From: a phage
Strand: one strand, 5' to 3'
Length of the DNA stretch: 64,000 bases
Sequence record: PZ386974.1
Shown here piece by piece: positions 1-64,000 of this stretch. The notes under the pieces are model-generated. The model ran no database searches. It saw nothing but the letters and a program-made list of their open reading frames with translations, and was not told where the DNA came from. Positions within the stretch are counted from its first letter, which is position 1. Every line of letters begins with the position of its first letter. A program made the position numbers and the translations under genes.

Positions 1-390
1 TTCTTTTAGAAGAGCCGGTAATTGGGCCGCAATGCGAGGACCATAGAAAGTGTTGAAGTTCGCAGGCAAAGCATCTGATTTTGGTTTAGAAATAAATTTA
101 GCGACATTAGGATATGCTTTAAACGCTTCTTCTGCATCAGTACCACCAGAAATCATAAACTTCCAGAAGTCTTCGGCATATTCATAAGAGATGCGGTTAA
201 TACGTGGGTCGGTCATTTTGAATGATGATGGATTGTCAACAACTACTGTCATGGACCCGATTTCATTACAACGTCCAATACGAGAATTAGTTACGAATTC
301 GGGGTTTTCTAAAATTTCACGATTGACTGCTTTAAATGCGGTTTGAAAATCTGCGGCTTTGATATATTTCATTGTGTTATGTTTTCCCAT
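1..390 (-). CDS. hypothetical protein, N-terminal ~130 aa only; gene runs off the window start
   Basis: Open minus-strand frame from ATG at 390 (GAGGT SD 5 nt upstream) to position 1; not in ORF track because truncated. N-terminus MGKHNTMKYIKAADF... does not match my recollection of T4 gp42. Confidence 0.5.
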   Translation of the reverse strand, partial: MGKHNTMKYIKAADFQTAFKAVNREILENPEFVTNSRIGRCNEIGSMTVVVDNPSSFKMTDPRINRISYEYAEDFWKFMISGGTDAEEAFKAYPNVAKFISKPKSDALPANFNTFYGPRIAAQLPALLKE

Positions 391-432
391 GTTTACCTCA
401 ATACAATTTATTATATACTCAATTCGTAAAGC

Positions 433-672
433 TTATTTGAATTTCTTGGCAATGTTGATATAACGTAAAGCTTCAGAATCTATACTTCCAAGAACACTAT
501 GAAGGAATGCATCAGTGTAGTATTCCAATTGAACAGGTTCTTTAATCACTTTAGCCGCTTTGGTTTCAAACAGGCCCATAAGGGCCTTTTTAAGAATTTG
601 TTCGTTAGTGTTCAGTTTAATAGTCAAAATCTCTTCGTTAAGATTATAATTAAAAGTTTTTCTAGAAATCAT
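433..672 (-). CDS. hypothetical protein (79 aa)
   Basis: ORF tiling the minus-strand gene array; start overlaps stop of upstream gene (669/672). Confidence 0.45.
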   Translation of the reverse strand: MISRKTFNYNLNEEILTIKLNTNEQILKKALMGLFETKAAKVIKEPVQLEYYTDAFLHSVLGSIDSEALRYINIAKKFK

Positions 673-1838
673 TCCGGGTACCTCAAAGCGTCATCAGAGT
701 TAGTTATATCAATAATAGATATAGAGTTTTCTGCTAACCCGTTTTTAGATAATTGACGTTTATAATACCTTTCACAATATGTACACGTTGACCCACAGAT
801 TTCATTAGCACAATCAAAATCTGGATGTCTGAACCACCTTTTTTCTAAAAAGCCATCTAACAAAGAGGTTTCAATATTTACTGTATGTGAAAACTCAGTC
901 TCATTTTCAAGAGTGAAAATAGTCTCTAAAGGCTTCCACAGTTCTAACAAATTACCTTCAAACTTTTCAGAAGCGTATGCTTCAAGAACTTTCAAAATGT
1001 AGTCTGTGCTACCTGTACGTCCTGAAACTTTGAATTGAGTGATACCAATATCATTATAAAGTTTCAAATCTTGAGGACGAACAAAACGAGTTCTCAACCA
1101 ATTAAATGGGTCTGTATCACGAGCTTTAATACAGTGCTGCATTGGATATCCGTTTAAGGATTTAGCATCATCAGCTGTAACATCAGTACTATGGAAAATA
1201 TAGCAAGAGTCACGATAGCTACAATGTGTTGTATACCCTTTACCAGCATTAGAACAGAACTCGTTTACAAGAACTTCAAATATTATATTGTTCTTATTGC
1301 AAAACTCTGCTGCACGCTTCAGGAAAGAAACTGAACGGTTCTTATGAATTCCGCAACAGACCTTTTTGATGTTATATTGGTCATGCAAGTATTTGATTTG
1401 AGTTACAGCATCGACATGTAGAATTGTTGAAACTTCAATCTCAATATCTTTATTGACTTCACGAACAATTTCCATAACAACAGGGTTAGCGATAGTAATA
1501 CGCCATACGCCTATTGACCAAAGATACTGAACATAATCCTGAATAGCTTTCTTCTTCCACTCAACTAGTTCTCTTTTTGAACCAGGATTTATCGTGTTGA
1601 GTGTATAGTTAAAGCAAATACCTAATTCGTTACAACGTTTAACGTAATCTTCTAACATCTTTTTGTCAACGTCAGGAAGCCTAAAATCAGGTCTGGCTGC
1701 TACAAAAGCCATTTCTCTTGTAGAGCCGTATACTTCGTTTATCAAGCTATTAGGATAAGTTTTATTGAGCTCTACGATTTTATCAAGAAGAGCTAAATCA
1801 AAATTCGTTCCGATTTTAAAAGTATTCATTTTTTGCAT
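669..1838 (-). CDS. Cys-rich protein of unknown function (389 aa); candidate transferase or metal-binding enzyme of the sugar-nucleotide cassette
   Basis: Long ORF with many Cys including C-terminal C-x3-C-x2-C (CGSTCTYC); no family assignable by eye. Confidence 0.6.
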   Translation of the reverse strand: MQKMNTFKIGTNFDLALLDKIVELNKTYPNSLINEVYGSTREMAFVAARPDFRLPDVDKKMLEDYVKRCNELGICFNYTLNTINPGSKRELVEWKKKAIQDYVQYLWSIGVWRITIANPVVMEIVREVNKDIEIEVSTILHVDAVTQIKYLHDQYNIKKVCCGIHKNRSVSFLKRAAEFCNKNNIIFEVLVNEFCSNAGKGYTTHCSYRDSCYIFHSTDVTADDAKSLNGYPMQHCIKARDTDPFNWLRTRFVRPQDLKLYNDIGITQFKVSGRTGSTDYILKVLEAYASEKFEGNLLELWKPLETIFTLENETEFSHTVNIETSLLDGFLEKRWFRHPDFDCANEICGSTCTYCERYYKRQLSKNGLAENSISIIDITNSDDALRYPE

Positions 1839-1884
1839 CTCGCGTTAATTGATGCGATGGTTTTTGCAGGTCTTACTTAAATTA

Positions 1885-2286
1885 TTATAGGTTCGGTTTA
1901 TATGATTTAAATGTTTCGAATTCGCCTTTATTCATAAGAGCTTTGAATTCGTCGGGACGCATAGCTTTGTCGTCGATAATCCAATCATATACTGGTTTAT
2001 GTGTTAGCAAATTATGGTACTTCAAACCAATGTTTTCCAAGTTCTGAATCAGACTTGGGAGAATGTCAATTGCTATACGACCAGGACCTACTGACTTCAT
2101 ACCGCGAGCAGTGTAAAGCGTTATGGTATGCCCTGCATCATACAGGGCATTAATGGCAGACACCATTTCGACGTCTGGTTTGAAGTTCACGTAATCACGA
2201 TTGTTATTCCACTCTGTTATACAATCATCGACATCAAAATAAAGATTAAGCATGTTTTCTACACGGTGCATTAGATTCGTTCCCAT
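1885..2286 (-). CDS. putative HAD-like phosphatase (133 aa)
   Basis: N-terminal hhhDxDD motif (LYFDVDDCIT) and C-terminal DD (WIIDDK) resemble HAD motifs I and IV; short, so tentative. Confidence 0.5.
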   Translation of the reverse strand: MGTNLMHRVENMLNLYFDVDDCITEWNNNRDYVNFKPDVEMVSAINALYDAGHTITLYTARGMKSVGPGRIAIDILPSLIQNLENIGLKYHNLLTHKPVYDWIIDDKAMRPDEFKALMNKGEFETFKSYKPNL

Positions 2287-3956
2287 TGATGAGTGATATC
2301 GCCACCGATTGGACGGTAAGAAACACCAGTTTCTTTATCAGTTAGTACCCATTTACCAGGATTTTTTGTAATCAGAGTAGCCGTTACAGGTTCTGCTACG
2401 TCATAACTAATAGAGCCGTCTTGAAGTACACGGCCCATGTTACGTAATTGCTTAGTCAGAAGTTCCATACCTTTATAATATGCGGCTACCGCTTTAAGTG
2501 GATTATTCTTGAAATAACCACCTAATGCAATCCAGATAATTGCTACGGCCAAATGATGATACTCGTTAAACGAACTCAGCTTTCCATATTTGTAAATTAA
2601 TGGATTGATGTTAATAGTCACATTACAAGTTGTTTCGTCAATAGTAAACTGTCCCCAGGTCGGATTAGCGTTGAATTCATCATAACCTGAAACAGCATAA
2701 AGCACTTTAGCTTCATCATACAATTTTGGCCCGTAAATCTTGGTTTCACCAAAATATCCACGAGGGTCGATAAACTTGACTTCGCCGTTATCAGTAATCA
2801 TAGTATTACTGAAGTTCGGGTCACCATGAATAACAGAGTACTGTCCCTGAGAACGGTTATGATAACGAATAAGGTGTTCTAAAGCTTGTTTCAGCATTGG
2901 CTTCAGACGCCCAATCTTAGTGTAGTTCACATGGGTGATTTTACCAAATGAATCAATCAATGGTTGAATGCTTTCACAACGATCAATAACTTTCGTATAG
3001 AATTCTTTAGTGAAATCACGACGAACAGTTTCAGGACTTACAAAATAAGTGTCTGTGCTGAATTTCAGTGCATCTAAAATTGCATCAACAATTTGTGGAC
3101 GAGCAAGACTTGATTTGGATTTAATATATTCAAATGCCGGCTTACCTTTAATGCGTTCCATTTCAAAGTTATTTTCATTAACAGAAACTAACTGAGGAAC
3201 TGAATCTGATTTCACTTTAAGATACCATGAAATCTCATCTTTCTGAAGAGCTCGACCCTGTTCGGTTAATGCGAATTTAGTTACAGTTTCTTCACCAATT
3301 TCAACTGCATTAAAACTACGATTAAGTTCACGAACTTCATGAGCTTTTTCAAGTTTAGGCATATCACCTAAATCAATTAGATTCATAAGCTCTGATTTAT
3401 TGAATGCGCTGCCGTAAAGGAATTCTACGAAATCACGTCCTTTGCAGTATTCATGAATTTCCTCATCGGTAGAACCCATATAGAATTCCCAGTCTTTGAA
3501 CTGATAAATTCCTACAACATTACCACCTGTTGAACCTACGTTAGTGATATTTTCACCGTCGAAATTATATCGACATTCGTCACCCTTAACATAGATTGCG
3601 TTAACATTCCAAGACCATGAACCAAAATCGGGAATAATATCACACCAGTTAACAATTACATTATGGCCGTCTAAATCTTTGTGTAATTTAGCAAGAGCAT
3701 AAGCAGAACCATACGCTTCATCAACTGTGCGAATAGTCACATTGAACCCTTCTTGCTCACAATAAGCTCGAACAGTTTCAGCAAATTTTGAATGAACTAC
3801 TACAATAATTTCATCTGCGCCAAGGTCAGAATAAATTGTATACAAATTGCTCAGAATAGTGTCTTGTTTATAGTTAACAAGCACCTTAGGAATATGATGC
3901 GTTATTGGATATAAACGAGTCGCCAGTCCAGCACCAAGAATAACAGCTTTTTTCAT
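2271..3956 (-). CDS. bifunctional sugar-1-phosphate nucleotidyltransferase / kinase-like protein (561 aa)
   Basis: N-terminus MKKAVILGAGLATRLYPIT matches the G-x-G-T-R-L-Y-P-[IL]-T signature of RmlA/GlmU-type NTases; C-terminal HGDPNFSNTM...FIDPRG resembles APH/choline-kinase catalytic motifs. Confidence 0.7.
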   Translation of the reverse strand: MKKAVILGAGLATRLYPITHHIPKVLVNYKQDTILSNLYTIYSDLGADEIIVVVHSKFAETVRAYCEQEGFNVTIRTVDEAYGSAYALAKLHKDLDGHNVIVNWCDIIPDFGSWSWNVNAIYVKGDECRYNFDGENITNVGSTGGNVVGIYQFKDWEFYMGSTDEEIHEYCKGRDFVEFLYGSAFNKSELMNLIDLGDMPKLEKAHEVRELNRSFNAVEIGEETVTKFALTEQGRALQKDEISWYLKVKSDSVPQLVSVNENNFEMERIKGKPAFEYIKSKSSLARPQIVDAILDALKFSTDTYFVSPETVRRDFTKEFYTKVIDRCESIQPLIDSFGKITHVNYTKIGRLKPMLKQALEHLIRYHNRSQGQYSVIHGDPNFSNTMITDNGEVKFIDPRGYFGETKIYGPKLYDEAKVLYAVSGYDEFNANPTWGQFTIDETTCNVTININPLIYKYGKLSSFNEYHHLAVAIIWIALGGYFKNNPLKAVAAYYKGMELLTKQLRNMGRVLQDGSISYDVAEPVTATLITKNPGKWVLTDKETGVSYRPIGGDITHQWERI

Positions 3957-4137
3957 GTTGAAGTCCTCATTGGTAAGTAGGAGTATTGTACACTATTCTA
4001 GTTAAAGCATTCATACTTTGCTTGTAGTCCAATCATAATCCATCCAATTACAAGTGTTGGAATCATTACTGGAGCCGTTAAGCTCCAGTAGATAGTCATG
4101 ACAAGCATCAATAGTAAAAGTCCTATTGTTATTGCTT

Positions 4138-4773
4138 TCATTGTTCGCCTCGTAACATGGCACCTAGTGCACCGCCTGGATGGAACTTAAGGAAGTCATT
4201 AGAGGTAAATCCACGCTCAGACGAAAGGTTGATAGCGAACGTATCGATAAGCGCTAACAACAATGTAGTGGACATAGTCGGAGCTAAAGAGTTCTCGTCA
4301 ACTTCTACCGCGATACCGGTACAGAACGTATAATCAAAAAGAGCTTCGTATTCTTGTGGAATGTCAGGGTTACAATGTAACAGAATCTGTTTAACCTGAG
4401 GACGAATCATACGAAGATGTTTAGCAACACCTATCATTTCTTCAGTCTTACCAGAACGACTGATGTGAACTAATACATCATTAGGTGCAATAAATCCTGC
4501 GTCACCATGAGAATAATGCCCGGTGTTCAAGTACATACTCGGGATACCGAGTGAAGCAAATGTCTCAGAAGCTTTAGTTGCAATATTAGCATTCTTACCA
4601 ACACCTGTAATAATTACTCGGCTTTCATAATTACTAAGTCCTGGGCGTCGAAGAGTTTCTAGAATAGCATTATAACGAGCAGGGTTTTGACTAATTACTT
4701 TGGCCATAGCGGCCAAAGAAGAAGCTTGTTTTATGATTGCGTCAATAGCGATAGTAATAGGAGTAGTTTTCAT
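4138..4773 (-). CDS. SIS-domain sugar-phosphate isomerase (arabinose-5-P isomerase / GmhA-like), 211 aa
   Basis: GVGKNANIATKASETF and VHISRSGKTEEM are classic SIS-domain motifs; no CBS domains. Confidence 0.7.
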   Translation of the reverse strand: MKTTPITIAIDAIIKQASSLAAMAKVISQNPARYNAILETLRRPGLSNYESRVIITGVGKNANIATKASETFASLGIPSMYLNTGHYSHGDAGFIAPNDVLVHISRSGKTEEMIGVAKHLRMIRPQVKQILLHCNPDIPQEYEALFDYTFCTGIAVEVDENSLAPTMSTTLLLALIDTFAINLSSERGFTSNDFLKFHPGGALGAMLRGEQ

Positions 4774-4813
4774 ATTTCTCTCATTTAATTAGTTTACCGT
4801 CCATGTCATTATA

Positions 4814-7525
4814 TCAAAAATCGAACATATCGAACAGAGATGCTTTCTTCTCGTAATCGAGTTTCGCTGCTGATGTGAATCCTTCAAGTGGTTTAATAAA
4901 TGTCTTCTCAAGGAGAACAGTGTAGTCCATCCAATGAAGTACGTCGTCTTTAATTAAATCTGTGATTTCAGTACCAGAAGGCCATGCGATACATTTATCA
5001 CCGAATGGGTTTCCTTCACGTAAAGGCAGAACATATACTTTTTCACCTTCTACAACTTGCGGCGCATCGATATTACCTTTGATAGCCCGGTTATACGTCA
5101 GAATTCCACGAATATGGAACGGGCATTTGGGACCAGGGAATCCACCGACGTCATATTTAGCAATGTTATTCGCAGAAGATACCGACGCGATGCTAATATA
5201 ATTCAATTGACGGAATTCTTTTTCAAACTCTTTAAAATATTCTTGTAATGATTCTTCACCTTCTTGAAGCATACGACGAATACATTCCTTAAGAGCTTTC
5301 TGTACTGCTTTAGGGGTCGAAGATTTCTGAGTCTCTAGACCCATGATTTTGAGTTTAGGCTCAGCGTATCTGGTTCCTTCCATATCCCACACGTTTAATG
5401 CATAACGTTTCTTACCAGTCCAAAATCCGCCAATACCTTTAGAACCAAGCGGAGGCCCAGCGATAGCTTCTCGGTCCATGAACATTAAGTGTTGTTTATT
5501 GTTCATGTATTCACACATTTCACGGAAACCTCTATCAATAGCAGGTTCCATACGTTCACGTGCAAACTTATCTAAGAAGTCTACCCAATGGTTGGTATCA
5601 CGGAATTTAGATTCACCAACCTTATCGATAATTTTATCAGCAGATACGTAAATAGAGTCTGTATCACCATAAAGAACGAAAGCTTCACCTTCTGTACCAC
5701 AAACTTCATTCAGATATTCATTAACTTTACGTTCAATCCACTGTAAAGCCATTTGCCCGAATGTTGTGATTGCAGTAGCATTACGCAAATCATAATAACG
5801 GAACCAAACGTTGCCAAGTGCACCATAAAGTGAGTTGATGAGCAATTTACGGTTAATTTGTGCAGTCATACCTGCAACTTCAGTACGTTGAGCTCTAAAC
5901 AACATTTCGTTAAGAGATTTAGCAGACAACTTTTTAATCTTTTCTTTAATCTCATCACTGAAGTCGAAACGATAATCAACATCTAATGGTTCGTCAACAG
6001 AAAGATTAGGATTATGCAATGCCTCTTTAATTATTTCACCATTGCGTTGAGCCGCAAGCATATAACCTTTGTGTTCTTTACGTTGATTAAAGACTTTAGT
6101 GATTTCAGTTGGAACAACACCGTCACGGTCTTTATAATACATCATGCCGTTAGGAGAACAACTGTACACATCAGAAGGACGTTCAGCAACAGCGTTAATA
6201 TAATCATGCAATGGAGCTACTTTAAACGTTCCTGCTATTGTTTCTGGGCTAATATTCACTTGGCGAATAATACTTGGATACAGAGATGTGAGGTCGAAGC
6301 TCATCACATATTTGTATCGATTTGGAATAGGTTCCTTAACAAAAGCGCCAGGATAAGGTTGAACCGGATGAGAACGACCTTGTGGAATCACCTTGTTCTG
6401 CTCTTTAAGGCTATTAAAAATAATAGCATCCCATGTTTTAATTGGGCTAAACACAGATTGAATCTGTATCTTAGCATAATAACCCATGTCCAAGCTCAAG
6501 TTAATGAACTGACGTTTACCATCAATTTGCAATACACGATACACGTCGATAATGTTATAAGAAATATATCGTTGGTGATTGCTTTCACGAAGCTTAGAAA
6601 TAGGGCCGTCATATTTCAGTTTACCAACGTTCAATTCAAATTCTGAAATGTAATCCAGAGAATACGACGGTTGATTGGTAAAAGAGAATTTTTTGTAAAG
6701 GTCAATGTAATCAAGAACAGAGATACCGAACAATGTAATGATTTCACGAGAACCATACATGTTTTCGATAACTTTAACACGAGTTTTACGATGTGGTGAT
6801 AAACGTTTCGCAGTAGATTCGCCAAAAATATTCTTGATTCGGTTATACACATATGGAATATCAAATGACTCAACGTTCCATCCAGTCAAAATGACAGGAG
6901 TTTTCTGTTGCCAGAAGTTGAGATATTCCATCAACAATTCTTTTTCATTATCGAACGGCATATAAATGATTTTATCGATAATTTCGGATGGAACTTCATC
7001 ACCACCTTGTTCTTGAAGCTTAGCCGCAATTTCGATAGACCATTCTTCCACATTACCGTATGGAGAATTCAAAAGGTCAAATACGTAGAACCTGTCGTCA
7101 ATTGAGTCATAATGGGTGATAGCATCAATCGGATGTTTTGCTTGTGACGGCTCAGGGAACCCGTCCGGAGATGTTACTTCGATGTCGAAGTTAGCCACAC
7201 GAATTTTTGTATGGTCGTATTTGATTTCATAGTTATAAGTGTCAGACAAATACGCCAATTTGAAATCGTCCATGCCAAGTGCTTCAAGTCCGATATCTTC
7301 CATGCGTTTAATCCATTGGGAGGCATCACGCATATTAGCGAACAACTTACGAGTACACGGCTTACCGTAGATATCGAAATATTTCGTAGCCTGACTTTCT
7401 GGACAATGAGCAAACAGTGATGGTTTATATTCTACTTCACGAGTACGTTCACGGCCATTAGAATCGATGTAACGTTCAAAAATTGAATCACCAATCTGTT
7501 CAACCGTTAAGTAAAATTCTTTCAT
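4814..7525 (-). CDS. 43: DNA polymerase (family B), T4 gp43
   Basis: 903 aa; N-terminus MKEFY...ERYID..G.ERTREVEY and YGDTDS motif; co-linear with T4 gp43. Confidence 0.95.
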   Translation of the reverse strand: MKEFYLTVEQIGDSIFERYIDSNGRERTREVEYKPSLFAHCPESQATKYFDIYGKPCTRKLFANMRDASQWIKRMEDIGLEALGMDDFKLAYLSDTYNYEIKYDHTKIRVANFDIEVTSPDGFPEPSQAKHPIDAITHYDSIDDRFYVFDLLNSPYGNVEEWSIEIAAKLQEQGGDEVPSEIIDKIIYMPFDNEKELLMEYLNFWQQKTPVILTGWNVESFDIPYVYNRIKNIFGESTAKRLSPHRKTRVKVIENMYGSREIITLFGISVLDYIDLYKKFSFTNQPSYSLDYISEFELNVGKLKYDGPISKLRESNHQRYISYNIIDVYRVLQIDGKRQFINLSLDMGYYAKIQIQSVFSPIKTWDAIIFNSLKEQNKVIPQGRSHPVQPYPGAFVKEPIPNRYKYVMSFDLTSLYPSIIRQVNISPETIAGTFKVAPLHDYINAVAERPSDVYSCSPNGMMYYKDRDGVVPTEITKVFNQRKEHKGYMLAAQRNGEIIKEALHNPNLSVDEPLDVDYRFDFSDEIKEKIKKLSAKSLNEMLFRAQRTEVAGMTAQINRKLLINSLYGALGNVWFRYYDLRNATAITTFGQMALQWIERKVNEYLNEVCGTEGEAFVLYGDTDSIYVSADKIIDKVGESKFRDTNHWVDFLDKFARERMEPAIDRGFREMCEYMNNKQHLMFMDREAIAGPPLGSKGIGGFWTGKKRYALNVWDMEGTRYAEPKLKIMGLETQKSSTPKAVQKALKECIRRMLQEGEESLQEYFKEFEKEFRQLNYISIASVSSANNIAKYDVGGFPGPKCPFHIRGILTYNRAIKGNIDAPQVVEGEKVYVLPLREGNPFGDKCIAWPSGTEITDLIKDDVLHWMDYTVLLEKTFIKPLEGFTSAAKLDYEKKASLFDMFDF

Positions 7526-7606
7526 TTAATTTCCTTTAGACGAGTTATTGTCTTTTGTTTGTTGATGAACTTATTATACTCCAAATGGGACCGAAGTCCC
7601 ATTGCT

Positions 7607-7984
7607 TTAATTACCAATTGTATATTTTGCTTTCAAAGTCCAGTCATCTTTCTGTTTAAAAGAGATAACACGGAAGTTATTAGTCAGGCCAAACAGATCT
7701 TCACGAGCAGAGTCTTCAATAACAATCAATCCCCAGTCTTCAAGCAACTGGGCAATCGAATCACGTCGTTGGTAGTCTTCACCATCAATATCAACTTGAC
7801 GCCCGTCCATACGCAACATTTCTTTAAAGTGGACGATGTAATATTTACCTTGCTTTTGGAGGATATGACAGGACTGATAAAGAACTTTATCCTTGTTATT
7901 AGCGATGCCCATACGGGTCAGAGTCTCTTTGACTTTAAGAAAATCTTCGGGGTTCTTCAATTTAATTTCAATCATTTTTACCAT
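7607..7984 (-). CDS. regA: translational repressor RegA
   Basis: 125 aa ORF between 62 and 43, conserved T4 position. Confidence 0.8.
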
Positions 7985-8541
7985 TCCAATGCTAATTTTT
8001 TAAATTGTTTTTGTTCTTTCACATTTTTTGTAACTTCTTTGAGAAACTCATCAGTGACCATGGCCTTCAGTTCTTTAAGGACTATTGGCAACTTGTTATT
8101 TTTTTCAAGGAGCCGCTTATACTCAGTAGCATCATTCATGTTGATTGTGTAACGTTTCATCAACAGTTTGATAACTAGTAACTCTGAAGTGTCTTCGACT
8201 AGTTTAGCCCATTTAGAGAATCGACGACCACGCGGAATTGCCGCCATCATATAGTTGAAGTGCGCTTCATCACTTAATTCAGAACCGACTAAGTTCATCA
8301 TGTAAACAGCTGGCATACATTCTGGAAACTGGGATAATGAGTTCTCAACCATAAATTTTGAGTAGTCAACCTGAGCAATTGACATAGGTTTCTTTTCATT
8401 AATAGCATTAATGATTTTAAAGAATTCATTCTCAGGTTTTTCTTTAAACATATCAGCACATTTTTGAATCGCATCAGCGTCATTAGACTTCCATGCAATT
8501 TGGTGCTCGTTAAGCCGGACGTCATCATCGAATAAGTTCAT
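7978..8541 (-). CDS. 62: clamp loader small subunit gp62
   Basis: 187 aa, directly downstream of gp44 with overlapping stop/start; T4 synteny. Confidence 0.85.
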
Positions 8542-8542
8542 A

Positions 8543-9505
8543 TTATTTCCAAGTCAGTTCGCAGGTCAGTTGAAGAAGCATATACATAACATGTAATTCA
8601 ATATTACTTGCTAATCCATGAAACTTGTTGTTTTCGCCTGCAATTTCATAAAGCGAAATAATACTTTTACCAGGTGCAACTTGGTCATAACATTCTGAAA
8701 CTAATTTATCGATGAACCATGAATAATCTGCGGCATATTTTGGAGCTAATGCACGAAGCTGTTTGATATCTTTGTTCTTCATTGCTTCGATAACATCAGA
8801 GACTGTGCCACGGTCATTAGTTACGATAGACAAAATACCCGCATCAAGAACACCTTTAGACGAGTACTGGTCTAATTGGCCAATTGTACGACGAAAGTCC
8901 GGGAAGTTCTTTTTAACCAGAGCTGCAACAACTTTCATATCAGCGATTTCGATATTTTCATTCTTACAGATTTCAACCATACGATGAATCATTTTCTTCA
9001 TCATCGAGATTTTATCTTCTTCGGTTGGACGTCCGAATTCGATAACTCGACAACGACTACGTAACGGTTCGATAATTCCATCGATGTTGTTGGCAGTAAT
9101 AATAATAGAACAGTTACTAGAGAATTCTTCCATAAACGTACGAAGGTGACGTTGTGATTCGGCGAGACCACTACGATCAAATTCATCAATAACAATAACT
9201 TTAGGCTTGCCTTCCATTGAGACTGAACGAGCGAATGCAGTTAATGGACCACGCACAAAATCAATCTTACAATCAGAACCGTTGACGAACATCATTTCGG
9301 CATTGATATCATTACATAATGCTTTTGCTACGGTTGTTTTACCTGTACCAGGAGAAGGAGAGTGCAAAATAATATGAGGAAGTTTTCCTTTAGATACTAA
9401 AGACTTGAATGTTTCATGGTCATACGCAGGCAGAATACATTCGTCAATGGAAGAAGGACGATATTTCTGTTCTAGAATGTGTTCTTTGGAATTGATAGTA
9501 ATCAT
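8543..9505 (-). CDS. 44: clamp loader large subunit gp44 (AAA+ ATPase)
   Basis: 320 aa; Walker [11 protein letters not shown] and Walker B VIVIDEFD. Confidence 0.9.
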
Positions 9506-9580
9506 GTAATTTTCCTCATTATCATTAAACTGGAGGATTTCTCCTCCATAATCGTACTACATTAAACGTAAAGCTTTGAC

Positions 9581-10267
9581 TTAGAAGTCGTGAGTAGAAT
9601 CGGCTTCCATCGCAATAACATAACTTACTTGAGAGCTTTCAAACTTAGCTGCAACTTTATCACCAGCTCCCCACAACATTACTTTATAGTTACCTGGCTG
9701 AATTTTCATATTAGCCATATTGATTACGAAGTTAAAGTTGTTAGAACCATCATAATCAGTAAGAGTCAAAGAATACTTAGGACGAGTTAGTCCAGAATCT
9801 TCAACTTTATTATAACCATTGATAACAATTTTACCATCTTTATTTGTAATAGCAATTGTATCAATCTGGAGACCACGTGAAACTCGAAGCAATTGTTGAA
9901 GGTCTTCAGCTTTAATTTCAGTAATCACAGAAGCCACCGGGAATTGAATTGGCTTATTAGGAAAAACAATGGTGCTCTTGTCGGCAGCAGGCCAATAAAC
10001 TGTGGAACGTGTATCTGCAATTTTAATATTGCCGTCAGTGTGCATTGAAATTTCAGCATCGTCAGACACTAGACTCAAAATGCTTAAGAAGCTATTCAAA
10101 TCATAAAGTGCTACGTCAAAATCAATTTCATCAGAGATATTTGCTTCCGCATAAGTGGTGCCATTAACTGCACGAGTCATAATAAATTTACCTTGACTCA
10201 GCAGAATGCCGGAGTTAATAGAGGCAAAGTTTTTCAGAATAGCGATAGTATCTTTAGACAGTTTCAT
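9581..10267 (-). CDS. 45: sliding clamp gp45
   Basis: MKLSKDTIAILKNFASINSGILL matches T4 gp45 N-terminus; start set at second Met (AAGGAA SD) rather than ORF-track start 10282. Confidence 0.9.
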   Translation of the reverse strand: MKLSKDTIAILKNFASINSGILLSQGKFIMTRAVNGTTYAEANISDEIDFDVALYDLNSFLSILSLVSDDAEISMHTDGNIKIADTRSTVYWPAADKSTIVFPNKPIQFPVASVITEIKAEDLQQLLRVSRGLQIDTIAITNKDGKIVINGYNKVEDSGLTRPKYSLTLTDYDGSNNFNFVINMANMKIQPGNYKVMLWGAGDKVAAKFESSQVSYVIAMEADSTHDF

Positions 10268-10309
10268 TTTATTTCCTTTCAAGACAATTCAAAGTTTATA
10301 ACAAATTTA

Positions 10310-10726
10310 TTATGCAGCAACCATCTGCTTTTTAATAGCTTCAGGCAGTGATTCAATATATTCTGGAATTTTAGAAGCAACAATTTCACCAGCTGCAATT
10401 AGTTGTTCGTCGGCATCAACACAGTAAAAATCTTCAAGGCGTTCAGAACCGTCTTTATCAAGAACGATTTTAGCACCTGCTTCGATAGAATCTTTATAGT
10501 GCTTACGCATCAAATGAATCCACATATCAGACACATCGTTATCAATAAAACCATAAATCATAAAACGAGTTTCTTGTGGCAAAGATTGGAGTTTTTTAGC
10601 ACTTGCGTCATCACAATGCAGGACCCATGCTTTACGAACACGATTATGGTTATGCGGGTTAGCGTCAGTACGGATAGAAGTAACTTTCAGATCAGCAGCG
10701 GTAAAACCTTTAGCAGTAGTAAACAT
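10310..10726 (-). CDS. rpbA: RNA polymerase-binding protein RpbA (by position)
   Basis: 138 aa ORF between 46 and 45, as in T4. Confidence 0.6.
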   Translation of the reverse strand: MFTTAKGFTAADLKVTSIRTDANPHNHNRVRKAWVLHCDDASAKKLQSLPQETRFMIYGFIDNDVSDMWIHLMRKHYKDSIEAGAKIVLDKDGSERLEDFYCVDADEQLIAAGEIVASKIPEYIESLPEAIKKQMVAA

Positions 10727-10738
10727 ATTATTTCTCTC

Positions 10739-10939
10739 TTATTCGTAGAAGTCGGTAACTGTCCATGCGGAATTGCGATTAGACATTATTTTATTATACT
10801 CATCTTTAAAAGCAGATTTGAGCATTTGTTCAGTAACAATATGTTCTTCACCTGAAAACGTATTGGTCAAAACATATTTTTTAATTTCAGGGACAACGAG
10901 AAGATGTTGGCCAGTTGAATACTCCATGTTGTTCTCCAT
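10739..10939 (-). CDS. hypothetical protein (66 aa)
   Basis: Small ORF in minus-strand array between 46 and rpbA. Confidence 0.45.
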   Translation of the reverse strand: MENNMEYSTGQHLLVVPEIKKYVLTNTFSGEEHIVTEQMLKSAFKDEYNKIMSNRNSAWTVTDFYE

Positions 10940-10981
10940 TTAATTTGATGTGGTCATTATAACCACATCGTGTTAAAGCGT

Positions 10982-12670
10982 TTATGAAACAGTCATTACA
11001 GTAAATCGTCCAACTTTGCTCATCCGAAGATGTTGTCCATAACGTTGAGGGTCATGGTCTCGATGAGAGATAATGAACACATTAGTATTTTGTAAACTTC
11101 CAAGAATGGTATCTATAGCCTTAACAGCCTCAGAATCGACAGCCCCGTCAAAAACCTCATCAAGAATCAGAGTGTTGATTTTAACACCAGAGACCTTTTC
11201 AGCAATATCTCTCCATGTAAACAACAATGCGATATCGATACGTGCCTTTTCACCTTGACTAAATGAAGCATAACTAAAATCTTCACGACCACGTGATTTT
11301 ATAGATTCATTGAATTCTTCGTCAATAGAAAACACGTAATCAGCTTCCATGATTTTAAGATAATGGTTAATCTGCTTGTTGAACAGAGGCACATATTTTT
11401 TAATGATAGCACCTTTAATACCAGAATCTTTTAACATATCTGTGATAATACCACGATGGTATTTTTCAAGAACGATATCCGATTTTGTTTTAATGATTTT
11501 ATCAAGTTCTTTTTGAAGCAAAGCTATCTCATCGGCATGGTCGATAAATTCTGCTGAGGCTTGCTCTATTGCAGCTTTAACTTTCTTAGCTTTATCAATA
11601 GTGGCAATCATTGCTTGTTTCTTGGTATGAATATCAGATGCAAGGTCCTGTTTAGTCTTAACATTAGCTCTATATTCGTCCACTAGGACACTCAGATTAT
11701 CTCTGTGACATGTAAGTTGCTCGAATGAGTGATTACATTCGTGAAGCTTATCGGTAATCTTAGAGACAATAGGATCACCCTGGTGCAACTGTGATGCACA
11801 AGTAGGACATGTGCCACCATCATGATACATCTTAATAACTTTGTTGTATGAGTCGATTTTAGATTTAATCAAGAATGCTTCTTGTCCTATCTTGTTGAAT
11901 GCCTCAGTAGGGTCTTCATCAAGAACGATATTAAGTAGTCGCTCATTAGCTTCTTCGATTTCTGCTTTTAATGAACGAGCTTCTTTGGCTAGGTCGTCAT
12001 ACATATTCTGTAGACGCGCTACATTATCACCAGATAATTTCTTTTGACGTTCGATATTCTCGTTATAAATCTTAATTTGTTGGATAACACCATCTTTCTT
12101 GGCATCGAGAACTTGTCCCTGGGAATTAAGTTCTCGAACTTGAGACTTATTGATTTTATCCATTTCGGCGAGTGTGCCGACTTCTAAAAGGTCTTCGACA
12201 AGTTTTCTACGAGCAGGGGTGCTAAGAGCCATGAAAGGGGTATACCCTGCCGTCCCAAGCACAACGATCTGTTTAAAAGACGCGTATGACATTCCGATGC
12301 TACGTTCAAATTCTTCTTGGAAGTCACGACTGCTGGCAGATTCATCGAGACGAACACCGTCAACGGAGATTTCGAAAATATTGGGCTTTTGGCCACGTCT
12401 AATGAAGTATTTTTTATCATCGAATTCCATCCAAAGCTCAACTAAGAGCTCTTTCTTGTTCGTGCTATTAATGATTTGTCCTTTCTTAACATCACGAAAT
12501 GGTTTACCGAAAAGTCCGAAAGTAATGGCTTCTAACATCGTAGATTTACCACCGCCATTTTTACCAGTGATTAATGTCTTTTGGACTTTATCTAATTGGA
12601 TATCAATAGGATTCCCACCTACCGACATGATGTTTTGATAACGAACACGATTTAATTTAAATGATTTCAT
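10982..12670 (-). CDS. 46: recombination endonuclease subunit gp46 (SbcC/Rad50-like ATPase)
   Basis: 562 aa; Walker A GKNGGGKST near N-terminus, coiled-coil middle, C-terminal ATPase motifs. Confidence 0.9.
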   Translation of the reverse strand: MKSFKLNRVRYQNIMSVGGNPIDIQLDKVQKTLITGKNGGGKSTMLEAITFGLFGKPFRDVKKGQIINSTNKKELLVELWMEFDDKKYFIRRGQKPNIFEISVDGVRLDESASSRDFQEEFERSIGMSYASFKQIVVLGTAGYTPFMALSTPARRKLVEDLLEVGTLAEMDKINKSQVRELNSQGQVLDAKKDGVIQQIKIYNENIERQKKLSGDNVARLQNMYDDLAKEARSLKAEIEEANERLLNIVLDEDPTEAFNKIGQEAFLIKSKIDSYNKVIKMYHDGGTCPTCASQLHQGDPIVSKITDKLHECNHSFEQLTCHRDNLSVLVDEYRANVKTKQDLASDIHTKKQAMIATIDKAKKVKAAIEQASAEFIDHADEIALLQKELDKIIKTKSDIVLEKYHRGIITDMLKDSGIKGAIIKKYVPLFNKQINHYLKIMEADYVFSIDEEFNESIKSRGREDFSYASFSQGEKARIDIALLFTWRDIAEKVSGVKINTLILDEVFDGAVDSEAVKAIDTILGSLQNTNVFIISHRDHDPQRYGQHLRMSKVGRFTVMTVS

Positions 12671-12921
12671 ATGTATTCTCTTCGAATGAAGTCCTCTACA
12701 TATTTTAACATGTCATCTCTATCAGCAAAATATTCATCTAGTTCTGCATACATAACAACACCTGGCGCGTACTCACAGGTAACATACATTGTTCCAAAGA
12801 AACTAGGAGTTGATTCCTCGTAATTCTCAGTCCATTCAACGATACCAATATAACCGTCACCAATACTAAATTCATGACGATGGATTTCATAATCAGTCTT
12901 CGTCATTATACGCATCCTCAA
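12667..12921 (-). CDS. hypothetical protein (84 aa)
   Basis: ORF between 47 and 46, coupled start/stop. Confidence 0.5.
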   Translation of the reverse strand: MRMRIMTKTDYEIHRHEFSIGDGYIGIVEWTENYEESTPSFFGTMYVTCEYAPGVVMYAELDEYFADRDDMLKYVEDFIRREYI

Positions 12922-13150
12922 TACACGCTTCAGCCATTTTAAGAATAGAGCCAGGAGTATCGTTGTCCATTATATTAAAGCTAAATTCAATAGCCCAGTC
13001 GGTGCAGACATGAACTGCTTTAACTTCATTGCCTTCAACGCGTAATGGCTCAATCCAATACTTGATAGTGTTCTCGAATCCATCATCATCTTTAACGTCA
13101 ATTTCAACTTCAAGGTTGAGTCCAGCATTGTTAAATTCATCTAAAGTCAT
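12893..13150 (-). CDS. hypothetical acidic protein (85 aa)
   Basis: ORF between 47 and 46. Confidence 0.5.
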   Translation of the reverse strand: MTLDEFNNAGLNLEVEIDVKDDDGFENTIKYWIEPLRVEGNEVKAVHVCTDWAIEFSFNIMDNDTPGSILKMAEACIEDAYNDED

Positions 13151-14166
13151 TGTGTTGCCTCGATATAAAGTTCGTTGGAATATTTGACCAGCGCTTCTCT
13201 GTCTTCGTCTGAGATATCTGGAATCGCGTCAATATATTCTTTAATGATATCTTGAAGTGATTTAATCTCTATTTCCTGGTCGTCATCAGATTCAACACTG
13301 TTATCAACTTTAGAAACCATACGAAGAGAGTGAACTACTTTTTCAAGTTCAGATTCAAACTTAGTCAACTCTGAATCGATTTCTGATACTATAACACGTA
13401 CGGCTAGATTAGTATAATCAGAATAATTGATTTTGCCTTTAAACGGATAAGTGATTCGTCGATGCCATGTTGTTTCATTAGGAATAAATTCCATACGTTC
13501 AACATCAGTGTCAAATACCCAGAATCCTCGAGGGTCGTTCTCATCGCCTGCAGTAAGGGTCCATGGTGTCCCAATATATTTGACGTTAGCAGCTTCAGAG
13601 ATTGTGTGGAAGTGGCCGGACCAGACTTGTTTATAGGTCTTTAAGAAATCAGGTTCAAGCCCATGAGACTTCATTCCTTTATAGAAATAAAAGCCATTCA
13701 GTTCCCAGTGCCCAACACAATACGCTGCGGAAGAAGTCTTGATGTGCTCTAAGATTTCACCTGTATTTTCTTCACACATCCATGGAACGATATCAATCAG
13801 ACATCCGTCAAAATCTACAGTAGTTGGATGTTCATAAATAGTAAAGTTTTCAAATTGAGTTAACAATTCAGAAACAGTGTTAGGTGTTATTGTATTCTTA
13901 AACGCCATGTCATGGTTTCCTATCGTGACATGAACGTGAATGCCTGCTTTAGAAATCATATCAACGATTTCACGATTGAATTCCATTGTACGATGTGTTA
14001 TTGCTTTACGGACGTCAAACCAATCACCGTACTGAATCCAAGTTTTAATCCCGTGTTTCTTAGAGTATTCAATTGCTTGTCGAATACCATCACGTTGAAT
14101 ATCTTGAACCCATGGGTCGTCTTGTTTGACTCCGATATGGAAGTCGCCTAAGTGCAAAATTTTCAT
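13147..14166 (-). CDS. 47: recombination endonuclease subunit gp47 (Mre11/SbcD-like nuclease)
   Basis: MKILHLGDFHIG phosphoesterase motif I plus GNHD motif; 339 aa. Confidence 0.9.
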   Translation of the reverse strand: MKILHLGDFHIGVKQDDPWVQDIQRDGIRQAIEYSKKHGIKTWIQYGDWFDVRKAITHRTMEFNREIVDMISKAGIHVHVTIGNHDMAFKNTITPNTVSELLTQFENFTIYEHPTTVDFDGCLIDIVPWMCEENTGEILEHIKTSSAAYCVGHWELNGFYFYKGMKSHGLEPDFLKTYKQVWSGHFHTISEAANVKYIGTPWTLTAGDENDPRGFWVFDTDVERMEFIPNETTWHRRITYPFKGKINYSDYTNLAVRVIVSEIDSELTKFESELEKVVHSLRMVSKVDNSVESDDDQEIEIKSLQDIIKEYIDAIPDISDEDREALVKYSNELYIEATQ

Positions 14167-14212
14167 ATTATTTCCTCATTAGTTAATTCATTTTATCATC
14201 CGTTTATAAAGC

Positions 14213-14237
14213 AAAAAAGGAACTCCGAAGAGTTCCT
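14213..14237 (-). terminator. putative intrinsic terminator (hairpin GGAACTC-CGAA-GAGTTCC followed by U-run on minus strand)
   Basis: Perfect 7-bp stem followed by T6 on the minus strand, upstream of gene 47. Confidence 0.45.
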
Positions 14238-14409
14238 ATCCACATAATACACCGTACAGAGGCTCATTTGAACTTTTAAATCGAATGGGCTTGTACGTAA
14301 TAGTTCCTTCGGCTTTAGCTTTATCATAAGACTCTTTAAAACGTCTCATTCTTTCTGCTTTGCCTTTACGGATTTTATCGAAATTTTCAGAAGTCGGGAT
14401 GTTCGTCAT
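14236..14409 (-). CDS. hypothetical small protein (57 aa)
   Basis: ATG-initiated ORF below the 60-aa track threshold, filling the gap upstream of 47. Confidence 0.3.
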   Translation of the reverse strand: MTNIPTSENFDKIRKGKAERMRRFKESYDKAKAEGTITYKPIRFKSSNEPLYGVLCG

Positions 14410-14448
14410 GCATAAGCACCTCTCAGAAAATGCCTAAATCAATTTCTC

Positions 14449-14670
14449 TCATCGTTTCCACCATTTCTTAACTTGAAATGAATCGACCCACACGAGTTGT
14501 TTTGGGTCTGCCTTTACAATAGGCGGACAAATTTCTGTAATAGAACCGTCGTGATATTCCTTTTCAGAAATTTTAACACAAAGAGGACCTCCCAATTTAA
14601 GGGTGAACCCTGCGTTCAGCTTCAGACGTTTAAACTTTGTTTGAACTAGCGCCATTAATGATGTCCTCAA
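14449..14670 (-). CDS. hypothetical protein (73 aa)
   Basis: ORF in the 55-47 interval where T4 has alpha-gt. Confidence 0.4.
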   Translation of the reverse strand: MRTSLMALVQTKFKRLKLNAGFTLKLGGPLCVKISEKEYHDGSITEICPPIVKADPKQLVWVDSFQVKKWWKR

Positions 14671-14953
14671 TAGCCTGACGAGTAGTAACCCACTGGATTT
14701 TAATTAACTTGTCATTGTACGGTTGTCGTAGAATATCCCGAGATTTCTTAATAGCATATTCGTAAGCTTCGAAGTTGTTTTGAATTGCTGCTTCTTGAGC
14801 ATGAGCATAAAGACGGTTTAGTTCAAAACGATTCTTTTTAAGAATCTTTTCGGATTTTTTACGTGCTTCAGCTTCATTTTTCTTTTGGATTTCTTGTAGC
14901 ATTTTAGCTACTGCATCTTCTGCTTCTTTATTTTCAATAATCTCGGTAGTCAT
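14630..14953 (-). CDS. hypothetical protein (107 aa)
   Basis: ORF in the 55-47 interval. Confidence 0.5.
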   Translation of the reverse strand: MTTEIIENKEAEDAVAKMLQEIQKKNEAEARKKSEKILKKNRFELNRLYAHAQEAAIQNNFEAYEYAIKKSRDILRQPYNDKLIKIQWVTTRQAIEDIINGASSNKV

Positions 14954-14954
14954 A

Positions 14955-15164
14955 TTATCTCATTAAATTAAAATAAAAACGTCCATCCTCTTCAATACAG
15001 AACTCATACTCAACCGGAGTCCCGTTTATTGAAAATGACACGTCATGTGGGTTCAAAGGGTCGATGTCAAAATTAATTTTAAATTCACGACCCAACAGTT
15101 TTACCAAATAAGGGATTGCTTCGTCAAAAGGTTCTTCTAAGTAGTTAGAGATGTCAATTGTCAT
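14955..15164 (-). CDS. hypothetical protein (69 aa)
   Basis: Start moved to ATG at 15164, which overlaps the gp55 stop; ORF-track start 15248 would overlap gp55 by 95 nt. Confidence 0.45.
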
Positions 15165-15729
15165 CCTCATATAAAAAATCCAAACTAGGCGAATCGCTAA
15201 CAACTTCCTTCTTTTCAGCCCCAGGAGCTTTATAAGCGGATTCTTCATAATGCGTCATTTTATCGTAGATGTCTTGAATAAACGTTTCATCTACCAACGC
15301 TACCATATCATCGTCATGACTGTCATAGACATTATGAACGAAGTAACTATATTTCTTTGCAACTTCCTTACGTTCTTTTTTGATACGTTGGACAAAAGCA
15401 TTAAAACAAGCTCGAGTTATGTATGCATGTGGGTTATTGTACTTAGTTTCGTCGAAATTATGAAGTCCCTTAATAGAGGCTTCAATCCCATCTGCAATCA
15501 TCTCCTGCTTCCAAGACTGGGTATATCCTGAAAAGTTGAAACGTTTGGACAGGCCTTCGGCGATAAGCATAATTGCTAAACCGATGGTATCATTCTGACG
15601 AATAATTTTGTTTGGGTCTTTATTATTTAAGAGCTCCTTTTTCCACTCGATTATAGCGGCGAGAAGCTCTTTATTATTCACATAGTTATTTTTAGGTTTT
15701 TGTTCAGTCATAAGTACCTCTTGGCTCAA
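15154..15729 (-). CDS. 55: late-transcription sigma factor gp55
   Basis: 191 aa; YVNNKELL...[61 protein letters not shown] matches T4 gp55. Confidence 0.9.
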
Positions 15730-15759
15730 TTCATAGGTCTATTATATCATAATATTTAG

Positions 15760-15766
15760 AGACCTA
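15760..15766 (-). promoter_or_regulatory. possible MotA-box (TGCTTTA) of a middle promoter upstream of gene 55
   Basis: Minus-strand TGCTTTA about 12 bp upstream of an AT-rich -10-like hexamer; the flanking inverted repeat ATAGGTCT..AGACCTAT lies at 15735..15756. Confidence 0.3.
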
Positions 15767-15783
15767 TCTTAAAGCACGAGATA

Positions 15784-16053
15784 CTATCGGAGCAAACAAT
15801 AAGCCTGAAACACTTTTTCCATTAAACGTTTGAACTCATGGATATCGATATAAAACTCAGTAAGACCGGCATTATAAAGAAAATCTAAAAAGTTATCATG
15901 TGTTTCGTTATAGTCGCCTTCGTTTAATTGAGATACATGAGTTTCCCAAAAACCAACACCTTTAACGAATGGAAAATACGTGACTTTCATGAAGTTATCG
16001 ACGTAAAATTCGCCCAGCTTTTCTTCAGTTATACTGATTCGAGTTAATTTCAT
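15784..16053 (-). CDS. hypothetical protein (89 aa)
   Basis: ORF in minus-strand early array. Confidence 0.5.
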   Translation of the reverse strand: MKLTRISITEEKLGEFYVDNFMKVTYFPFVKGVGFWETHVSQLNEGDYNETHDNFLDFLYNAGLTEFYIDIHEFKRLMEKVFQAYCLLR

Positions 16054-16277
16054 TTTAGTTCCTTTGCTGCTTCAAGAGCAGCATCCAGCGAATCAAATTG
16101 GTCAACGAAATCAATATTCAACGCATCGTCAACCGTAGCATATAACCACCATTGTTTGAATTCATATTCTAGGATAAATCCAGGCCCTTCAATCTGAGGA
16201 AGACCTAGACTATTTGTACCAACTTCGTAACCAGCTAGACGCAGGTCATTAATCAAAGTTTCTGTTAATACGCTCAT
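16050..16277 (-). CDS. hypothetical acidic protein (75 aa)
   Basis: ORF with coupled start/stop. Confidence 0.5.
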   Translation of the reverse strand: MSVLTETLINDLRLAGYEVGTNSLGLPQIEGPGFILEYEFKQWWLYATVDDALNIDFVDQFDSLDAALEAAKELK

Positions 16278-16645
16278 TTTACCGCCTTAACAATTTTAAG
16301 GTCAACGAATTTTTTCTTACGTTGATTTTTCATACGACGGATAGTCTTTTCAGAGATTTCATGTTTCTGATAAGCTTTAGATTCAACACCAAATGCAGCA
16401 ACGTCAAATTCAGAAAGAATATATTGTACTAGAATTTCACGAATAGAATTACGTCCAATTTTCTGGTCGTGTTTTTGCATGATTTCGTAAAGACGGAATT
16501 CCCATGCGTCAAGAACTTGAGGAGTAACAATATTGCCAGATTCCAGAAGAGCAACAACTTTATCGAAAGCGAAAGAATTAACTACGTTTTTGATTTTAGT
16601 AGACATATTATTTTCCTCGGTTATTTTATTATCCAACGAGAGCAT
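16274..16645 (-). CDS. hypothetical protein (123 aa)
   Basis: ORF; promoter element immediately upstream. Confidence 0.5.
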   Translation of the reverse strand: MLSLDNKITEENNMSTKIKNVVNSFAFDKVVALLESGNIVTPQVLDAWEFRLYEIMQKHDQKIGRNSIREILVQYILSEFDVAAFGVESKAYQKHEISEKTIRRMKNQRKKKFVDLKIVKAVK

Positions 16646-16673
16646 TATACTCTGCTCCCAAGAGTCTGTACAC
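16636..16673 (-). promoter_or_regulatory. early-type promoter (-35 GTGTAC, 18-bp spacer, -10 TATAAT) with inverted repeat around -10
   Basis: Minus strand GTGTAC-N18-TATAAT; near-identical copy at 46042..46077. Confidence 0.5.
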
Positions 16674-16912
16674 TATTTTTTAAGCATGAAAAGTAAGTAA
16701 TTTGTATCACGTGGAGTAATATCAACACCCATATCAAAGATGCCTTTATAGATCGGGTATTTGTTTTCGGTTGTATCGAAGCTGAAACTATTTCCATCAC
16801 AACTAACAGTAATAGCATCTGTTAAAATGTCATACTCAATCCTAACAATTGAATCCCCAATTTTAACGTCGAGGTGTTTTTTGAATTTGATAAAATCTAA
16901 TTCTTGGGCCAT
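16673..16912 (-). CDS. hypothetical protein (79 aa)
   Basis: ORF. Confidence 0.5.
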   Translation of the reverse strand: MAQELDFIKFKKHLDVKIGDSIVRIEYDILTDAITVSCDGNSFSFDTTENKYPIYKGIFDMGVDITPRDTNYLLFMLKK

Positions 16913-16943
16913 GATATTTTCCTCATTTTAAGACGATAGGAAG

Positions 16944-16973
16944 ATAATAACATGTCTTCCTATCGTTGTACAT
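16944..16973 (-). promoter_or_regulatory. early-type promoter (ATGTAC-N18-TATTAT) with 8-bp inverted repeat ATAGGAAG/CTTCCTAT flanking -10
   Basis: Read directly on the minus strand upstream of ORF 16673..16912. Confidence 0.45.
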
Positions 16974-16975
16974 TA

Positions 16976-17176
16976 TTAACCGAACTTTTTAGCGCCTTTC
17001 CAGCCTTCGTACATAACTGCACAAGTCAGTAGTACAGCGTGCTGGCATTCTTTGTATTTGTAAATCCAGAACCAGCGTAAGAAGTCTTCATCCTCAACGC
17101 CGTTGAGTTTCATATTGGCAAAGAATTCGGCACGTTCTTCACGAAGCTTTTGCGATAACATAGATTCAGGATTCAT
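16976..17176 (-). CDS. hypothetical protein (66 aa)
   Basis: ORF. Confidence 0.45.
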   Translation of the reverse strand: MNPESMLSQKLREERAEFFANMKLNGVEDEDFLRWFWIYKYKECQHAVLLTCAVMYEGWKGAKKFG

Positions 17177-17400
17177 TTTGTGTTCCAGGCCCCATTTTCA
17201 TCGATGAACTTAATCCAGTCATTTACAGACCATTTAGTTGTATCACCCTTTGGATTAACATTTAAAGTATATAATCCCTGCTTAAAAAGCATTCGTTTGA
17301 TATTCATAATTTCCTCAACTGTAACGATAACATTCGTTAGCTTTACGTTTGGCTTCAGTATGAGAAGTATTATAATCATAATCTTCTTTACTGTAAACAT
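17173..17400 (-). CDS. hypothetical protein (75 aa; true start may be internal)
   Basis: ORF overlaps the 3' end of the upstream ORF by 86 nt in the ORF-track model. Confidence 0.35.
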   Translation of the reverse strand: MFTVKKIMIIILLILKPNVKLTNVIVTVEEIMNIKRMLFKQGLYTLNVNPKGDTTKWSVNDWIKFIDENGAWNTK

Positions 17401-17635
17401 CTTTTTTCAACTTACGAACTTCTTTGCGGAGTTGTCGATTCATTTCATTCTTGACTTCAGAATCAACGCCTTTCATACGTTTCCATTTATCTGAGCGGAA
17501 AATGTTTTCAACCATGTCTTTGTGGCTAACACCGTCAGGAGCTTTACGCTTACCAAAATAGTCGTAATCGCGAACTTTCAAATCTTTACGACGATATGTT
17601 TTACCCATAAGTACCTCAGAGGTTGATCGATACAA
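17315..17635 (-). CDS. hypothetical basic protein (106 aa; start may be internal at ~17608)
   Basis: Lys/Arg-rich ORF. Confidence 0.45.
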   Translation of the reverse strand: MYRSTSEVLMGKTYRRKDLKVRDYDYFGKRKAPDGVSHKDMVENIFRSDKWKRMKGVDSEVKNEMNRQLRKEVRKLKKDVYSKEDYDYNTSHTEAKRKANECYRYS

Positions 17636-17864
17636 CGCGTTTGATAAAATTCACTTCACTTACTGAAAGGTCTTTAAGACCGATTGATTCTAAACGCTGA
17701 GTAAGCGTCAACATCGGGATATAATCCCATTGAGTTTTATTTGCTTGATAAGTACGAACGCCATTAGCAATTTCAACATGCAAATCGGAAATGGTAATGA
17801 ATACCGGATGCTCGTCATTAACTTTAAGGGTTAGAACAACCTTCTTTGAATCTAAACTAATCAT
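17616..17864 (-). CDS. hypothetical protein (82 aa)
   Basis: ORF. Confidence 0.5.
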   Translation of the reverse strand: MISLDSKKVVLTLKVNDEHPVFITISDLHVEIANGVRTYQANKTQWDYIPMLTLTQRLESIGLKDLSVSEVNFIKRVVSINL

Positions 17865-18205
17865 GGCTTAATTTCCTTCGCAATTGAACAGAAGATACTA
17901 CGGTCACAAAGCATTTCACCAATTTCTGGATATTTGATTGAACGGTACCAAACATCCAGGCTTGAAACTCTGGTTATCTGTACTGCATTACCGTTGACAG
18001 AATAGTACTGGTCAACCTTAATTTCTTTATCTTCAATTGTCATTTTGTTTTCCTCTGTGGTAGATGGTGCTAATCTTAACATATCTATCGAGGATGTAAA
18101 CTGTTTTATGAAAATATTTTTGATTTGAGAGGGGCACAAGGAGATAATGAAGTGAAGATTCCAATGGATTATATTAGAAATGAGATAAAGAAGACCAGGC
18201 GGCAC
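17861..18205 (-). CDS. hypothetical protein (114 aa)
   Basis: ORF. Confidence 0.5.
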   Translation of the reverse strand: MPPGLLYLISNIIHWNLHFIISLCPSQIKNIFIKQFTSSIDMLRLAPSTTEENKMTIEDKEIKVDQYYSVNGNAVQITRVSSLDVWYRSIKYPEIGEMLCDRSIFCSIAKEIKP

Positions 18206-18209
18206 CTGG

Positions 18210-18533
18210 TCAATCTTCTATGATATCAGAGTCATATCCTAATGAAATCAAGGACTTTTTAAACTCTGCAATATTCTTTTGTTTCTTATCATTTAAAAAT
18301 ATGACAGGATAACGAATATTAAGTGAAGTGAATCCTGCACGTTTAGCAAGAGATACGATTAAAGGACGGTCATATTCAATCTTACCATTATTAGTGAGGA
18401 CTTTATAAAATGTATAAGGAGCATTGAGCTCCTTTAAAAGTTTTGTAACAGTATAACATCCTGGACAACGTCCTACTTCTTCAGGGATGCCATAGATTTC
18501 AATCTTGTTCTTTAAGTTCGAGTTTTGTTCCAC
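18210..18533 (-). CDS. nrdH: NrdH-like glutaredoxin (probable GTG start)
   Basis: KIEIYGIPEEVGRCPGCY carries a CPGC redox motif; the ORF-track N-terminal extension (to 18662) is hydrophobic junk overlapping another coding frame, so start set at GTG 18533. Confidence 0.55.
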   Translation of the reverse strand: MEQNSNLKNKIEIYGIPEEVGRCPGCYTVTKLLKELNAPYTFYKVLTNNGKIEYDRPLIVSLAKRAGFTSLNIRYPVIFLNDKKQKNIAEFKKSLISLGYDSDIIED

Positions 18534-18817
18534 GAGAAATAATTCCTTGGTAAGCCCAATAAGGAGGATTAACAGAATCCTCGCCAGAGTTTTCTTCAGG
18601 AAAATAAACCTGGATAACAAATCCAGACTCATCAAAGGTAAAATAAACCGTAGGCAGTTCACCTAACAATTCGACACGAGCATTAATTTCTTCTAGATCT
18701 CGTTCACGTCCAGCCCAAAAAACTAGGATTTAGACTACATTCATAGAAATAATAGTCATTACCGAACATATCAAAACCTTTCCAACTCTCTACCACATAC
18801 CGCTCAAAACTAATCAT
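18499..18817 (-). pseudogene. frameshift-split ORF (~109 aa if joined) upstream of nrdH
   Basis: ATG at 18817 opens a 37-codon frame ending at TGA (18704); a +1 frame with good coding character but no ATG continues from the T6 run (plus A6 at 18717..18722) to 18499. Confidence 0.35.
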
Positions 18818-18819
18818 AA

Positions 18820-19035
18820 TTAAGCCTTTTTATCAAGAACAGAATTCAGTTTATTAGTAATTTTGTCCAAACGTTCATTGAATTCGCTGGAGGATAAACC
18901 CTTTTCTGGAGAAATTAAACTAATCACGAAAAATACACCAGTAAAAGGAATAAGAAAAATAGCTCCAACTGCCATAAACAAAAAGAACGTTACAGTTGTA
19001 AGAAAATCAGCTAAACCTTTACGAAATTTATACAT
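18820..19035 (-). CDS. small membrane protein (71 aa)
   Basis: Hydrophobic stretch FLFMAVGAIFLIPFTGVFFVISLI. Confidence 0.5.
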   Translation of the reverse strand: MYKFRKGLADFLTTVTFFLFMAVGAIFLIPFTGVFFVISLISPEKGLSSSEFNERLDKITNKLNSVLDKKA

Positions 19036-19145
19036 ATTTACCCTTAATTAACTAAGCATTGATAATCATTAAACTATATTGCGAATAAAATTCTGGGCCA
19101 AAACGAAAAATCATATCATTTATAGTATCCATAATATAATTCAAT

Positions 19146-19616
19146 TTAATCATGTTTCCACACCCCATCGGTATTTGACCAAAGTCGCTGATTATCTGAT
19201 CCTCGCCACAGCTTTTTAGTCGGAAGATTTTTCTCATACTTCCCATCAATAATAACATCAACATATTTAAGCATTTCTAGTTGTTTAATATCTTCAAACT
19301 TATATCCTGTCCACAACCAAATGCTTTTATTGGGATAAAGATTTTTTACTGTTTGAACAATGCGATGAATAACATCTCGGTTATCAGGATAGAGAGGGTC
19401 TCCTCCGGTTATAGTTAATCCTTCTATATAATCATTATTCAAACATTCAATTAATTGTTCTAGTGTCTCTCCAGTGAATGGAACACCGTTTCTAGCATTC
19501 CATGTTGATTTATTATAACACCCTTCGCATTTATGCAAACAACCTGTGACGAAAAGAACGACCCTGCAACCAGGGCCATTCACAAAATCGCAAGGATAAA
19601 ATCTATCATAATTCAT
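19146..19616 (-). CDS. nrdG: anaerobic ribonucleotide reductase activating protein NrdG (radical SAM)
   Basis: Cys cluster CRVVLFVTGCLHKCEGCYN; 156 aa; adjacent to nrdD. Confidence 0.9.
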   Translation of the reverse strand: MNYDRFYPCDFVNGPGCRVVLFVTGCLHKCEGCYNKSTWNARNGVPFTGETLEQLIECLNNDYIEGLTITGGDPLYPDNRDVIHRIVQTVKNLYPNKSIWLWTGYKFEDIKQLEMLKYVDVIIDGKYEKNLPTKKLWRGSDNQRLWSNTDGVWKHD

Positions 19617-21430
19617 TGGTGTTTAACCCTATGCATGATTTCTTTATTTTTGCCTAGATTAAATCCGCGTTCGTTCGGGTTTCCAAGATAACCACACGTT
19701 CTTCTTATTGTGTTCATCTTTTTAGGATCAGTTTCTCCACAAATAGAACAAACAAATCCGTTTTCAGTAGGAGTCATTTCATGGGTACTTCCACACGTAA
19801 AACATTTATCTACTGGCATATTAACACCAAAATAATCTAAATGTTGTGCAGCATAATCCCAGACAGCCTCAAGTCCCTTTAAATTGTTTTTCATATCTGG
19901 AAGTTCAACATAAGAAATGTGACCACCTGACGCAATGAAATGATATGGCGCTTCACGAGAAATCTTTTCAAACGGAGTAATATTTTCTTCTACTGAAACA
20001 TGGAAACTATTAGTGTACCAGCCTTTATCAGTGACATCCTTTACACTTCCATATTTTTCCGTGTCGAGTTTACAGAAACGATAACACAAGTTTTCAGCAG
20101 GAGTAGAATACAAGCTAAAAGCAAAACCGGTTCTTTCGGTCCACTGTTTAAGATGAGTATTCATTTTAGTTAAAATTTCTTGTCCAATATCACGACCGAC
20201 AAGAATATTCAATTCGTGAATACCAATGTATCCTAGGGACACTGAACTTCTACCGTTTTTAAATAACTCAATTATATCGTCATCAGGTTTAAGACGGACC
20301 CCGAATGCACCTTCTTGGTAAAGAATAGGAGCAACAGTCGCTTTAACCCCTTTTAAGGAACTAATTCTACACATCAAAGCTTCAAAACACAAATCCATTC
20401 GTTCATCGAACAATTCGGCAAATTTCTGTTCATTGAACTGTGTTCCAATATAAGAATCTAATGCGATACGAGGAAGATTCAGTGTTACAACACCGAGATT
20501 ATTACGTCCATCAAGAATTTCATTACCGGTCGAATCTTTCCATACGCTCAAGAAACTACGGCAACCCATTGGAGAAACAGGAACTGAAGAACCGGTAATA
20601 GCTTTATTATTCTTAACCGAAATAATATCAGGATACATTCTTTTGCTTGCGCACTCTAGAGCAAGCTGCTTAATATCATAGTTCGGATCATCTTTATAAA
20701 GATTAACACCTTCTTCAACAAACATAACAAGCTTAGGGAAAATAGGAGTTATTCCATCACGACCAAGACCTTTAATGCGGTTTTTAAGAATTGCCTTCTG
20801 AATCATTCGTTCAGTCCAATCGGTTCCCGTACCAAATGTAATTGTTACAAAAGGCGTTTGTCCGTTTGAACTAAAGAGAGTATTTACTTCATATTCATAA
20901 GCTTGGAATGCGTCATAGACATCTTTTTCTGTTTTGGATTGAGCATAATTCAACGCATCAGCGATTTGCCATTTTTCTGCATCTTCAATATGTTTTGCAT
21001 AGGTGCGTTTAACATAAGGAGAAAGTACTTTATCTACATTAGCAAAAGTCGTTCCGCCATACTGGTGAGAAGCAACTTGTGCGGTAATTTGTGCCATAAT
21101 TGCAGTAGCAACGCCAATAGATTTAGGCGTTTCAATTTGAGCATTGCCTAATTTAAATCCATTCTCAAGCATCCCATTTAAATCGACTAAACAGCAATTA
21201 GTAAATGGAAGAGCAGGAGAATAATCAATATCATGCATGTGAATGATTCCGCTTTCATGCGCATTCATAATAAAAGACGGGACCATATTTTTGGCAATGT
21301 GCTTAGACACAATACCAGCCATAAGGTCCCGTTGAGTTGGAAAAACACGAGAATCTTTATTAGCATTCTCGTTTAAAAGGTCTTTATTAGTTTTATGAAT
21401 TAATCCTTCAATTTCTTTTTCAATTTTCAT
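19613..21430 (-). CDS. nrdD: anaerobic ribonucleoside-triphosphate reductase NrdD (uninterrupted)
   Basis: 605 aa; C-terminal glycyl-radical motif RRTCGYLG and Zn-ribbon CFTCGS...CSICG. Confidence 0.95.
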   Translation of the reverse strand: MKIEKEIEGLIHKTNKDLLNENANKDSRVFPTQRDLMAGIVSKHIAKNMVPSFIMNAHESGIIHMHDIDYSPALPFTNCCLVDLNGMLENGFKLGNAQIETPKSIGVATAIMAQITAQVASHQYGGTTFANVDKVLSPYVKRTYAKHIEDAEKWQIADALNYAQSKTEKDVYDAFQAYEYEVNTLFSSNGQTPFVTITFGTGTDWTERMIQKAILKNRIKGLGRDGITPIFPKLVMFVEEGVNLYKDDPNYDIKQLALECASKRMYPDIISVKNNKAITGSSVPVSPMGCRSFLSVWKDSTGNEILDGRNNLGVVTLNLPRIALDSYIGTQFNEQKFAELFDERMDLCFEALMCRISSLKGVKATVAPILYQEGAFGVRLKPDDDIIELFKNGRSSVSLGYIGIHELNILVGRDIGQEILTKMNTHLKQWTERTGFAFSLYSTPAENLCYRFCKLDTEKYGSVKDVTDKGWYTNSFHVSVEENITPFEKISREAPYHFIASGGHISYVELPDMKNNLKGLEAVWDYAAQHLDYFGVNMPVDKCFTCGSTHEMTPTENGFVCSICGETDPKKMNTIRRTCGYLGNPNERGFNLGKNKEIMHRVKHQ

Positions 21431-21900
21431 TTTAAACTCTTTCTAAGCTGCTTTTTGAATGAAGCTATTAATTGTGTTTTAGTGTCAGATTCATTATATT
21501 TAAATCCTCTTTGAAGCATCTCAGTCATCATTTCCTCTTTACCTAGTCTTGAGAACTCTTTAGTTTTGTCTGGAACAAAATTAGGATGGATATTATTATC
21601 AGAATAATCTTGTTTCAAATAAGCAAGAAGAGCTTCAAGCCATTCGAGGTAATCAACGTTTTGACCTTTAAGACCAGAACGGTTGAACTTATGCTTCATT
21701 TGACCTTCTGCTGCGTTGCACAGGTTACATAGTAAACCACGAACCTTACCTGCTTTTGGCCCGTTTAATTCATGGTCGTGGTCAAGATGGTTACCTTGAA
21801 CATCAGGGTCTAATTCACGGTGGCAAATAGGACACTTACCGTTCTGTGCATCATAAAATTTTTGTTTTTCTTCTTTATATTTTGCGCCTGATAATAACAT
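21427..21900 (-). CDS. 49: endonuclease VII (Holliday junction resolvase) gp49
   Basis: 157 aa; KEEKQKFYDAQNGKCPICHRELDPDVQGNHLDHDHELNGPKAGKVRGLLCNLCNAAEG is near-identical to my recollection of T4 endo VII. Confidence 0.9.
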   Translation of the reverse strand: MLLSGAKYKEEKQKFYDAQNGKCPICHRELDPDVQGNHLDHDHELNGPKAGKVRGLLCNLCNAAEGQMKHKFNRSGLKGQNVDYLEWLEALLAYLKQDYSDNNIHPNFVPDKTKEFSRLGKEEMMTEMLQRGFKYNESDTKTQLIASFKKQLRKSLK

Positions 21901-21935
21901 GATAAACCCTTACCTTAAATAGATAAGGGTATTTA

Positions 21936-22349
21936 TTAACTTAAACGTCTTTCTAAATATTCAATGTATTCTGCGGCTGCTTGCATCAGGTTACCTTCAT
22001 AGCCGTCGTTATTTTCTTGTCCGGCTAATTTAGCTAATGCATAAGAAATTCGTTCACCTTCGAATTCACCAAGTCCGCCATCACAAACTTCTTGGTCAAT
22101 TTCTTCGAGTTCATCTATTGAATGGGATTCCCAGAAGCACCAAAGAGAAGTATCACGGTCATAGATGCAAAGTTTCTCACCTGTGTTCAACATCACTTCG
22201 ATAATGCCATGGTCGCCATAACCATCTTCGGTAGTAGTACCAATTACCTTGATGATTGTTCCTTTCTTTAATTCAGGAAACTTGACTTGTAGTTCTTCAT
22301 CTTCTTTAACAATCTTGAACCATTTACCGCGAGTTTCAGAAATATTCAT
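21936..22349 (-). CDS. hypothetical acidic protein (137 aa)
   Basis: Start placed at ATG 22349 (MNISETRG...), 1 nt after the stop of the upstream ORF; the track extension to 22487 is hydrophobic and overlaps that ORF. Confidence 0.45.
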   Translation of the reverse strand: MNISETRGKWFKIVKEDEELQVKFPELKKGTIIKVIGTTTEDGYGDHGIIEVMLNTGEKLCIYDRDTSLWCFWESHSIDELEEIDQEVCDGGLGEFEGERISYALAKLAGQENNDGYEGNLMQAAAEYIEYLERRLS

Positions 22350-22350
22350 A

Positions 22351-22548
22351 TCAATATTCTCTATAAAAGTTACGATGAGAACGTTTAGCTTTGCGAAGCT
22401 GACGTTTAGTAGGACGAACTGTAAATGGTTGTCCAGAGAAAAAATTCGGATCGGTTTTAATAAGCAAATACCAATCATGCTTGCCATTTTTTAATAAACG
22501 GTACAATAATTTAACTTGCATAATAATCTCTTCCCATTTCCATATCAA
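22351..22548 (-). CDS. hypothetical basic protein (65 aa)
   Basis: ORF with basic C-terminus. Confidence 0.4.
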   Translation of the reverse strand: MIWKWEEIIMQVKLLYRLLKNGKHDWYLLIKTDPNFFSGQPFTVRPTKRQLRKAKRSHRNFYREY

Positions 22549-22822
22549 TTAATTCATTTATTGAAGGTTCATCATAACACGTTTCTTCGTCGTTGTAAAA
22601 TGTTTCGACGTCTGGCTCGACCGTCTCCCATCGAGCCGAATACCACGGTTTAACCGCGGAGCTTATTGAGCTCTTCATAATCAATCCAGGATTCTAGTCC
22701 GGATGGTAAAGCCGATTCAATTTCCCAAAGAAGCTCTTCAATTTTTTGAAGACGATCTAATTCTTCAACAGGAATAGTAACCATTGATGGAGCTCTTGCT
22801 GCACTAATATCGTAAATCATAT

Positions 22823-23038
22823 TTACCCCAGTTTAACCATGCAATCGCCGTATTTCCATTTAGAAATAGACTTTTCGCCATTAGAATAATAAACTTCGAG
22901 TTTAGCACGATTATTTTTAATTTGAATAACCTTGGCTGTCATCAAAGTTCCATACCCATAGTAAACTGCAACTTCATCACCTACATACACCGCGTTTCCA
23001 CGGTAGTCATGGATATAATCAGTTCCTTTAAGCATCAT
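22823..23038 (-). CDS. hypothetical protein (71 aa)
   Basis: ORF. Confidence 0.45.
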   Translation of the reverse strand: MMLKGTDYIHDYRGNAVYVGDEVAVYYGYGTLMTAKVIQIKNNRAKLEVYYSNGEKSISKWKYGDCMVKLG

Positions 23039-23298
23039 TTAAAATATTCCCGCAGTTGATCAAATCCACCGATCGAAGTTCCATCAGGAGCAAACACCTG
23101 AGGCATCGTCAACCCAACATGTGTTTCACGTCCTAGTTTATTCAGAAGCTCGTCAATTTTTTCTTCATCAAATACACCTTTCTCTGGCATCACGTTAATG
23201 AATTCGAACGGCTGTTTCTTAACAGTCAGCAATCGTTTCGCATTATCACAATAAATGCATTTATGAATAGTAGAGTCATACCCGTACACTTTAAACAT
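23035..23298 (-). CDS. nrdC: glutaredoxin/thioredoxin NrdC
   Basis: MFKVYGYDSTIHKCIYCDNAKRLLTVKKQPFEFINVMPEKGVFDEEKIDELLNKLGR matches T4 NrdC; CxxC motif; start at MFKVYGYD. Confidence 0.85.
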   Translation of the reverse strand: MFKVYGYDSTIHKCIYCDNAKRLLTVKKQPFEFINVMPEKGVFDEEKIDELLNKLGRETHVGLTMPQVFAPDGTSIGGFDQLREYFK

Positions 23299-23704
23299 TA
23301 TTTTTCCTTTCATCAATTAAATATGCAATGCCAAATACAATACATGTAATAAAACCTGTGATACAGATAGAAACCAACAACACTGTACCAAAGAACCAAA
23401 TCAAGTTATCTTTAGTAGTTTGTTTGATATCCATCTCACGAATTTCTATAGCTATCGTATCACCTTTATTCAGAAGCGTATAAAACGATGGCGATACACG
23501 CCTGTCAAAAACTCGTCCTTGCTCATCTTTATAGACGGCAATAAATTCTAATTTAGAATATTTTCCTGTAGATTGACCTGAGATTAGCTCTACTACCTCC
23601 ACAGGAATTACTTTAGTTTCCATGTAAGTATTCTGGCTGTTCCAAATGAACGGGATGATGGCAAAAACTAAAGCTGCAATAAAACAACGAAGACTATATC
23701 TCAT
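23291..23704 (-). CDS. membrane protein (137 aa)
   Basis: N- and C-terminal hydrophobic helices. Confidence 0.5.
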   Translation of the reverse strand: MRYSLRCFIAALVFAIIPFIWNSQNTYMETKVIPVEVVELISGQSTGKYSKLEFIAVYKDEQGRVFDRRVSPSFYTLLNKGDTIAIEIREMDIKQTTKDNLIWFFGTVLLVSICITGFITCIVFGIAYLIDERKNNV

Positions 23705-24009
23705 TATAATGTTCTCTCAAATTTGTGGAAGCATTTACGGCATTTCAATTTCAAGTTATCACTGGTCCAGTTAACCAGTTGGACTTGGATAGTTCCACAT
23801 TCTGGGCATGGGTGTTTTGCTGCCGATTTGGCAGCATTTTCACGTCGTTCAACCATTTTCATTATTTCGTTCCATGCTGGAGGAACGAACTCTTCTTCAC
23901 CATGAATTTTATCTCGCTGAACAAATTCAATCTTTGAACTATCATCAATAAACTTAACTAAGCCATGATTAGTGCTCATATCAATATCCTCTAGAAGACG
24001 TAGGTTCAT
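23704..24009 (-). CDS. zinc-ribbon protein (101 aa)
   Basis: CPECG...CRKC Cys pairs. Confidence 0.5.
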   Translation of the reverse strand: MNLRLLEDIDMSTNHGLVKFIDDSSKIEFVQRDKIHGEEEFVPPAWNEIMKMVERRENAAKSAAKHPCPECGTIQVQLVNWTSDNLKLKCRKCFHKFERTL

Positions 24010-24956
24010 TATAACACCTCAATGGCATTTCGTAAACCATCCGCTTTCGCGTTCAGAGCTTTTAACGATTTAGTCTGTTCTTTAATCTGGGCTTCGACTT
24101 CTTTAAGACGAGATTTGAGATATTCACGTTCTTCGCTCAAGTTGTCAACTTTTTCTACTTTAGGTTCTTTAATAGTCTTAAGTTTATACTCGTTAGGGTT
24201 CTTCAACTTAATTTGAATGCGAGAACTGAATAACATCGAACCGTTATCTTCGGTTTCGTCATACATTTCTACTACGTCCATGATTCTTAACATCATGCGA
24301 AGTTTATAAGACAGCGAACGAACGGTTTTATTGTGCTTCTTAATTTCTTCAGCTTTCATGGTGCCGAGATTACGTGAGTAGTAATAAGGAACCTGGATAT
24401 CAATTGACAATGATGCGTTACCATTACCTGTTGGTTTGAATACTGCAGTAACCCAATCTTTAACATGAACTTTATTTGTACGATCATCGCCACCAGTGAA
24501 TAATTTACGAGAATGTTTAAAAAGCATATTCACTTGGTTATTGAATTCACAAGCAAATTTATCAGCAAATTTAGTTTCAGGAATGGTAGATAACCAATCA
24601 GCCAAATGAGTCTTTTTAACATCATTAACAATAGTGAATTCAACCAAATCGGTTTTAGATGTCACAGATTTAATAAAGCTCGGCTTCATAAAGTTTTTAA
24701 TGTTATCGCGAGCTACAGTAGAAGATAATAAACGAGAACGTTTGAACCATTGAAGCAGCGTCCCTAATGAATGAGAATATGCATTTTGAGTATCTTTACA
24801 GATATGATTTTCTTGGCCTGTGTATGTAAGAAAATCACGAAGAATACTATAAACCACACCTTTATGTGGAACATCAGTCCAAGCACCAGTAGCACGTTGA
24901 GCGTGAGCGTTAGCGATAAGACCGGCAAAGTATTCAATGTAATGTGAACGTGTCAT
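24009..24956 (-). CDS. hypothetical protein with C-terminal coiled coil (315 aa)
   Basis: First of three tandem ~320-aa ORFs, each with its own promoter element. Confidence 0.6.
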   Translation of the reverse strand: MTRSHYIEYFAGLIANAHAQRATGAWTDVPHKGVVYSILRDFLTYTGQENHICKDTQNAYSHSLGTLLQWFKRSRLLSSTVARDNIKNFMKPSFIKSVTSKTDLVEFTIVNDVKKTHLADWLSTIPETKFADKFACEFNNQVNMLFKHSRKLFTGGDDRTNKVHVKDWVTAVFKPTGNGNASLSIDIQVPYYYSRNLGTMKAEEIKKHNKTVRSLSYKLRMMLRIMDVVEMYDETEDNGSMLFSSRIQIKLKNPNEYKLKTIKEPKVEKVDNLSEEREYLKSRLKEVEAQIKEQTKSLKALNAKADGLRNAIEVL

Positions 24957-24984
24957 AATATTTTCCTCTCGTTAAGATAAATTC

Positions 24985-25014
24985 ATTATACTCCAACCAT
25001 CCTTGGTTGTAAAC
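24985..25014 (-). promoter_or_regulatory. early-type promoter GTTTAC-N18-TATAAT with spacer hairpin CAACCA-AGGA-TGGTTG
   Basis: Consensus hexamers and 18-bp spacing on the minus strand; copies at 26005..26034 and 46546..46575. Confidence 0.55.
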
Positions 25015-25018
25015 TGAT

Positions 25019-25978
25019 TTATGATTTTAACGCATTCATTGCGTTAAAAAGTTTAGAATACTGCAACTGGAGATTCGTTACAACACTTTGAGCATCACGA
25101 AGCTTAGCTTGTGCTTTGTCAAGTTCAACAGACAGTTGGTCCATAGTGGCCTTGATTTGATTGTAATGGTAATCTTCGACCGGAAGAAGGTCATTAGAAA
25201 CATTTAGTTTTACTGCAGACAGTTTGCACACATTTGGCAAACCTTTAAACATTGATTTACCCGAAGTAGAATAAGCACTTAGGACTTCGGCCTGTTCAAT
25301 TGGGGTCCCAGTAAGCGATGCTTCAAACGTTGCATTTTCCTTTTTAAGATTTTGATAATATTCGGAGTCTTTGTGCCACCATGGCGCAGGAACCTTTTTA
25401 CCAATAGATACACGAGCCTGGATAGCGATATGGCCCTTATTCTTGATAGGGTTGATAATATTAAGCTCACGAGAATAAATTGCTTTAATCTGGTGGATAT
25501 TATCACCTAACACTTCCAATGCTTGGTGGAATACACGAGCAACGTTATCATTCTTAGGTTTATACGTAAGAGTGAACTCATTCTCACTGATAACCATGAT
25601 TTCCAACTTATCGTAAGTATATTTCAAATGTTTCATGTTAATTGCTTGAGGACGAATACGAGAAGCAATGGCCATCAGATTGTTAAGGTTATTCCGGAAC
25701 TGCTTAGCGAAATATTGACCTTCACCGCCAATACAAAAATTACGAAGTTTCTGTTTGGCCAATAAACGGCTGAACTCACCATTTTTAATGAACTCTTTAA
25801 CGGGTGTGTTAGTAACGCATTCAAATTGGGTAAACATACGAGAAGTAATCCCATAATATGAACAGATTTCCTCAATCTCTTCAGGAGTCTTTACAGGCAT
25901 ACGGATAGGATTAGGTCCTGGAGTATATGCGTTCGAGGTAAATTCTTTGATAAGTTCTCTACGTGTAATAAAAGCCAT
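25019..25978 (-). CDS. hypothetical protein with C-terminal coiled coil (319 aa)
   Basis: Second tandem ~320-aa ORF. Confidence 0.6.
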   Translation of the reverse strand: MAFITRRELIKEFTSNAYTPGPNPIRMPVKTPEEIEEICSYYGITSRMFTQFECVTNTPVKEFIKNGEFSRLLAKQKLRNFCIGGEGQYFAKQFRNNLNNLMAIASRIRPQAINMKHLKYTYDKLEIMVISENEFTLTYKPKNDNVARVFHQALEVLGDNIHQIKAIYSRELNIINPIKNKGHIAIQARVSIGKKVPAPWWHKDSEYYQNLKKENATFEASLTGTPIEQAEVLSAYSTSGKSMFKGLPNVCKLSAVKLNVSNDLLPVEDYHYNQIKATMDQLSVELDKAQAKLRDAQSVVTNLQLQYSKLFNAMNALKS

Positions 25979-26004
25979 TTTATATTCCTCATGTTGAAAA
26001 ATTT

Positions 26005-26034
26005 ATTATACTCCAACCATCCTTGGTTGTACAT
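26005..26034 (-). promoter_or_regulatory. early-type promoter (ATGTAC-N18-TATAAT) with the same spacer hairpin
   Basis: Near-identical 30-bp copy of the 24985..25014 element. Confidence 0.5.
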
Positions 26035-27029
26035 CATTCCTTAAGAAGTTTTACTACTTGAATAAGATTAGCTCGTTCTGTTTTATTTTTACCGTTTAAG
26101 CCTGCTAATCGTGAGATTTCATCGTCAGTCTGTTGAATAGTTACATTAAGTTCGTTAATCAAAGCTTCAAAGTATTTGATTTGCTCAGCATGTTTTGATT
26201 CAAATTTCTGAACCGGAATAACGTCTTGGTTCAGTTCATCAATAAGGTCTTTAAGAGCATCTTCTTGGTTGATATCATATTCAACTTCTTTTATTTCTTC
26301 AACTAGCTCGTCTTTATATCTAACGTCTTTTAGTCCTGGTGCTGGTCCTGAAATCTCTTCTTTAAGAGTACAAACATACCCAATACGGTATCCAGTGCCG
26401 TCTCGCTTGATATCAACTTCGTCGATAAATCCACAATGTTTGAGACCAGAGCCGATTAGGTCAAAATATCCTTGACGACGTCCTTCAAACGTTACACGAA
26501 CTACTAAGACAGTTTTGCCTGCAATCTTTTGAAGCTCACATTTATAAAAGTCAGTTGAACCTGAATAACGTGGATGAGTTTTAAAGTTCATCTGACGATC
26601 TAGGCCCATTTGTAAACGTGCTGTTACGGCCATAAAACGTGTTTGGTTCTCGTTAAGATGAGCAACAATCCATTTCAAAGGCATTTTACACTGTTCACGA
26701 CCGAACAAATCAGTACGTCCTAGATTACGCAGGATGTTGTTAGAGTTAATCATCGACAGAACGTTAAGTTTATTCAGCGCGCTGAAGATTCCATCAGCCA
26801 TTGATTTTCCGTAGCCTTTACACGCTTTAATAAGCGCTCGCGGTAGATTAGTATAGATTTCAGACGGCATATGAAAATCAAATTTACTAACCAGTAATTG
26901 ATGAACTTGGATAGCAATTCGTTCATAATTAAGCGCTCTGCGATCATTATGGTCTTTAAACCACACTTTAATCTGTGAAGCACATAAACCGTTAATTTCA
27001 TGTTTTATCGCATCAGATGTAATGCTCAT
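26034..27029 (-). CDS. hypothetical protein with C-terminal coiled coil (331 aa)
   Basis: Third tandem ~320-aa ORF. Confidence 0.6.
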   Translation of the reverse strand: MSITSDAIKHEINGLCASQIKVWFKDHNDRRALNYERIAIQVHQLLVSKFDFHMPSEIYTNLPRALIKACKGYGKSMADGIFSALNKLNVLSMINSNNILRNLGRTDLFGREQCKMPLKWIVAHLNENQTRFMAVTARLQMGLDRQMNFKTHPRYSGSTDFYKCELQKIAGKTVLVVRVTFEGRRQGYFDLIGSGLKHCGFIDEVDIKRDGTGYRIGYVCTLKEEISGPAPGLKDVRYKDELVEEIKEVEYDINQEDALKDLIDELNQDVIPVQKFESKHAEQIKYFEALINELNVTIQQTDDEISRLAGLNGKNKTERANLIQVVKLLKE

Positions 27030-27091
27030 AACTATTTCCTCAGATTGAATTGGAACTCAAAACCATTATAACCCGTCCTTGGGTAAAGCGT

Positions 27092-27619
27092 TTATGCGTG
27101 AACCGTCTTTAAACGTTCTTCAAATTTCCGAAGAGTACTAATACGTTCTGCTTTCTGTTTTGTATAGTTTGCAATACGTTCCGAAGTGAGAGCGTATCGT
27201 TCGTTTACTGTTTCTTTCATGAAGTCAGGGATTTCACGAGAAGCTTTAATTTCATCAAACTTATCGAGTACTGCCTGGTCTTCAGCGATTAAATTTTCGT
27301 ACATCTCGATATCTTTCTTAATAAACTCGATATCTTCCTGGGTTACTTTGGATAAACGAGATGCTTTATCCTTTTTGTACTGCTCGTTAGTTTCACGAGA
27401 CCAGAATAATGTACGGTTTTTGTTAGTGTTTTTGTAGACTTCCACAATTCCAACTGAATCGATGATAACAATCCAATTCCAGCGAGATTTGAAAATCTGA
27501 CCTCCATCTACGGTAATCTCGTTACCATAAGCAACGTCATTAAAGAACTTGCTTTGTGCTTCAGATTTAAATTTACCGTCGTTATAATTTACCAGGTTGA
27601 AAATATCTTTAGCGTTCAT
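27092..27619 (-). CDS. hypothetical protein (175 aa)
   Basis: ORF with coiled-coil C-terminus. Confidence 0.55.
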   Translation of the reverse strand: MNAKDIFNLVNYNDGKFKSEAQSKFFNDVAYGNEITVDGGQIFKSRWNWIVIIDSVGIVEVYKNTNKNRTLFWSRETNEQYKKDKASRLSKVTQEDIEFIKKDIEMYENLIAEDQAVLDKFDEIKASREIPDFMKETVNERYALTSERIANYTKQKAERISTLRKFEERLKTVHA

Positions 27620-27646
27620 GTTTTACCTCCAGTAGTTGATAGGTCT

Positions 27647-27675
27647 ATAATAACATAACCATAGACCTTGTAAAC
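27647..27675 (-). promoter_or_regulatory. early-type promoter GTTTAC-N17-TATTAT with inverted repeat GGTCTAT/ATAGACC
   Basis: Read on minus strand upstream of ORF 27092..27619. Confidence 0.5.
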
Positions 27676-27677
27676 AA

Positions 27678-27965
27678 CTAAAAGAAACTTTTTTCGGTAT
27701 TTTTTCCACTGAACCAAACCGACTTCGGGATTTTTTGTAATTTTTCAGATTTAAGTTTCTCTTCCTGTTCTTTCTTATATACACCCTTGTCGTACTGGAG
27801 CATCTCTATGGCATTCTTTTGCAAACGATCTAAGGTAATTAAGGCTTTAGTTTTTCCTTTCAAGGAAGAGTCCTGGCGAACCTCCTCGCTATATTGCATC
27901 GTAGAACTAACCATACGATGAGCATAGAGTTCGACTGCGGCTTTAATTTTTTGCATAAAATCCAT
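27678..27965 (-). CDS. hypothetical protein (95 aa)
   Basis: ORF. Confidence 0.5.
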   Translation of the reverse strand: MDFMQKIKAAVELYAHRMVSSTMQYSEEVRQDSSLKGKTKALITLDRLQKNAIEMLQYDKGVYKKEQEEKLKSEKLQKIPKSVWFSGKNTEKSFF

Positions 27966-28102
27966 AACATATCCTCTTTGATTTGTACATCATTATTTTA
28001 AATATTTCTATGCCCTCAGTAGGTTCCTAGTGTCCTTCTTTGAGGTAAGCCATATGATTATTCATCTTTATGGCTTTTGTTACCTCAGAACTTCCTATAA
28101 GC

Positions 28103-29104
28103 TTATTTCAGTAAAGTTACTTCGGAGATTTCCTCCCAACCATCTTTATCAGTTGAAATAAAATCTGCTACATAAAGAGCCGTACGTAATGATACATTGC
28201 GAAGACGAGATACGTTAGCCTTCATCCAGGACAATGCTTTGTACGTTTCAGCATCAGTCAGACCACGTTTCTGCATCATGTCAGTAGATAATATTACGTC
28301 TTCAACTCGAACCATAATCTCTTCATTAGAGTGTACTCCAAGGTCGAGATACACTGAACGAGATACTAAAGCTTGAAGGTGTGGGGCAAGTTTCGAACCA
28401 CGTTCTAACTCTTTATCGATATCAACGTTTGTAATGAAAACGATAGTACCTTCAAACTCAAATTCTTTATCAATACCCTTATCATCAAGATAAGATGACG
28501 CAGTGCTCCAACAAACTTTGCGTTTATCTCCGGTATCTAATGCTGCTTTAAGAAGGTTCAAGATATCCATATCAGAGAATACATCAACATCGTCGATTAA
28601 GAGAACGCTGTCTGCATCACGGTTGAGCCAAAGTTGTTCGTAAAGGCCGATACCAGAGATTTTACCATTAATGCTTTTGTATTTGATGAAACCATTATCA
28701 TTAGCATTATTAAGTGCTTTATCCAGAGAATACGTCTTACCAATACCGGCTGCACCTGAAATGATGAGTGAACGAATTTTGCCATCGATAATGCCATTCG
28801 TCATCATGTTCATTACTTTAAAGCGTTTGTTGATACGAGTTTTCATATCTTCAGTGCTTTCAACAACTGCAACTGGTGATGTCTCAACTCCTTCCATTAC
28901 GATGTCTGATTTGAAGACCCATACTCCACGTTCAGAACCATCAATCATAACGAAAATTTTACCATCACCTAAGTGGGAACATTCAGGATTAAGCTTTGCT
29001 GGGAACCATGTCTTTGTGGCGACATAAGAACCAGAGATTTCGTTATTACGATAGATACCTTTTTTGATTTGAACGTTGAACATTTTATTCTCCAATTTAC
29101 TCAT
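28103..29104 (-). CDS. P-loop NTPase / AAA-like ATPase (333 aa)
   Basis: Walker A ISGAAGIGKT and Walker B-like VLLIDDVD. Confidence 0.6.
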   Translation of the reverse strand: MSKLENKMFNVQIKKGIYRNNEISGSYVATKTWFPAKLNPECSHLGDGKIFVMIDGSERGVWVFKSDIVMEGVETSPVAVVESTEDMKTRINKRFKVMNMMTNGIIDGKIRSLIISGAAGIGKTYSLDKALNNANDNGFIKYKSINGKISGIGLYEQLWLNRDADSVLLIDDVDVFSDMDILNLLKAALDTGDKRKVCWSTASSYLDDKGIDKEFEFEGTIVFITNVDIDKELERGSKLAPHLQALVSRSVYLDLGVHSNEEIMVRVEDVILSTDMMQKRGLTDAETYKALSWMKANVSRLRNVSLRTALYVADFISTDKDGWEEISEVTLLK

Positions 29105-29121
29105 TTCGTTTCGATAGGTCT

Positions 29122-29150
29122 ATAATAACATATCCTAAAAGCATGTACAC
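29122..29150 (-). promoter_or_regulatory. early-type promoter (GTGTAC-N17-TATTAT)
   Basis: Hexamers and spacing on the minus strand upstream of the ATPase gene. Confidence 0.45.
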
Positions 29151-29201
29151 TACTTTTTAAAAATATTTTAACCCCCTAAAGGGACCCGAAGGTCCCCACA
29201 T

Positions 29202-29483
29202 TTACTTATCGCACTTAGCAACATAATTAGGCATATCACAGAATACGGAGCGAGTAACTACTCGACCCTTTGACCATGCTTCAGTTGCTTGTCCGGCAGT
29301 GCTATTAATATAGCTTGATTTGATATTCTCAATACCCTGAGAATGTGATGCATTTACCGAACCGTTGGAAGGCCCAGAAGACTGGTTACCACCAGCTCCT
29401 GCACTACCGCTGGCTGCACCCGTGGTAGCACCAACAGAGAACGCCATCATTACTGCGAATAAACCAATTACTAATTTTTTCAT
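29202..29483 (-). CDS. secreted Gly/Ser-rich protein (93 aa)
   Basis: N-terminal signal-peptide-like MKKLVIGLFAVMMAFSVGA followed by a low-complexity Gly/Ser/Ala region. Confidence 0.5.
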   Translation of the reverse strand: MKKLVIGLFAVMMAFSVGATTGAASGSAGAGGNQSSGPSNGSVNASHSQGIENIKSSYINSTAGQATEAWSKGRVVTRSVFCDMPNYVAKCDK

Positions 29484-29514
29484 ATTTACCTCAAGTGAAT
29501 GGTTATTTATCTAT

Positions 29515-30504
29515 TTATTTATAGTAAGAATTATGATTTTCGAGATAGACTTGCTCAAGGAAATCATCCCAGAAACTCATATCTACTTTTTGTTGCATAC
29601 CGTTCTTAGCGGCTTGTTCTGATGCTTGTTCAACTTGGTCAACGATATCTTCTAGGAATTCTTGTACAGTTTTAAACGTATGTTTACCAAGCTTAACATC
29701 GAGAATAAATGGAGCATCCTGAAGCGGGTAAACCAGGTCACCGGTTTTGTAAATTTCCAATAATTGAAGTCCACCACGACATGCATGACTCAATGCTTTC
29801 CAGTCAATACCTTCGTTGGCTTCCGCCTTACGAGCACGTTCACCATAGTTCTCTTCCAGTTTAACCAGGATGGCATTGAACTCTTTATTGGTTAACGTGT
29901 CTTGGAATTTACGGTCCAACAGATTATAGAATGTTTGCTTACCTGTTTTCTCGTTTTCGGTTTCAACCCACGAAGCAAATTCACCTACAGGCAGAACATT
30001 CTTCATATGTGATAAACGAATTACTGCACCATTATCAAAGTATTGTCCCCATTCATTAGAACGTTTAAGGGCTTGTCGAAGAACAGCCAGTCGAGAACCC
30101 TTGACACCGTATTTAGAAGCTTGCTTACGGACATACCCTAAATAAGATTTCATGTTAGTGGTATAGAAACGAGACCTGTTATCTTGAATATACTTCCATA
30201 CATCAGGCAAATCAGATTTAACTACTAGACTTTGTGGAGTGTGAAGCATATCTAATGCGACGGTTTCACCATCTGCAGCTAGTTTAAAGAAATATTTGAG
30301 ACTATATAACTCATGGTCCACGTCGTCTTTTGTGTTCTTAGAAGATGTGTTATTCGTGTTCTTGCTCATATGTTCTTTAACGTTACCGGTCAAGATATCA
30401 CGAGCATGAGGGACATAAATTTCTTTAAAATCAACGTCAGATTCTGGGGTAGACGTTCCATAAAGGTGGCTACCAAAGTAGCCTTTCATAATTGTTTTCA
30501 TCAT
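29515..30504 (-). CDS. Pol-beta-superfamily nucleotidyltransferase-domain protein (329 aa)
   Basis: N-terminal GS-x9-SDVD motif (YFGSHLYGTSTPESDVDFKEIYV). Confidence 0.55.
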   Translation of the reverse strand: MMKTIMKGYFGSHLYGTSTPESDVDFKEIYVPHARDILTGNVKEHMSKNTNNTSSKNTKDDVDHELYSLKYFFKLAADGETVALDMLHTPQSLVVKSDLPDVWKYIQDNRSRFYTTNMKSYLGYVRKQASKYGVKGSRLAVLRQALKRSNEWGQYFDNGAVIRLSHMKNVLPVGEFASWVETENEKTGKQTFYNLLDRKFQDTLTNKEFNAILVKLEENYGERARKAEANEGIDWKALSHACRGGLQLLEIYKTGDLVYPLQDAPFILDVKLGKHTFKTVQEFLEDIVDQVEQASEQAAKNGMQQKVDMSFWDDFLEQVYLENHNSYYK

Positions 30505-30974
30505 TTAGCCTTATATTCAAGAGTAGGACAGACTTTTTCTTTACGAGCTTTAAGGTATTCACCTATTAATGATTTCTTACGTTCAATAGGCGCAAGTCCA
30601 TTTTTAATTCGTTCTTGGTTTTGTGCAATGAGCTCAATTTCTTTATAATATTTTCTGTCGTTATATTTGTCTAACAACCAAGACGGACCAATTACCGCCC
30701 CGACAGCAATAAGAACCATTACTGATATTGTTAAAATGCCTATACCAATTGAAGCAGGAACTAATGTCCATAAACTACTAAAGACAAAGAATTTAGTTAA
30801 AATTTCTTGGCCAATGATTGCGGCACCTGCTAAAGTTGCAAATCCAACAATTGAAACAGCCAATACCGGAATAAACGTTTTCCAAAAATAAGCACATAAT
30901 GTTTTCGGACGATTCCATGTACTATTGAACGTGGCATAAATTTTAAAGTGCCAAGAGTTTTCATTGATAATCAT
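30501..30974 (-). CDS. membrane protein (157 aa)
   Basis: At least two predicted TM helices. Confidence 0.5.
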   Translation of the reverse strand: MIINENSWHFKIYATFNSTWNRPKTLCAYFWKTFIPVLAVSIVGFATLAGAAIIGQEILTKFFVFSSLWTLVPASIGIGILTISVMVLIAVGAVIGPSWLLDKYNDRKYYKEIELIAQNQERIKNGLAPIERKKSLIGEYLKARKEKVCPTLEYKAK

Positions 30975-30983
30975 AATAATTCC

Positions 30984-31514
30984 TTATTTCAAAGTCGGGA
31001 TAATAGAATCGAGATAAGCTTTAAGAGCAACTGCTTCATCTTTGTCTAATGTAATGATATGTTGACGAAGGTCGTCAATTTGACGAATAACTACAACATC
31101 ACCGTCTTCATAAGAAGGATTAACGCTCAGGACTGTTGTATAGTCAGGGTTGTCCTGATTTGTAATAAAAGCATTACGACATTTAGCCCATTGAAGTTTG
31201 GCCTTTTTGGCTGTTTCAGATTCCATGAATTCTTTCACTTTAGCGACGAATGTTTTCCAATTATTAATAGAAAAACATTCGTCTTCTGTTTCGATATTAA
31301 CCCCACTATAAAGTCCGTGATAAAAACGAACTTGAAGGTCTTCATCAATGTTAATTACAGATGCATGGCCTGGTGGATTGAGTTTCAAAATCTTGTCCAG
31401 TTCCATAGGAAGAATAGTAACAGCATCATCTTCTTGCGTCAGAACGTAAGCATAACCGCGTTTTTCAATACATAAATCACCAAACAATTCAGTTGTTTCA
31501 ATTACAGTTTTCAT
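30984..31514 (-). CDS. hypothetical protein (176 aa)
   Basis: Start placed at ATG 31514; the ORF-track start at 31526 is a TTG. Confidence 0.55.
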   Translation of the reverse strand: MKTVIETTELFGDLCIEKRGYAYVLTQEDDAVTILPMELDKILKLNPPGHASVINIDEDLQVRFYHGLYSGVNIETEDECFSINNWKTFVAKVKEFMESETAKKAKLQWAKCRNAFITNQDNPDYTTVLSVNPSYEDGDVVVIRQIDDLRQHIITLDKDEAVALKAYLDSIIPTLK

Positions 31515-31515
31515 A

Positions 31516-31695
31516 TTATTCACCAATTAAAGTTTCAACAAAATTCACCAAAGCATTCTGGCAAGCGTCAACCTGATTTTCATAAAAGTCTCCGTTATCA
31601 TTTACCGCATGATAAGCTACATCATTCAAATCTGAATCGGCTTCACGTAAGTCATGGATAAGGTCCATCAATTTATTAGCTTGTTCACGGGTCAT
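31516..31695 (-). CDS. hypothetical small protein (59 aa)
   Basis: ATG ORF just under the track threshold, with stop/start overlap to the downstream gene. Confidence 0.3.
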   Translation of the reverse strand: MTREQANKLMDLIHDLREADSDLNDVAYHAVNDNGDFYENQVDACQNALVNFVETLIGE

Positions 31696-31822
31696 TTTAC
31701 CATACTCGTTTCAATAAGATTCACTATGCCGTTTACCATGTTATAAGTAAACATCGGATAATTGTATTGTACTACAACATAAGCGATAAGCAAAAGTTTC
31801 ATTTTGTTCTCCGTTCGTTTTG

Positions 31823-31860
31823 ATAGGACTACTATAACATAGTCCTATCAAGTTGTAAAC
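31823..31860 (-). promoter_or_regulatory. early-type promoter GTTTAC-N18-TATAGT with 7-bp inverted repeat ATAGGAC/GTCCTAT flanking -10
   Basis: Same architecture as 50036..50075, 43471..43508 and 42187..42223. Confidence 0.5.
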
Positions 31861-32096
31861 TACCGATTGTGTTTTAAATGTTGATAAAGTTCTTCAACTT
31901 GTTTAGGGTCCAAAACAATTAAGTCATTTTCTTGACGAAGATAAATCCATCCCTTATCCCCAGGGCCATTTTTACAAAACATCACCGTCGTCATATCGTC
32001 ATCTTCAGCGCTTTCAGGTAAAAGTTCAAGTACACCATCTTCAGATTTTCCAGTATAATCGTAAAGCATAATATCCTCACATAATCTCGTTAACAT
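31860..32096 (-). CDS. hypothetical protein (78 aa)
   Basis: ORF. Confidence 0.45.
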   Translation of the reverse strand: MLTRLCEDIMLYDYTGKSEDGVLELLPESAEDDDMTTVMFCKNGPGDKGWIYLRQENDLIVLDPKQVEELYQHLKHNR

Positions 32097-32256
32097 ACAT
32101 TTGCAATTCGGTGTGCGTATCAGCCATCTTTTTCATAGCTCTGTTAATGTCGATGTCTCCATCTTCGCAACCATGAGCATTTTCCCAATCAGATACCGCA
32201 TTAGCGTACTCTTCAATCAAAAACATCAACTTAGAAATTTTTTCTTTACGTGACAT
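32077..32256 (-). CDS. hypothetical protein (59 aa)
   Basis: Start moved to ATG 32256 (GAGGAG SD) because a promoter element and a terminator lie inside the longer ORF-track model. Confidence 0.4.
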   Translation of the reverse strand: MSRKEKISKLMFLIEEYANAVSDWENAHGCEDGDIDINRAMKKMADTHTELQMYVNEIM

Positions 32257-32283
32257 AACGTTCTCCTCTAGTAAGTAAGGTCT

Positions 32284-32312
32284 ACTATAACACAACCTGA
32301 GGAAAAGTAAAC
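32284..32312 (-). promoter_or_regulatory. early-type promoter GTTTAC-N17-TATAGT
   Basis: Hexamers on minus strand between the rI terminator and the next gene. Confidence 0.45.
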
Positions 32313-32323
32313 TGCTAAATGCC

Positions 32324-32350
32324 AAAAAGCCCCAACCTTTCGGAAGGGGC
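32324..32350 (-). terminator. intrinsic terminator downstream of rI (GCCCC stem, U-run)
   Basis: Motif AAAAAGCCCCAACCTTTCGGAAGGGGC on plus strand; near-identical copies at 47169..47195 and 47711..47740. Confidence 0.6.
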
Positions 32351-32357
32351 TATTAAA

Positions 32358-32660
32358 TTAGATAGATGTAGGCTCTAATTTTATTTTCATGAACTCAGCA
32401 AATTGTCTGGCGGTTTTTATGCCTTGTTCATGACATTCAAATGCATCATCACAGGGACTATTTTTGTAATGCTTTGCCATATACTTATAGAATTTTTCAG
32501 AATTCTCGACATTTTGAATTTCAAACAAAGTATATACGTTTTTAATCCCTGATTCCATAAAGTTATCAAAATATGGGTCGATATGTGCAGTACCAACGAT
32601 AGGAGTTGTTGCTGCAAAAAACCCCAGCATCGCTATGACAGCTATCGCTCTTAAGGCCAT
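32358..32660 (-). CDS. rI: lysis-inhibition regulator RI (periplasmic antiholin)
   Basis: 100 aa; hydrophobic N-terminus and DPYFDNFMESGIKNVYTLFE resemble T4 RI; located next to tk as in T4. Confidence 0.75.
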   Translation of the reverse strand: MALRAIAVIAMLGFFAATTPIVGTAHIDPYFDNFMESGIKNVYTLFEIQNVENSEKFYKYMAKHYKNSPCDDAFECHEQGIKTARQFAEFMKIKLEPTSI

Positions 32661-32672
32661 ATAGGCCTCCTG

Positions 32673-32885
32673 TTAATTTTGGCCAGTATTTATTTTTCGC
32701 CTTTGGACGGCCTTAACATCTGTGAGGTATTTTTCCAGCTTGCGCTTGCGTGTATAATCAGCTTTAGAACCAGTTTGACGGATATCCTCATTTAAATGAG
32801 AAATAGAATGTCCTAATTCTCTTCGGATTTCATCCAATTGGGTTACAGTAAGATTACGAAGTTGTCTTTCGTTTAATTGCTGCAT
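32673..32885 (-). CDS. hypothetical protein (70 aa)
   Basis: ORF between tk and rI. Confidence 0.5.
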
Positions 32886-32912
32886 ATATACCTCTTGGTT
32901 AGATATTAGTAT

Positions 32913-33494
32913 TTATAACAACCCTGTCAAATCATTCCAATGCTTCCGGCATAATGACACGTATCTATCAGTATCACCAATTTCAATTTGACTGCCATCT
33001 GTAATTGGAAGTCCGTCTTCCGTGACTCTAGCTACCATTGTGGCCTTTTTACCACAATGACAGACACCTTTAAGTTCAACAAGCTTATCGGCAATAGCCA
33101 TTAATGCTTGAGAACCTTCAAATAGATTACCTTTAAAATCTGTTCGTAGTCCATATGCCATTACTGGCACATTGTATACGTCAACAATACGACTAAGTTG
33201 ATACACCTTTTCAGTAGTTAAGAACTGAGCTTCGTCAACAAATACACAATGAATATCCTTTTGTGCTGCAGCCCATTTATAGAATTCAAAGATGTCCATG
33301 TCTTTTGTAATTATATTGGCATCCTGACGAATACCAATACGAGAGACTATTTCACCTTTTGAATCACGAGTATCAATAGCCGGTTTAAGAACTAATACAC
33401 CCATGCCACGTTCTTTATAGTTATGTGCAGCAGTAAGTAATGAAGCAGACTTACCGGCATTCATAGCGGCATATGTAAAAATTAAACTAGCCAT
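32913..33494 (-). CDS. tk: thymidine kinase
   Basis: MASLIFTYAAMNAGKSASLL P-loop and C-terminal CHCGKKA...CRKHW Zn motif. Confidence 0.9.
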   Translation of the reverse strand: MASLIFTYAAMNAGKSASLLTAAHNYKERGMGVLVLKPAIDTRDSKGEIVSRIGIRQDANIITKDMDIFEFYKWAAAQKDIHCVFVDEAQFLTTEKVYQLSRIVDVYNVPVMAYGLRTDFKGNLFEGSQALMAIADKLVELKGVCHCGKKATMVARVTEDGLPITDGSQIEIGDTDRYVSLCRKHWNDLTGLL

Positions 33495-33503
33495 AAGAGT
33501 CCC

Positions 33504-33686
33504 TTATAGTGAATTCACGTAGTCAATGAGTTCTTGTTCTTTCCTGTCAAATGATTCCATCAATGCGTGATATTCTTCGTCCGTCAAAGGAGCATATTCA
33601 TCGTACGCATTGGTGGCTGCTTGTTCATCCAATAGGTCATGGATAAGTTCAAACAGTTTAGTTTTCTCTTCTTTAGACAATTTCAT
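33504..33686 (-). CDS. hypothetical acidic protein (60 aa)
   Basis: ORF. Confidence 0.45.
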   Translation of the reverse strand: MKLSKEEKTKLFELIHDLLDEQAATNAYDEYAPLTDEEYHALMESFDRKEQELIDYVNSL

Positions 33687-34177
33687 TTAGGTTCCCAATC
33701 AACAATCACAATTTCTAGTTTAGTGGAATACGTATCCAAAATCTCTTCGATGACATCCCAGTTTCCACCACCAATACCTGCACCAATTCTTGGCATATAA
33801 ATTACAGGCTTTGTTATCTTATTCTTTCCGAATTCATTTAATTCTATTATACAATTCATTAAAGCAGAGTACTCAAAATTAGGTCCCGGCTCAAACTGTG
33901 TATAAAGATTAAAGCAATAAGCTTTATGGGTCTTAAAATATTTTTCATAAACCGAATAAGTCCCGAGTTTAGACTCGTCTCCGAATTCGGTTTGAAGTTT
34001 ATCGGCTTCCAGAATTTTTGGATAAGCCTTTGCTAATTGTCCTGCCACACCCGCGCCCATTGTATGAAAACAATTACACCCATGAGCAATATTATTACCT
34101 TTAGAAAACAGGGCGACAATATCGCCCTTGATATAGTTTTTAATCACTTGCTGCAAGTCCTCTATTATAAGAGTCAA
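33683..34177 (-). CDS. possible macro-domain-like protein (164 aa)
   Basis: NNIAHGCNCFHTMGAGVAGQLAKAYP loosely resembles the macro-domain Gly-rich loop; tentative. Confidence 0.4.
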   Translation of the reverse strand: MTLIIEDLQQVIKNYIKGDIVALFSKGNNIAHGCNCFHTMGAGVAGQLAKAYPKILEADKLQTEFGDESKLGTYSVYEKYFKTHKAYCFNLYTQFEPGPNFEYSALMNCIIELNEFGKNKITKPVIYMPRIGAGIGGGNWDVIEEILDTYSTKLEIVIVDWEPK

Positions 34178-34487
34178 CTAGACGGTCCACCATAGAATTG
34201 CATGCTGCCTTATCTTTAGGTTCCGCCACCGAGCATTCTAATATTTGCCATTTTTTATAGTATCTTTTAATTAAGGTAGACGCCTTGAACCTACTAGACG
34301 CCCCATCTTTTTCTCCGTCTTTATACGCATATAACAATTTTTGTGAAAAATCTACTTTACACTCTTGACTTTTACCACAATAATCAGACGCCGTTCTATT
34401 TGTATACTCCGTTACATCAGTATATGTAGTATTAGCAAGAGCGTTAAATGAAACCAAGCCAACTATTAAAGCCAACATTTTGGTCAT
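34140..34487 (-). CDS. secreted protein (115 aa)
   Basis: Signal-peptide-like N-terminus. Confidence 0.45.
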   Translation of the reverse strand: MTKMLALIVGLVSFNALANTTYTDVTEYTNRTASDYCGKSQECKVDFSQKLLYAYKDGEKDGASSRFKASTLIKRYYKKWQILECSVAEPKDKAACNSMVDRLVDSYNRGLAASD

Positions 34488-35026
34488 TCTTTTATTTCCA
34501 GTAGTTTATTTGATTTAAGGTAATTAGCCTTTTCTAGGACTTCAGAAGCATATTTATTTCCAGCACTTGTCTTCCATCCCGCATTATATGAGGATATAGC
34601 TTTTCTTATATCCCCGTTATGTATATTTAACCAATAAGAAAATTCGATATAAGCCCATCTGGCTGAATTAGACCGCTTAGATAGCATTTTCTTAATTTGG
34701 GCATCAGTCATATTATAACCAAGCTGGTTAATTCGTGCCCTCATTGTTGGTAGATAATTTTGGAACATTCCATACGCATGGTGACCTTTCTTATCTTTAA
34801 GATTAATACCAGCAGATGATTCCTGCCATAGTATTGCGGCCATTATGTATCCAAGTCCTTTCTTATGCATATTTTCATGCGTTTTAAATTTTCCATCCTT
34901 AGAAAACTGTTCCCCAAACTGATAAGCATAATTCAAGTTATCGAGTTGGACATTACTAAAAGTATGCTCGGAGCTATGTGCTGATAACGAAAGAGCAAAT
35001 AGACCAGCGAGTAGTGCTTTTCTCAT
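34484..35026 (-). CDS. secreted lytic-transglycosylase-like protein (180 aa)
   Basis: Signal peptide plus WQESS..GMFQ motif reminiscent of SLT domains. Confidence 0.5.
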   Translation of the reverse strand: MRKALLAGLFALSLSAHSSEHTFSNVQLDNLNYAYQFGEQFSKDGKFKTHENMHKKGLGYIMAAILWQESSAGINLKDKKGHHAYGMFQNYLPTMRARINQLGYNMTDAQIKKMLSKRSNSARWAYIEFSYWLNIHNGDIRKAISSYNAGWKTSAGNKYASEVLEKANYLKSNKLLEIKE

Positions 35027-35034
35027 GTTTACCT

Positions 35035-35493
35035 CTAGATTTTAATCACTGCTTTAGAAGCTTTTCCTGGTAGTCGTTTACTGTTAATAATAGCCATTCT
35101 ACATTGAAGAGTCTTCATTTTGAATGCCGGATTTTCGCGACAAACTGTAAGTCCTAACCAAAGATTTCCATCAGTTATTTCTAAACGGCCTGGGCGGTAC
35201 TCGACACCTTCGACAAAATCTTCATCAACATCCGGACGTGCCGGCATTGATAAAAATTCTGCAACTTCTTTAACGTGATTTTTTACTTTATGAAATAATT
35301 CAAAAACGTAATTCTCATCTATTTCTCTCTGGATGGCACGATCTAAGAGATGTTGAGAATACTTGATATGAAAGCCTGGTAGTCCAAGAGACTTTGCAGC
35401 ATCTTTTATACCGGCATTTATTTTGCGGAACTCCGTTTCAAAGATTCGACGGAGTTTATTACGGCGGATAAAAACTTCCGAATTGATAGTCAT
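35035..35493 (-). CDS. regB: endoribonuclease RegB
   Basis: MTINSEVFIRRNKLRR...YSQHLLDRAIQREIDE matches T4 RegB; start set at MTIN (35493). Confidence 0.85.
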   Translation of the reverse strand: MTINSEVFIRRNKLRRIFETEFRKINAGIKDAAKSLGLPGFHIKYSQHLLDRAIQREIDENYVFELFHKVKNHVKEVAEFLSMPARPDVDEDFVEGVEYRPGRLEITDGNLWLGLTVCRENPAFKMKTLQCRMAIINSKRLPGKASKAVIKI

Positions 35494-35503
35494 TTTGATT
35501 TCT

Positions 35504-35550
35504 CCTCTAGTTGACAAGTCTATAGTAACACAACTAGAGGAGAAGTAAAC
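35504..35550 (-). promoter_or_regulatory. early-type promoter (GTTTAC-N17-TACTAT) embedded in inverted repeat CCTCTAGT/ACTAGAGG that contains the regB Shine-Dalgarno
   Basis: Hexamers and 8-bp arms read directly; the 3' arm on the minus strand includes the GAGGAG SD. Confidence 0.5.
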
Positions 35551-35849
35551 TACTCTTTGAAAGGAATTAACTTTTTAACTGCTTTAGATACTTCGTCACG
35601 AACCTGATGGAAGTTCTTGAGCTGTTCAAGGCGTTGTTCGTAATACGCAATCTCATCTTCTTCAAGACAATCGTCAGCGTCTTCTTTCAGATATGCCTTG
35701 TACTCATTAAAGAGGGCCCATAGGCGGTTCTCAAAGTCATCAAGGCTTTGAATTTTCTTGTGCTTCGGAACAAGGCCAAAAGGATTGCTTTCAGTTATGC
35801 GTCTAGATGCTTCATAATGAGTTCCAAAGCCTGATAGGATTTGAGCCAT
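35550..35849 (-). CDS. hypothetical protein (99 aa)
   Basis: ORF. Confidence 0.5.
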
Positions 35850-36130
35850 TAGTATTTTTCCTCAGGTCGAAATACCGCACGACATGCCCACATGCTGGCT
35901 TCTTTTAGATGTTGCTTAGCATACTTAAGAGCCTGCACTGCATCCATATCTTCTTTGGTTTGTTGCTCTGTTTCATTTTCTTTCAAGATATATGCTTCTT
36001 CAATCAGAGCATCAAACAACAATCCAAGACGGACTTCTGCATCTTTAATAGCGTTCACTTTACCGATTTTATCATCGGTATGCGGCTTGTAGCCTTTGAT
36101 GTCTTCAATCGACATAAGGAATTTCCTCAT
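35849..36130 (-). CDS. hypothetical protein (start uncertain)
   Basis: ORF-track model (to 36283) overlaps the upstream gene; internal Met starts are more plausible. Confidence 0.4.
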
Positions 36131-36329
36131 CGGTGGCAAGGTCATATTCGACCAATTGGATAGGCTCATTAATACCATATCCACGTACAGTGATATCAGT
36201 TGTCGGATAGTTTCCAGTAATATCACCCATTCTAAATGCTTCAGTGAATGATTGCTCGCCTGAGCAACTAAACCAGGCGGCAAAACATTTTAAAACATCT
36301 TCAGACCCTTCTATAATCAATTTAGCCAT
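36105..36329 (-). CDS. hypothetical protein (74 aa)
   Basis: ORF. Confidence 0.45.
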   Translation of the reverse strand: MAKLIIEGSEDVLKCFAAWFSCSGEQSFTEAFRMGDITGNYPTTDITVRGYGINEPIQLVEYDLATDEEIPYVD

Positions 36330-36691
36330 TATAGACTCTCAGTAAAGGTGCGAGCGATAACGTCACGCTGCTGTTCCGGAGTCAGAGAGTTAAAGCGAAC
36401 TGCATAACCGGATACACGGATGGTCAACTGCGGATATTTTTCTGGATGCTTAACTGCATCTTCCAGAGTTTCACGACGCAGAACATTAACGTTCAGGTGT
36501 TGACCACCTTCAATTTTAACTTTAGGTTGTTGTTCAATTTCAATTTCACGGGCATTCAAACCGTAGAAAATTTCCGGGTCTACAATAGCGTCTTCTTTAA
36601 AAGTCTTAGAGACAATAATCCTGGCTTGAGTACCGTCTTCAAAATAAATAGTGCCTTTGTGTGTGCCTTCAAGAATTTGATATGCTTTCAT
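36329..36691 (-). CDS. autonomous glycyl-radical cofactor (GrcA/YfiD-like; T4 Y06I-type)
   Basis: C-terminal ~65 aa [59 protein letters not shown] carries the RVSGY glycyl-radical motif and matches my recollection of E. coli GrcA; the N-terminal 55 aa are unrelated. Confidence 0.85.
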
Positions 36692-36697
36692 ATAACC

Positions 36698-37006
36698 TCA
36701 ATTAGAAAATAAATTTATCCAAGTTTTTTCTTTAATCAAAAATGGGTCGGAATTAAACGCCATTAAACTTTGAGTGATTAATCCCTTAAATGGCCCATCA
36801 ATAAATTCCATTTTGAAATGTGGAATACTAGTCATTAACCGTGCATTAGGAGCAGTACAAAAAACCTGCTGCCCTGCGAACGGACCTTTAGTCAAACGGT
36901 ATCGTTTAGGTTTAAAATGGTAAATCTCGTAATTTTCTACAAGGGCCCTTTTATTGCATACTGGGCTGTTATAACAATGCTCAAAAACTTCAATAGTGGT
37001 CATCAT
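36698..37006 (-). CDS. hypothetical protein (start likely internal, ~102 aa)
   Basis: ORF; the track start overlaps the upstream gene by 67 nt. Confidence 0.45.
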   Translation of the reverse strand: MMTTIEVFEHCYNSPVCNKRALVENYEIYHFKPKRYRLTKGPFAGQQVFCTAPNARLMTSIPHFKMEFIDGPFKGLITQSLMAFNSDPFLIKEKTWINLFSN

Positions 37007-37542
37007 TGCATTCCAATCACAAAAAATTGAGGACGAGCAATACCACCGATGCAATATTTGCTTTTGCAACAGTGTTGGACTGTTTTAATATGGATGTCGT
37101 AAATCTTATCCATATCAGGAGCTTTAATAGGCTCGTCAATTATGTACAGAATACGAGAAAGCGTTAATCCACGGAATTTATGTCCTTCATTACCAATAAA
37201 ACTACGGACAGAATCAGTAAATAAACGGAATCGAATATCATCGCTAGAATATCGAGAAAATTCTTTTTCAATGTTGCCGGCAGAAATTTTAGCGTAAGCT
37301 GAAGTATTAGAAAGAACAATAACTGTTCCGCCATCATACAACCAATTAGCAGCAAAATTAGTCACAGCAATTGATTTACCGGATTGTCTGCCGCCGTCTA
37401 AACGAAGTGTACAGTACTGCTTGAGTACGTCTTCAAATGGTGGGGCATAACCGTTCTTACAAATTTCTTCTACTCTAGCATCAGAATGGTGTGTAAAAGC
37501 ATTCATCAGGGATAGATAAGGTCCGGTTAAAAATGTTCTCAT
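37003..37542 (-). CDS. P-loop-containing protein (179 aa)
   Basis: GGRQSGKS Walker-A-like motif. Confidence 0.5.
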   Translation of the reverse strand: MRTFLTGPYLSLMNAFTHHSDARVEEICKNGYAPPFEDVLKQYCTLRLDGGRQSGKSIAVTNFAANWLYDGGTVIVLSNTSAYAKISAGNIEKEFSRYSSDDIRFRLFTDSVRSFIGNEGHKFRGLTLSRILYIIDEPIKAPDMDKIYDIHIKTVQHCCKSKYCIGGIARPQFFVIGMQ

Positions 37543-37715
37543 TTAGTTTCTCTTAAGGTTGGGGCCGTTCCGTGGCACATGTTAGGTCCTTCGACTCGCT
37601 ATGTAAACCCATTACCGCACTTGGGCTCGACCTTATTACAGGTTGGAAAAGGTACATCACTCAGAGGACTCGACGTTCATGAGGAGAGGTTGCGTTTCCC
37701 TTTATTAGGCAAGAA

Positions 37716-38045
37716 TTATACTCTAGGCTTTTGAGCTTGTTTGGTATTGGATTCCCATGCAGCTTTGGTAATTTTGTTAGCGGCATAACCAAAGGCATTA
37801 GATAGAACACCTTTAGAGTTGAATACATCCAATCCAATAAGTACACCGGCTGTGTTAAATTTAGGAGCAAAGTACGCATTAGTTTTAGAAAGAGCTTTTT
37901 TCAATTCAGGGTCTTGAACCAAACCATCAAAAACGCCTTTACTATTTACTTTATATGTTACTTTGGGATTTTTACCTTCTTCGATAGCAGCTTTCTGTTC
38001 CGCAGATAATGTAACTTCAGTGATAAACTCTTGATACGTTTTCAT
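37716..38045 (-). CDS. internal protein (IP) candidate with capsid-targeting sequence
   Basis: N-terminus MKTYQEFITE matches the T4 IP capsid-targeting consensus MKTYQEFIAE. Confidence 0.65.
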   Translation of the reverse strand: MKTYQEFITEVTLSAEQKAAIEEGKNPKVTYKVNSKGVFDGLVQDPELKKALSKTNAYFAPKFNTAGVLIGLDVFNSKGVLSNAFGYAANKITKAAWESNTKQAQKPRV

Positions 38046-38070
38046 TTTGTTCCTATTGTTTTAATTTATG

Positions 38071-38385
38071 TTATTCTTTAGGGAAGTTTTTAGAGTATGC
38101 ATCATAAAGTTTATTACCGATGCGACGGAAGACTTTAGCTGCAAAACGGTTTTCAGGGTTTTTAATCATGATTTGCATCATGTAAGTTCCTGCATCCGAA
38201 AGAGCTTCTTCATAGTACCCATTAATTTCTTTAAGGGTCCTACGTTTACCACCAGGACCATCAACAGTAATTTTCCATTTACCTGTAGAAGTGCGGCTCG
38301 GTGGCTCAACTTGTTCAATCCAAATATAACCACCTTCAACGCGTTGGTTGGCGGATTCTGCAATAAATTCTTTATACGTTTTCAT
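38071..38385 (-). CDS. internal protein (IP) candidate with capsid-targeting sequence
   Basis: N-terminus MKTYKEFIAE. Confidence 0.65.
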   Translation of the reverse strand: MKTYKEFIAESANQRVEGGYIWIEQVEPPSRTSTGKWKITVDGPGGKRRTLKEINGYYEEALSDAGTYMMQIMIKNPENRFAAKVFRRIGNKLYDAYSKNFPKE

Positions 38386-38449
38386 TTTTTGTTTCCTTGT
38401 TTGTTTTGATAGAGTAATTATACCATATTAATACTTAAGCGTAAACAAT

Positions 38450-38710
38450 TTAAGCTTTACCGCCAGAAATAATTCCGAAGTTGTTAAAATCGTATCCAAT
38501 ATCGTCAACATCTACTTTAGGGCTTGCTACAACATAAGCAATTTCACTACGTTTTGCATAGGTGTTGATTTCTTTACCATCGCCACCTAAGAAAGAATAC
38601 CCATTACGCTTTAATGAGCCAAAGTCTTCCGCATCACCAATGAAAGCTTTAACTTTAAATTTAGGACCTTTGGCATCTGCTTCAATGATAAATTCTTGAT
38701 ACATTTTCAT
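38450..38710 (-). CDS. internal protein (IP) candidate with capsid-targeting sequence
   Basis: N-terminus MKMYQEFIIE. Confidence 0.65.
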   Translation of the reverse strand: MKMYQEFIIEADAKGPKFKVKAFIGDAEDFGSLKRNGYSFLGGDGKEINTYAKRSEIAYVVASPKVDVDDIGYDFNNFGIISGGKA

Positions 38711-38716
38711 TTTTCC

Positions 38717-39130
38717 TTAGTAAATTGATTTACCATAGTATTTGTACCAAGTCGGACGTTGAGCAATTTTTTCATCTAAGCGTGCTTGACTTATCGCAAT
38801 GGACGCTTCGGACGGGACGTAATTATTACGAAATTCGGCAGGGATGTCGGAAATATCCTGGACAGTCGTGTCCTTGATTTTGAAACCACGTTTCAAGCAT
38901 TCAGCGATTAGCTCGATTTGTCGTAAACGTAAAAATTCGAGTTTGTCGTAAAAGAATGTTACGTGACCTGTGCCTAAGATAAATGTTGGAGAGATTTTAA
39001 AATCCTTTACACGTTTACCGTTTTGAACATGTTTACGGACTGCACCAAATACGCGTGGTAATTCACGATACTCAGCCATAAGATGTTGGTCGGCCAGTTC
39101 AGAAACAAGCGTTAAATTGATACGGGTCAT
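38717..39130 (-). CDS. denV: endonuclease V (pyrimidine-dimer DNA glycosylase) DenV
   Basis: [34 protein letters not shown] matches T4 DenV; start set at MTRINL with GGAGG SD. Confidence 0.9.
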
Positions 39131-39135
39131 AATTT

Positions 39136-39187
39136 CCTCCAAGTAGTTGATGAATGTATAGTATCAAAGTCCTTGGAGGAAGTAAAC
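39136..39187 (-). promoter_or_regulatory. early-type promoter (GTTTAC-N18-TACTAT) within inverted repeat CCTCCAAG/CTTGGAGG that contains the denV Shine-Dalgarno
   Basis: 8-bp perfect arms; -10 lies in the loop; the 3' arm is the SD. Confidence 0.5.
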
Positions 39188-39188
39188 A

Positions 39189-39485
39189 CTATTTTTCTGA
39201 AGCGCCTGAAATATATTTTTCAAGACGTTGTTTCATTAGCGAGCCGTTCTTAGCGATTTCTTCTGGTTTATCGCACATACGCAACAGTGCTTCAAGCTTA
39301 ACGATATCACTGGTGCGCTCAAATTTGCGAGTATCTATCTTACTAGCAAGTTCAGAAATACGTGCTAATAGACTTTCAGCTTCAACCAAAGCTGCACCTA
39401 GCTTAGTTGCAAATGTGTCGGTAGCTTCGTTAAGAATAGATTCTGATAAAAATTCACTATATGTTTTCATATATACGCTTTCCAA
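39189..39485 (-). CDS. internal protein (IP) candidate with capsid-targeting sequence
   Basis: N-terminus [10 protein letters not shown]. Confidence 0.65.
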
Positions 39486-39955
39486 GTTCCTGTTTTAAAT
39501 GTTGAGATTACGCGTTTCGCGCGATTAGGTGTCTGACGATACCATTTAGATTGGGCTAGATTTACTGCCGCTTCGTCCCAACGTTTCTGTTGAAGCATAC
39601 GAAGAGAATTAGTAAAACCGGCGACGCCTGCTACACCCATTTGGAAGACCATATTGACCAACGCACATCGACGAACCGCATCTAAAGAATCATACACCGG
39701 TTTAAGTTTAGCATTACCCAAGATTCCGCGAACGGCTTTATCAACGTCTTCATTAAATAGCTTTTCAGCCTCATCAAGGGTAATTGTACCGTTGCATTTA
39801 CGACCGATCATTCTGTCAAGTTCAGCTTTAGCTACGGCTAAAGACGGGTTCTTTGTTACTAAATGGCCTATGCCAATCGTCCAAAAGCCTTCAGTGTCTT
39901 TGTATAAAGTCAGTCTAAGACCTTCGTCATTACGAAGCATTTCAAATATATTCAT
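39467..39955 (-). CDS. e: endolysin (T4 lysozyme, gene e)
   Basis: [32 protein letters not shown]...[15 protein letters not shown] matches T4 lysozyme; start at MNIFEML (39955). Confidence 0.92.
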
Positions 39956-39989
39956 AATACCTCCCACGTTTATAGGAGGTATTTATTAC

Positions 39990-40448
39990 TTATAGGAGTG
40001 TAGTGAGCACCTTATATAATGATTTGCCCATTACATATTCCCATTGAGAAGGTTTAATTAAAGCGAATGCATCAAATTCAGGAATCTGTCGTCCGTCTGG
40101 GAATGTATGATAGGAATTACAAACACTGTTTCTGAATTGCTCGTGCTCTACAGGGATGGTATATAGGAACAGATGAATATTCTTATTGTCTGAGTAATGA
40201 TGTTCACCTAGGTCTTTCAGGAAGGCAGGGTCATATTGTGTAAACCCAGTTTCTTCTTCGCATTCACGAATAGCGGCTTCAATAGGAGATTCACCAGGCT
40301 CGACACGTCCTTTAGGAATATCCCACCGATGAGCTAAAGAACCTTTAGGACGAGAACCAGTTACACGCCCCATGAATAATTCTTTATCTTCGGTAAGGAA
40401 AATAATACCGGCTGATAGTTCTTTCACTTTATTTTTCTTACTCATCAT
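39990..40448 (-). CDS. nudE: Nudix hydrolase (NudE-like)
   Basis: Nudix box GRVEPGESPIEAAIRECEEETGF; position next to e as in T4. Confidence 0.75.
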   Translation of the reverse strand: MMSKKNKVKELSAGIIFLTEDKELFMGRVTGSRPKGSLAHRWDIPKGRVEPGESPIEAAIRECEEETGFTQYDPAFLKDLGEHHYSDNKNIHLFLYTIPVEHEQFRNSVCNSYHTFPDGRQIPEFDAFALIKPSQWEYVMGKSLYKVLTTLL

Positions 40449-40689
40449 CTCGGTCCCATGATTTGGCCATTAATTCGGACATAAATTCTTCAATGCGCGT
40501 TTCTTTAGATGGACTTTCACTATTAGAGACCGCAAGTTTGTAATCTGCAATAGGACAGAACATATCAAGGTCCATATTAAGGTCGTCTTTGATTTTTTCT
40601 TCTGACACATCTTTATCGTATGTGTACAGATAACTATCACATGATTCTGATTTAATGTAAATTGCTATACTCATCTCAAATTCCTGCAT
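40438..40689 (-). CDS. hypothetical protein (83 aa)
   Basis: ORF. Confidence 0.45.
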   Translation of the reverse strand: MQEFEMSIAIYIKSESCDSYLYTYDKDVSEEKIKDDLNMDLDMFCPIADYKLAVSNSESPSKETRIEEFMSELMAKSWDRDDE

Positions 40690-41162
40690 TCGGTAATAAA
40701 ACGTTCAACTTCGTTATTCTTGGCTTTTATCTTGTCTTTATGTTCTTGTAAACTACTTTTAATAAGATTAATAATGATGGCGGCGGTACCTCCACCAATT
40801 ATACCGCCAATTATACTTACGATACTAGATGCTAATAAGATAGCAATAATATCAACAAAACCGAAAGAACTCACCTTAGTACTGAAAAACCATATAGACG
40901 GTACAAATATAATCCATCCTGTTATCCATTGACACTTATTGAAAAACTTTTCAAGCTCAGCTTGAGTTGTTCGTATTACTTCATCGATAGGTTGATATCC
41001 ATTAATGTATCTGTTCACGATAATACCTGCTGGCTGGTCGATTTTAAATTCTTGGCAAATACGTTTAACTAAGTAGGATGGACATCCTGTCCAATCTACT
41101 GAATAGTATGAAATACCTTTATTGCCGTCGTCTATATTAGACCAATATGTTTTGTTAATCAT
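40671..41162 (-). CDS. membrane protein (163 aa)
   Basis: Two hydrophobic helices followed by a Gly-rich segment. Confidence 0.5.
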   Translation of the reverse strand: MINKTYWSNIDDGNKGISYYSVDWTGCPSYLVKRICQEFKIDQPAGIIVNRYINGYQPIDEVIRTTQAELEKFFNKCQWITGWIIFVPSIWFFSTKVSSFGFVDIIAILLASSIVSIIGGIIGGGTAAIIINLIKSSLQEHKDKIKAKNNEVERFITECRNLR

Positions 41163-41848
41163 TACCAGCCTTCCATAGGGAATTCCAGATAAACTTGAGC
41201 ATTGACACGAATTTCATTGGTAATCTTTTTAACTCGGTCTGTATTACGAGATACACGTCCGAACCAACGCCATCCATTACTAATTGCACGAGAACCAGTG
41301 TGCCATGTTTGCCAATCAAACTGAAGAAGAGTACGGTCTGGAGCTTCCCATTTCTCTAGTTCACCTTTTTCAATTTTTTCGAGGACTTCTTTGTGCCACT
41401 GGCGATAGATAAGTTCGCCATCAGGAATCTGACTGAACTCTGCAGTTCCTGTTGCAAAATGAGTAGGACACACATCAGCGTTAACAAGACCAAGAATATG
41501 TTCAGACAAATAGCGAGGATTGTCATAATCAGGTTGTCCTGCAGTAATAAAATGTTGTCCTGTTGGAATATCCGGGCGTGGTACGTCATCATGGTGATAA
41601 CCAGGAATAGCAGGATACCAACCAGGCATCAGCATATGGACTCGTGAATCAAATACTACATCCGAGTCTTTCCAATCGTCAGGAAGATTTTGGATAAAGC
41701 TACGAGTAATTGGACCGCCGTTATCAAAAGCAAAATTCAAATCGCAATTAAAGAACATAGGCTCGTTTTTAATCTGGTCATTTTTAATCGCATGAGCAAA
41801 ACCACCTACTGCACGAGCTTGACTATTAAACACTTTAGAACTATTCAT
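41162..41848 (-). CDS. hypothetical protein (228 aa)
   Basis: ORF with good coding character. Confidence 0.55.
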   Translation of the reverse strand: MNSSKVFNSQARAVGGFAHAIKNDQIKNEPMFFNCDLNFAFDNGGPITRSFIQNLPDDWKDSDVVFDSRVHMLMPGWYPAIPGYHHDDVPRPDIPTGQHFITAGQPDYDNPRYLSEHILGLVNADVCPTHFATGTAEFSQIPDGELIYRQWHKEVLEKIEKGELEKWEAPDRTLLQFDWQTWHTGSRAISNGWRWFGRVSRNTDRVKKITNEIRVNAQVYLEFPMEGW

Positions 41849-41849
41849 A

Positions 41850-42155
41850 TTATTTTCCTCGGCATTCTTTAATGAAATTTTCTAGATTGGTAGATTCAAT
41901 AGCTTTTTTACGAGCTTCGGCATGTTCTTCTTCAGACAATCTACATTTGTAATTGACCCAGACATTATGGTCGAAACTAGTTGTGGCATATAATAACAAT
42001 GCTCCAACGAATAGCAAAAACGGCGATAAGAATACAAAACCAGGAACACCATCCATATCGTACGCCTTTTGTAATACTGCAACAGAAAGAGCTGCGTAAA
42101 AAGGTGATGCAAATATTGTTAAAAGACCAATTCGGTTGGTTTCGCCTAATTTCAT
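41850..42155 (-). CDS. membrane protein (101 aa)
   Basis: Two TM helices. Confidence 0.5.
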   Translation of the reverse strand: MKLGETNRIGLLTIFASPFYAALSVAVLQKAYDMDGVPGFVFLSPFLLFVGALLLYATTSFDHNVWVNYKCRLSEEEHAEARKKAIESTNLENFIKECRGK

Positions 42156-42186
42156 AATATTCTCCTCATGTTTTAATAGGACTACT

Positions 42187-42223
42187 ATAACATAATCCTA
42201 TAATTGTGTAAACAGTTTTGCGA
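42187..42223 (-). promoter_or_regulatory. early-type promoter GTTTAC-N18-TATAGT with inverted repeat around -10
   Basis: TAGGACTACTATAACATAATCCTA on plus strand. Confidence 0.45.
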
Positions 42224-42225
42224 AA

Positions 42226-43182
42226 TTATTTGAAAGGTTTTACCATATGGAAATTTTGTTTGAAACGTTTGACGTAATCGTCATGTCCTAAACTTTGGTA
42301 CATACTTACTACTTTGCTGTAGTTTTCCCAGGCATATTCACGGAACCAACCGGAGGTGATGCTTGTACAGACTTTTTCCAATGCCATCATAAAACTGGCT
42401 TCAGGGTTAATTTTAAAGTCATTAGGAATTTGAGAACGTTCTAATGCTAGTACACATGATTCTTCGTATACGCCGGCCAATTTGACCATTTCTGGTAATG
42501 ATTCGAACTTCTCGCGTGAGGTCATGACTTCAGAACCATCTTTCATATAAAATGTATACGCTGGACGGTCTGTTAGTGCAATGGCTTCATGAATAGTATC
42601 ATGGTCATATGTATAGATGTCATCTTTAAAGAACGCACTTTTAGAAGTGTCAAGAACAGGGTGAGCATAGTTCAAGGTTTCTTTCTGGCGTTTCAGCATA
42701 ATTTCAGTAAGTTCATCGTTCAGCGTAACACCTTTACCACGAAGATACTGAATATGGTTCATAGTCTTTAAAAAGAATGGGTTATTTTTCTTGAAACGAT
42801 GAGACATCTTAATTGCAAGACATATCTCAGGAGTTGCCCAGTAAAACCCGTTCAAACGGTCTTTAGTCAAATTTTTCTTGGCGTATTTTAAAAGGTCATA
42901 AGAAGACGTGAAATCTTCAGGAGTGAGTTCACCGACTAATTCACGGACATTAGTGATTGCCGGAACGATATATGCTTCAAAATGAGTTTCGCGTCCATTA
43001 TGGAAGCATTTGAAAACTTGGACATCAGGGTTATCTTGGTGAACATATACACCCATCATTTGATTTTTGAATGCATTCCAAGAACATTGGTCCGCAATAA
43101 AGTCCCAGTCACTATTTTTGATAGCGTTAGAATCAATAAGACCGTGATAGTGAAGTGCACGAGAACCAATAACTAACATCAT
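42226..43182 (-). CDS. hypothetical protein (318 aa)
   Basis: ORF. Confidence 0.55.
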   Translation of the reverse strand: MMLVIGSRALHYHGLIDSNAIKNSDWDFIADQCSWNAFKNQMMGVYVHQDNPDVQVFKCFHNGRETHFEAYIVPAITNVRELVGELTPEDFTSSYDLLKYAKKNLTKDRLNGFYWATPEICLAIKMSHRFKKNNPFFLKTMNHIQYLRGKGVTLNDELTEIMLKRQKETLNYAHPVLDTSKSAFFKDDIYTYDHDTIHEAIALTDRPAYTFYMKDGSEVMTSREKFESLPEMVKLAGVYEESCVLALERSQIPNDFKINPEASFMMALEKVCTSITSGWFREYAWENYSKVVSMYQSLGHDDYVKRFKQNFHMVKPFK

Positions 43183-43210
43183 AATATTTTCCTCGGATTA
43201 ATTCATTAAC

Positions 43211-43462
43211 TTAAATTTCACGACATGCGATATTATATTCATCCCAGAGGTCATCGTGTGAAGCCTCTACCAATGGAACGATTGTACCGTTTATGTCTTC
43301 ATTATAAGGGCAAATTGTACAGTGCGCATCTTCGAATCGGATGCCTTTGTGTTCAGATTTTTTATAACGCATATCGAATATCTTTGCAAACTTTTCACGA
43401 GTAATGGTTTTACCAACCACTTTGGTTCCGATACTTTCGTAATAAATCATTGTGGACTCCAT
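43211..43462 (-). CDS. hypothetical protein (83 aa)
   Basis: ORF. Confidence 0.5.
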   Translation of the reverse strand: MESTMIYYESIGTKVVGKTITREKFAKIFDMRYKKSEHKGIRFEDAHCTICPYNEDINGTIVPLVEASHDDLWDEYNIACREI

Positions 43463-43470
43463 TTGTTTTG

Positions 43471-43508
43471 ATAGGACTACTATAACATAGCCCTATCTTG
43501 TTGTAAAC
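43471..43508 (-). promoter_or_regulatory. early-type promoter GTTTAC-N18-TATAGT with inverted repeat ATAGGAC/GCCCTAT
   Basis: Member of the ATAGGAC-type element family. Confidence 0.45.
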
Positions 43509-43512
43509 TGTT

Positions 43513-43710
43513 TTAGCAAGAATAACTAGATGATACCCAGCCTTGAACAGTGATACTATTGTGGGATAATGAGATAGCGTCCTGGAGATTCAGACCTGCG
43601 TTATCTTCAATCCACAATGTAACTTCTTCACGCTCTTCGGTTGCAATTTGGAACAGGTTTTCCAGAGCAGCTACTGCCGTACGTACAGCACAATCTAATT
43701 CACGAGACAT
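43513..43710 (-). CDS. small protein with conserved C-terminal ...QGWVSSSYSC (65 aa)
   Basis: Shares C-terminal G-W-V-[AS]-S-S-x-x-C with the next two ORFs. Confidence 0.5.
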   Translation of the reverse strand: MSRELDCAVRTAVAALENLFQIATEEREEVTLWIEDNAGLNLQDAISLSHNSITVQGWVSSSYSC

Positions 43711-43719
43711 ATTGTTTCC

Positions 43720-43992
43720 TTAGCAAGTGTGAGAAGATGCTACCCAACCACCGGTTTCGAGGCTCAGGTTGTAGTCGTATTGATAAACGTCAGCCCATTC
43801 AGCATAACCGTTTTTTGTACAACGTTCAAGATCGGCTTTAAGCTGTCCGGGTGAATGATAGGTTCCACCCATACCATAAGCTGGATACAAGTCGAATGTT
43901 GTGTTTTGTTTATCAGCAATTTCTTTGGCAGCCTCAATAGCTGCATAGATTTTTGCTACAGCTTCAGCCAGCTCGGTTTGTTCTTTAGACAT
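43720..43992 (-). CDS. small protein with conserved C-terminal ...GGWVASSHTC (90 aa)
   Basis: Paralogous C-terminus. Confidence 0.5.
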   Translation of the reverse strand: MSKEQTELAEAVAKIYAAIEAAKEIADKQNTTFDLYPAYGMGGTYHSPGQLKADLERCTKNGYAEWADVYQYDYNLSLETGGWVASSHTC

Positions 43993-44001
43993 AATGATTC
44001 C

Positions 44002-44307
44002 TTAGCACAACGCAGAAGACGAAACCCAAGCACCTTCAGTAATAACGTAACCATTACCTTCACGCTTAACATCGCCACCATTATTTTCAATTTCGTTTTT
44101 CATCCACTGGGATACGATTTCACCCTTAGGATAATAAGTACGGCCGCTACCATAATCACCTACAGAAAACGATACTGCATATTGGTCTGCGATCTTTGTT
44201 GCTTCTTCTTCGATACGTTCAGCTTGATTCAGAAGTTTATAAATTGCATCTGAAGCGGATTTGGCATCATTAAACTCTGGTACTTTAATTTCAATAATCT
44301 TACTCAT
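44002..44307 (-). CDS. small protein with conserved C-terminal ...GAWVSSSALC (101 aa)
   Basis: Paralogous C-terminus. Confidence 0.5.
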   Translation of the reverse strand: MSKIIEIKVPEFNDAKSASDAIYKLLNQAERIEEEATKIADQYAVSFSVGDYGSGRTYYPKGEIVSQWMKNEIENNGGDVKREGNGYVITEGAWVSSSALC

Positions 44308-44405
44308 TTTCTACATTCCTTAATAAAGTTTTCGATTGTTTCATTTTCACGTCTAGCTAGGAGTTCATTATAACTAATCATTTGAGAAGCGTAAACAGTA
44401 TAAAT

Positions 44406-44828
44406 TCAGTTCAGGCTTTTGCATCTTATCTCCTTAACGAATTCCATAGCTTCTTCGTATTCATACTTTTTAACAGCTTCATCATACTGAGCTTGGGCTT
44501 TTGCGCACTGAACTTTCCATTCTCTTAATCGGGCTCTGTGATGACGGCCTTGGTACCAATATCCCACCCAGTTAATAGGCATTAATAAAAATGGCACAAT
44601 AAACGACCCGGCTATAATAAGTAAAAACACTGCATCAGACGATATAACTTCACTAGAATCTAAAACAGCTCCTATAATCATAAAGATTAAAAATGCTAAA
44701 GCTAAAATAGGGCCAAATAGTACTTCATTTGGGATTAATTTACGCTTATATTCATACGCCCAGGGCTTACTTGGCATGTATAGGGTTGGCTTTGACATAT
44801 TCTCTACATTCCATAATAAATTGCTCAA
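44406..44828 (-). CDS. membrane protein (start may be internal)
   Basis: Two TM helices; the track start overlaps the upstream gene by ~60 nt. Confidence 0.45.
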   Translation of the reverse strand: MSNLLWNVENMSKPTLYMPSKPWAYEYKRKLIPNEVLFGPILALAFLIFMIIGAVLDSSEVISSDAVFLLIIAGSFIVPFLLMPINWVGYWYQGRHHRARLREWKVQCAKAQAQYDEAVKKYEYEEAMEFVKEIRCKSLN

Positions 44829-45384
44829 GGATTAAATTGTTAGTGAAATTAGGACTAACAACCATAGTTTCATAAAGCGCATCAATAGCACTTAAAGCAT
44901 CAACTCTTTTAAGCAAAGGCTTGCCTTCATACATAGTTTCAGAATCGATGATTAACGTAAAGTAATATTTTTTATTATCGACTAGAACTTCTGTATCGAT
45001 ATAAAACATATTAGACCTCAGAAGCTTATCTCTAAAACCATAATAATCTTCTGAACGTTCACTGATATATTCCAATTCGGTGTTTAAACAACAAACAGAC
45101 CACGTAGGAGCGACGAAATCAGTGAATCTAATATCATGGTCTGCGACTAGTTTAGCAATAGCTCCGATATCATGAATCATAATACCTGGGGCTAATAAAG
45201 ATTTTCGGCGATTTGCGTATTCAGTTGTCTCATAAGAAGCTGACCAGTACCATTTACGTCCAGTTGCAACATATCGTAATGAATCAACTAAAGACGTAGG
45301 TGGATTTACCTTATCTCGGAACTCTTCGAACATTGAGTCAATATCATTATTTTGGTTTCGCATGTTAACTCCTTTATTATCCAA
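44767..45384 (-). CDS. hypothetical protein (205 aa)
   Basis: ORF. Confidence 0.5.
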   Translation of the reverse strand: MDNKGVNMRNQNNDIDSMFEEFRDKVNPPTSLVDSLRYVATGRKWYWSASYETTEYANRRKSLLAPGIMIHDIGAIAKLVADHDIRFTDFVAPTWSVCCLNTELEYISERSEDYYGFRDKLLRSNMFYIDTEVLVDNKKYYFTLIIDSETMYEGKPLLKRVDALSAIDALYETMVVSPNFTNNLILEQFIMECREYVKANPIHAK

Positions 45385-45386
45385 AA

Positions 45387-45410
45387 GGAGGACCGGAGTC
45401 CTCCGTATTA
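45387..45410 (-). terminator. putative intrinsic terminator (GGAGGAC-CGGA-GTCCTCC hairpin)
   Basis: 7-bp stem with T-rich flanks on both strands. Confidence 0.45.
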
Positions 45411-45412
45411 TT

Positions 45413-46021
45413 TTATTTCAAAGAGTTAATATATTCTTGTACATCAGCAGAAGTGGTTTCGACACCGGCTGGAGTACCATTGAATGTTTCAACACGAGTC
45501 AGAGTGTCTTCGATATCAACCTTAGTCAGTGCAGCGATTTCAATTACATCATCGGCCGTAGAGATACCAAGGGCATTGGCTGCTCGAGTTTCACGAATGT
45601 ATTCGAGTTTGATTGCCAGATTCTGACGAGCATCATCAAGTTCAACCACCTTACGAGCAATTTCAATTCGCATAGCGGCATACCCGTCAGCTTTTGTATT
45701 AAGTTGTTCGGCAGTTCGACGATACAGAAGACCAAGCTTAGCATGCATGGTAACATCTTGTCCTTCAGCCAGGAGCTTACGAATTTCACGTTCCTTAGAA
45801 GCGGCTTGCTTATTCTTTTCGATAACAAGTTCGCGAATACGTTTTTCTTCATTAATAGATTTAACAGAAGCCGTTTTTAGTTCTTTGATTTGGGTAATCA
45901 ACTTATCTGCAGCTGCATTATACTGTTCTTCGACAGTCAGATTTTTAGCCATAGCAGTACCCAGTTTAGTGCGGATGAATTCAACAAGTTTCTTCAGTGT
46001 GTTCATATTATTACCTTTCAA
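45413..46021 (-). CDS. coiled-coil protein (202 aa), possibly PspA/IM30-like
   Basis: Largely alpha-helical, charged heptad-like composition; family assignment tentative. Confidence 0.5.
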
Positions 46022-46041
46022 TTGGTGGTTTATTATCCAAC

Positions 46042-46077
46042 GAGAGCATTATACTCTGCTCTCAAGAGTTTGTAAAT
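46042..46077 (-). promoter_or_regulatory. early-type promoter (ATTTAC-N18-TATAAT) with 7-bp inverted repeat GAGAGCA/TGCTCTC around -10
   Basis: Near-identical to the 16636..16673 element. Confidence 0.5.
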
Positions 46078-46304
46078 TATTTTTTAATCAAATTGACATA
46101 AAACTTGGCGTCTTCGGGGTGCATGCCTTCGCAGTATTCTTCAACCATGAACTTCTTAACAGCTTCATAAGGACCGCTAAGATTAAGCTCAGTTGTCCAG
46201 AACTTGGAATCTTGTACTGAATCGATACGAACTTCAGGGTGACGGTTGCGAATAACTTCTTCAGTGTATTCATAATCAACGACATCAATACTAACTTTAG
46301 CCAT
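46077..46304 (-). CDS. hypothetical protein (75 aa)
   Basis: ORF. Confidence 0.45.
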   Translation of the reverse strand: MAKVSIDVVDYEYTEEVIRNRHPEVRIDSVQDSKFWTTELNLSGPYEAVKKFMVEEYCEGMHPEDAKFYVNLIKK

Positions 46305-46574
46305 TTTGTTTTCCTCTTGATTTGATAGGACTACTATAACATAAACTTACTTAGATGTAAATTATTTCAACGTCACCTTTAGCTGCTTTATAACCTTCAG
46401 CCCAAGATACAACAGAGTTTTTATCTGAGGATTCAAATTCAGGCATTGGACTTTCACCAATATTCACACAGTATGTTTCTTCATTTTCATCGAACCAAAT
46501 AATTAAAGTAGTCATTTTGTTTACTCCTCTGTAGTTGATAAGTCTATAGTATCACCATCCTTGGTGCTTGTACA

Positions 46575-47078
46575 TCATTTATTTTTAATTTTGCAAATTT
46601 TTTCTGCTTCAGCAATTGCAGCGTCAATGATGCTTTGTGCAATTTTATTACTAGTTGACCTGGCAATCACACTAAGAACAATTTCTTTTTCTTCACCACC
46701 CCAACCCCAAGTCCTTTGTTCGTGGGTACCTTTAACTACAGCTGAAACTTCAACAGAACGTCCACCATCAGAAGTTTTAACATCTACAACCCAATCACCA
46801 TCTTTCTCTTCTACCCTTGATTTATCCCAAGAAATACTAATATATGATTCGCTATCAATAGAAGTCGCCGGGTTTTTCTCTACCGTAAGACCTTCACTTT
46901 CCAGCCATTCAATAGTATTTGCGCATAAATCTGAAGAACACCTAATCGGAAACCGGCAAGATTTTTCACCTTTAGCTGCAGCGTTATACATCTTTTCTAA
47001 AATACGCTTTTGCACGTTTTTAAAAATAGTTTCAGCAGATTCTTCAGATTTTTTATTCAGTTCAGTGTAAAGACTCAT
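46575..47078 (-). CDS. hypothetical protein (167 aa)
   Basis: ORF. Confidence 0.5.
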   Translation of the reverse strand: MSLYTELNKKSEESAETIFKNVQKRILEKMYNAAAKGEKSCRFPIRCSSDLCANTIEWLESEGLTVEKNPATSIDSESYISISWDKSRVEEKDGDWVVDVKTSDGGRSVEVSAVVKGTHEQRTWGWGGEEKEIVLSVIARSTSNKIAQSIIDAAIAEAEKICKIKNK

Positions 47079-47168
47079 AATATTCTCCCCATGTTTTGAT
47101 AGGTCTATAGTAACACATCTAGGGAAGAAGTAAACATCTTTATGAAATATTTTTATGCCCTAGATACC

Positions 47169-47195
47169 AAAAAGCCCCAACCGTAAGGAAGGGGC
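47169..47195 (-). terminator. intrinsic terminator downstream of the IP-like gene
   Basis: AAAAAGCCCCAACCGTAAGGAAGGGGC on plus strand, i.e. hairpin then U-run on minus. Confidence 0.55.
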
Positions 47196-47201
47196 ATTCT
47201 A

Positions 47202-47666
47202 TTATTTAATTTGTTTAGCAGACCAGATACGGTCTTTAATAAGTTTTTGGATATCTTCAACATACTCAAGGCTATGAGCGTGAGGATTATCTTTGAAGCT
47301 ATGTGCTCGTGCCAGTTTCTGGCCTTCTGTTTTGATTACTAAAAGCTCTTTAAGAATTGCTTCATACTTAGAAATAATTCCTTTGGCGATATTTTTTTCT
47401 TGAGCGGCTTTAGGGTCCGCTTTTGGTGCAGGTGCTTTACCTGTAGCTTTCTGGAACAATTCACCTGATGCAGCTAGGCTTTTAAAAACTCGGCTAACAG
47501 TATTAGCATTAGTAAAACCTTCGGCTTTAAAATCTCTAATAAAACGGAAACGTTCTTCATCAGAGGCGTCTTTGTAAGAATATTTACCTGCTTGAATTGC
47601 TGCAATCGCAGCGGCTTTTACATCTGAACTAGATTGTTCAGTCAAAAATTCAGCGTATGATTTCAT
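47202..47666 (-). CDS. internal protein (IP) candidate with capsid-targeting sequence (154 aa)
   Basis: N-terminus MKSYAEFLTE. Confidence 0.6.
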   Translation of the reverse strand: MKSYAEFLTEQSSSDVKAAAIAAIQAGKYSYKDASDEERFRFIRDFKAEGFTNANTVSRVFKSLAASGELFQKATGKAPAPKADPKAAQEKNIAKGIISKYEAILKELLVIKTEGQKLARAHSFKDNPHAHSLEYVEDIQKLIKDRIWSAKQIK

Positions 47667-47710
47667 GTTGCTTTTCCTAAGTTAATTAACTTATCTATTT
47701 ATTATTATGC

Positions 47711-47740
47711 AAAAAAAAGCCCCAACCTTTCGGAAGGGGC
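47711..47740 (-). terminator. intrinsic terminator at the end of the tRNA/small-RNA transcription unit
   Basis: A8 followed by GCCCCAACCTTTCGGAAGGGGC on plus strand. Confidence 0.6.
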
Positions 47741-48052
47741 TATGCCTTGCGGCAACCTTGTCGGGGTTCCACCTGCTAAGGCAAGTGTTTGTACGAAACG
47801 CCGGGATTCGAACCCGGTTATTAAGTAGTTGACGCTACTCAATATTTTTAAAAGGCCATATCTCGACCATATCCGAACGTTCCGTCAAAAACGCTACTCG
47901 GCTTACGGCAAAGATATTTCCTCGAATCGATAATTCGGTGCGCCGTTTCTGCTGTGATGTAAGGGGATATTAACAAATCGTAAAGATTTATTAAGACCAG
48001 TCCTTACTCAGGGAGCATCAGTCCGACGACTTACCGGTAGCGACCCGGCTTC
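47741..48052 (-). ncRNA. structured non-coding region with a tRNA-like T-arm (candidate small stable RNA or degenerate tRNA)
   Basis: No ORF; minus-strand CCGGG-TTCGAAT-CCCGG at 47801..47817, 10-bp palindrome GGAACGTTCC, repeated GAGTAGCGT; no complete cloverleaf could be folded by eye. Confidence 0.3.
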
Positions 48053-48397
48053 TTATTTTGACATATCATCAATTTGCTCTCGACGCCGACGCCATAGATT
48101 AATCACTTCATTAACACATTCGGCGTTTGATATATGACGGCAATAATATAATGATTCGCGTTTCTGGAACCGATGTTGCAATGGGATTTCGTTTAAAAGG
48201 TCTTTACGGTCAAAGTATTCAAAACTAGTTAACCCAGAACGGTTTTTAATGAACTTCCAATGACCGAATTCATTTTGAACATAGATGTAATCTGCATGTT
48301 GGTATAACAAATTAATCAATCGGTCTGAAATAACTGTATCATGTTCGTTAAAATAAAACGTTAAATCATGAACTACCAGATAAATATTGCCTTTCAT
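48053..48397 (-). CDS. hypothetical protein (114 aa)
   Basis: Start set at ATG 48397 (GAGGAA SD) to avoid overlap with tRNA-Arg. Confidence 0.5.
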   Translation of the reverse strand: MKGNIYLVVHDLTFYFNEHDTVISDRLINLLYQHADYIYVQNEFGHWKFIKNRSGLTSFEYFDRKDLLNEIPLQHRFQKRESLYYCRHISNAECVNEVINLWRRRREQIDDMSK

Positions 48398-48415
48398 ATT
48401 TTCCTCACTTAAAAT

Positions 48416-48492
48416 TGGTCGAGACAGAAGGATTCTAACCTTCAACCTACGGATTAGAAGTCCGTTGCTCGATACAATTGAGCTATGCCTCG
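48416..48492 (-). tRNA. tRNA-Arg (anticodon UCU), CCA encoded
   Basis: Manually folded cloverleaf: 7-bp acceptor stem (one G-U), D-stem GCTC/GAGC, anticodon stem ACGGA/TCCGT with loop CTTCTAA, T-stem GAAGG/CCTTC, discriminator A + CCA. Confidence 0.8.
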
Positions 48493-48498
48493 AATATA

Positions 48499-48572
48499 TG
48501 ACCCAGACCAGATTCGAACTGGTAACCTTTCCCTTATGAGGGGACTGCTGCTAACCATTGAGCTACAGGGCC
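48499..48572 (-). tRNA. tRNA with CAU anticodon (Met or lysidine-type Ile)
   Basis: T-arm ACCAG-TTCGAAT-CTGGT, anticodon loop CTCATAA with U33/A37, acceptor stem with one mismatch; CCA not encoded. Confidence 0.6.
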
Positions 48573-48651
48573 TAAATAACTTTCTATTATGAAAGGCACT
48601 TTAGAGTACCTTTGGTAATAGAGGGTATGAATTAATAATAACACATAATTC

Positions 48652-49167
48652 TTAAAGCAAATCAATCATTTTAACAGTTGGCAAAACGATTTCTTCTTCA
48701 ATATAAGCAAATTCGACACGTTCAACTACACGCAAGAAATCGTAATCATAGTATTCAGAAGCATAGCCAAGAATATCAATAAGACCTTGAGATATCTCAT
48801 CGCCTTTCACAAAGAACAGGTCGAATACGCGGGCTTCGTCTTCTTCAGATTTATTACCAAGGTCGACTTCAATATCAAAGACCTTTTTAATGAATTCCGG
48901 CTGGAGCTGGTCTGAAAACAGTCCTTCAACCAGATATTCGTAGATAATAAGCGAGCAATCACTGAATGGTGTATTACCACAGTAACGTTCAGCTTTAGTG
49001 CTGGAATGACGACTCTTAAATTTCTTCAAGAGATATTTAAACTGTTGGAGCTCATGTTCTTCCACACCAAATAATGTTTTGGTTTTATAGTTGTCACCGT
49101 CATTTTCCCAAGTAGTGACATCAATTACGTAACCCTTAGGAATTGTACTGCCTAAACAAATATTCAT
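48652..49167 (-). CDS. hypothetical protein (171 aa)
   Basis: ORF. Confidence 0.5.
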   Translation of the reverse strand: MNICLGSTIPKGYVIDVTTWENDGDNYKTKTLFGVEEHELQQFKYLLKKFKSRHSSTKAERYCGNTPFSDCSLIIYEYLVEGLFSDQLQPEFIKKVFDIEVDLGNKSEEDEARVFDLFFVKGDEISQGLIDILGYASEYYDYDFLRVVERVEFAYIEEEIVLPTVKMIDLL

Positions 49168-49171
49168 TTAC

Positions 49172-49462
49172 TCACCGTACCATATTAATGTAATTATATT
49201 CAATGCAACGTAATTTCAAAGGATTCTTGAAAATATCATATTCAAGAGGGCCTTGTTCTGTTTCAATAAAGAAATCAAAGTTAACTGTGTTAAATTTATC
49301 GTCTTCACAGAGTAATTTAACTTGCGAAGATGAACGGTCGATATAAACCTTTTCAACCTCAAAGTTAGTCAGAATACCGTAGTCATCGACTAGTGCTTTA
49401 GCTGCTCGTTGGTCGCTTTCATATCCGTTCTCGACAGATTTTACTTTAGCGTAAAGAATCAT
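49172..49462 (-). CDS. hypothetical protein (96 aa)
   Basis: ORF. Confidence 0.5.
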   Translation of the reverse strand: MILYAKVKSVENGYESDQRAAKALVDDYGILTNFEVEKVYIDRSSSQVKLLCEDDKFNTVNFDFFIETEQGPLEYDIFKNPLKLRCIEYNYINMVR

Positions 49463-49839
49463 GAATGTTCCACCATTTCAAAGGTATGAGCATCAACAAT
49501 ATGATACCAGTCAAAATTTTCTTCTGCGTTTTTATAAATTTCGCGAAGAGCCTCAACAGTTTTTCCTGTAGCAACAAGGTCGTCAATACCACCAAGAGGA
49601 TAACAGTCATAACCAGCAAACAGAAGGAAATTAATAGTTTCTGTAGGTTCTGGATGCAGAACTCCGTTATCGTCTACCACTTCAAAGAAAGTGTAAGAAG
49701 GAGTACAAGTTTTAATCCAGGTCCATGCTTGAGCTGCTGAATCAAATGGTCTGCGTATCAAACGACAATCAGGGTCTTTAGAAGGATTTGCTTCAAAATC
49801 CGCATATACATGATATTTCATTTTACTCACCTTTTGCAA
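49459..49839 (-). CDS. hypothetical protein (126 aa)
   Basis: ORF. Confidence 0.5.
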   Translation of the reverse strand: MQKVSKMKYHVYADFEANPSKDPDCRLIRRPFDSAAQAWTWIKTCTPSYTFFEVVDDNGVLHPEPTETINFLLFAGYDCYPLGGIDDLVATGKTVEALREIYKNAEENFDWYHIVDAHTFEMVEHS

Positions 49840-50029
49840 TTTTATCCATAACGATAGCGATTAAACCGATTAGAAATGCTACTACCAATGAGATAGAATT
49901 TTCTGATGTTGACAGTAGTCCGCAAATGAATCCTACAAACATCGAAAAACTAAAAGCCATTGAAGCAATTACTACAGCAACATTACGAATCAGTTCAGCG
50001 CGTTTCATTTTATTTCTCCATTTACTCAT
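49823..50029 (-). CDS. small membrane protein (68 aa)
   Basis: Single long hydrophobic segment; promoter element directly upstream. Confidence 0.45.
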   Translation of the reverse strand: MSKWRNKMKRAELIRNVAVVIASMAFSFSMFVGFICGLLSTSENSISLVVAFLIGLIAIVMDKIAKGE

Positions 50030-50035
50030 TTGTTT

Positions 50036-50075
50036 TGATAGGACTACTATAACATAGTCCTATCAGCATGTAAAC
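50036..50075 (-). promoter_or_regulatory. early-type promoter GTTTAC-N18-TATAGT with perfect inverted repeat ATAGGACTA/TAGTCCTAT flanking -10
   Basis: Hexamers, spacing and 9-bp arms read directly. Confidence 0.5.
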
Positions 50076-50078
50076 TAC

Positions 50079-50366
50079 TTATAGAAGAGTTTTTGCAATA
50101 ATTTTAAGCTGAGCTACAGAAATATGCTTAGCTTTAAACAGTGCAGTCTCTTCAGCCGGAGAGATAACAATAGTAGCGCCATCTTTCTTAGCAGACCATC
50201 CATCCCCTAAATAAACAGTACCTTTTACTTCTTCGCCGTCAACCAGACTAATCATTGGTTTACCCTCGCGTCCTTTATTTGCTTTAATAACTTCGGAAGT
50301 AAGGGTTGCTTCGGTCAGAGTAGAAACGTTAGCAACAGGTGATATAAATTCTTTATAGGTTTTCAT
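50079..50366 (-). CDS. internal protein (ipI-like by position) with capsid-targeting-like N-terminus
   Basis: N-terminus MKTYKEFISP; located upstream of 57B as ipI is in T4. Confidence 0.6.
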   Translation of the reverse strand: MKTYKEFISPVANVSTLTEATLTSEVIKANKGREGKPMISLVDGEEVKGTVYLGDGWSAKKDGATIVISPAEETALFKAKHISVAQLKIIAKTLL

Positions 50367-50399
50367 TTTATTTCCTTGAGGTTGTTTATTTGATAGGAT

Positions 50400-50429
50400 G
50401 ATAGTAACACACCATCATCCTTATGTAAA
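50400..50429 (-). promoter_or_regulatory. early-type promoter GTTTAC-N18-TACTAT with inverted repeat AGGATGAT/ATCATCCT
   Basis: Upstream of the ipI-like gene. Confidence 0.45.
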
Positions 50430-50443
50430 CTGTTTTGTGAAAA

Positions 50444-51129
<686 letters not shown>

Positions 51130-51133
51130 TTTA

Positions 51134-51868
51134 TTACCTTAAGATTGTTTCAATTTTAGAATAAAGCTCTTCTAAAGAGCCGTCGTTTGTAATAACTAAA
51201 TCGCCTTCTTCAATAGGCAACCCAGCTTCTGTAATATGTTTATCGGTGGATTCCGTACCAGAGCGAACCACATGAATAACTGTAGCACCCATCGCTCTAG
51301 CGGTTTCCATTTCATGGACTTGACGTGTATCGGTTACGACATAGTAATCGAAATCACTTCCAATATAATCCATATAGTTTAATGCAAAAAGCTTAACCCA
51401 ATACATACGGTCAAATAAATTAACGACAACATCCGTACCGAGGGCTTGCATAAGACGGCGGATTGACCATGTGTCGTTGATATTATTTATAGCTTCACGC
51501 AGGGCTTCATATGGTTTAATATCTAGATACGAATATCCACCTTCTAACGATGATAATACTTTAACATTATTAATCGGTAAATATTGACTTTGTAAATAAA
51601 TTAGCGCTTCTTCCATTAATTCAATAACATCCAACTTATTGATATTTAATGGCGTTTCACGGTCGTATCCAACACCTTCAAAGTATTCATATTTCAACTC
51701 AGTGAATACATCAGGGTTTTCAGCATGTTTACGTTCCCAGGCTATTGCTAGAGCGTCTTTAATCGGATAGGCCAATTGGTATTTTACGGATTTAAAGTTT
51801 GAATTGATGTAATCAGCAGTGGTGTCTTTACCACTACGTTTGATGCCGCTTAAAAAGATTAGCTCCAT
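51134..51868 (-). CDS. 1: deoxynucleoside monophosphate kinase gp1
   Basis: MELIFLSGIKRSGKDTTADYI P-loop and DRMYWVKLFAL motif match T4 gp1. Confidence 0.9.
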   Translation of the reverse strand: MELIFLSGIKRSGKDTTADYINSNFKSVKYQLAYPIKDALAIAWERKHAENPDVFTELKYEYFEGVGYDRETPLNINKLDVIELMEEALIYLQSQYLPINNVKVLSSLEGGYSYLDIKPYEALREAINNINDTWSIRRLMQALGTDVVVNLFDRMYWVKLFALNYMDYIGSDFDYYVVTDTRQVHEMETARAMGATVIHVVRSGTESTDKHITEAGLPIEEGDLVITNDGSLEELYSKIETILR

Positions 51869-51921
51869 AGGTTTTCCTCATATAATTTATGAGTGATTAT
51901 AACATACGGAGCTAGAAGCGA

Positions 51922-52512
51922 TTAACGCAAGGAAGGGTGTCTAGAAATGGATTTAGATTCGACCGCTTGACGTGGTTGTTGAGATACAATGACTTCACCA
52001 TCTTTTTCTATCGTCATATACGCGTAGTGAATAGTTGCTACGCACGTAACGGCAGGGTCAGAGTCTTCGGTGTAACTAAATTCAATTTCACTCAAATCAG
52101 AAATCCATGGTTTATAGAAATTTGCCGTCAAAACTACTTCTGTCTTATTGTTGTTTAAAATGTGCAAAGTAACAAACTCAGGACCATCGGAGTGGGCCGT
52201 ATTATGTCCGGTTATATAGTTATTAGTGCTGAGCATCCATTTATACATGTTCATCCAGGACGTCATGTCTTCATCAACTATAAATCGTACAACAAAAGGG
52301 TCATATTCAAATGTGGTGCCTGCACGCATTGCACGTCCTAACCCCATTGTGCCTGTCACAGTTTCAACAACAGGAATTCTCACACCTGGCAATGGAGCCG
52401 TTTGGGCATTGAGCACAAAACCTGAAGTTCGTGTACTATCTGGGATATCCACAACAAAGTTTGTTATATTTGTTTGGTTAAAAATCTGTCTCGTTGGACG
52501 AGTCATAAGCAC
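51922..52512 (-). CDS. 3: tail completion / sheath stabiliser protein gp3 (by synteny)
   Basis: 196-aa ORF between 1 and 2. Confidence 0.7.
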   Translation of the reverse strand: MLMTRPTRQIFNQTNITNFVVDIPDSTRTSGFVLNAQTAPLPGVRIPVVETVTGTMGLGRAMRAGTTFEYDPFVVRFIVDEDMTSWMNMYKWMLSTNNYITGHNTAHSDGPEFVTLHILNNNKTEVVLTANFYKPWISDLSEIEFSYTEDSDPAVTCVATIHYAYMTIEKDGEVIVSQQPRQAVESKSISRHPSLR

Positions 52513-52608
52513 CTCAAAAACGCTTTAATAAAAATGCAGTATAATGGTTTTAGGTCTCTTCCATTAATCCGGTTCAACAGAATATCAGAAGAACGGAAGA
52601 GAATAGAA

Positions 52609-53430
52609 TTAAGATTTCCAAACAGTATTCGCAGAGAAACGTTTTCCTTTTGACATAAACTGCTGAGTAGGTAACATGATTATGTTAGCCCAGTCTTTAG
52701 GAGCTATTTCTGTTATTGTTCCTCTAATGTGGCCTGGCAGGTATGCTTTAATCATTTTGTCAGCACCTTGAAATCCTTTCACCTTGCTCCAGTCTATCTT
52801 CAACTTTGTGTTATTAGTAATAGTAGTTGTGCTAGCATATTGCTTCAGCAATTCTTCAAGAAACTGTTGGCGTGCTTTAGGTGGGATATAGTGCAAGTTT
52901 AACCCATACATCAAATTATGTTTACCTAATCCTAAATAAATAATCAAAGGATATCGGTCCCAGTATGGCAGAGTATCTTTATGTTTAGCATCATACACGT
53001 AAGTATAAATTTTGCCTGGCGTAGGCTTGACTACTTTATGACCTTTTACACTTTTTTTAATTGTTTCAACAAACCACTTAGATGATTTGTTGTTTACTGC
53101 TGCGCCTTCATTTCTAATCTTTTCTCGTATTGAACTGCGAAACGAGTTTATCATCAGAAGTTGACGTTCTTGCTTATTGAGTTTATTTTTAGGTTTAGAT
53201 TCAAGCGTTTCAATTTTCTGTGCAGTCTTAATAGATGATGCATATCTAGACATTGCAGATGTAAACGACGAGTATTTTATTCCTTTTGATTCTGCAAATG
53301 CTTTTGCAGTGATTCCTTTCTCTTTAGCTTTCTTGTATTCTAATCCTATCTCAATCCATTTTCTTTCATTCATAGACTGAGCAATCTTAGGGGCTTGTAC
53401 GCCTTCAGATATAATTTGGAATATGCTCAT
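52609..53430 (-). CDS. 2: DNA end-protector protein gp2 (by synteny and size)
   Basis: 273 aa, basic; T4 gp2 is similar in size. Confidence 0.7.
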
Positions 53431-53432
53431 AA

Positions 53433-53882
53433 TTACCCCTTGTATCCGAGTTTTCTAAGACCATCTTCGGTTAGAACTCGAAATTTTATATTTCTCTTTT
53501 CAGCAACAGCTGAGGCAGCTTTCCATTTGTCACAGTTCACAGACCACGTGTAGATTTCATTCATATAACGTTTCTTTGCTGCAGTCGTAAGATTTGCAGG
53601 CTTAATAGGTGGTTGAGTTTCTTTCTTTGGTTTTATTTCTACAAAGAACTCTTGACCTGATGCATCTTTCATCCATATGTCCATATAGTATCGACGTTTT
53701 TTACCTTCTGCGTTACAGAAATATGGAATTACTGCTGTTTCACTACCCCATGCAATAATTTCTGGATTTTTATCCAACCATTCGAAAAAGAATTTTTCCC
53801 AGTTTGAACGATACGTTATTTTGGTATGGTCTCCACGGTATTTTTTTAAATTTTTTGGGACCCATTTACCAGAGTAGGCCAT
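53433..53882 (-). CDS. 4: head completion protein gp4 (by synteny)
   Basis: 149 aa; divergently arranged with gene 53. Confidence 0.75.
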
Positions 53883-53893
53883 GTTGTCCTCCT

Positions 53894-53901
53894 TATAAAT
53901 A
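53894..53901 (+). promoter_or_regulatory. late promoter TATAAATA for gene 53
   Basis: Exact TATAAATA 43 bp upstream of the gene 53 ATG. Confidence 0.7.
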
Positions 53902-53908
53902 GTATTAT

Positions 53909-53916
53909 TATTTATA
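53909..53916 (-). promoter_or_regulatory. late promoter TATAAATA (minus strand) for gene 4
   Basis: Exact TATAAATA on minus strand ~27 bp upstream of the gene 4 ATG. Confidence 0.65.
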
Positions 53917-53943
53917 CCAATTTCATATTGGAAGGAGACTATC

Positions 53944-54519
53944 TTGTTATTTACATTCTTCGACCCAATAGGATATAGTGCTAAAACAGTTAATAAGAAC
54001 GCACCTACTATTCCTATGACAGATATATTTCGTAACTATAAAGAGTACTTTAAGCGTGTGGCCGCCAATTATAGATTACGTTCTTATTACATTAAAGGCT
54101 CTCCACGCCCTGAAGAACTAGCGAATATCATTTATGGCAACCCGCAATTATACTGGGTTCTTTTGATGTGTAATGATAACTATGATCCGTATTATGGTTG
54201 GATTACATCTCAGGAAGCAGCGTATCAAGCTTCTATTCAGAAATATGCAAATGCCGGCGGCGACCAAATTCTTTATCATATTAACGAGAACCGTGAGAAA
54301 TTTTACAATTTGGTTTCATATCCGGACGAGCCTTTAGTGTGGTACGATAAAGGTGATGAAGCTCGTAAGTATCCGCAATATAAAGGACCTTTAGCTGCAG
54401 TAGATACTTATGAAGCGGCAGTATTAGATAATGAAAAACTTCGTAAAATAAAAATTGTTGCAAAAGAAGATATAAACTCGTTTATTACTGATTTGATTCG
54501 TGAGATGGAGATTGCATAA
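53944..54519 (+). CDS. 53: baseplate wedge protein gp53
   Basis: 191 aa, immediately precedes gene 5 with ATAATG overlap. Confidence 0.8.
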   Translation: MLFTFFDPIGYSAKTVNKNAPTIPMTDIFRNYKEYFKRVAANYRLRSYYIKGSPRPEELANIIYGNPQLYWVLLMCNDNYDPYYGWITSQEAAYQASIQKYANAGGDQILYHINENREKFYNLVSYPDEPLVWYDKGDEARKYPQYKGPLAAVDTYEAAVLDNEKLRKIKIVAKEDINSFITDLIREMEIA

Positions 54520-56252
54520 TGGAAATGATTAGCAGTAGCCTTAATTGGTTCGTGGGTGTTGTCGAAGACAGAATGGACCCATTAAAACAAGGGCGAGTTC
54601 GAGTTCGAGTCGTTGGTCTTCATCCAGCACAGAGAGCACAAGGTGATGTACAAGGTATTCCTACAGAAAAACTTCCATGGATGACTGTTATTCAACCTAT
54701 TACGTCTGCATCAATGTCAGGTATTGGCGGTTCTGTTACAGGTCCTGTTGAAGGAACTCGAGTATATGGTCATTTCTTAGACAAATGGAAAACAAACGGG
54801 ATTGTACTTGGTACATATGGCGGGATTGTACGTGAAAAGCCTAATAGACTTGAAGGTTTTTCAGACCCGACAGGCCAGTATCCGCGACGTTTAGGTAATG
54901 ATACGAACGTATTAAACCAAGGTGGTGAAGCTGGTTATTATTCGAACTCTAACGTAATTCAAGATAACAACTTGGATTATGGTATAAACCCAGATGATAC
55001 AGATTTAGCAAATATTCCAGAAGATGATGACCCTAATTTTACAATAACAGAAATGTTACGTCGTGACGAAGGTCTTCGTGATAAAGTGTATTGGGACCAT
55101 CTCGGATATCCTACCGTAGGTATTGGACACCTTATCATAATGGAAAAGACCCGAGATATGTCTCGAATTAATAAATTGTTATCTGATCAAGTAGGGCGTG
55201 AAGTAACAGGAAATCCGGGAACTATTACATTAGAAGAAGCAACAGCGTTATTTGAGAAGGACCTTGCTAAGATGCAGAAAGACATTCGTTCTAATTCTAA
55301 AGTAGGTCCTGTTTATGCTAAAATGAACAGATCTCGCCAAATGGCATTAGAAAACATGTGCTTCCAAATGGGCGTTGGTGGTGTAGCAAAATTCAATACT
55401 ATGCTTAAAGCAATGGCCGAAGGTGATTGGAAAACTGCATACAAATCTGGGCGCGATTCATTATGGTTCCAACAGACTAAAGGACGCGCTTCACGTGTAA
55501 CAACAATTATTTTAACCGGTAACATGGAATCATACGGTGTTCCTGTTAAAACACCGCCTTCACCAGGAGTTGGTGCCGATTTAGTTACTAGAAATACCGA
55601 TTCAGAAGACCCGGCTGGTCCTCCTGTTCCATTAGATTCACGCATCCTTTTTAAAGAACCAGAATCAAGTTATCGTGGTGAGTATCCATATGTTCATGCT
55701 ATGGAAACAGAAAGCGGTCATATCCAAGAATTTGACGATACTCCAGGTAATGAACGTTATCGCTTAGTTCATCCAACAGGGTCATATGAGGAAGTTTCTC
55801 CGTCTGGGCGACGTACTCGTAAAACTGTAGAAGACCTTTTTGACATCACTAATGGTGATGGGAACTTCTTGATTTCTGGCGATAAGCTTGTTAACGTTGG
55901 TGCTAATGAAATATATTATAACATGGCAGACCGCCTCCATCAAATAGACGGCAATGACACAATCTTTATTCGTGGTAACCAATCTAAAACTGTTGAAGGC
56001 GATGGAACTCTTTACGTTAAGGGTAATATCAAAATAGTTGTTGACGGAAATGCAGATATTCTTGTTAAAGGTGATGCTAAAACTCAGGTCGAAGGGAATC
56101 ATGATTACACCGTTAACGGAAACGTTAAATGGACCGTTAATGGTAATGTTGATATGACTGTTGCCGGGGATTGGGCAGAAACAATGTCTACAATGAGCTC
56201 AGTAGCTTCAGGACAATACACTGTTGACGGATCTCGTATTGATATTGGGTAA
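54519..56252 (+). CDS. 5: baseplate hub + tail lysozyme (cell-puncturing device) gp5
   Basis: 577 aa; lysozyme domain (MLRRDEGLRDKVYWDHLGYPTVGIGHL) and C-terminal VxGxxxxxV beta-helix repeats. Confidence 0.92.
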   Translation: MEMISSSLNWFVGVVEDRMDPLKQGRVRVRVVGLHPAQRAQGDVQGIPTEKLPWMTVIQPITSASMSGIGGSVTGPVEGTRVYGHFLDKWKTNGIVLGTYGGIVREKPNRLEGFSDPTGQYPRRLGNDTNVLNQGGEAGYYSNSNVIQDNNLDYGINPDDTDLANIPEDDDPNFTITEMLRRDEGLRDKVYWDHLGYPTVGIGHLIIMEKTRDMSRINKLLSDQVGREVTGNPGTITLEEATALFEKDLAKMQKDIRSNSKVGPVYAKMNRSRQMALENMCFQMGVGGVAKFNTMLKAMAEGDWKTAYKSGRDSLWFQQTKGRASRVTTIILTGNMESYGVPVKTPPSPGVGADLVTRNTDSEDPAGPPVPLDSRILFKEPESSYRGEYPYVHAMETESGHIQEFDDTPGNERYRLVHPTGSYEEVSPSGRRTRKTVEDLFDITNGDGNFLISGDKLVNVGANEIYYNMADRLHQIDGNDTIFIRGNQSKTVEGDGTLYVKGNIKIVVDGNADILVKGDAKTQVEGNHDYTVNGNVKWTVNGNVDMTVAGDWAETMSTMSSVASGQYTVDGSRIDIG

Positions 56253-56255
56253 TAT

Positions 56256-56771
56256 ATGGCACAAATACTTCCTTTAAATACCGACTTAGGAGAAGACATG
56301 GAAGGGGCGTCTATTGACGTCCTTTTTACTCCACAGTTAGAAACAACCGAAACTTTAGTGTCAATAAATATAACAGATTATGAACCGACACAAGGCATTA
56401 CGGTAGATGGTAATCGTTTATATGGAACATATGAAAGTGTGTTTAGCTTTTCTTCGGATGCATTGAAATACCGATTAAATGATGATTTTGAAACCGCATC
56501 TTCATGGGATGATTTACCAAAAGATGAATCCACACAGTTATATTTGTGGAGAGCTCCTCAGAATCTTCGTAAAGTGTTTAGTTATACGGTTGAAATGATT
56601 TATAACCACCAAGAAGAAAGTTCATCAGGCGGTTCTAGAAGTGACTCTGGTACAGAACCTCCACCGGCTCCAGTACAAAAAACTCTTACTAAGGTTTATA
56701 CAAAAACTATAGTAGGAAATTGGAGCAAATGGGCTCATCAATTACGAAACTATGTTTATGTGAGGCCGTGA
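56256..56771 (+). CDS. 5.1: gp5.1-like protein (by position)
   Basis: 171-aa ORF between 5 and 5.4. Confidence 0.55.
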
Positions 56772-56773
56772 AA

Positions 56774-57067
56774 ATGTCTGGCTTAAGTTACGACAAGTGC
56801 GTTACAGCAGGTCATGAAGCATGGCCTCCTACTGTAATAAATGCTTCCCAATCTAAAGTGTTCACAGGCGGTATTCCTGTTCTTGTGGCAGGAGACCAAA
56901 TAACACCTCATACAGAAATTAAAAAACCATACGAGACTCATGGAGGTGTTACTGAACCTCGTACATCTAAAGTATACGTCACCGGTAAAAAGGCCGTTCA
57001 AATGGCTGACCCAATTTCATGCGGGGATACTGTTTCTCAGGCCTCGTCAAAAGTCTTTATAAAATAG
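56774..57067 (+). CDS. 5.4: PAAR-repeat spike-tip protein gp5.4-like
   Basis: 97 aa from ATG 56774; Cys/His spacing and V-rich beta pattern consistent with a PAAR fold; position before gene 6. Confidence 0.6.
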
Positions 57068-57075
57068 GAATTAAA

Positions 57076-59049
57076 ATGGCAAACACTCCTGTAAATTATC
57101 AATTAACCCGAACAGCGAATGCTATTCCCGAGATTTTTATCGGGGGCACATTTGCCGAAATCAAACAGAACATTATCGAATGGCTTAATGGGCAGAATGA
57201 ATTTCTTGATTATGATTTTGAAGGTTCACGCTTAAACGTATTGTGCGACCTTTTAGCATATAACACTCTTTACATCCAACAGTTCAGTAATAGTGCAGTG
57301 TATGAAAGTTTTATGCGTACTGCAAACTTGCGTAGTTCTGTTGTACAAGCGGCTCAAGATAACGGATATCTGCCTTCATCTAAATCAGCAGCACAAACAG
57401 AAATTATGCTCACATGTACGGATGCATTAAATAGAAACTATATCACCATTCCACGTGGCACTCGTTTCTTAGCATACGCTAAAGATACTTCTGTTAACCC
57501 ATATAACTTTGTTTCTACTGAAGATGTCATTGTAGTTAAAGACAAAAATAACCAATATTTTCCACGTCTTCGATTAGCTCAAGGACGTATTGTTCGCACT
57601 GAATTAACATTTGATAGATTAAAACCTATCATTATTCGTGATAAGAATATTGACCGTAATTTGGTTAAGTTGTATGTTGACGGAGCAGAATGGATTAACT
57701 GGACTCGTAAGTCGATGGTTCACGCTGGTTCTACGTCAACAATCTATTATATGCGTGAAACAGTTGATGGGAACACCGAATTTTATTTTGGTGAAGGCGA
57801 AATCTCTATTAACACATCAGAAGGTGCGTTAACATCTAACTATATTGGTGGCCTTAAACCTGTTCAGGGTTCTAAAATCGTAATTGAGTATATTTCTACT
57901 AATGGCGCAGATGCTAACGGTGCTGTAGGATTTTCTTATGCTGATACATTAGCTAATATCACGGTAATCGATATTAACGAGAACCCTAGCAATAACCCAG
58001 ACTTTGTCGGGGCCGATGGTGGTGGTGACCCTGAAGATATTGAACGTATCCGCGAATTAGGCACAATTAAACGCGAAACTCAACAACGTTGTGTAACCGC
58101 TTCCGACTATGACACATTCGTCTCTGAGCGGTTTGGTTCTATTATTCAAGCGGTTCAGACGTTCACTGATTCTACTAAACCCGGTTATGCATTTATTGCT
58201 GCTAAGCCTAAATCTGGATTGTATTTGACTTCTGTCCAACGCGATGATATCAAAAACTATTTAAATGATTATAACTTAGGGACTATTACACCTGTTGTTA
58301 TTTCGCCTGATTATTTGTTTATCAAAATGAATATCAAGGTTACATACGCGTTGAATAAACTCCAAGAATCAGAACAATATCTTGAAGGGCAGATTATTAA
58401 TAAAATAGACCGATATTATATCGAAGATGTAGAAATTTTTAACTCATCGTTTGCAAAATCTAAAATGCTAACTTATGTCGATGATGCAGATATTTCTATT
58501 ATTGGTTCTTCAGCTACTATTCAAATGGTTCGCGAAGTACAAAACTTCTATAAAACGCCTGAGGCCGGTATTAAATACAATAATCAGATTAAAGATAGAT
58601 CGATGGAATCTAATATATTCTCGTTTGATTCGCACAGACCTAATCCAGAAAATGCAAACGAAACTATTAAATACGGTGTTCGCATAGTATCTTCTGACCG
58701 TAATGACCGTGGCATAGGTCAAGTTATTATTGGTCCATTTGCAGACGGTGATGTTGTTGAAAACGAAAATATACAACCTTATACAGGTAATGATTTTAAT
58801 AAACTTACTGTTACTGACGGACGAAACAAATACTATTCAATTGGTGAAGTGAATTATCCTGCCGATTCGATTTATTGGAACATTGCTAAAATTGACCTCA
58901 CTTCAGACCGTTTTGAAGTTCAAACAATTGAACTTTATTCAGACCCTGCAGATGATATTATTTTTACAAAGGACGGTTCTTTAATCGTATTCGAAAATGA
59001 CTTACGTCCTCAGTACTTAACTATAGATTTGGAGCCTATTTCACAATGA
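57076..59049 (+). CDS. 6: baseplate wedge protein gp6
   Basis: MANTPVNYQLTRTANAIPEIF matches T4 gp6 N-terminus; start set at MANTPV. Confidence 0.9.
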   Translation: MANTPVNYQLTRTANAIPEIFIGGTFAEIKQNIIEWLNGQNEFLDYDFEGSRLNVLCDLLAYNTLYIQQFSNSAVYESFMRTANLRSSVVQAAQDNGYLPSSKSAAQTEIMLTCTDALNRNYITIPRGTRFLAYAKDTSVNPYNFVSTEDVIVVKDKNNQYFPRLRLAQGRIVRTELTFDRLKPIIIRDKNIDRNLVKLYVDGAEWINWTRKSMVHAGSTSTIYYMRETVDGNTEFYFGEGEISINTSEGALTSNYIGGLKPVQGSKIVIEYISTNGADANGAVGFSYADTLANITVIDINENPSNNPDFVGADGGGDPEDIERIRELGTIKRETQQRCVTASDYDTFVSERFGSIIQAVQTFTDSTKPGYAFIAAKPKSGLYLTSVQRDDIKNYLNDYNLGTITPVVISPDYLFIKMNIKVTYALNKLQESEQYLEGQIINKIDRYYIEDVEIFNSSFAKSKMLTYVDDADISIIGSSATIQMVREVQNFYKTPEAGIKYNNQIKDRSMESNIFSFDSHRPNPENANETIKYGVRIVSSDRNDRGIGQVIIGPFADGDVVENENIQPYTGNDFNKLTVTDGRNKYYSIGEVNYPADSIYWNIAKIDLTSDRFEVQTIELYSDPADDIIFTKDGSLIVFENDLRPQYLTIDLEPISQ

Positions 59050-62000
59050 CAGTAAAAGCGCCAGCAGTCACAAGTCTCAGAATATCCAAGTTGTCCGCTA
59101 ACCAAGTTCAAATACGCTGGGATGACGTTGGTGCTAATTTCTACTATTTCGTAGAAATCGCTGAGACTAAAACGGCAGACGGGGAAATAATTCCACCTGC
59201 CAGCTACAGATGGATAAATTTAGGATATACTCCTAATAGCAACTGGTTCGAAAATAGCTTAGACCCATTAACTTCTTATATTATTCGTGTATCAACTGCC
59301 GCCGAAGGCTTCGAGAGATCTGATTGGGTATATACTGAAATATTTGAATCATTTCAGACTAACGCTTATACATTTCAACATATGATTGAAATGCAATTGG
59401 CTAACACTTTTATTAGAGAAAAATTTACAAATAACAACATGGCTTATGTCGATTTTAATAACGACACTATAATGGCAGCTCTAATGAATGAATCGTTCCA
59501 ATTTAGCCCTGCTTATGCAGATATTTCATCTATTAAAAATTTCATTATTGGCGAAAATGAGTATCATGAAATTCAAGGTTCGATTCAACAGGTGTGTCAT
59601 GATATAAACCGTGTTTATTTGATGGAATCCGAAGGAATTCTTTATTTGTTTGAACGGTATCAGCCTGTGGTTAAAGTCTCTAATGATAAGGGACAAACCT
59701 GGAAATCGGTTAAATTGTTTAATGACCGTGTAGGGTACCCTGTATCAAGAACAGTGTATTACCAGACAGATTACACCACGTATGTTCTTGGGTACGATAA
59801 ATTATTTTACGGCCGTAAATCAACAGACGTTCGTTGGTCTGCTGATGATGTGAGATTTAGTTCTCAAGATATAACATTTGCTAAAATTGGTGACCAGTTA
59901 AATTTAGGATATGATGTAGAAATATTTGGTAACTATGCATCATTACCTGCTAACGTATCACGTATTGCAGAAGCTATCGTTTGCAATGACGATTATGTAT
60001 ACGTTGCTGCTCGAGATAAAGTTCGTTTTATTAAAACTAGTAATGCCCCTATTGATTCAGACCCGTTATCTCCGACATATTCCGAACGTTTGTTTGAACA
60101 AGAAACATTTAACATCACAGGTAACCCTAAAGCAGTTTGCTATAAAATGGATTCTGTCGGTGGTAAAATATTTGCACTGATTATTGGTGAAGTTGTTAAT
60201 CTTAATGACGACCCGAGGACCACTCCTATTGTCGATTCTGCTGATAAGGGTGTTTACGTTCTAGACCATGATGCTGGCACATTTAAACGTGTGTTTGGTA
60301 ATACTGAAGAAGAACGCCGTCGTATTGAACCTGGGTACACCAGTATGTCTACTGATGGTGTTGAGTTATCTATTTCATCTAGTAATTTTAAATTTTTAGA
60401 ATCAGATATTGTTGATGACCCAAAAACACAAATCAAGTACGGTTTAATCGGTGCTGTTAAATATGAGTATCCTCGCGAATGGTTGGCTGATAAACATTAT
60501 CATATGATGGCATTTATTTCAACTGAAGACTCTCAATGGGAATCGTTCACTCCTCAACCGATGGAATACTATGCTGAGCCATTCTTTAGTTATTCTAGAA
60601 AGTCTGGTACTCGTTGTTGGATTAATAACTCAGACAAGGCCGTTGTAATTTATTCTGATTTACTTTACACTAAGGTTATTGAGAATCATCCACTTAGTTC
60701 TTCAGACCGTGAAGTTCATGAATATTGGAAGGACGGTGACTGTACAATAGTGATGCCTAACGTAGATTTCACCGGATTTAAAAAATATGCATCAGGCATG
60801 ATTTTCTATAAATCATCAGGTGAGATTATTTCTTATTATGATTTTAGTTATCGTGTTAGAGATAATGTTTCTATAATTTGGAAGCCTACTAATATATTCT
60901 TAACAGCATCGTTACAAAACCAAGAAAAAGATACCACATGGACTCCTGTAGAAGAGAATGGTATTGCAGACCCAGATTTACGACCATTGCTCACTACAAT
61001 GATGCCGGAGTCTTATCTTTTAGATAATTCAAACTTCGAAGCATTCTGTGAGGCTTATATTCAGTATCTTTCTGACGGCTATGGGACCCATTATAACAAC
61101 CTTTTAAATCTTATTAAAAATCAATACCCGCGCGAAGAACATGCGTGGGAATATTTGTGGTCTGAGATTTATAAACGAAACATTTACTTAAACGCCGAAA
61201 AACGCGATTTAGTGTCTCGTTTCTTTGAATCAAGAAGTTATGACTTCTATTCAACTAAAGGAACTGAAGCATCATATAAATTCTTGTTTAAAGTGCTTTA
61301 TAACGAAGATGTTGAAATTGAAATTGAATCTAGTTCCGGGACCGAATATGATATCATCATTGAATCTGATTCGTTGACAGAAGATTTGGTCGGACAAACC
61401 ATATACACCGCGACAGGACGTTGTAATGTGACGTATATCGAGAGAAGTTACTCTAAAGGTAAATTACAATGGACTGTAACAATTCACAACCTCTTAGGAC
61501 GTTTAATCCAAGGACAGGAAGTTAAAGCTGAAAGACTCCCTGGTTTTGAAGGTGAAATTGTTCGTGGTATTAAAGGTAAAGAGCTTTCTCAGAACAACAT
61601 CGATTACATAAATCGTGGTAGAGCATACTACGTAATGAAGATTAAATCTAAACTTCCATCATCTCGTTGGAAATCAGACGTATTACGTTTTGTTCATCCG
61701 GTTGGATTTGGATTTATCGCAATTACCCTTCTCACAATGTTTATTAACACCGGATTAACACTTAAACATGTTGAAACCGTTATTAATAAATACAAAAACT
61801 ATAAGTGGGATTCTGGATTACCGACTAAATATGCAGACCGAGTGGCTAAATTAGACCCACAAGGAAATGTTGAGTTTGACCCTATTACAGGTAAAGCGAT
61901 ATATGAAATAGGCCCTATGGCTGGTCAAGATTATCCATTACCCGAAGATTATAACGCTGAAAACAATAACTCCATATTTCAAGGTCAACTTCCATCGGAA

Positions 62001-62144
62001 CGACGTAAACTGATGAGCCCATTATTTGATGCGTCCGGAACAACATTCTCTAAATTTAGAGATTTGGTTGAACAGCGGTTAATCGATAATGTAGGAAATC
62101 CAAGAGACCCCGTGAATCCACCACAGGTTAAATTAGATGAATGA
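59046..62144 (+). CDS. 7: baseplate wedge initiator gp7
   Basis: 1032 aa, same length as T4 gp7; synteny 6-7-8. Confidence 0.9.
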   Translation: MTVKAPAVTSLRISKLSANQVQIRWDDVGANFYYFVEIAETKTADGEIIPPASYRWINLGYTPNSNWFENSLDPLTSYIIRVSTAAEGFERSDWVYTEIFESFQTNAYTFQHMIEMQLANTFIREKFTNNNMAYVDFNNDTIMAALMNESFQFSPAYADISSIKNFIIGENEYHEIQGSIQQVCHDINRVYLMESEGILYLFERYQPVVKVSNDKGQTWKSVKLFNDRVGYPVSRTVYYQTDYTTYVLGYDKLFYGRKSTDVRWSADDVRFSSQDITFAKIGDQLNLGYDVEIFGNYASLPANVSRIAEAIVCNDDYVYVAARDKVRFIKTSNAPIDSDPLSPTYSERLFEQETFNITGNPKAVCYKMDSVGGKIFALIIGEVVNLNDDPRTTPIVDSADKGVYVLDHDAGTFKRVFGNTEEERRRIEPGYTSMSTDGVELSISSSNFKFLESDIVDDPKTQIKYGLIGAVKYEYPREWLADKHYHMMAFISTEDSQWESFTPQPMEYYAEPFFSYSRKSGTRCWINNSDKAVVIYSDLLYTKVIENHPLSSSDREVHEYWKDGDCTIVMPNVDFTGFKKYASGMIFYKSSGEIISYYDFSYRVRDNVSIIWKPTNIFLTASLQNQEKDTTWTPVEENGIADPDLRPLLTTMMPESYLLDNSNFEAFCEAYIQYLSDGYGTHYNNLLNLIKNQYPREEHAWEYLWSEIYKRNIYLNAEKRDLVSRFFESRSYDFYSTKGTEASYKFLFKVLYNEDVEIEIESSSGTEYDIIIESDSLTEDLVGQTIYTATGRCNVTYIERSYSKGKLQWTVTIHNLLGRLIQGQEVKAERLPGFEGEIVRGIKGKELSQNNIDYINRGRAYYVMKIKSKLPSSRWKSDVLRFVHPVGFGFIAITLLTMFINTGLTLKHVETVINKYKNYKWDSGLPTKYADRVAKLDPQGNVEFDPITGKAIYEIGPMAGQDYPLPEDYNAENNNSIFQGQLPSERRKLMSPLFDASGTTFSKFRDLVEQRLIDNVGNPRDPVNPPQVKLDE

Positions 62145-63141
62145 TTCAAGTGTTATCTATCGTGCAATAGTTACATCAAAATTTAGAACAGAGAAAATGC
62201 TGAATTTTTATAATTCAGTTGGGGATGGAGATGATAAGAACTCCATTTATATTACGTTTGGACGTTCAGAGCCTTGGGCGTCAAATGAAAATGAGGTGGG
62301 CTTCGCCCCACCTTATCCTACAGATTCTGTTCTTGGTGTTACTGATATGTGGACCCATATGATGGGTACCGTTAAAGTTTTACCTTCAATGTTAGATTCT
62401 GTTATTCCTAGACGTGATTGGGGAGATGTGCGATATCCAGACCCTTACACGTTTAGAATTAACGATATAGTCGCATGTAATACTGCTCCGTACAACGCGA
62501 CAGAAGTTGGAGCCGGTTGGTTAATTTACCGTTGTTTAGACGTCCCTGACGTAGGGCTCTGTTCAATAGAATCTTTAGATAATAAAGACGAATGTCTTAA
62601 ATTAGGTGGTAAATGGACTCCGTCTGTTCGTTCTATGTCTCCTCCTGAAGGCAGAGGCGATGCTAATGGGGTTATCGAAACCGGTGATGGATATATTTGG
62701 GAATATCTTTATGAGATTCCTGCCGATGTGTCAATTAACCGTTGCACTAATGAATATCTTGTAGTTCCATGGCCGGAAGAAATTAAAGAAGACCCCACCC
62801 GTTGGGGATATGAAAATAACTTAACTTGGCAACAAGACGACTACGGCTTGATTTATCGTGTTAAAGCTAATACAATGCGGTTTAAAGCATATTTTGATTC
62901 TGTTTATTTCCCTGAGGCAGCTTTGCCAGGTAACAAGGGTTTTAGACAGATATCAATTATCGCAAACCCATTAGAAGCTAAGAAAAATCCAAATGACCCT
63001 AATGTTAAAGCAGAAAAGGATTATTACGACCCTAGAGACCTGCAACGTCATTCTGGTGAAATGATTTATATGGAAAACCGACCACCTGTTATTATGGCAA
63101 TGGACCAAACAGAAGAAATTAACATTTTGTTTATGTTTTAA
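62137..63141 (+). CDS. 8: baseplate wedge protein gp8
   Basis: 334 aa, same length as T4 gp8. Confidence 0.9.
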   Translation: MNDSSVIYRAIVTSKFRTEKMLNFYNSVGDGDDKNSIYITFGRSEPWASNENEVGFAPPYPTDSVLGVTDMWTHMMGTVKVLPSMLDSVIPRRDWGDVRYPDPYTFRINDIVACNTAPYNATEVGAGWLIYRCLDVPDVGLCSIESLDNKDECLKLGGKWTPSVRSMSPPEGRGDANGVIETGDGYIWEYLYEIPADVSINRCTNEYLVVPWPEEIKEDPTRWGYENNLTWQQDDYGLIYRVKANTMRFKAYFDSVYFPEAALPGNKGFRQISIIANPLEAKKNPNDPNVKAEKDYYDPRDLQRHSGEMIYMENRPPVIMAMDQTEEINILFMF

Positions 63142-63144
63142 TTA

Positions 63145-63170
63145 GGGAGCCTTCGGGCTCCTATTTTTGT
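63145..63170 (+). terminator. intrinsic terminator after gene 8 (GGAGCC-TTCG-GGCTCC + T-run)
   Basis: Perfect 6-bp stem with tetraloop followed by TATTTTTG. Confidence 0.6.
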
Positions 63171-63173
63171 ATC

Positions 63174-63181
63174 TATAAATA
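63174..63181 (+). promoter_or_regulatory. late promoter TATAAATA for gene 9
   Basis: Exact TATAAATA 33 bp upstream of the gene 9 ATG. Confidence 0.7.
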
Positions 63182-63213
63182 GAATATAATATCGGACAAC
63201 AAAAGGCAGAATT

Positions 63214-64000
63214 ATGGCATTTTTTAAGCAAACTCCTAAACAATTAATCGATACCGGCGAAATTGGTAATGCCTCAACAGGTGATATCTTATTCGACGGT
63301 GGTAATAAAATAAATGACGATATCAACGCTATTTACAATGCATTTGGCGATCAACGTAAAATGGCCGTAGCAGATGGAACCGGACCTACAGGTCAAACTA
63401 TTCATGCCACAGGTTATTATCAAAAAGGAAAGGCGGTCGATTATCAAACTCCTATTAAACCAGGCACTATGCATGATATTGATGCTTCTGATGGTGGTGT
63501 GATTGTTATTATTGACCGTCCTGAATTAGGTGACTCTGTAGAATTCATAAACTCTAATGGGTCTATTTCTGTTAACAATCCTTTAAGTATCCAAGTAACT
63601 GATGGTTCAATTAAAGGTGTTCTTAATAATCTTGTTATTTCCACCCCTTATACCCATGTTGTTCTTCGTTGTGTTGAAATTAATGGGCCGACTTCAGTAT
63701 GGAATTATTCTACTGATAGCATGTTTGGGCAGAAAGAATCTCCTGTCGATGGGACTTGGAGTCTTACAGGAAACACAGTTTCTATTCCTCTGTTTTATCG
63801 CACAGATTATAACATGGCTAAATTGCTTGTTACATGTCAATCCGCTGACGGTAGAAAAATAAAAACATGTGAAATAAATATTCTAATAGATACAATTAAC
63901 TCAGAAGTTCTTTCTACCGAATTTGCAGTAATGCGAGTTGGTAATGTAGATGAAACCGACGAGATTGCTAATATTAGCTTTAGTATTATTAACAACTTTG
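63214..64000 (+). CDS. 9: baseplate wedge / long tail-fibre socket protein gp9 (N-terminal part; continues beyond window)
   Basis: MAFFKQTPKQLIDTGEIGNASTGDILFDGGNKINDDINAIYNAFGDQRKMAV matches T4 gp9 N-terminus; frame open to window end. Confidence 0.85.
   Translation, partial: MAFFKQTPKQLIDTGEIGNASTGDILFDGGNKINDDINAIYNAFGDQRKMAVADGTGPTGQTIHATGYYQKGKAVDYQTPIKPGTMHDIDASDGGVIVIIDRPELGDSVEFINSNGSISVNNPLSIQVTDGSIKGVLNNLVISTPYTHVVLRCVEINGPTSVWNYSTDSMFGQKESPVDGTWSLTGNTVSIPLFYRTDYNMAKLLVTCQSADGRKIKTCEINILIDTINSEVLSTEFAVMRVGNVDETDEIANISFSIINNF

Follow-up and report, generated by a model that had tools for sequence, protein, structure and literature searches.

Cassettes with early promoters and embedded dyads

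Why should phage early promoters carry inverted repeats whose arms differ from copy to copy and yet match within each copy? The question is raised by the window analysed here, a 64,000-nt stretch of an RB69-like Mosigvirus (a T4-type phage), in which an earlier note had described about twenty GTTTAC-type promoter elements on the minus strand. The strict pattern GTTTAC-N16-19-TATAAT matched the window five times, always on the minus strand, which is the coding strand, against 0.14 matches expected. A relaxed regular expression together with an nhmmer profile defined 27 minus-strand promoter cassettes, 25 of them within 16636-50429, in agreement with that description, and two outside (10925-10985 and 15709-15770). 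The cassettes are intergenic and ~60-70 bp long, with a GTTTAC-like -35 that the stop codon of the upstream gene usually abuts, a 17-18 nt spacer, a TATAAT-like -10, a leader of 20-30 nt, and a GGAG-type Shine-Dalgarno sequence (SD) and ATG. Published predictions of early promoters in RB69 fall on their orthologues, and the T4 regB promoter, orthologous to cassette 35576, is an early promoter known from experiment. Promoters of this architecture number ~50 genome-wide in a close relative and ~25 across 34 kb here.

Dyads far above chance were present in ~15-17 of the 27 cassettes, with AT-rich stems of 7-13 bp and loops of 6-30 nt, and all five arm pairs listed in the earlier note were found where it had placed them. 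The core family carries the ATAGGAC/GTCCTAT arms: cassette 31871 (31800-31860; TTGATAGGACTA-N8-TAGTCCTATCAA flanking TATAGT at 31831-31836, z -5.4), in which a consensus RegB site, GGAGAACAAAA, forms the SD; cassette 42235 (42153-42213; ATAGGATTA/TAGTCCTAT, one U.G pair); cassette 43530 (43448-43508; GATAGGGCTA/TAGTCCTATC, with a G.U pair retained in five genomes); and cassette 50098 of the internal-protein locus (50006-50075; TGATAGGACTA/TAGTCCTATCA, z -5.0). Cassette 46385 (46302-46362) has a core-family 3' half and a degenerate 5' arm. The ATGTAC-18-TATTAT cassette at 16910-16973 (-10 at 16944-16949) forms a 10-13 bp hairpin, CGATAGGAAG/CTTCCTATCG (z -5.0), whose inner pairs show compensated changes from those of the core family. 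GAGAGCA/TGCTCTC flanks the TATAAT (46048-46053) of cassette 46099 upstream of e.6 (46004-46077; z -2.9), and its paralogue 16698 (16604-16673; GTGTAC-18-TATAAT, -10 at 16644-16649) has the variant GGGAGCA/TGCTCTC with one G.T pair. The 3' arm overlaps the -10 both in cassette 27698 upstream of nrdC.8 (27617-27675; -10 at 27647-27652, z -2.1), which bears the GGTCTAT/ATAGACC pair (AGGTCTAT/ATAGACCT), and in cassette 50446 upstream of an internal-head-protein gene (50364-50429; AGGATGAT/ATCATCCT, -10 at 50401-50406, z -3.4). Twin cassettes 25033 (24954-25014, upstream of nrdC.3) and 26057 (25976-26034, upstream of nrdC.5) share an identical CAACCA-AGGA-TGGTTG hairpin lying entirely inside the spacer; the cassette at 46513-46575 has a spacer hairpin CACCA-AGGA-TGGTG. 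Two copies are MotA-box types: the middle-type promoter at 10925-10985, with a dyad GATGTGGT/ACCACATC around its -10 (10956-10961; z -3.4), and the GCTTTA-N13-TATAAT promoter upstream of nrdC.6 (27027-27090), with a weak CCC/GGG dyad in its spacer.

The second class of dyad has a long stem reaching from the spacer to the SD. Its members are cassette 18117 (18041-18101; -10 TAAGAT at 18073-18078, spacer CCTC pairing with SD GAGG, z -3.9), cassette 32337 (32254-32312; spacer TTTTCCTC pairing with SD GAGGAGAA), the regB promoter cassette 35576 (35491-35550; a 14-bp stem, TTCTCCTCTAGTTG/CAACTAGAGGAGAA, around the -10 at 35522-35527, z -4.9), the denV promoter cassette 39195 (39128-39187; a 10-bp stem, TTCCTCCAAG/CTTGGAGGAA, z -4.9) and cassette 47153 (47076-47135; TTCTTCCC/GGGGAGAA). 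A terminator-like hairpin lies immediately upstream of cassette 32337, and another upstream of 47153.

The dyads had been described as flanking the -10 or lying in the spacer of the elements generally. The spacer-to-SD class had been overlooked, and ~8-10 cassettes have no dyad or only a degenerate one. Besides 46385, these include the promoter-like sites 22604 (22571-22600), 24061 (24008-24037; matching the consensus, doubtful because its -10 overlaps the next start codon) and 44415 (44367-44396; also matching the consensus), the consensus early promoter 38468 (38383-38446), and cassette 29167 upstream of nrdC.10 (29081-29150), which has a degenerate dyad and, further upstream, a separate GC-rich hairpin (29170-29186). 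Three or four weak sites lie within ORFs or overlap a start codon (22604, 24061, 44415 and the weak GTTTAC-18-TATAAT candidate 17424, inside an ORF at 17369-17398). Since about one third of the cassettes lack a dyad, promoter function does not require the hairpin.

Dyad symmetry exceeds chance

Against dinucleotide shuffles, 62-nt cassette segments folded with a mean z of -2.05, and z was below -2 in 15 of 27; the excess over shuffled sequence on which the earlier note had staked its claim is thus real. Folding was also better in cassettes than in minus-strand segments drawn at random (Mann-Whitney p = 7e-4). Cognate left and right halves gave -11.6 kcal/mol compared to -7.9 for chimeras, with none of 20,000 permutations as good. 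Because of paralogy or orthology, many of the copies are not independent, and the cognate advantage held with paralogues collapsed to 21 representatives. When gene junctions were compared, those bearing a promoter had z -1.85 (n = 22) vs -0.02 for the others (n = 60; p = 3e-5); the only other strongly structured junctions in the window were those of genes e and 49, which served as a positive control. With promoters defined independently of the arms, the folding signal was also present in RB69, LNA2 (there genome-wide), mar005p1, phiC120, AV109, T4 and Dhakavirus, and the same cassette architecture was seen in T4, Dhakavirus and one Jiaodavirus.

The arms covary and pair in RNA

At least 12 unrelated arm sequences occur among the cassettes, each complementary only to its own partner. 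Covariation was seen between orthologues as well as paralogues: in the cassette at 31836, a pair that is A-T in the window is G.T in RB69 and G-C in mar005p1 and phiC120, and the same promoter compared between T4 and Mosigvirus has three compensated pairs. These changes bear out the claim that the structure, not the sequence, is what is under selection. In the commonest register, 10 of 12 pairs vary on both sides and 87% of cells are paired vs 34-52% with the partner slid, although these rows were chosen for pairing on the tested diagonal and the unselected tests carry the weight. De-duplicated internal mismatches comprised 15 G.T and 3 A.C (p = 0.004), a small count. Because G.T is favoured over A.C, the arms appear to pair in sense-strand RNA. 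The sense RNA was also more stable than the antisense beyond a compositional control, part of the energy difference being compositional.

Hairpins are predicted in read-through RNA

We infer +1 from the usual 7-nt distance and the published RB69 logo. The 5' arm lay upstream of this predicted start in 110 of 111 dyad-bearing elements; the hairpin is therefore possible only in RNA reading through from upstream. The computed probability that the SD is unpaired was 0.48 in a cassette's own transcript and 0.31 in read-through RNA (p = 4e-4). Full SD occlusion by the stem was predicted for seven cassettes, including those of regB, denV and gene 55 (15709-15770; ATAGGTCT/AGACCTAT flanking the -10 at 15741-15746). 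Hairpins of the commonest class enclose the -10, stop ~10 nt before the SD and leave it accessible.

On balance, we lean towards the view that the cassettes are T-even-type promoter-early stem-loop (PeSL) cassettes, whose hairpin would fold in read-through RNA only and so mark where a transcript began. Within the promoter, only the spacer and the stretch just 3' of the -10 are free to vary, and these two may have evolved mutual complementarity. RNA begun at the cassette's own promoter would lack the 5' arm and the hairpin, RNA from an upstream promoter would form it, and the two transcripts could thus be told apart by their start. For regB, denV, gene 55 and the others with SD-pairing stems, the stem would bury the SD in read-through RNA, and translation would proceed from the gene's own early transcript; alternatively, read-through RNA might be translated only if the stem is opened by a ribosome that finishes at the neighbouring stop codon. 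For the commoner class, the function is a guess. Its hairpin would most likely be an intercistronic RNA hairpin, perhaps one that stabilises the 3' end of the upstream message following cleavage at the downstream SD, or perhaps a weak attenuator or pause site.

Gene-content breakpoints concentrate in cassettes

The earlier note had proposed comparing element positions with gene-content breakpoints in relatives. Against six relatives, 16 of 50 breakpoint ends fell inside the cassettes, 5.9% of the region (p = 2e-8), and 16 of 32 lay at element-bearing junctions vs 27% expected (p = 0.004). This enrichment could in part reflect variable genes simply bringing their own promoters. Three deletions left chimeric cassettes. 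In AV109, the gene that separates the twins 25033 and 26057 is missing and a chimeric cassette is present, and a phiC120 deletion has its ends in cassettes 46385 and 46513-46575. Further breakpoints include a replacement at 29131 in cassette 29167, a 250-bp insertion point at site 44415 in RB69, LNA2 and mar005p1, one at 47086/47141 by cassette 47153, and an extra gene cassette inserted in RB69 at 50344-50370, at cassette 50446. The three resolved crossovers lay in the longest shared stretch, whether -35, spacer plus -10, or 3' arm plus leader. The 30-60 bp common to cassettes may act as homology patches independently of the hairpin, and recombination there would delete, insert or replace the flanked genes.

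Alternative roles of the dyads

The stem-loops might instead be terminators or attenuators acting on RNA polymerase arriving from upstream cassettes. This role was proposed and partly tested for the PeSLs of RB49/phi1, one of which, placed between promoter and lacZ, lowered expression to roughly the same extent as the rrnB T1 terminator (PMC2839356); it would also suit hairpins directly 3' of an upstream stop codon and pairing in sense-strand RNA. However, none of the embedded dyads passed a simple intrinsic-terminator scan, AAAAC or similar rather than a T-run following them, and the AT-richness, stem lengths and loop sizes given above also speak against termination. In five cassettes a separate GC-rich hairpin with a T-run precedes the promoter; the real terminators of this phage thus look unlike the dyads, and translation control explains the SD-pairing class better. 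We consider termination unlikely.

Nor is it probable that the dyads lack a function of their own, as inherited repeats or by-products of recombination or replication slippage between cassettes. Clear paralogues do recombine with one another (the core family, the 16698/46099 pair and the 25033/26057 twins), but such an origin does not account for the many unrelated arms that match only their own partner, for compensated substitutions in orthologues across genera, for tolerance of G.T and not A.C, or for conservation of dyads from T4 to Mosigvirus, Dhakavirus and a Jiaodavirus.

Breakpoint clustering would also be expected if the dyads adopted hairpin or cruciform shapes in DNA that is single-stranded or supercoiled, attracted recombination enzymes, for example endonuclease VII, and so drove shuffling, and one RB49 mini-circle crossover mapped inside the loop of a stem-loop (PMC2839356). 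The three resolved crossovers, however, follow the longest shared stretch and no fixed hairpin position, loops of this size disfavour cruciform extrusion, and a duplex feature predicts no asymmetry between G.T and A.C; this DNA-level role is quite improbable. Already disfavoured, and barely credible, is the idea that the dyads are operators of a dimeric repressor linked to the 'not completely understood' shut-off of T4 early promoters: the arms do lie on either side of the -10, a position in which a bound repressor would obstruct RNA polymerase, but their sequence, register and loop length vary widely, they covary rather than being conserved, the G.T bias is present, and many stems reach the SD ~40 nt away.

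Discussion

This kind of cassette is already known, both as PeSLs and as the promoter palindromes of the T-even internal-protein (IP) locus. The motif flanking that locus is reportedly an inverted repeat that overlaps a T4 early promoter. As described in PMC2839356, which cites Repoila et al. 1994 for it, the motif shares with the window's cassettes a T4-type early promoter (GTTTAC), 'weaker, more AT-rich' stem-loops of variable size and a place beside small variable genes, IP genes included. The cassettes at 50006-50429 sit in the IP locus itself, where RB69 has an extra IP cassette, whereas the window's architecture extends beyond IP loci to ~25 promoters across 34 kb.

PeSL cassettes have been described in RB49/phi1, T4/PST and KVP40/nt-1 (Arbiol et al. 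2010, PMC2839356; Comeau et al. 2014, PMC4122927); the literature searched contained no description of such architecture in RB69-type phages. The resemblance noticed earlier is real, as one of analogues and not of sequence homologues of the RB49/phi1 elements. Both are composite intergenic modules: AT-rich sequence upstream, then a sigma-70-type early promoter with its stem-loop, then SD and start codon. In both, the stem-loop contains G-T pairs and sits between -35 and -10 or over the -10, and the copies are numerous, enriched in hyperplastic regions, found at indel or replacement breakpoints, and recombine with one another. RB49 elements, in contrast, have a TTGACA -35 and G(n)/C(n) stems. 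The window's stems are AT-rich and lack a U-tract, and the published terminator role is thus unsupported by their sequence. The published T4/PST figure puts stem-loops just upstream of the promoter, whereas by our analysis most in the window and in T4 bracket the -10 or extend to the SD.

Hairpins that sequester the SD and have a promoter embedded in them are known for T4 genes e, soc, 49 and I-TevI (review PMC3014915). There, as predicted for the window, a helix in the read-through transcript buries the SD or AUG; because the promoter is located inside the 5' arm or beyond it, RNA started there is missing that arm and is translated. Those promoters are late (gp55) and delay expression, whereas the promoter embedded at regB, denV, gene 55 and others is early sigma-70 and would insulate or couple expression instead of delaying it. 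The reviews consulted contained no description of SD-sequestering hairpins at early promoters, and the SD-pairing class would be a modest extension of the late-promoter hairpins to early promoters.

Inventory of early-promoter cassettes

RB69-like Mosigvirus genomes such as vB_EcoM_LNA2, G53 and RB69 are 96–97.5% identical to the window, and window ~14–54 kb corresponds to RB69 from gene 55 through nrdC, tk, vs, regB, denV, e, the tRNAs and ipI to 57B. In T4-type phages the gene 55–57B stretch is a classical hyperplastic early region, with transcription off the minus strand. The strict pattern GTTTAC-N16-19-TATAAT matched five times, on the minus strand only, against 0.14 expected. A motif search of the window, as suggested genome-wide in the earlier note, which had counted about twenty elements, recovered 27 cassettes, all on the minus strand; the set was obtained with a relaxed regular expression followed by an nhmmer profile seeded from its matches, with the -10 hexamer as anchor. 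All but two (25/27) lie within 16636–50429, the range originally assigned to the elements. The two outside are a MotA-box middle-type promoter cassette at 10925–10985 and a cassette upstream of gene 55 at 15709–15770. The former and a second MotA-box middle-type promoter at 27027–27090 (GCTTTA-N12/13-TATAAT, minus strand) have dyads around or before the -10 and are analogous to the 'PmSL' elements of phage nt-1.

The cassettes carry a sigma-70-type early promoter (-35, ~17 nt spacer, -10) with an AT-rich upstream region, facing the downstream ORF, and end after leaders of 20–35 nt in a Shine-Dalgarno sequence (SD) and start codon. A generic sigma-70 scan found promoter-like sites not in overall excess (70 vs 71 expected; 59 vs 50); only the T4-type pattern is informative. 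The published HMM-predicted RB69 early promoters, for which a preference for C at -3 to -1 was reported, include orthologues of nearly all cassettes, and dyads are not mentioned there (Nolan et al. 2006). The T4 records NC_000866 (reference) and KJ477685 (strain) have no promoter features annotated, and we found no genome-wide start-site mapping for T4 or RB69 in the searched literature. In LNA2, 22 minus-strand promoter matches fall in the ~36-kb gene 55–57B region and 29 in the other ~132 kb; by this count there are many copies, preferentially in the hyperplastic region, as for promoter-early stem-loop (PeSL) elements.

Folding of the cassettes compared with shuffled sequence

We folded the 62 nt surrounding each -10 (-22 to +40) against dinucleotide-preserving shuffles. 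The cassette segments gave a mean fold z of -2.05, with z < -2 in 15/27, and folded more stably than segments drawn at random from that strand (p = 7e-4). Cognate left and right halves had a mean energy of -11.6 kcal/mol, compared to -7.9 kcal/mol for chimeras with halves swapped between cassettes, and the cognate energy was reached in none of 20,000 permutations, also when one representative per paralogous family was used. The loss of signal in the chimeras indicates that the arms vary between copies yet match their own partner. The dyad excess over shuffled sequence, on which the earlier note had staked its reading, proved real and holds up statistically, and the arm pairs it quoted were all found in their places. 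As for PeSLs, whose stem-loop may sit between the -35 and -10, overlap either box, or lie upstream or just downstream of the -10, sequence that could fold into a stable stem-loop occurs in ~15–17 of the 27 cassettes. The others are degenerate, and 'half' PeSLs have been described before (Arbiol 2010; Comeau 2014). Roughly a third of the cassettes have a degenerate dyad or none.

Among minus-strand gene starts in 14.2–52 kb (n = 82), the mean z was -1.85 with a cassette and -0.02 without (p = 3e-5). Only two junctions lacking an early promoter were strongly structured (z ~ -3.3), those upstream of gene e (~39955–40015) and gene 49 (~21900–21960), both on the minus strand. These genes have the textbook T4 SD-sequestering hairpins with a late promoter (PMC3014915), so their recovery serves as a positive control, and the e and 49 hairpins are conserved in the window phage. 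A promoter-like match inside coding sequence at ~36300–36345 (minus strand) has an 8-bp dyad, TCTATAAT-N10-ATTATAGA, kept in all compared Mosigviruses; it is probably not a promoter.

Three classes of dyad

Class A is the commonest: its 5' arm occupies the spacer, and its 3' arm begins directly behind the -10 or overlaps it and extends to ~+3. Examples are TTGATAGGACTA-N8-TAGTCCTATCAA (31800–31860), CGATAGGAAG/CTTCCTATCG (16910–16973), AGGTCTAT/ATAGACCT (27617–27675), AGGATGAT/ATCATCCT (50364–50429) and GAGAGCA/TGCTCTC (46004–46077). In class B, spacer sequence directly after the -35 pairs with the SD region 30–40 nt downstream, as at regB (TTCTCCTCTAGTTG/CAACTAGAGGAGAA, 14 bp), at denV (TTCCTCCAAG/CTTGGAGGAA) and in further cassettes at 18041–18101, 32254–32312 and 47076–47135. 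Class C is a short hairpin entirely inside the spacer with a conserved AAGGA loop, found at 24991–25008, 26011–26028 and 46552–46569 in cassettes 25033 (24954–25014), 26057 (25976–26034) and 46597 (46513–46575), and at ~12621 in T4 (L007) and ~11604 in a Dhakavirus (L002). Its stems covary (CAACCA/TGGTTG, CACCA/TGGTG, CCACA/TGTGG, ATCC/GGAT); the conserved loop is SD-like. The earlier survey of the dyads had captured class A and the spacer hairpins and overlooked class B.

By geometry, the 5' arm is placed after the -35 and before the -10, and it was wholly upstream of the predicted +1 in 110/111 dyad-bearing elements from 12 genomes. In 17/27 cassettes the stop codon of the upstream gene abuts or overlaps the -35.

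Conservation and covariation

With promoters defined independently of the arms, by -35, -10 and downstream SD-ATG, the structure excess was also seen in RB69 (z -2.0), LNA2, mar005p1, phiC120 and AV109, in a Dhakavirus (z -1.95) and in T4 (z -2.9), where it includes the ipI, ipII, denV and regB promoters; the T4 ipI and ipII promoters have the same dyads. Over the whole LNA2 genome (51 minus-strand matches), z was -1.97 in the gene 55–57B region and -1.37 elsewhere, which indicates that dyads are general to T-even early promoters.

Compensated changes were found between orthologues and within families. One pair of cassette 31836 (31800–31860) is A-T in the window, G.T in RB69 and G-C in mar005p1 and phiC120; the same promoter in T4 and Mosigvirus differs by three compensated pairs; and the GAGAGC/GCTCTC family includes GAGAGA/TCTCTC and GGGACC/GGTCCC variants. 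In the two commonest registers, 87% and 83% of cells were paired, compared to 34–61% with the partner slid, and 10/12 and 8/14 pairs had changed on both sides, counts that illustrate rather than prove covariation since the rows were picked for pairing on the tested diagonal, so that the weight lies on the unselected tests. The proposal that selection acts on structure and not on sequence is borne out by the cognate-arm test together with the compensated changes in orthologues.

Probable pairing in the sense transcript

A G.T mismatch on one strand is an A.C mismatch on the other, so a duplex-level feature, for instance a protein operator or cruciform, should show no asymmetry between them. Counted strictly, internal to stems and de-duplicated by family, column and type, the mismatches were 15 G.T, 3 A.C and 14 other (G.T over A.C, p = 0.004). 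A first pooled tally over cluster-wide columns (11 vs 12) included unpaired flanking columns and was dropped. The sense RNA folded ~1.1–1.6 kcal/mol better than its reverse complement, compared to 0.5 for random same-strand 40-mers. The G.T bias, this energy difference and the diversity of arms, registers and loop lengths point to pairing in the sense transcript and speak against a sequence-specific operator.

Breakpoints and chimeric cassettes in relatives

Collinear BLAST of the window with six Mosigvirus genomes gave 50 distinct breakpoint ends in 14.2–52 kb. Sixteen of these were inside cassettes, whose intervals make up 5.9% of that stretch (p = 2e-8, uniform null); among ends at gene junctions, 16/32 were at cassette-bearing junctions with 27% expected (p = 0.004, junction null). 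Three clean deletions each leave in the relative a chimeric cassette, in which the upstream half of one copy is joined to the downstream half of the other: AV109 lacks 16670–16966, a stretch between two cassettes, and 25011–26005, between twin promoters (27-bp overlap), and phiC120 lacks 46341–46508 (46-bp overlap). The comparison of element positions with gene-content breakpoints that the earlier note had proposed linked the two, both by the ends in cassettes and by the three chimeras. The crossovers of the three deletions sit in the longest shared stretch and at no fixed hairpin point, which makes homology a likelier substrate than structure.

Cassettes 16604–16673 and 46004–46077 have ~55 bp in common despite a separation of 29 kb, and LNA2 has further copies (genome positions 85173 and 113376). 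In AV109 the cassette at the 16.7-kb site is like the 46-kb copy in its upstream part and like the 16.7-kb copy in its downstream part; this mixed sequence suggests gene conversion between the two distant cassettes. RB69 has an extra 346-bp segment at 50344–50370 (27-bp overlap) with an internal-protein (IP) gene and its own cassette, and AV109 has a replacement at 50063–50344 (280 vs 628 bp). Both lie in the classical polymorphic IP locus.

The genes for tRNA-Arg(tct) and tRNA-Met(cat) are at 48416–48572, where AV109 has tRNA-Asn and tRNA-Met instead, and no stretch is more rearranged among the Mosigviruses compared than the ~2 kb around them (47100–49200). An Rfam search matched two tRNAs and nothing else, so the hairpins do not belong to a curated RNA family.

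Predicted consequences for read-through RNA

Since the 5' arm lies upstream of the predicted start site, the cassette's own transcript would be without the helix, and only RNA reading through from upstream could fold. By partition-function folding, the predicted probability of an unpaired SD was 0.48 for the cassette's own transcript, compared to 0.31 for read-through RNA (p = 4e-4). It was ~0.00 in read-through RNA at seven cassettes: 15757 (15709–15770), 18117 (18041–18101), 26057, 27083 (27027–27090), 32337 (32254–32312), 35576 (regB, 35491–35550) and 39195 (denV, 39128–39187). These near-fully occluded cassettes include those of gene 55, regB and denV, and the anti-SD stems covary. Several cassette SDs fit the strong RegB site GGAGRAYARAA, and since GGAG within RNA structure is protected from RegB, the stems would have the further effect of shielding read-through RNA from this enzyme. 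Translational coupling is plausible as well, because the 5' arm would be covered by a ribosome that terminates at the stop codon beside the -35.

In class A the SD stays accessible in folding. Here we favor an intercistronic RNA hairpin that perhaps stabilizes the upstream message at its 3' end or attenuates weakly, its role being uncertain. A terminator role, as shown for one RB49 PeSL stem-loop (Arbiol 2010, PMC2839356), is not supported by sequence here, though it keeps some probability: in a terminator scan none of the embedded dyads resembled an intrinsic terminator, there being no T-run and no GC-rich stem followed directly by a U-tract. A separate GC-rich hairpin with T-run does stand upstream of the promoter at five cassettes. 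One such terminator-like hairpin, GCCCCTTCC(GAAA/TTAC)GGTTGGGGC followed by TTTTTGG, is repeated at ~32321–32350 and ~47165–47196 (minus strand), directly upstream of two anti-SD cassettes. At the first of these sites, exactly at 32323–32351, AV109 carries an insertion of 594 bp (29-bp overlap).

Three readings were rejected: cruciform-driven recombination, given loops of 6–30 nt and crossover positions that are not fixed; N4-type hairpin promoters, given long loops and a -35 and -10 that match host sigma-70; and a dimeric-repressor operator, given arms that are too diverse, covary and show the G.T bias.

Discussion

The window cassettes match PeSLs in anatomy and behavior. PeSL cassettes have been described in RB49/phi1, T4/PST and KVP40/nt-1 (PMC2839356; PMC4122927), and the likeness to them claimed in the earlier note holds for the promoter, the stem-loop, the SD/ATG, the copy number and the breakpoints; its interpretation is supported. 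[quoted passage not shown] A further PeSL trait is the formation of encapsidated mini-circles through recombination of flanking elements (Arbiol 2010; Comeau 2014). The RB49/phi1 PeSLs have a TTGACA -35 and G(n)-loop-C(n) stems, whereas the window cassettes have GTTTAC and AT-rich stems; by sequence, they are analogues and not homologues of the RB49 PeSLs, the terms Arbiol 2010 (PMC2839356) used for T-even elements. The cassettes are closer to the T-even elements of Repoila 1994, in which, as cited in PMC2839356, an inverted repeat overlaps a T4-type early promoter, and which flank small variable genes including internal-protein genes. Cassettes 50006–50075 and 50364–50429 flank an internal-head-protein gene and lie in that same IP locus. 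We found no paper in the searched literature that mentions PeSLs together with RB69.

The basic phenomenon dates from a description of 1994 and was reported anew in 2010–2014, so the Mosigvirus cassettes extend it and are not a discovery. Modest additions here are the evidence for pairing in sense-strand RNA, the regular placement of the 5' arm upstream of the predicted start site, and an anti-SD class among early promoters, conserved from T4 to Mosigvirus and Dhakavirus. We found no description of an SD-sequestering hairpin at early promoters in the reviews consulted. The cassettes share with T4 e, soc, 49 and I-TevI a predicted pairing of SD/AUG in transcripts from upstream, and a promoter inside the structure that would yield transcripts without the 5' arm. 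In those T4 genes, however, the embedded promoter is late (TATAAATA, gp55) and delays expression, whereas that of the window cassettes is early (GTTTAC/TATAAT).

For the function of the hairpin, which we infer, we offer a tentative model that we rate as possible but somewhat less than probable. T-even early promoters would generally place the helix 5' arm in the spacer and so tell transcripts apart by origin, the e/soc/49/I-TevI trick at dozens of early promoters. The regB, denV and 55 messages would be translatable only from their own promoter or via stop-codon ribosome coupling, GGAG would be shielded from RegB in read-through RNA, and the cassettes would double as recombination joints.

The catalogue provides precise predicted recombination joints of use in phage engineering, and aids the reading of gene-content differences among therapeutic Mosigvirus isolates. 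Compensatory conservation, together with RNA structure most likely restricted to read-through transcripts, gives a testable reason for the in-promoter position. The cassettes tie together early transcription, translational or mRNA control, and modular gain and loss of accessory genes, three topics usually handled separately in T4-type phages.

Follow-up and report, generated by a model that had tools for sequence, protein, structure and literature searches.

Gene organization around the split reading frame

The window (the whole stretch of DNA that was analysed, 64,000 nucleotides in length) is from a Mosigvirus, an RB69-type T-even phage. A 1-kb region matched 678 phage records, the closest being Mosigvirus genomes with 97.5–99.4% identity, and nearly all of the Mosigvirus matches to this region fell short of the query length by exactly one base. 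In a 20-kb comparison, the highest identity to the phage collection was about 97%. The locus considered here lies between the gp55.8-like gene and nrdH, in a region with the following features:

19613–21430, minus strand: nrdD
19146–19616, minus strand: nrdG
18820–19035, minus strand: gene for a gp55.8-like small membrane protein of 71 aa (phrog_1930, E = 2e-35, and the annotations of relatives)
18704–18817, minus strand: 5' fragment of the split gene, from ATG 18817–18815 through 37 codons to TGA 18706–18704
18717–18722: homopolymer, A6 on the plus strand and T6 on the coding strand, with five bases in relatives; site of the one-base insertion
18499–18716, minus strand: 3' part of the split gene, read in the +1 frame as WAGRERDLEE...KLELKEQD and ending at TGA 18501–18499
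18543–18548, minus strand: AAGGAA, a Shine-Dalgarno-like element 9 nt upstream of the nrdH GTG (10 nt if AAGGA alone is counted)
18210–18533, minus strand: nrdH, encoding a glutaredoxin of 107 aa with a CPGC motif, from GTG 18533–18531 in a third frame
18193–18211, minus strand: terminator-like hairpin immediately following the nrdH stop, rich in GC (GACCAGG...CCTGGTC) and succeeded by a T-rich tail

The gp55.8-like gene is directly upstream of the split gene, with its stop codon 2 nt ahead of ATG 18817, and at its other end the split gene shares 35 nt with the start of nrdH, which is read in a different frame. The hairpin at 18193–18211 probably marks the end of the transcription unit. Beyond it, paired +1 and -1 single-base differences from phage moskry are found at 18070 and 18117, 47 nt apart, in the intergenic region between nrdH and the gp55.6 homolog, and affect no annotated gene. 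Several relatives have a terminator annotated at the position of the hairpin.

The NrdH protein of the window is 86% identical to T4 NrdH over 100 aa with the CPGC motifs aligned, and matches phrog_22 with E = 1e-15, while its score for the Pfam Glutaredoxin family, 21 bits, falls short of the cutoff of 22.9. The same 324-nt gene is annotated in moskry (moskry_98) and JS09 (JS09_0105). The initial annotation described nrdH as starting without an ATG, at GTG 18533 in a third frame; this is true, and the start is an ordinary one, since T4 nrdH is also annotated from a GTG after AAGGA. In T4 the gene begins GTG AAA CAA AAT after AAGGAATAGTT, which contains AAGGA, and in the window it begins GTG GAA CAA AAC after AAGGAATTATTTCTC, which contains AAGGAA. 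This AAGGAA lies inside the conserved Q-G-I codons (YQGIIS) of the upstream gene, and the dual use of these codons may be the reason why the C-terminal YQGIISRG is so strongly conserved across genera. Whether RNA structure at the start of nrdH provides translational coupling was considered, and the idea was rejected, as a 141-nt segment surrounding the GTG folds no better than shuffled sequences (z = 0.67). With its own AAGGAA and GTG, nrdH is presumably still made, independently of the broken gene upstream.

The two fragments belong to one conserved gene

The initial annotation had ATG 18817 opening a 37-codon frame that ends just after the T6 run, followed by a second frame without an ATG that continues from the run to 18499. 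Both sets of coordinates are correct. The translation of the 37-codon frame is MISFERYVVESWKGFDMFGNDYYFYECSLNPSFLGWT, in which codons 1–33 are the true N-terminus of an ortholog of RB69ORF082c (phrog_2749) and the last four (LGWT) are out-of-frame read-through. On inspection of its sequence the 3' fragment has neither an ATG of its own nor a ribosome-binding site, the sole start candidate being a TTG at 18669 that likewise has no ribosome-binding site; its +1 frame is open throughout, to the TGA at 18501–18499. When one T is removed, the two parts join as a protein of 105 aa. A single-nucleotide join had been proposed for these frames and is borne out, although the size given at the time, about 109 aa, was too large. 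Residues 1–100 of the restored protein match positions 1–99 of the 100 in the phrog_2749 profile (E = 4e-49), and a full-length match of this kind indicates that the split frame is not a chance pair of ORFs. The restored protein is 100% identical to a protein of phage ECO26.1 3-1.

The same position is occupied by a single annotated gene in moskry (moskry_99, 105 aa) and in JS09 (JS09_0104, 89 aa as annotated from a later start, and described as similar to RB69ORF082c), in each case overlapping nrdH. These and other relatives share with the window the gene order gp55.8, ORF082c ortholog, nrdH, together with the 35-nt overlap, and their proteins are 97–100% identical to that of the window once the extra T is taken out. 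The frame is uninterrupted in the family over about 97–105 codons, whereas the copy in the window is broken after codon 33. Given the five-base run and single frame of the relatives and the phrog_2749 match, the locus between gp55.8 and nrdH is one gene, a disrupted or miscalled copy of the RB69ORF082c ortholog, and the earlier description of it as one gene split by a homopolymer frameshift directly upstream of nrdH is upheld.

By tblastn the gene was found in 527 phage records, in 526 of which it is in one piece and one frame. The records span Mosigvirus, several Tequatrovirus (RB51, RB68, PP01), Dhakavirus, SP18 and Kanagawavirus. Identity to the restored protein is 93–100% in the Escherichia, Shigella and Yersinia phage records listed, about 44–50% in Dhakavirus (Bp7) and SP18, and 39% in Kanagawavirus (IME523). 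The residues at the junction, NPSFWAG, do not vary among homologs at about 66% identity; adding a homolog at 49% identity leaves the N and the F as the only invariant ones. The gene is conserved and, as judged by comparison of coding sequences, under purifying selection; synonymous and non-synonymous codon differences from relatives stand at 9:3, 5:2 and 12:6.

The restored protein has no match in Pfam, no convincing structural relative of the RB69ORF082c / phrog_2749 family was found, and our search for literature on RB69ORF082c returned nothing. The family is tiny, with 10 representatives at E <= 0.001 among 1.84 billion proteins; the 8 best of these are 88–100 aa in length and the two weakest are partial matches to proteins of 802 and 1695 aa. 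The predicted fold is a single compact domain, and the break would sit in the loop that follows its third strand. T4 (NC_000866, 2306–2829) has no ORF082c homolog, and its nrdH lies directly after 55.8 with a 2-nt gap, so that the gene is dispensable within the group. In Shigella phage CT01 the gene can be recognised only by its last 26 codons, a remnant that has probably been kept as the leader and start of nrdH. The states of T4 and CT01 together suggest that a deletion removed the gene in that lineage.

The additional T is private to the window

In an alignment of the window with moskry, JS09 and ECO26.1 3-1, the only structural difference is the run of six T's in place of their five, which changes codons 32–34 from AGT TTT TGG to AGT TTT TTG G. 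In the comparison with orthologs that had been proposed as a check on the initial annotation, the relatives are not split. The 40-nt context with T6 occurs in none of 50,697 phage records, whereas the context with T5 occurs in 218. The corresponding patterns gave 0 and 4 matches in IMG/VR, and the T6 context was also absent from metagenome contigs and from GTDB genome contigs. The 37-aa peptide of the window has no record among 153 billion gene positions. In the same collection the exact NrdH protein of the window is present in 462 blocks, and the gene upstream of it is intact, at 103–105 aa, in all 10 contexts listed. The exact NrdD and NrdG proteins of the window are not on record, which means that there is no independent assembly of the same phage to compare. 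A phase-variable contingency locus was rejected as an explanation of the run, all 218 records having T5, none T6, and only the window differing.

Frame changes at this locus were also seen in two other public records. In Pectobacterium phage PM2 (KF835987, 11902–12501), to which we were pointed by BFVD, the product PM2_077 is annotated as 'glutaredoxin' and has 199 aa, with an ORF082c-like domain and NrdH in frame with each other. PM2 is the only one of 544 genomes with the fusion. The junction, near 12205–12225, reads GGAAAAAAATAT and contains A7, where A8 would recreate the usual two overlapping genes, and the fusion is probably another homopolymer indel or an error in the record. The domain fusion was therefore rejected as evidence of a functional link to NrdH, as it occurs in PM2 alone and its A7 junction is one A short. 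The second case is the Logan contig ERR10879660 (1501–1806), which has an extra G, CAAGGGAATT in place of CAAGGAATT in the relatives. This G alters the last 15 residues to give P0002, of 101 aa with 4 member sequences, and also falls within the nrdH ribosome-binding site.

Recoding and separate function of the two parts

A programmed frameshift was among the options raised in the initial annotation. Deliberate decoding could take the form of a +1 slip of tRNA-Phe on U UUU U, or of RNA polymerase slippage on T6, with the 105-aa protein as the product in either case. A +1 slip or the loss of one U in the mRNA does regenerate the ancestral NPSFWAGR exactly, and U UUU UUG fits the X XXY YYZ heptamer pattern. 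A shift on this heptamer, however, would be by -1, into a frame that stops after 8 codons and is not that of the gene; only a +1 shift would rescue the gene. The codon that follows is UUG, so that neither a slow codon nor a stop codon is in the A site; no SD-like element lies upstream; and the downstream 87 nt fold no better than shuffled sequences (z = -0.23). The two-frame layout is found in no relative, those compared above having T5 and a single frame. In ERR10879660 the run itself is replaced by AGCTTCTGG with S-F-W still encoded, and the retention of these residues while the run is lost argues that the protein, and not a slippery sequence, is what selection maintains. Transcriptional slippage meets the further difficulty that the run has 6 nt as against about 9 nt, and that it has 5 in frame in the relatives, so that its length is not conserved. 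In many bacterial genomes, selection against slippage-prone A/T runs is evident at about 9 nt (PMC1088944). Since neither the split nor the run is conserved, no signals accompany it and the run is short, both programmed frameshifting and transcriptional slippage are rejected, and we consider deliberate decoding of the run highly improbable. Traces of full-length protein may possibly arise from a rare +1 slip or U loss, which would be leakiness and not design. Very little probability, too, is given to a real T6 at which low-level +1 slippage makes the gene a leaky 'pseudo-pseudogene' with reduced dosage, the nrdH overlap linking the expression of both proteins.

The least probable of the explanations is, in our judgement, that the two parts are separate functional small genes, the halves working together or independently. 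Both frames are open and have coding character, as such a reading would have it, but the second part offers translation initiation nothing better than the unaccompanied TTG, the break as modelled would fall inside the single compact domain, and no relative is split in this way.

Origin of the additional base

We therefore conclude with high confidence, on the comparison of genome sequences, that the split is a private, non-programmed single-base frameshift; this confidence is the sum of that in a real mutation and that in a miscall. Our slight preference is for an insertion that is real, very recent and due to replication slippage, in an accessory gene that the phage can do without; the sequence data lead us to give this about an even chance. 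One T would have been added to the T5 run by Streisinger-type slippage. Translation from ATG 18817 would then leave the frame after Phe33 and stop four codons on, yielding the 37-aa peptide and leaving the remaining 72 codons untranslated. The extra base would be present in the phage DNA and the allele would be null, a fresh one that has not yet acquired a second lesion. The rival reading, to which we give somewhat less than an even chance, is that the phage DNA has T5 and an intact gene, and that the sixth T is a miscall of sequencing, base-calling or polishing.

The comparison of the whole window with moskry and three further relatives bears on both. The insertion at 18717 is the only frameshift in a conserved CDS in 64 kb, and no internal stops were found in the conserved genes of the window. 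Of 222 assessable homopolymers of at least 5 bases, two have a length absent from all four compared relatives, namely 18717–18722 and 38385–38390. A generally error-ridden assembly is not supported, with one conserved CDS broken and only these two run lengths private. At 607 positions in 61.4 kb the window has substitutions that distinguish it from all four relatives; private natural variation is thus abundant, and a private indel does not stand out against it. This variation and the cleanliness of the assembly fit a real, very recent slippage mutation. One CDS hit in 64 kb, despite 284 runs of at least 5 and 61 of at least 6, is also fewer than error-prone data usually produce.

The second private run, on the minus strand at 38385–38390, reads AACAAAAAATG, with five A's before the ATG of an RB69ORF124c ortholog where the relatives have four. 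The change is from A5 to A6, in a run that ends in the A of the start codon; it is in the 5' untranslated region and lengthens the spacing between ribosome-binding site and ATG by one base. Among phage records the A6 context has no match, as against 117 for the A5 context. Natural variation or a second error of base-calling could account for the change. As the sole other length unseen in the relatives, and again a +1 in a 5-base A/T run, it is a point in favour of a miscall at 18717–18722 and could hint at systematic over-calling, which would count against a real mutation. The window is about 93% coding, however, and that one of two candidate errors should fall in the roughly 7% that is non-coding fits natural indels filtered by selection somewhat better. 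A third indel that differs from the four compared relatives also speaks against miscalling, being a natural polymorphism. This is the T4 run at 27996–27999, flagged alongside 18717 in the search for frameshifts and situated 31 nt upstream of ATG 27965, where four close relatives have T5; the T4 state is common to 19 other phage records, which identifies it as natural intergenic variation.

Several further observations favour a miscall. None of the public sequences searched shares the T6 state, and the gene is otherwise perfect, its protein being the one identical to that of ECO26.1 3-1. It is conserved and evidently under purifying selection; a gene that is intact in all but one of the genomes that carry it is under selection, and a natural knockout is expected to be rare. 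The same locus has suspicious homopolymer frame changes in public records, at the A7 junction of PM2 and the extra G of ERR10879660. A +1 homopolymer lesion is also exactly the error type of homopolymer-prone sequencing platforms. A few residual base-calling errors would look like this: a pristine gene under selection disrupted by a +1 seen in no other genome, and another such +1 at a second run.

The lesion or miscall is of an ordinary, already known kind, and its main use is to correct the annotation. A single RB69ORF082c / phrog_2749 ortholog, frameshifted at 18717–18722, should be entered for the locus, in place of a pair of hypothetical proteins or a recoding site. Should the insertion prove real, the phage would be a natural knockout of a small gene that more than 500 T-even phages conserve, and of modest use as a reagent for learning the role of this gene beside nrdH.

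Comparison with known systems

Streisinger-type frameshifts, which arise by replication slippage at homopolymer runs, are classic in the rII and lysozyme genes of T4. The change in the window resembles them in being a single-base gain in a short A/T run of a non-essential T-even gene, with early termination in the shifted frame, and differs in being read from an assembled sequence, in which the extra base may be a miscall. Pyrosequencing, semiconductor and nanopore miscalls likewise take the form of a +1 in a 5-base run that is private to one assembly and breaks an otherwise perfect conserved gene, whereas the window has only one gene affected in 64 kb. The +1 frameshifting of the prfB type and transcriptional slippage, as known from Thermus dnaX and IS elements (PMC1088944, PMC5009743), share with the window a homopolymer at the frame junction from which a +1 slip leads to the full-length ancestral protein. 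In contrast to these systems, the window has a split and a run that its relatives do not conserve, lacks a stall codon or stimulator, and offers 6 nt where about 9 is typical. From its closest counterparts, the RB69ORF082c / phrog_2749 relatives represented by moskry_99 and JS09_0104, the gene in the window is set apart by its broken frame.

Follow-up and report, generated by a model that had tools for sequence, protein, structure and literature searches.

Alleles of nrdC.3, nrdC.5 and nrdC.6 and a repeated promoter hairpin in a Mosigvirus

How do three neighboring phage genes of similar size, each ending in a coiled-coil-like segment, come to stand in tandem, two of them behind almost the same promoter, and what might their products do? 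This question is raised by a stretch of 64,000 nt of phage DNA (record PZ386974.1; hereafter "the window"), which belongs as a whole to an RB69-like Mosigvirus and is 97.7% identical to Mosigvirus genomes. The overall answer that we favor, and that we regard as fairly probable, is that these genes are alleles of T4 nrdC.3, nrdC.5 and nrdC.6, forming a fast-evolving, early accessory and probably anti-defence array that is shuffled at promoter-early stem-loop (PeSL) cassettes.

Three nrdC-type genes in a hyperplastic region

An earlier, sequence-only reading of the window had proposed open reading frames of 315, 319 and 331 aa in the variable nrdC–rI interval; all three are found there, on the minus strand (Table 1), and the location is correct. 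That reading also saw no recognizable motifs in them, and here it missed their identity, since they belong to the known T4 set nrdC.3/.5/.6. Gene A is 56% identical to T4 NrdC.3 over 315 aa (BLASTP, E 4e-118) and lies in the syntenic position, and all the gene A homologs that were found carry PF26897. Gene B has 26% aa identity to T4 NrdC.5 by BLASTP. With the DUF7235 model, gene B scores 412 bits over model positions 1-307 (cut-off 30) and T4 NrdC.5 scores 421 bits, all values being above 399 bits for these two proteins and for the homologs of VR20 and CUA3. Both are full-length matches (319 vs 340 aa), and the two agree in synteny, in early expression and in having a C-terminal helix. T4 nrdC.5, unlike gene B, lacks its own promoter and stands directly behind nrdC.6. 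Gene C is 30% identical to T4 NrdC.6 (BLASTP, E 2e-18) and 33-34% identical to T4-type NrdC.6 by tblastn (E 1e-27); NrdC.6-type proteins were its sole matches in a HMMER library search, its homologs carry PF26899, and its position is syntenic with that of NrdC.6. Judged by these alignments, genes A, B and C are Mosigvirus alleles of T4 nrdC.3, nrdC.5 and nrdC.6, with A as the ortholog of one T4 early gene and C as an allele of another. In comparison with T4, the phage has no nrdC.4, and both the gene order and the placement of the promoters differ.

Table 1. Features of the three-gene array (positions are those of the window)
Feature	Position	Strand	Description
Early-type promoter	24008..24036	minus	TTTACG-17-TATAAT; inside gene A 3' end; serves nrdC.2-like gene downstream
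Gene A	24009..24956	minus	315 aa; T4 nrdC.3 ortholog; PF26897, phrog_1435 (precomputed)
B-A intergenic cassette	24957-25018	minus	contains repeat copy 1
Repeat copy 1	24976..25011	minus	36 nt; within B-A intergenic cassette
Copy 1 elements	-10 24985-24990; hairpin 24994-25009; -35 25008-25013	minus	-10 TATAAT; hairpin CAACCA-AGGA-TGGTTG; -35 TTTACA
Gene B	25019..25978	minus	319 aa; DUF7235 / NrdC.5 family; C-terminal heptad helix
C-B intergenic cassette	25979-26033	minus	contains repeat copy 2
Repeat copy 2	25996..26031	minus	34/36 identical to copy 1; within C-B intergenic cassette
Copy 2 elements	-10 26005-26010; hairpin 26014-26029; -35 26028-26033	minus	-35 TGTACA
Gene C	26034..27029	minus	331 aa; divergent T4-type nrdC.6 allele; PF26899, phrog_2257 (precomputed)
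Gene C promoter	27065..27089	minus	middle-type; GCTTTA (MotA-box-like) 27084-27089; TATAAT 27065-27070; spacing N13
Degenerate hairpin	27071-27084	minus	ACCC-AAGGAC-GGGT; within gene C promoter

The promoter inside the 3' end of gene A forms the downstream edge of the array.

The flanking genes are 78-89% identical to their T4 counterparts, whereas A, B and C are 56%, 26% and 30% identical, and the array genes are best read from these values as fast-evolving. The divergence is uneven within the proteins: the C-terminal 55 aa are 45% identical to T4 in gene B, as against 24% for the rest, and 60% in gene C, as against 27%. In gene B, a hypervariable linker precedes the C-terminal helix. The array is best explained as a tandem set of non-essential genes that diverge fast and have early- or middle-type promoters of their own, situated in the hyperplastic region between gp49 and rI. 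Beyond close relatives, neither word-indexed homolog searches nor a viral-contig scan for the locus recovered homologs of the three genes, and sequence searches of NCBIfam and PDB were unproductive for their families. NrdC.8 was dropped as an anchor for more distant T4-like phages, being confined to the same enteric phages.

Distant paralogy and a common architecture

The sequence-only reading had found no mutual similarity among the three proteins. This stands at the level of BLASTP, by which A, B and C show none, and does not stand for profiles, in which A and B are linked through NrdC.4. In hhalign comparisons, NrdC.3 aligned with NrdC.4 in the non-coil region with 97-98% probability (E 3.5e-11), and the two together aligned with NrdC.5 outside the coiled coil with 89-95% probability (E 2e-6); the reversed-template controls gave P values of at least 0.027 throughout. 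It should be mentioned that no signal between families was seen with shallow profiles (Neff about 1.5); it appeared only once the alleles of T4, Gaprivervirus VR20 and phage CUA3 had been added. On this profile evidence, NrdC.3 (A), NrdC.4 and NrdC.5 (B) are one distant paralog family. The comparison of NrdC.6 (gene C) with the other families was not significant (local P 0.003-0.006; 25% probability in global mode); gene C has an architecture and a C-terminal motif in common with NrdC.3/.4/.5, and its homology to them is not proven.

The coiled-coil-like C-termini noticed earlier were borne out. A crude heptad scan placed heptad-patterned segments at residues 266-315 of A, 267-319 of B and 281-311 of C, with maxima that were reached by 4, 0 and 6 of 200 shuffles, respectively, and such C-termini occur in all the family members that were scanned. 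AlphaFold2 predicts long terminal helices at 274-314 in A and 281-330 in C. All four families, NrdC.3/.4/.5/.6, also have in common the end motif L-x-x-[AV]-[ILMV]-x-x-L-K. The model of gene A, a poor one (pLDDT 50), consists of an N-terminal helical region, a beta/alpha/beta segment and then the C-terminal helix; in the model of gene C, the N-terminal helical domain of ~150 aa reaches a pLDDT of 65-87, and the order of the secondary-structure elements is nearly identical in the two. The proteins, gene C included, are built alike: the N-terminal domain is helical, a small beta/alpha/beta module and then a variable linker follow, and the C-terminus is an amphipathic helix. Given the poor quality of the A model, the case for a shared fold is based on the order of these elements and not on a three-dimensional superposition.

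Sequence and fold searches found no known fold, housekeeping homolog or solved-structure match for the array proteins. The Foldseek matches of the gene C model include none from the NrdC.3/4/5 families, and the BFVD matches of the gene A model beyond its NrdC.3 homolog are weak, that model being too poor for a meaningful fold search. Acinetobacter phages show the same pattern of same-sized, coiled-coil-tailed genes at the syntenic site; the Acinetobacter phage proteins obtained from the fold search or by synteny resemble none of the four families in sequence.

The promoter repeat and the gain or loss of gene B

Near-identical 30-bp elements had been reported before the first two genes, and this is correct: a second copy of the 30-nt element at 24985-25014, differing at 2 positions, lies at 26005-26034, the window contains no other, and shuffles lead one to expect zero matches; the similarity extends to 36 nt. 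The two repeat copies are also the top sigma-70-like sites of the region, TTTACA-17-TATAAT (11/12) and TGTACA-17-TATAAT (10/12). Copy 1 has a Shine–Dalgarno sequence (GAGG) and a start codon downstream, and the -35 box of copy 2 abuts the stop codon of gene C. The stronger claim, that such a promoter/hairpin lies before each gene, holds for A and B and not for C, whose promoter is of the MotA-box type and has only the hairpin core CCAAGGAYGG in common with the repeat copies; its counterpart in SA79RD is annotated as a T4 middle-type promoter. In T4, nrdC.3 and nrdC.4 have the same kind of hairpin promoter, with the stems AGCCA/TGGCT and CCACA/TGTGG.

Some Mosigviruses carry gene B as a 1020-bp cassette, and about 20 genomes, WFL6982 and p000v among them, lack it. 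The predicted deletion junction was recovered as one colinear piece in 20 genomes, plus one partial case. The sole junction seen at the base level, that of WFL6982, is an exact chimera of both repeats, and the crossover is placed within the 29-nt identical core of the repeat. A crossover within the repeat inserted or deleted gene B in nature. In addition, genomes that show 100% identity through nrdC.5-nrdC.4 differ by a swap of the nrdC.3 allele, and homologous flanks allow whole alleles to be exchanged in this manner. The modular acquisition or recombination suggested earlier is thus substantiated by relatives that lack gene B and break inside the repeat and by the swapped allele, and the distribution of the module, which had been put forward as a check, shows gene B carried by some related phages and missing from others.

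The promoter-hairpins of A and B match the layout of the PeSL cassette of T4-type phages (Arbiol et al. 2010, PMC2839356; Comeau et al. 2014, PMC4122927). According to the text of these papers, the PeSL stem-loops mostly lie between the -35 and -10 boxes (PMC2839356), and those of T4 and PST are placed just upstream of the promoter (PMC4122927). Set beside these descriptions, the cassette has a correctly spaced early sigma-70-like promoter whose -35 and -10 boxes enclose a stem-loop, followed by a Shine–Dalgarno sequence and a start codon; its copies occupy intergenic sites among the accessory genes of a hyperplastic region that diverges far more than its flanks; and the repeat copies stand at indel breakpoints between close relatives. 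The sequence-only reading was right that the promoter/hairpin is real, and did not recognize it as this type, already described in both papers (PMC2839356, PMC4122927). The stem here differs in being short (5-6 bp), not rich in G/C tracts and without a T-run, and a class with an invariant AGGA loop and covarying stems was not found described in the text of the PeSL papers, figures aside. The locus offers a clear case from nature in which one gene has been gained or lost in the PeSL manner.

The hairpin itself, situated in the promoter spacer, forms in the MFE folds. In a comparison set of ten sequences, one of which came from a filter requiring pairing, the stem positions pair in 88% of cells against 64% in shuffles, and the covariation score is 0.60 against 0.13, a value reached by 0/500 shuffles; the AGGA loop is invariant across phages while the stem covaries. 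Together these features point to selection on structure and not on sequence identity, and because the covariation is real, the function of the hairpin can be probed with compensatory mutants. The folding energy of the hairpin does not stand out (z -0.5 to -1.5). An intrinsic terminator is doubtful, since the stem has no T-run behind it and no terminator was called at the site. A palindromic protein-binding site was considered unlikely, as the stem sequence varies and its pairing is kept. A scan of viral contigs with CAAGGATG-N(1-9)-TATAAT was set aside, this 14-base pattern being too unspecific to use.

On the contrary, one may object that the spacer hairpin is mainly an RNA element of read-through transcripts, such as an attenuator, a stabilizer of 3' ends or a site of processing (RegB, for example, could target the adjacent GGAG), and that recombination is a by-product of sequence identity. 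We take this as a serious but lesser possibility. The covarying stem with its invariant loop would suit an RNA element, as would the GGAG that follows the stem in most copies, the position of the hairpin directly after the upstream stop codon, and the terminator activity of PeSL stem-loops in RB49, as given in the text of the PeSL papers. However, terminator activity is doubtful here because the stem is short and poor in G/C tracts and the T-run is missing; the weak z values and the absence of a terminator call at the site also speak against this objection. Moreover, the gene B crossover falls within the 29-nt core that includes the hairpin, which leaves room for a role in recombination itself.

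Counter-defence as a possible function

T4 nrdC.5 is the sole array gene with a known role: supplied in trans, it restores plating on dsr1+ cells, and NrdC.5 works against the sirtuin defence Dsr1 (Srikant et al. 2022, PMC9391042), a published phenotype that the sequence-only reading had missed. The neighbors gp49.2 (anti-OLD) and nrdC.1 (anti-Septu) are proven anti-defence genes. Should paralogy and a common architecture hold for nrdC.3, nrdC.4 and nrdC.5, then A and C would be candidate inhibitors as well. We propose that all three proteins would be counter-defence factors made early in infection. Gene B, like T4 NrdC.5, may neutralize a sirtuin NADase of the Dsr1 type, probably by binding it directly, and because it is only 26% identical to the tested T4 protein, its specificity may differ or be lost. 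The divergent N-terminal domain would set the target, the conserved C-terminal helix could serve oligomerization or a shared contact, and A and C may act likewise on other targets or variants. A phage inhibitor of DSR2, DSAD1, blocks the SIR2 NADase by binding. As a phage protein acting against a SIR2 NADase, it offers a possible functional analogy. In profile searches against PDB chains, no anti-defence protein was matched at E <= 1, DSAD1 included if it is among those chains.

Two other views of the proteins have to be weighed. The more improbable of them is that A, B and C are unrelated ORFans of similar size by chance, each with an independently acquired, generic C-terminal coiled coil and with no common origin or type of function. 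Their lack of BLASTP similarity, their assignment to different PHROGs and Pfam families, the want of a significant hhalign link for gene C and the alike composition of coiled coils fit this view, but it has to contend with non-coil alignments of NrdC.3-NrdC.4 and NrdC.4-NrdC.5 (E 1e-6 to 1e-11) that lie far beyond the reversed controls, with the same predicted element order in A and C, with a terminal motif found in all four families and with the recurrence of the pattern at the syntenic site in Acinetobacter phages. Somewhat less remote, and still unlikely, is the view that the genes encode early host-takeover or regulatory factors (acting, for example, on transcription, the nucleoid or metabolism), with an indirect effect of T4 nrdC.5 on Dsr1. 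The mechanism by which NrdC.5 acts against Dsr1 is not known, early and middle promoters are found in many takeover genes, and the PDB-chain searches described above showed no similarity to DSAD1 or to solved anti-defence proteins. However, the genes are dispensable and vary in presence among close relatives, their alleles diverge to an extreme degree when set against the flanks, and their neighbors are proven anti-defence genes, a combination that is the pattern expected of arms-race genes.

The counter-defence reading can be taken a step further. It is conceivable, although we hold it rather doubtful, that NrdC.3/.4/.5/.6 and the same-sized, coiled-coil-tailed syntenic genes of Acinetobacter, Klebsiella and Enterobacter T4-like phages make up a single superfamily of early counter-defence proteins, ancient and hyper-divergent, in which a diversifying N-terminal recognition domain is mounted on a conserved C-terminal oligomerization helix and the paralogs differ in the NADase or other immune sensor to which each is tuned. 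The AGGA-loop promoter hairpin would then be a dedicated, structure-selected recombination or RNA-processing signal that travels with the genes. The roughly 20 natural phages without gene B are a ready-made test set.

Identity of genes A, B and C and distant paralogy of A and B

The ORF list bears out the three consecutive ORFs of about 320 aa described in the sequence-only reading, here called genes A, B and C (see the table). This region shows 97–98% identity to genomes of Mosigvirus (RB69-like) coliphages. Compared with the T4 reference, A is NrdC.3 (56% identity, E 4e-118), and B and C are distant versions of NrdC.5 (26%, E 3e-11) and NrdC.6 (30%, E 2e-18), respectively; the next gene after C is NrdC.8 (84% identity to T4). 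Full-length matches to Pfam DUF7235 (399–421 bits; cut-off, 30 bits) were obtained for B, T4 NrdC.5, and the homologs of VR20 (Gaprivervirus) and phage CUA3, and the precomputed Pfam assignments are PF26897 for A and PF26899 for C. The families of A, B, and C occur in enteric Tevenvirinae only (656, 516, and 742 phage records, respectively), and when the full set of 1.8 billion representatives was scanned by HMMER with the profile of C, only NrdC.6-type proteins were returned. The content of the array depends on the lineage: T4 has nrdC.3,.4,.5, and.6, the present phage has nrdC.3,.5, and.6 without nrdC.4, and VR20 has nrdC.4,.5, and.6. It should be mentioned that nrdC.6 of the T4 reference (NC_000866; 275 aa) appears to be frameshifted near its 3' end (9997–10100, minus strand), where a stretch just upstream of nrdC.5 encodes, in a different frame, the terminal ~30 aa (DDEIFRLSGLSSKAKSEREKLIKIVDLLKS) that are conserved among relatives of 295 aa.

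Features of the region and the third hairpin site
Feature	Window position	Strand	Product or remark
NrdC.7-like gene	23291–23704	minus	predicted membrane protein
Early-type promoter	24008–24036	minus	TTTACG-17-TATAAT; within last codons of A; serves nrdC.2-like gene
Gene A	24009–24956	minus	315 aa
30-nt element, first copy	24985–25014		
Gene B	25019–25978	minus	319 aa
Variable linker of B	25200–25330		B aa ~222–262
30-nt element, second copy	26005–26034		
Gene C	26034–27029	minus	331 aa
Variable linker of C	26280–26350		C aa ~226–250
Second promoter pair, copy 1	27638–27694		upstream of NrdC.8-like gene
NrdC.10-like gene	28103–29104	minus	AAA/STAND-like NTPase; weak AAA_22 and nSTAND3 matches
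Second promoter pair, copy 2	29113–29169		upstream of NrdC.10-like gene
NrdC.11-like gene	29515–30504	minus	RlaP-type nucleotidyltransferase
ORF at third hairpin	46351–46515		54 aa
Third hairpin	~46540–46575 (near 46560)	minus	CACCA-AGGA-TGGTG

The three proteins had been read as having no mutual similarity, and BLASTP indeed detected none; at the profile level, however, A and B are bridged by NrdC.4. Shallow profiles gave no cross-family signal. With later family alignments that included every allele collectable, hhalign linked NrdC.3 to NrdC.4 across 213 non-coil columns (97–98% probability, E 3.5e-11), NrdC.4 to NrdC.5 (91%, E 1.3e-6), and NrdC.5 to NrdC.3 and NrdC.4 combined (89–95%). Because of these links, and because the controls with reversed templates gave no P below 0.027, A and B are, as judged from the profiles, distant paralogs connected through NrdC.4, which is missing from this phage. 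For C, hhalign gave no significant link to the other families (best local P 0.003–0.006; global-mode probability 25%). Its predicted secondary structure comprises helices at residues 3–26, 35–50, 56–71, 77–87, and 129–141, a beta-hairpin at 162–179, and a helix at 185–199, followed by a disordered linker and the terminal helix, an element order that nearly mirrors that of A. This order, the terminal motif L-x-x-[AV]-[ILMV]-x-x-L-K common to all four families (NrdC.3 to NrdC.6), and the conserved 55-aa C-terminus point indirectly to a relationship of C with A and B.

The proposed coiled-coil-like C-termini are supported by a simple custom heptad scan, which marked residues 266–315 of A, 267–319 of B, and 281–311 of C (maxima equalled in 4, 0, and 6 of 200 shuffles, respectively), and by the long terminal helices in the AlphaFold2 models of A (274–314) and C (281–330). 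The last 55 aa are far more conserved than the remainder (60 vs 27% in C; 45 vs 24% in B). Among B and C alleles that are otherwise 87–98% identical, indels and substitutions concentrate in the linker that immediately precedes the C-terminal helix.

The model of A is poor (pLDDT 50), so its fold matches mean little; that of C (pLDDT 66 overall, pTM 0.55) has a usable N-terminal domain. In a Foldseek search of BFVD, the C model first matched the NrdC.6 family and then uncharacterised 300–335-aa proteins of Enterobacter, Klebsiella, and Acinetobacter T4-like phages (probability 1.0, 12–14% identity). Unrelated folds with clear housekeeping homologs, the outcome that the sequence-only reading had named as counting against it, were not obtained in the fold search. 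Acj9 p122 (325 aa, the length of the Acj9 Foldseek match; 36836–37813) is encoded between gp49 and nrdC.10, in the interval that A–C occupy in this phage, and the corresponding gp49/nrdH–nrdC.10 interval of Ac42 (5054–7058) holds two tandem genes of 318 and 348 aa. All three proteins have coiled-coil-like C-terminal ends, and their sequence similarity to the four families was not detectable.

The promoter-hairpin repeat

The 30-nt element upstream of A recurs upstream of B with two mismatches and has no other copy in the 64 kb, the number of matches predicted from shuffles being zero. The repeat reaches 36 nt (identity 34/36; coding strand, GTTTACAACCAAGGATGGTTGGAGTATAAT and ATGTACAACCAAGGATGGTTGGAGTATAAT), both copies are the top sigma-70-like sites in the region, and the promoter spacer contains the 6-bp inverted repeat CAACCA-AGGA-TGGTTG. 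Near-identical promoters had thus been accurately described for the first two genes, as had the rest of that text; only its title, which placed each gene behind one, was overstated, because the gene C promoter is GCTTTA-N13-TATAAT, annotated as a T4 middle-type promoter in a near-identical genome. A degenerate hairpin (ACCC-AAGGAC-GGGT) is kept there. The layout fits the published promoter-early stem-loop (PeSL) cassette of T4-type phages; PeSLs are repeated in hyperplastic regions and mediate insertions and deletions (PMC2839356; PMC4122927).

The same hairpin is found at homologous positions in other phages, with variable stems and an invariant AGGA loop: AGCCA/TGGCT (T4 nrdC.3), CCACA/TGTGG (T4 nrdC.4), TCCA/TGGA (VR20 nrdC.4), CATCCA/TGGATG (CUA3 nrdC.4), and TTATACCA/TGGTATAA (T4 nrdC.7, VR20 nrdC.6, and CUA3 nrdC.6). 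Since a third site in the window has promoter-like surroundings (TGTACA...TACTAT) and precedes a small ORF, the element is not exclusive to nrdC.3–6. Over ten distinct sequences, one of which (the 46560 site) came from a filter requiring pairing, the stem is paired in 88% of cells vs 64% in shuffles, and the covariation score is 0.60 vs 0.13 (equalled by 0 of 500 shuffles); slid registers give 18–42% pairing, and one stem pair takes AU, CG, GC, and UA. The hairpin is thermodynamically ordinary (z -0.5 to -1.5). A canonical terminator was ruled out because no T-run follows the stem; GGAG follows it in most copies, and the hairpin may act in RNA processing.

Gain or loss of gene B and other rearrangements

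The suggestion of modular acquisition or recombination was borne out by natural junctions. When the junction predicted for loss of B by a repeat–repeat crossover (window 24700–25011 joined to 26032–26340) was compared with phage genomes, 20 Mosigvirus records contained it as a single colinear piece (94–96% identity) and one further record contained it partially; in most of the remaining Mosigvirus-like records, the query matches two separate places. In WFL6982, the homologs of C and A are adjacent, and their junction is an exact chimera of the window C–B junction on the left, the shared core TACAACCAAGGATGGTTGGAGTATAAT, and the window B–A junction on the right. On account of these B-less junctions and the exact chimera, gene B with one promoter copy is a 1020-bp cassette that is gained or lost at the repeat. 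Exchange also affects nrdC.3: two Tequatrovirus contigs are 100% identical across nrdC.5 and most of nrdC.4, fall to 43–78% within nrdC.3, and return to 90–98% in nrdC.2, a whole-allele swap through conserved flanks. In the literature that was accessible, we found no description of NrdC.3, NrdC.4, and NrdC.5 as paralogs at the profile level, of the covarying AGGA-loop hairpin class, or of a precise gain or loss of gene B in nature.

A separate rearrangement in the nrdC region is the placement of the NrdC.7-like gene (41% identity to T4 NrdC.7), which adjoins nrdC in this phage and lies upstream of nrdC.6 in T4.

A probable counter-defence role and the neighbourhood

The three-gene feature is real, and what is already known of T4 nrdC.3,.5, and.6, of PeSL cassettes, and of anti-defence functions in this region largely accounts for it. 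T4 nrdC.5 supplied in trans allowed a deletion mutant to plate again on cells with the Dsr1 sirtuin defence (PMC9391042); nearby, gp49.2 inhibits OLD (PMC13096335) and nrdC.1 inhibits Septu (bioRxiv 10.1101/2025.11.20.689424). The flanking genes nrdG, 49, nrdC, nrdC.8, nrdC.10, and nrdC.11 are 78–89% identical to T4, and the divergence of A, B, and C beyond these flanks, together with presence/absence polymorphism, is the signature of arms-race genes. A, B, and C are best explained as counter-defence factors produced early in infection, with B probably directed at a Dsr1-type system. Target choice would then lie with the variable N-terminal domain, whereas the terminal helix, being conserved, would serve oligomerisation or a common contact.

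Unlike A, B, and C, the NrdC.10-like and NrdC.11-like genes are well conserved (both 78% identity to T4). The two early promoters listed as the second promoter pair share 74% identity across 57 nt and form a further PeSL-like pair, in the first copy of which the inverted repeat AGGTCTAT/ATAGACCT overlaps the -10 box. At the other end of the array, the start codon of the nrdC.2-like gene overlaps the stop codon of A.

Follow-up and report, generated by a model that had tools for sequence, protein, structure and literature searches.

[quoted passage not shown] In the case of gene e, the hairpin cuts lysozyme synthesis about 100-fold (PMC3014915). Across these systems (e, soc, 49, I-TevI/II/III and segB, together with mobE of phage Aeh1), the Shine-Dalgarno (SD) sequence or the AUG forms the 3′ arm. 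The gp55-dependent late promoter, TATAAATA, lies inside the hairpin, its transcripts lack the 5′ arm, and translation is confined to late times.

Another structure, the promoter-early stem-loop or PeSL (Arbiol et al. 2010; Comeau et al. 2014), lies between or overlaps the −35 and −10 elements of early promoters in T4-like phages (PMC2839356, PMC4122927). One PeSL stem-loop from RB49 reduced expression of a downstream lacZ gene like a strong terminator, and a term search of the 2010 paper finds neither “translation” nor “ribosome” (PMC2839356). The early endoribonuclease RegB adds a trans-acting layer of control: it cuts GGAG in SD sequences, is blocked by secondary structure and cuts its own SD efficiently (PMC3014915, PMC1702504), an autoregulation that limits RegB synthesis to early times (PMC3014915).

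Here we analyze a 64,000-nucleotide stretch of phage DNA (record PZ386974.1; hereafter the window), whose segment from 35 to 39.6 kb is 97–98% identical to T4-like phages of the RB69 group (Mosigvirus). In this segment, regB and denV, both early genes in T4 (PMC3014915, PMC1702504), are each preceded by a hairpin that encloses an early promoter and pairs the gene’s own SD. Neither gene appears among the hairpin-regulated genes in the T4 reviews PMC3014915 and PMC2988022. Judged from sequence, what appears to be new is the pairing of the arrangement with an early promoter and early genes, since the hairpin switch is known for late T4 genes only. The T4 structures themselves may have been seen earlier, because the abstract of Valerie et al. 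1986 reportedly noted potential stem-loops before ipII, ipIII, denV and tk in T4.

Hairpins around the regB and denV early promoters

The genes for RegB (35035..35493, ATG at 35493-35491) and endonuclease V (denV, 38717..39130, ATG at 39130-39128) were identified on the minus strand from the open reading frame (ORF) list and the annotation of homologous records. Upstream of regB lies a vs.3-like ORF with a TAG stop at 35552-35550, and upstream of denV an ORF resembling an internal head protein with a TAG stop at 39191-39189. The T4 vs.3-like gene occupies 35555-35843 in the window; RB69 carries an unrelated ORF (RB69ORF117c) instead, and the boundary of this replacement falls exactly at the regB promoter cassette. 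The two intergenic regions measure only 56–58 nt and share one order: stop codon, −35, an anti-SD 5′ arm that forms the promoter spacer, extended −10, start site, SD-bearing 3′ arm and ATG. The upstream ORF ends 1–3 nt 5′ of each −35.

The mRNA strand of the regB intergenic region reads TAG-TTTAC-TTCTCCTCTAGTTG-TGT-TACTAT-AGACTTGT-CAACTAGAGGAGAA-ATCAAA-ATG. Sequence inspection and a pattern scan place the −35 at 35544..35550 (GTTTAC at 35550-35545; TTTACT at 35549-35544), immediately after the TAG of the vs.3-like ORF. The TTTACT abuts a 5′ arm, TTCTCCTCTAGTTG (35531..35544), which fills the −35/−10 spacer and begins 5 nt after the upstream stop codon. An extended −10 element, TGT followed by TACTAT (35522..35530, with TACTAT at 35527-35522), occupies the hairpin loop, and the 3′ arm, CAACTAGAGGAGAA (35500..35513), contains the SD GAGGAG at 35507-35502. 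The stem between TTCTCCTCTAGTTG (35544-35531) and CAACTAGAGGAGAA (35513-35500) is a perfect 14-bp inverted repeat with a 17-nt loop on the minus strand, and the minimum free energy (MFE) structure pairs the same arms. The predicted start site is the seventh nucleotide after the −10 (~35515), and transcripts from the proximal promoter would thus be missing the 5′ arm.

The corresponding denV region, again on the mRNA strand, reads TAG-T-GTTTAC-T-TCCTCCAAG-...TGA-TACTAT...-CTTGGAGGA-A-ATT-ATG. Its −35 (39181..39187; GTTTAC at 39187-39182, TTTACT at 39186-39181) starts 1 nt past the upstream TAG stop, and the TTTACT abuts a 5′ arm in the promoter spacer, TTCCTCCAAG (39172..39181), which lies 7 nt beyond that stop codon. 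The extended −10, here TGA plus TACTAT (39158..39166, with TACTAT at 39163-39158), is likewise found in the loop, and the 3′ arm, CTTGGAGGAA (39134..39143), carries the SD GGAGG at 39140-39136. TTCCTCCAAG (39181-39172) pairs with CTTGGAGGAA (39143-39134) on the minus strand in a perfect 10-bp stem, also present in the MFE structure, with a 28-nt loop. The predicted start again is the seventh nucleotide after the −10, at ~39151. A preliminary description of this DNA had placed inverted repeats of 8 bp around the −10 elements at these two sites on the coding strand; the sites, strand and bracketing of the −10 stand, but the repeats are 14 and 10 bp long. Its identification of the 3′ arms with the two SD sequences holds at both genes, as does its proposal that the short transcripts lack the 5′ arm, which lies wholly upstream of the predicted start site in each case.

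Both promoters match the early consensus TTTACW-N16/17-TAYWAT of T4/PST-type promoters (PMC4122927). A strict sigma-70 consensus scan does not call either of them because each scores 8 of 12 matches. About 20 comparable promoter-gene junctions lie on the same strand of the window. The hidden Markov model of Nolan et al. 2006 independently predicts the RB69 homologs of these two promoters as Pe:61376 (regB, score 32.5) and Pe:64934 (denV, score 21.1), and its model 3′ ends, 22 nt (regB) and 21 nt (denV) before the ATG, coincide with the starts predicted here, which fall 1–7 nt before the 3′ arm. We also considered and rejected a late-promoter reading of the embedded promoters, since no TATAAATA occurs in the regB or denV loops or near either site and the elements present, GTTTAC and TGnTACTAT, are of the early type. 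A further conserved sequence, TAnnnT-AG[AT]C[CT]T[AG]TCAA, follows the −10 of early promoters at 35511-35527 and at seven other minus-strand sites of the window (50035, 47096, 46535, 46322, 43468, 31820 and 27636), and takes the promoter consensus into the initially transcribed region.

Inverted repeats of this kind are in excess in the window. The window contains 10 perfect repeats of 10 bp or more (loops of 3–40 nt), compared with 3.7 ± 1.9 across 30 dinucleotide-shuffled sequences; the longest is that of regB, and none of the 30 shuffles gave a repeat of at least 14 bp. Folded as a 91-nt long RNA, the regB region reaches −23.2 kcal/mol (z −3.07) and the denV region −20.3 kcal/mol (z −2.96), and the RNAs that start inside either loop fold no better than shuffles. 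The preliminary description had proposed that the SD is masked in RNA initiated upstream, and the predictions agree: the probability that the SD is unpaired is 0.00 in both long RNAs and 0.5–0.7 in the short forms (0.68 for regB, 0.51 for denV). Opening the region from −18 to +10 is predicted to cost 19.0 kcal/mol (regB) and 13.4 kcal/mol (denV) in the long RNA and 3.0 kcal/mol in the short RNA; the long-RNA costs for T4 are 21.2 kcal/mol (regB) and 14.2 kcal/mol (denV). These stabilities and opening costs are comparable to those of the T4 late hairpins. T4 gene e, a validated control, gives 16.8–17.7 kcal/mol for the long RNA and 2.9 kcal/mol for the short RNA when its leader lengths are estimated. 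The window holds the classic gene e (lysozyme) hairpin as well, at 39956-39983 on the minus strand, where AATACCTCCTAT-AAAC-GTGGGAGGTATT masks the SD and AUG (−16.3 kcal/mol, z −3.4) and a late-promoter-like TATAAAC takes in the loop and the top of the 5′ arm; the hairpin served as an internal positive control. In the RB69 annotation, e starts five codons downstream of the T4-like ATG.

SD masking was also ranked independently of promoter calling, over 92 annotated RB69 gene starts. By this measure regB is first and denV second of the 92, each with its pairing partner at −49 to −44, inside the promoter spacer. At a T4 locus of 26 genes, full masking of the SD is confined to denV, regB and the positive control e. 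A hairpin over the −10 only, with the SD left free, is found at most other early promoters in the window. Two candidates for further members were set aside as too weak because their folds are no better than shuffles. One lies upstream of mobD.2a (32261..32306, minus strand), where TTTTCCTC and GAGGAGAA form 8 bp, one of them G·U, around a 30-nt loop with the −10; its SD has an unpaired probability of 0.00 within the window sequence and of 0.10 in RB69, its fold has a z of −0.09, and RB69 has a predicted terminator directly upstream of the mobD.2a promoter. The other precedes an ORF that starts at 47078 (47083..47129, minus strand), where TTCTTCCC and GGGGAGAA form 8 bp, again with one G·U; here the unpaired probability is 0.22 in the long RNA versus 0.47 in the short, the z is −1.11, and a covariance model built on T4 denV leaders matches with 33.6 bits. 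At gathering score, Rfam 15 contains no family that matches the regB or denV element, and its only matches in the window are two tRNAs. Two adjacent tRNA genes occupy 48419-48572 on the minus strand and correspond to a tRNA-Arg/tRNA-Met pair in the RB69 annotation.

Maintenance of the hairpins across T4-like phages

T4 itself has the same layout with other arm sequences at both genes: TTTTCCTCTTGACTG pairs with CAGTTAAGAGGAGAA over 15 bp, two of them G·U, upstream of regB, and TCTCCTGTAG pairs with CTACAGGAGA upstream of denV. We extended the comparison to 16 regB and 80 denV loci on viral contigs. These contain 5 stem types for regB and about 15 for denV, and every type is complementary to the SD region that it accompanies. 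The stems adopt two geometries. In the first, the 5′ arm lies in the promoter spacer, as in the window; in the second, the arm overlaps the discriminator together with the end of the −10; in locus L039, for example, ATGTCCTCCTA and TAGGAGGACAT enclose a 6-nt loop. Lineages of the second geometry have the 5′ arm after the −10 and more than 30 nt from the upstream stop, and their SD is still masked. In both geometries the SD is masked and the predicted start lies downstream of the 5′ arm. Arm length (5–15 bp), loop length (5–34 nt), arm sequence and position relative to the −10 all vary across lineages, and only the complementarity to the gene’s own SD is kept.

Aligning the leaders with MAFFT and folding them with RNAalifold failed to give a consensus structure, as the register of the arms differs from lineage to lineage. 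We replaced this approach with alignment-free swap and permutation tests and with a covariance-model alignment. When promoter regions are swapped between loci, the own region pairs better with the translation initiation region (TIR) than the swapped ones do (Wilcoxon p = 0.0017 for regB and 3e-6 for denV). A permutation at the level of lineages, to which each stem type contributed a single representative, yields p = 5e-5; in 10 cases the own promoter is the best of 20. In the covariance-model alignment of 18 leaders, 96.6% of cells pair, compared with 82.2 ± 1.6% in shuffles (0 of 500 reach this value) and 44–57% for slid partners, and 6 of 10 pairs are changed on both sides; this alignment leans towards structure because it is fitted to structure. 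Stem mismatches comprise 9 G·U and 4 A·C, a distribution that only weakly favors the sense-strand RNA as the paired form.

Masking is weak in three denV loci (L030, L032 and L027), and is absent from the most distant regB locus (L017) and from jumbo-phage and cyanophage-like denV loci. Four of the jumbo-phage denV loci (L040, L042, L046 and L048) have a G+C-rich terminator hairpin about 60–30 nt before the ATG, with a −35 TTGAC in the stem followed by a T-run and TATAAT. This arrangement is a composite terminator-promoter, and its SD is unmasked.

By sequence, the regB and denV leaders belong to the PeSL family of promoter/stem-loop cassettes, exchangeable between sites. They share with PeSLs the order of intergenic stop, −35, stem-loop, −10, SD and ATG, the promoter consensus TTTACW-N17-TAYWAT, a position at module junctions, and homologous copies 5′ of different genes. 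The window ceases to be homologous to RB69 at 35554/35555, where the regB element has its 5′ edge, and homology with T4 upstream of denV ends at ~39166, inside the promoter. The covariance model of T4 denV leaders scores the window’s regB leader at 57 bits and its denV leader at 16 bits, and matches several other window promoters. The window’s regB leader shares 82% identity with the T4 denV leader and 69% with that of T4 regB, and its sole stem difference from the former is a compensatory C/G for G/C pair. Part of the covariation may therefore reflect the swapping of whole palindromic cassettes rather than stepwise compensation, and the independence of some covariation events is weakened because cassettes recombine between sites. 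Masking nonetheless stays on regB and denV in both T4 and RB69 despite this turnover, which argues for gene-specific selection.

The leaders also differ from PeSLs as these have been described. PeSL loops have been read as terminators or attenuators and as recombination sites, whereas the 3′ arm at regB and denV is the SD, and the masking goes with two specific genes in different phages. Neither stem is followed by a U-tract; the tails are AAAUCAAAAUG (regB) and AUUAUGACC (denV). We therefore rejected an identity as intrinsic (rho-independent) terminators for both stems, since they lack the U-tract and no scan calls one.

A putative switch set by the transcript 5′ end

These features suggest that the regB and denV elements act as cis switches, with translation of the gene determined by where its transcript begins, a reading that we consider likely. 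RNA from an upstream promoter would contain both arms and fold into the 14-bp (regB) or 10-bp (denV) hairpin, burying the SD and excluding the 30S subunit. RNA from the gene’s own early promoter would start in the loop, without the 5′ arm, and present a free SD on a leader of ~21–22 nt. Only transcripts from the own promoter would then probably be translated. In T4, the RNA of a denV[AU] mutant is cut at the GGAG of the SD in vivo at 3 min (PMC1702504), so the SD is accessible on early transcripts. Within the window, our scan found no terminator-like site on the minus strand between the upstream promoters and either element, and TransTerm on RB69 calls no terminator between 71365 and 59939 and does not call the regB or denV hairpins. 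Read-through into both genes would thus be expected.

T4-type early promoters shut off within minutes. With a promoter of this early class embedded in the hairpin, the synthesis of RegB and DenV would be confined to the immediate-early period. Later read-through RNA, which for denV would include RNA from gene e and the internal-protein region upstream, would contribute nothing. The preliminary description had likened the arrangement to the switch known in T4; the hairpin layout bears this out, including a promoter within the hairpin whose transcripts are predicted to lack the 5′ arm, but the T4 precedents (e, soc, 49 and I-TevI) use late promoters on late genes. The regB and denV promoters are instead of the sigma-70 early type and serve early genes, their 5′ arm is the −35/−10 spacer (or the −10/discriminator in other lineages), and the expected outcome is early-only rather than late-only translation.

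A likely side effect would be that the paired GGAG in read-through RNA is shielded from RegB cleavage. RegB autoregulation acts on the same GGAG-containing regB SD and also keeps RegB synthesis early. It differs in that a trans-acting nuclease attacks accessible RNA, whereas the hairpin is a cis structure that would render read-through RNA both untranslatable and RegB-resistant.

Other functions could be assigned to the same elements, and each explains less than the switch dependent on the 5′ end. They could be PeSL-type attenuators or terminators and recombination sites that limit read-through and aid module shuffling, with the SD pairing incidental. The published stem-loops in early promoters and the terminator-like effect of the RB49 loop speak for such a role (PMC2839356, PMC4122927), as do the homology breakpoints at both elements, the homology of cassettes across genes, and the −10 hairpins clear of the SD at most other early promoters of the window. 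We regard it as unlikely, since the stems have no U-tract and neither our scan nor TransTerm calls terminators there, and since it offers no account of a 3′ arm that is specifically, in T4 as well as in RB69, the SD of these two genes, of promoter regions that best match their own SD region, or of a 5′ arm that shifts to the −10/discriminator with SD pairing kept. It is distinctly improbable that protection from RegB is the main function, in which case the paired GGAG would spare polycistronic RNA and preserve downstream cistrons, with the translational block secondary. GGAG does lie in both 3′ arms, and RegB cuts this motif in SD sequences, including its own, unless structure protects it (PMC3014915, PMC1702504); yet the GGAG of T4 denV is masked even though its 3′ context already makes it RegB-resistant (PMC1702504). 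Moreover, with the entire SD buried in a stem of 10–14 bp, 30S binding must be blocked as well, and shielding and translational block are thus inseparable in silico.

The short distances from the upstream stop codons to the 5′ arm, 5 nt for regB and 7 nt for denV, together with the pairing of the SD with the base of the stem, bring translational coupling into consideration, whereby the SD of the long transcript is freed only when a ribosome ending the upstream ORF melts the 5′ arm. A terminating ribosome, given the size of its footprint, would reach at most the first few base pairs of a 10–14-bp stem, and the 5′ arm of the second geometry lies more than 30 nt from the upstream stop with the SD masked regardless; we consider coupling very improbable. 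The proximity does bear on the proposed switch itself, since a ribosome terminating 5 nt before the regB 5′ arm could open its first few base pairs. Least probable of all is a role at the level of DNA, in which the palindrome would serve a dimeric regulator as operator or form a cruciform over the promoter. The perfect palindromic arms that bracket the −10 would suit it, and the mismatch spectrum is compatible with symmetry in the DNA. Against it, arm sequence and length, loop and position all vary while only complementarity to the own SD is kept, and G·U mismatches outnumber A·C by 9 to 4. Roles in recombination and in RegB shielding are compatible with the proposed switch and could operate alongside it.

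If the switch works as we infer, it would provide a cis-encoded reason for the synthesis of early proteins to stop despite continued transcription from upstream. RegB would be among the proteins affected, a nuclease whose production, according to the T4 literature, needs tight regulation. The mechanism belongs to a well-known class, and the advance would be incremental: the gene e switch would be extended to the opposite temporal direction, and part of the PeSL cassettes, so far discussed as terminators or recombination sites only, would gain a possible post-transcriptional role. The fate of an RNA, both its translation and its sensitivity to RegB, would be set by its 5′ end, which bears on phage RNA-seq and on proteome timing. 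A broader proposal, for which we judge the odds to be about even, is that T4-like phages possess a class of “immediate-early-only” switch built on PeSL-type cassettes, that selection retains it at regB and denV in different genera through swaps of cassettes and two geometries reached by convergence, and that RegB cleavage depends on where the transcript starts.

Other promoter hairpins in the window

A near-identical palindromic cassette, GATAGGACTA-TGTTATAG-TAGTCCTATC, lies 5′ of several small ORFs on the minus strand (50064-50038, 43497-43471, 42201-42176 and 31849-31823), with related copies near 46338 and 27652. Its hairpin covers the −10 and the predicted start but not the SD, and would therefore be confined to DNA and read-through RNA. 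The cassette is probably the PeSL of the RB69 group. A perfect 12-bp palindrome at 16933-16966, ACGATAGGAAGA ... TCTTCCTATCGT, has a 10-nt loop that on the minus strand forms, with the first two bases of the 3′ arm, the −10-like TGTTATTATC; judging by this layout it may be another promoter-in-hairpin, here without a canonical TTTAC −35. Upstream of gene 4, at 53880-53939 on the minus strand, an exact late promoter, TATAAATA, is situated between GTCTCCTT and AAGGAGGAC. The site may form an SD-masking hairpin around this late promoter, of the same type as that of gene e and with one bulge, and the SD of its RB69 homolog has a predicted unpaired probability of 0.13.
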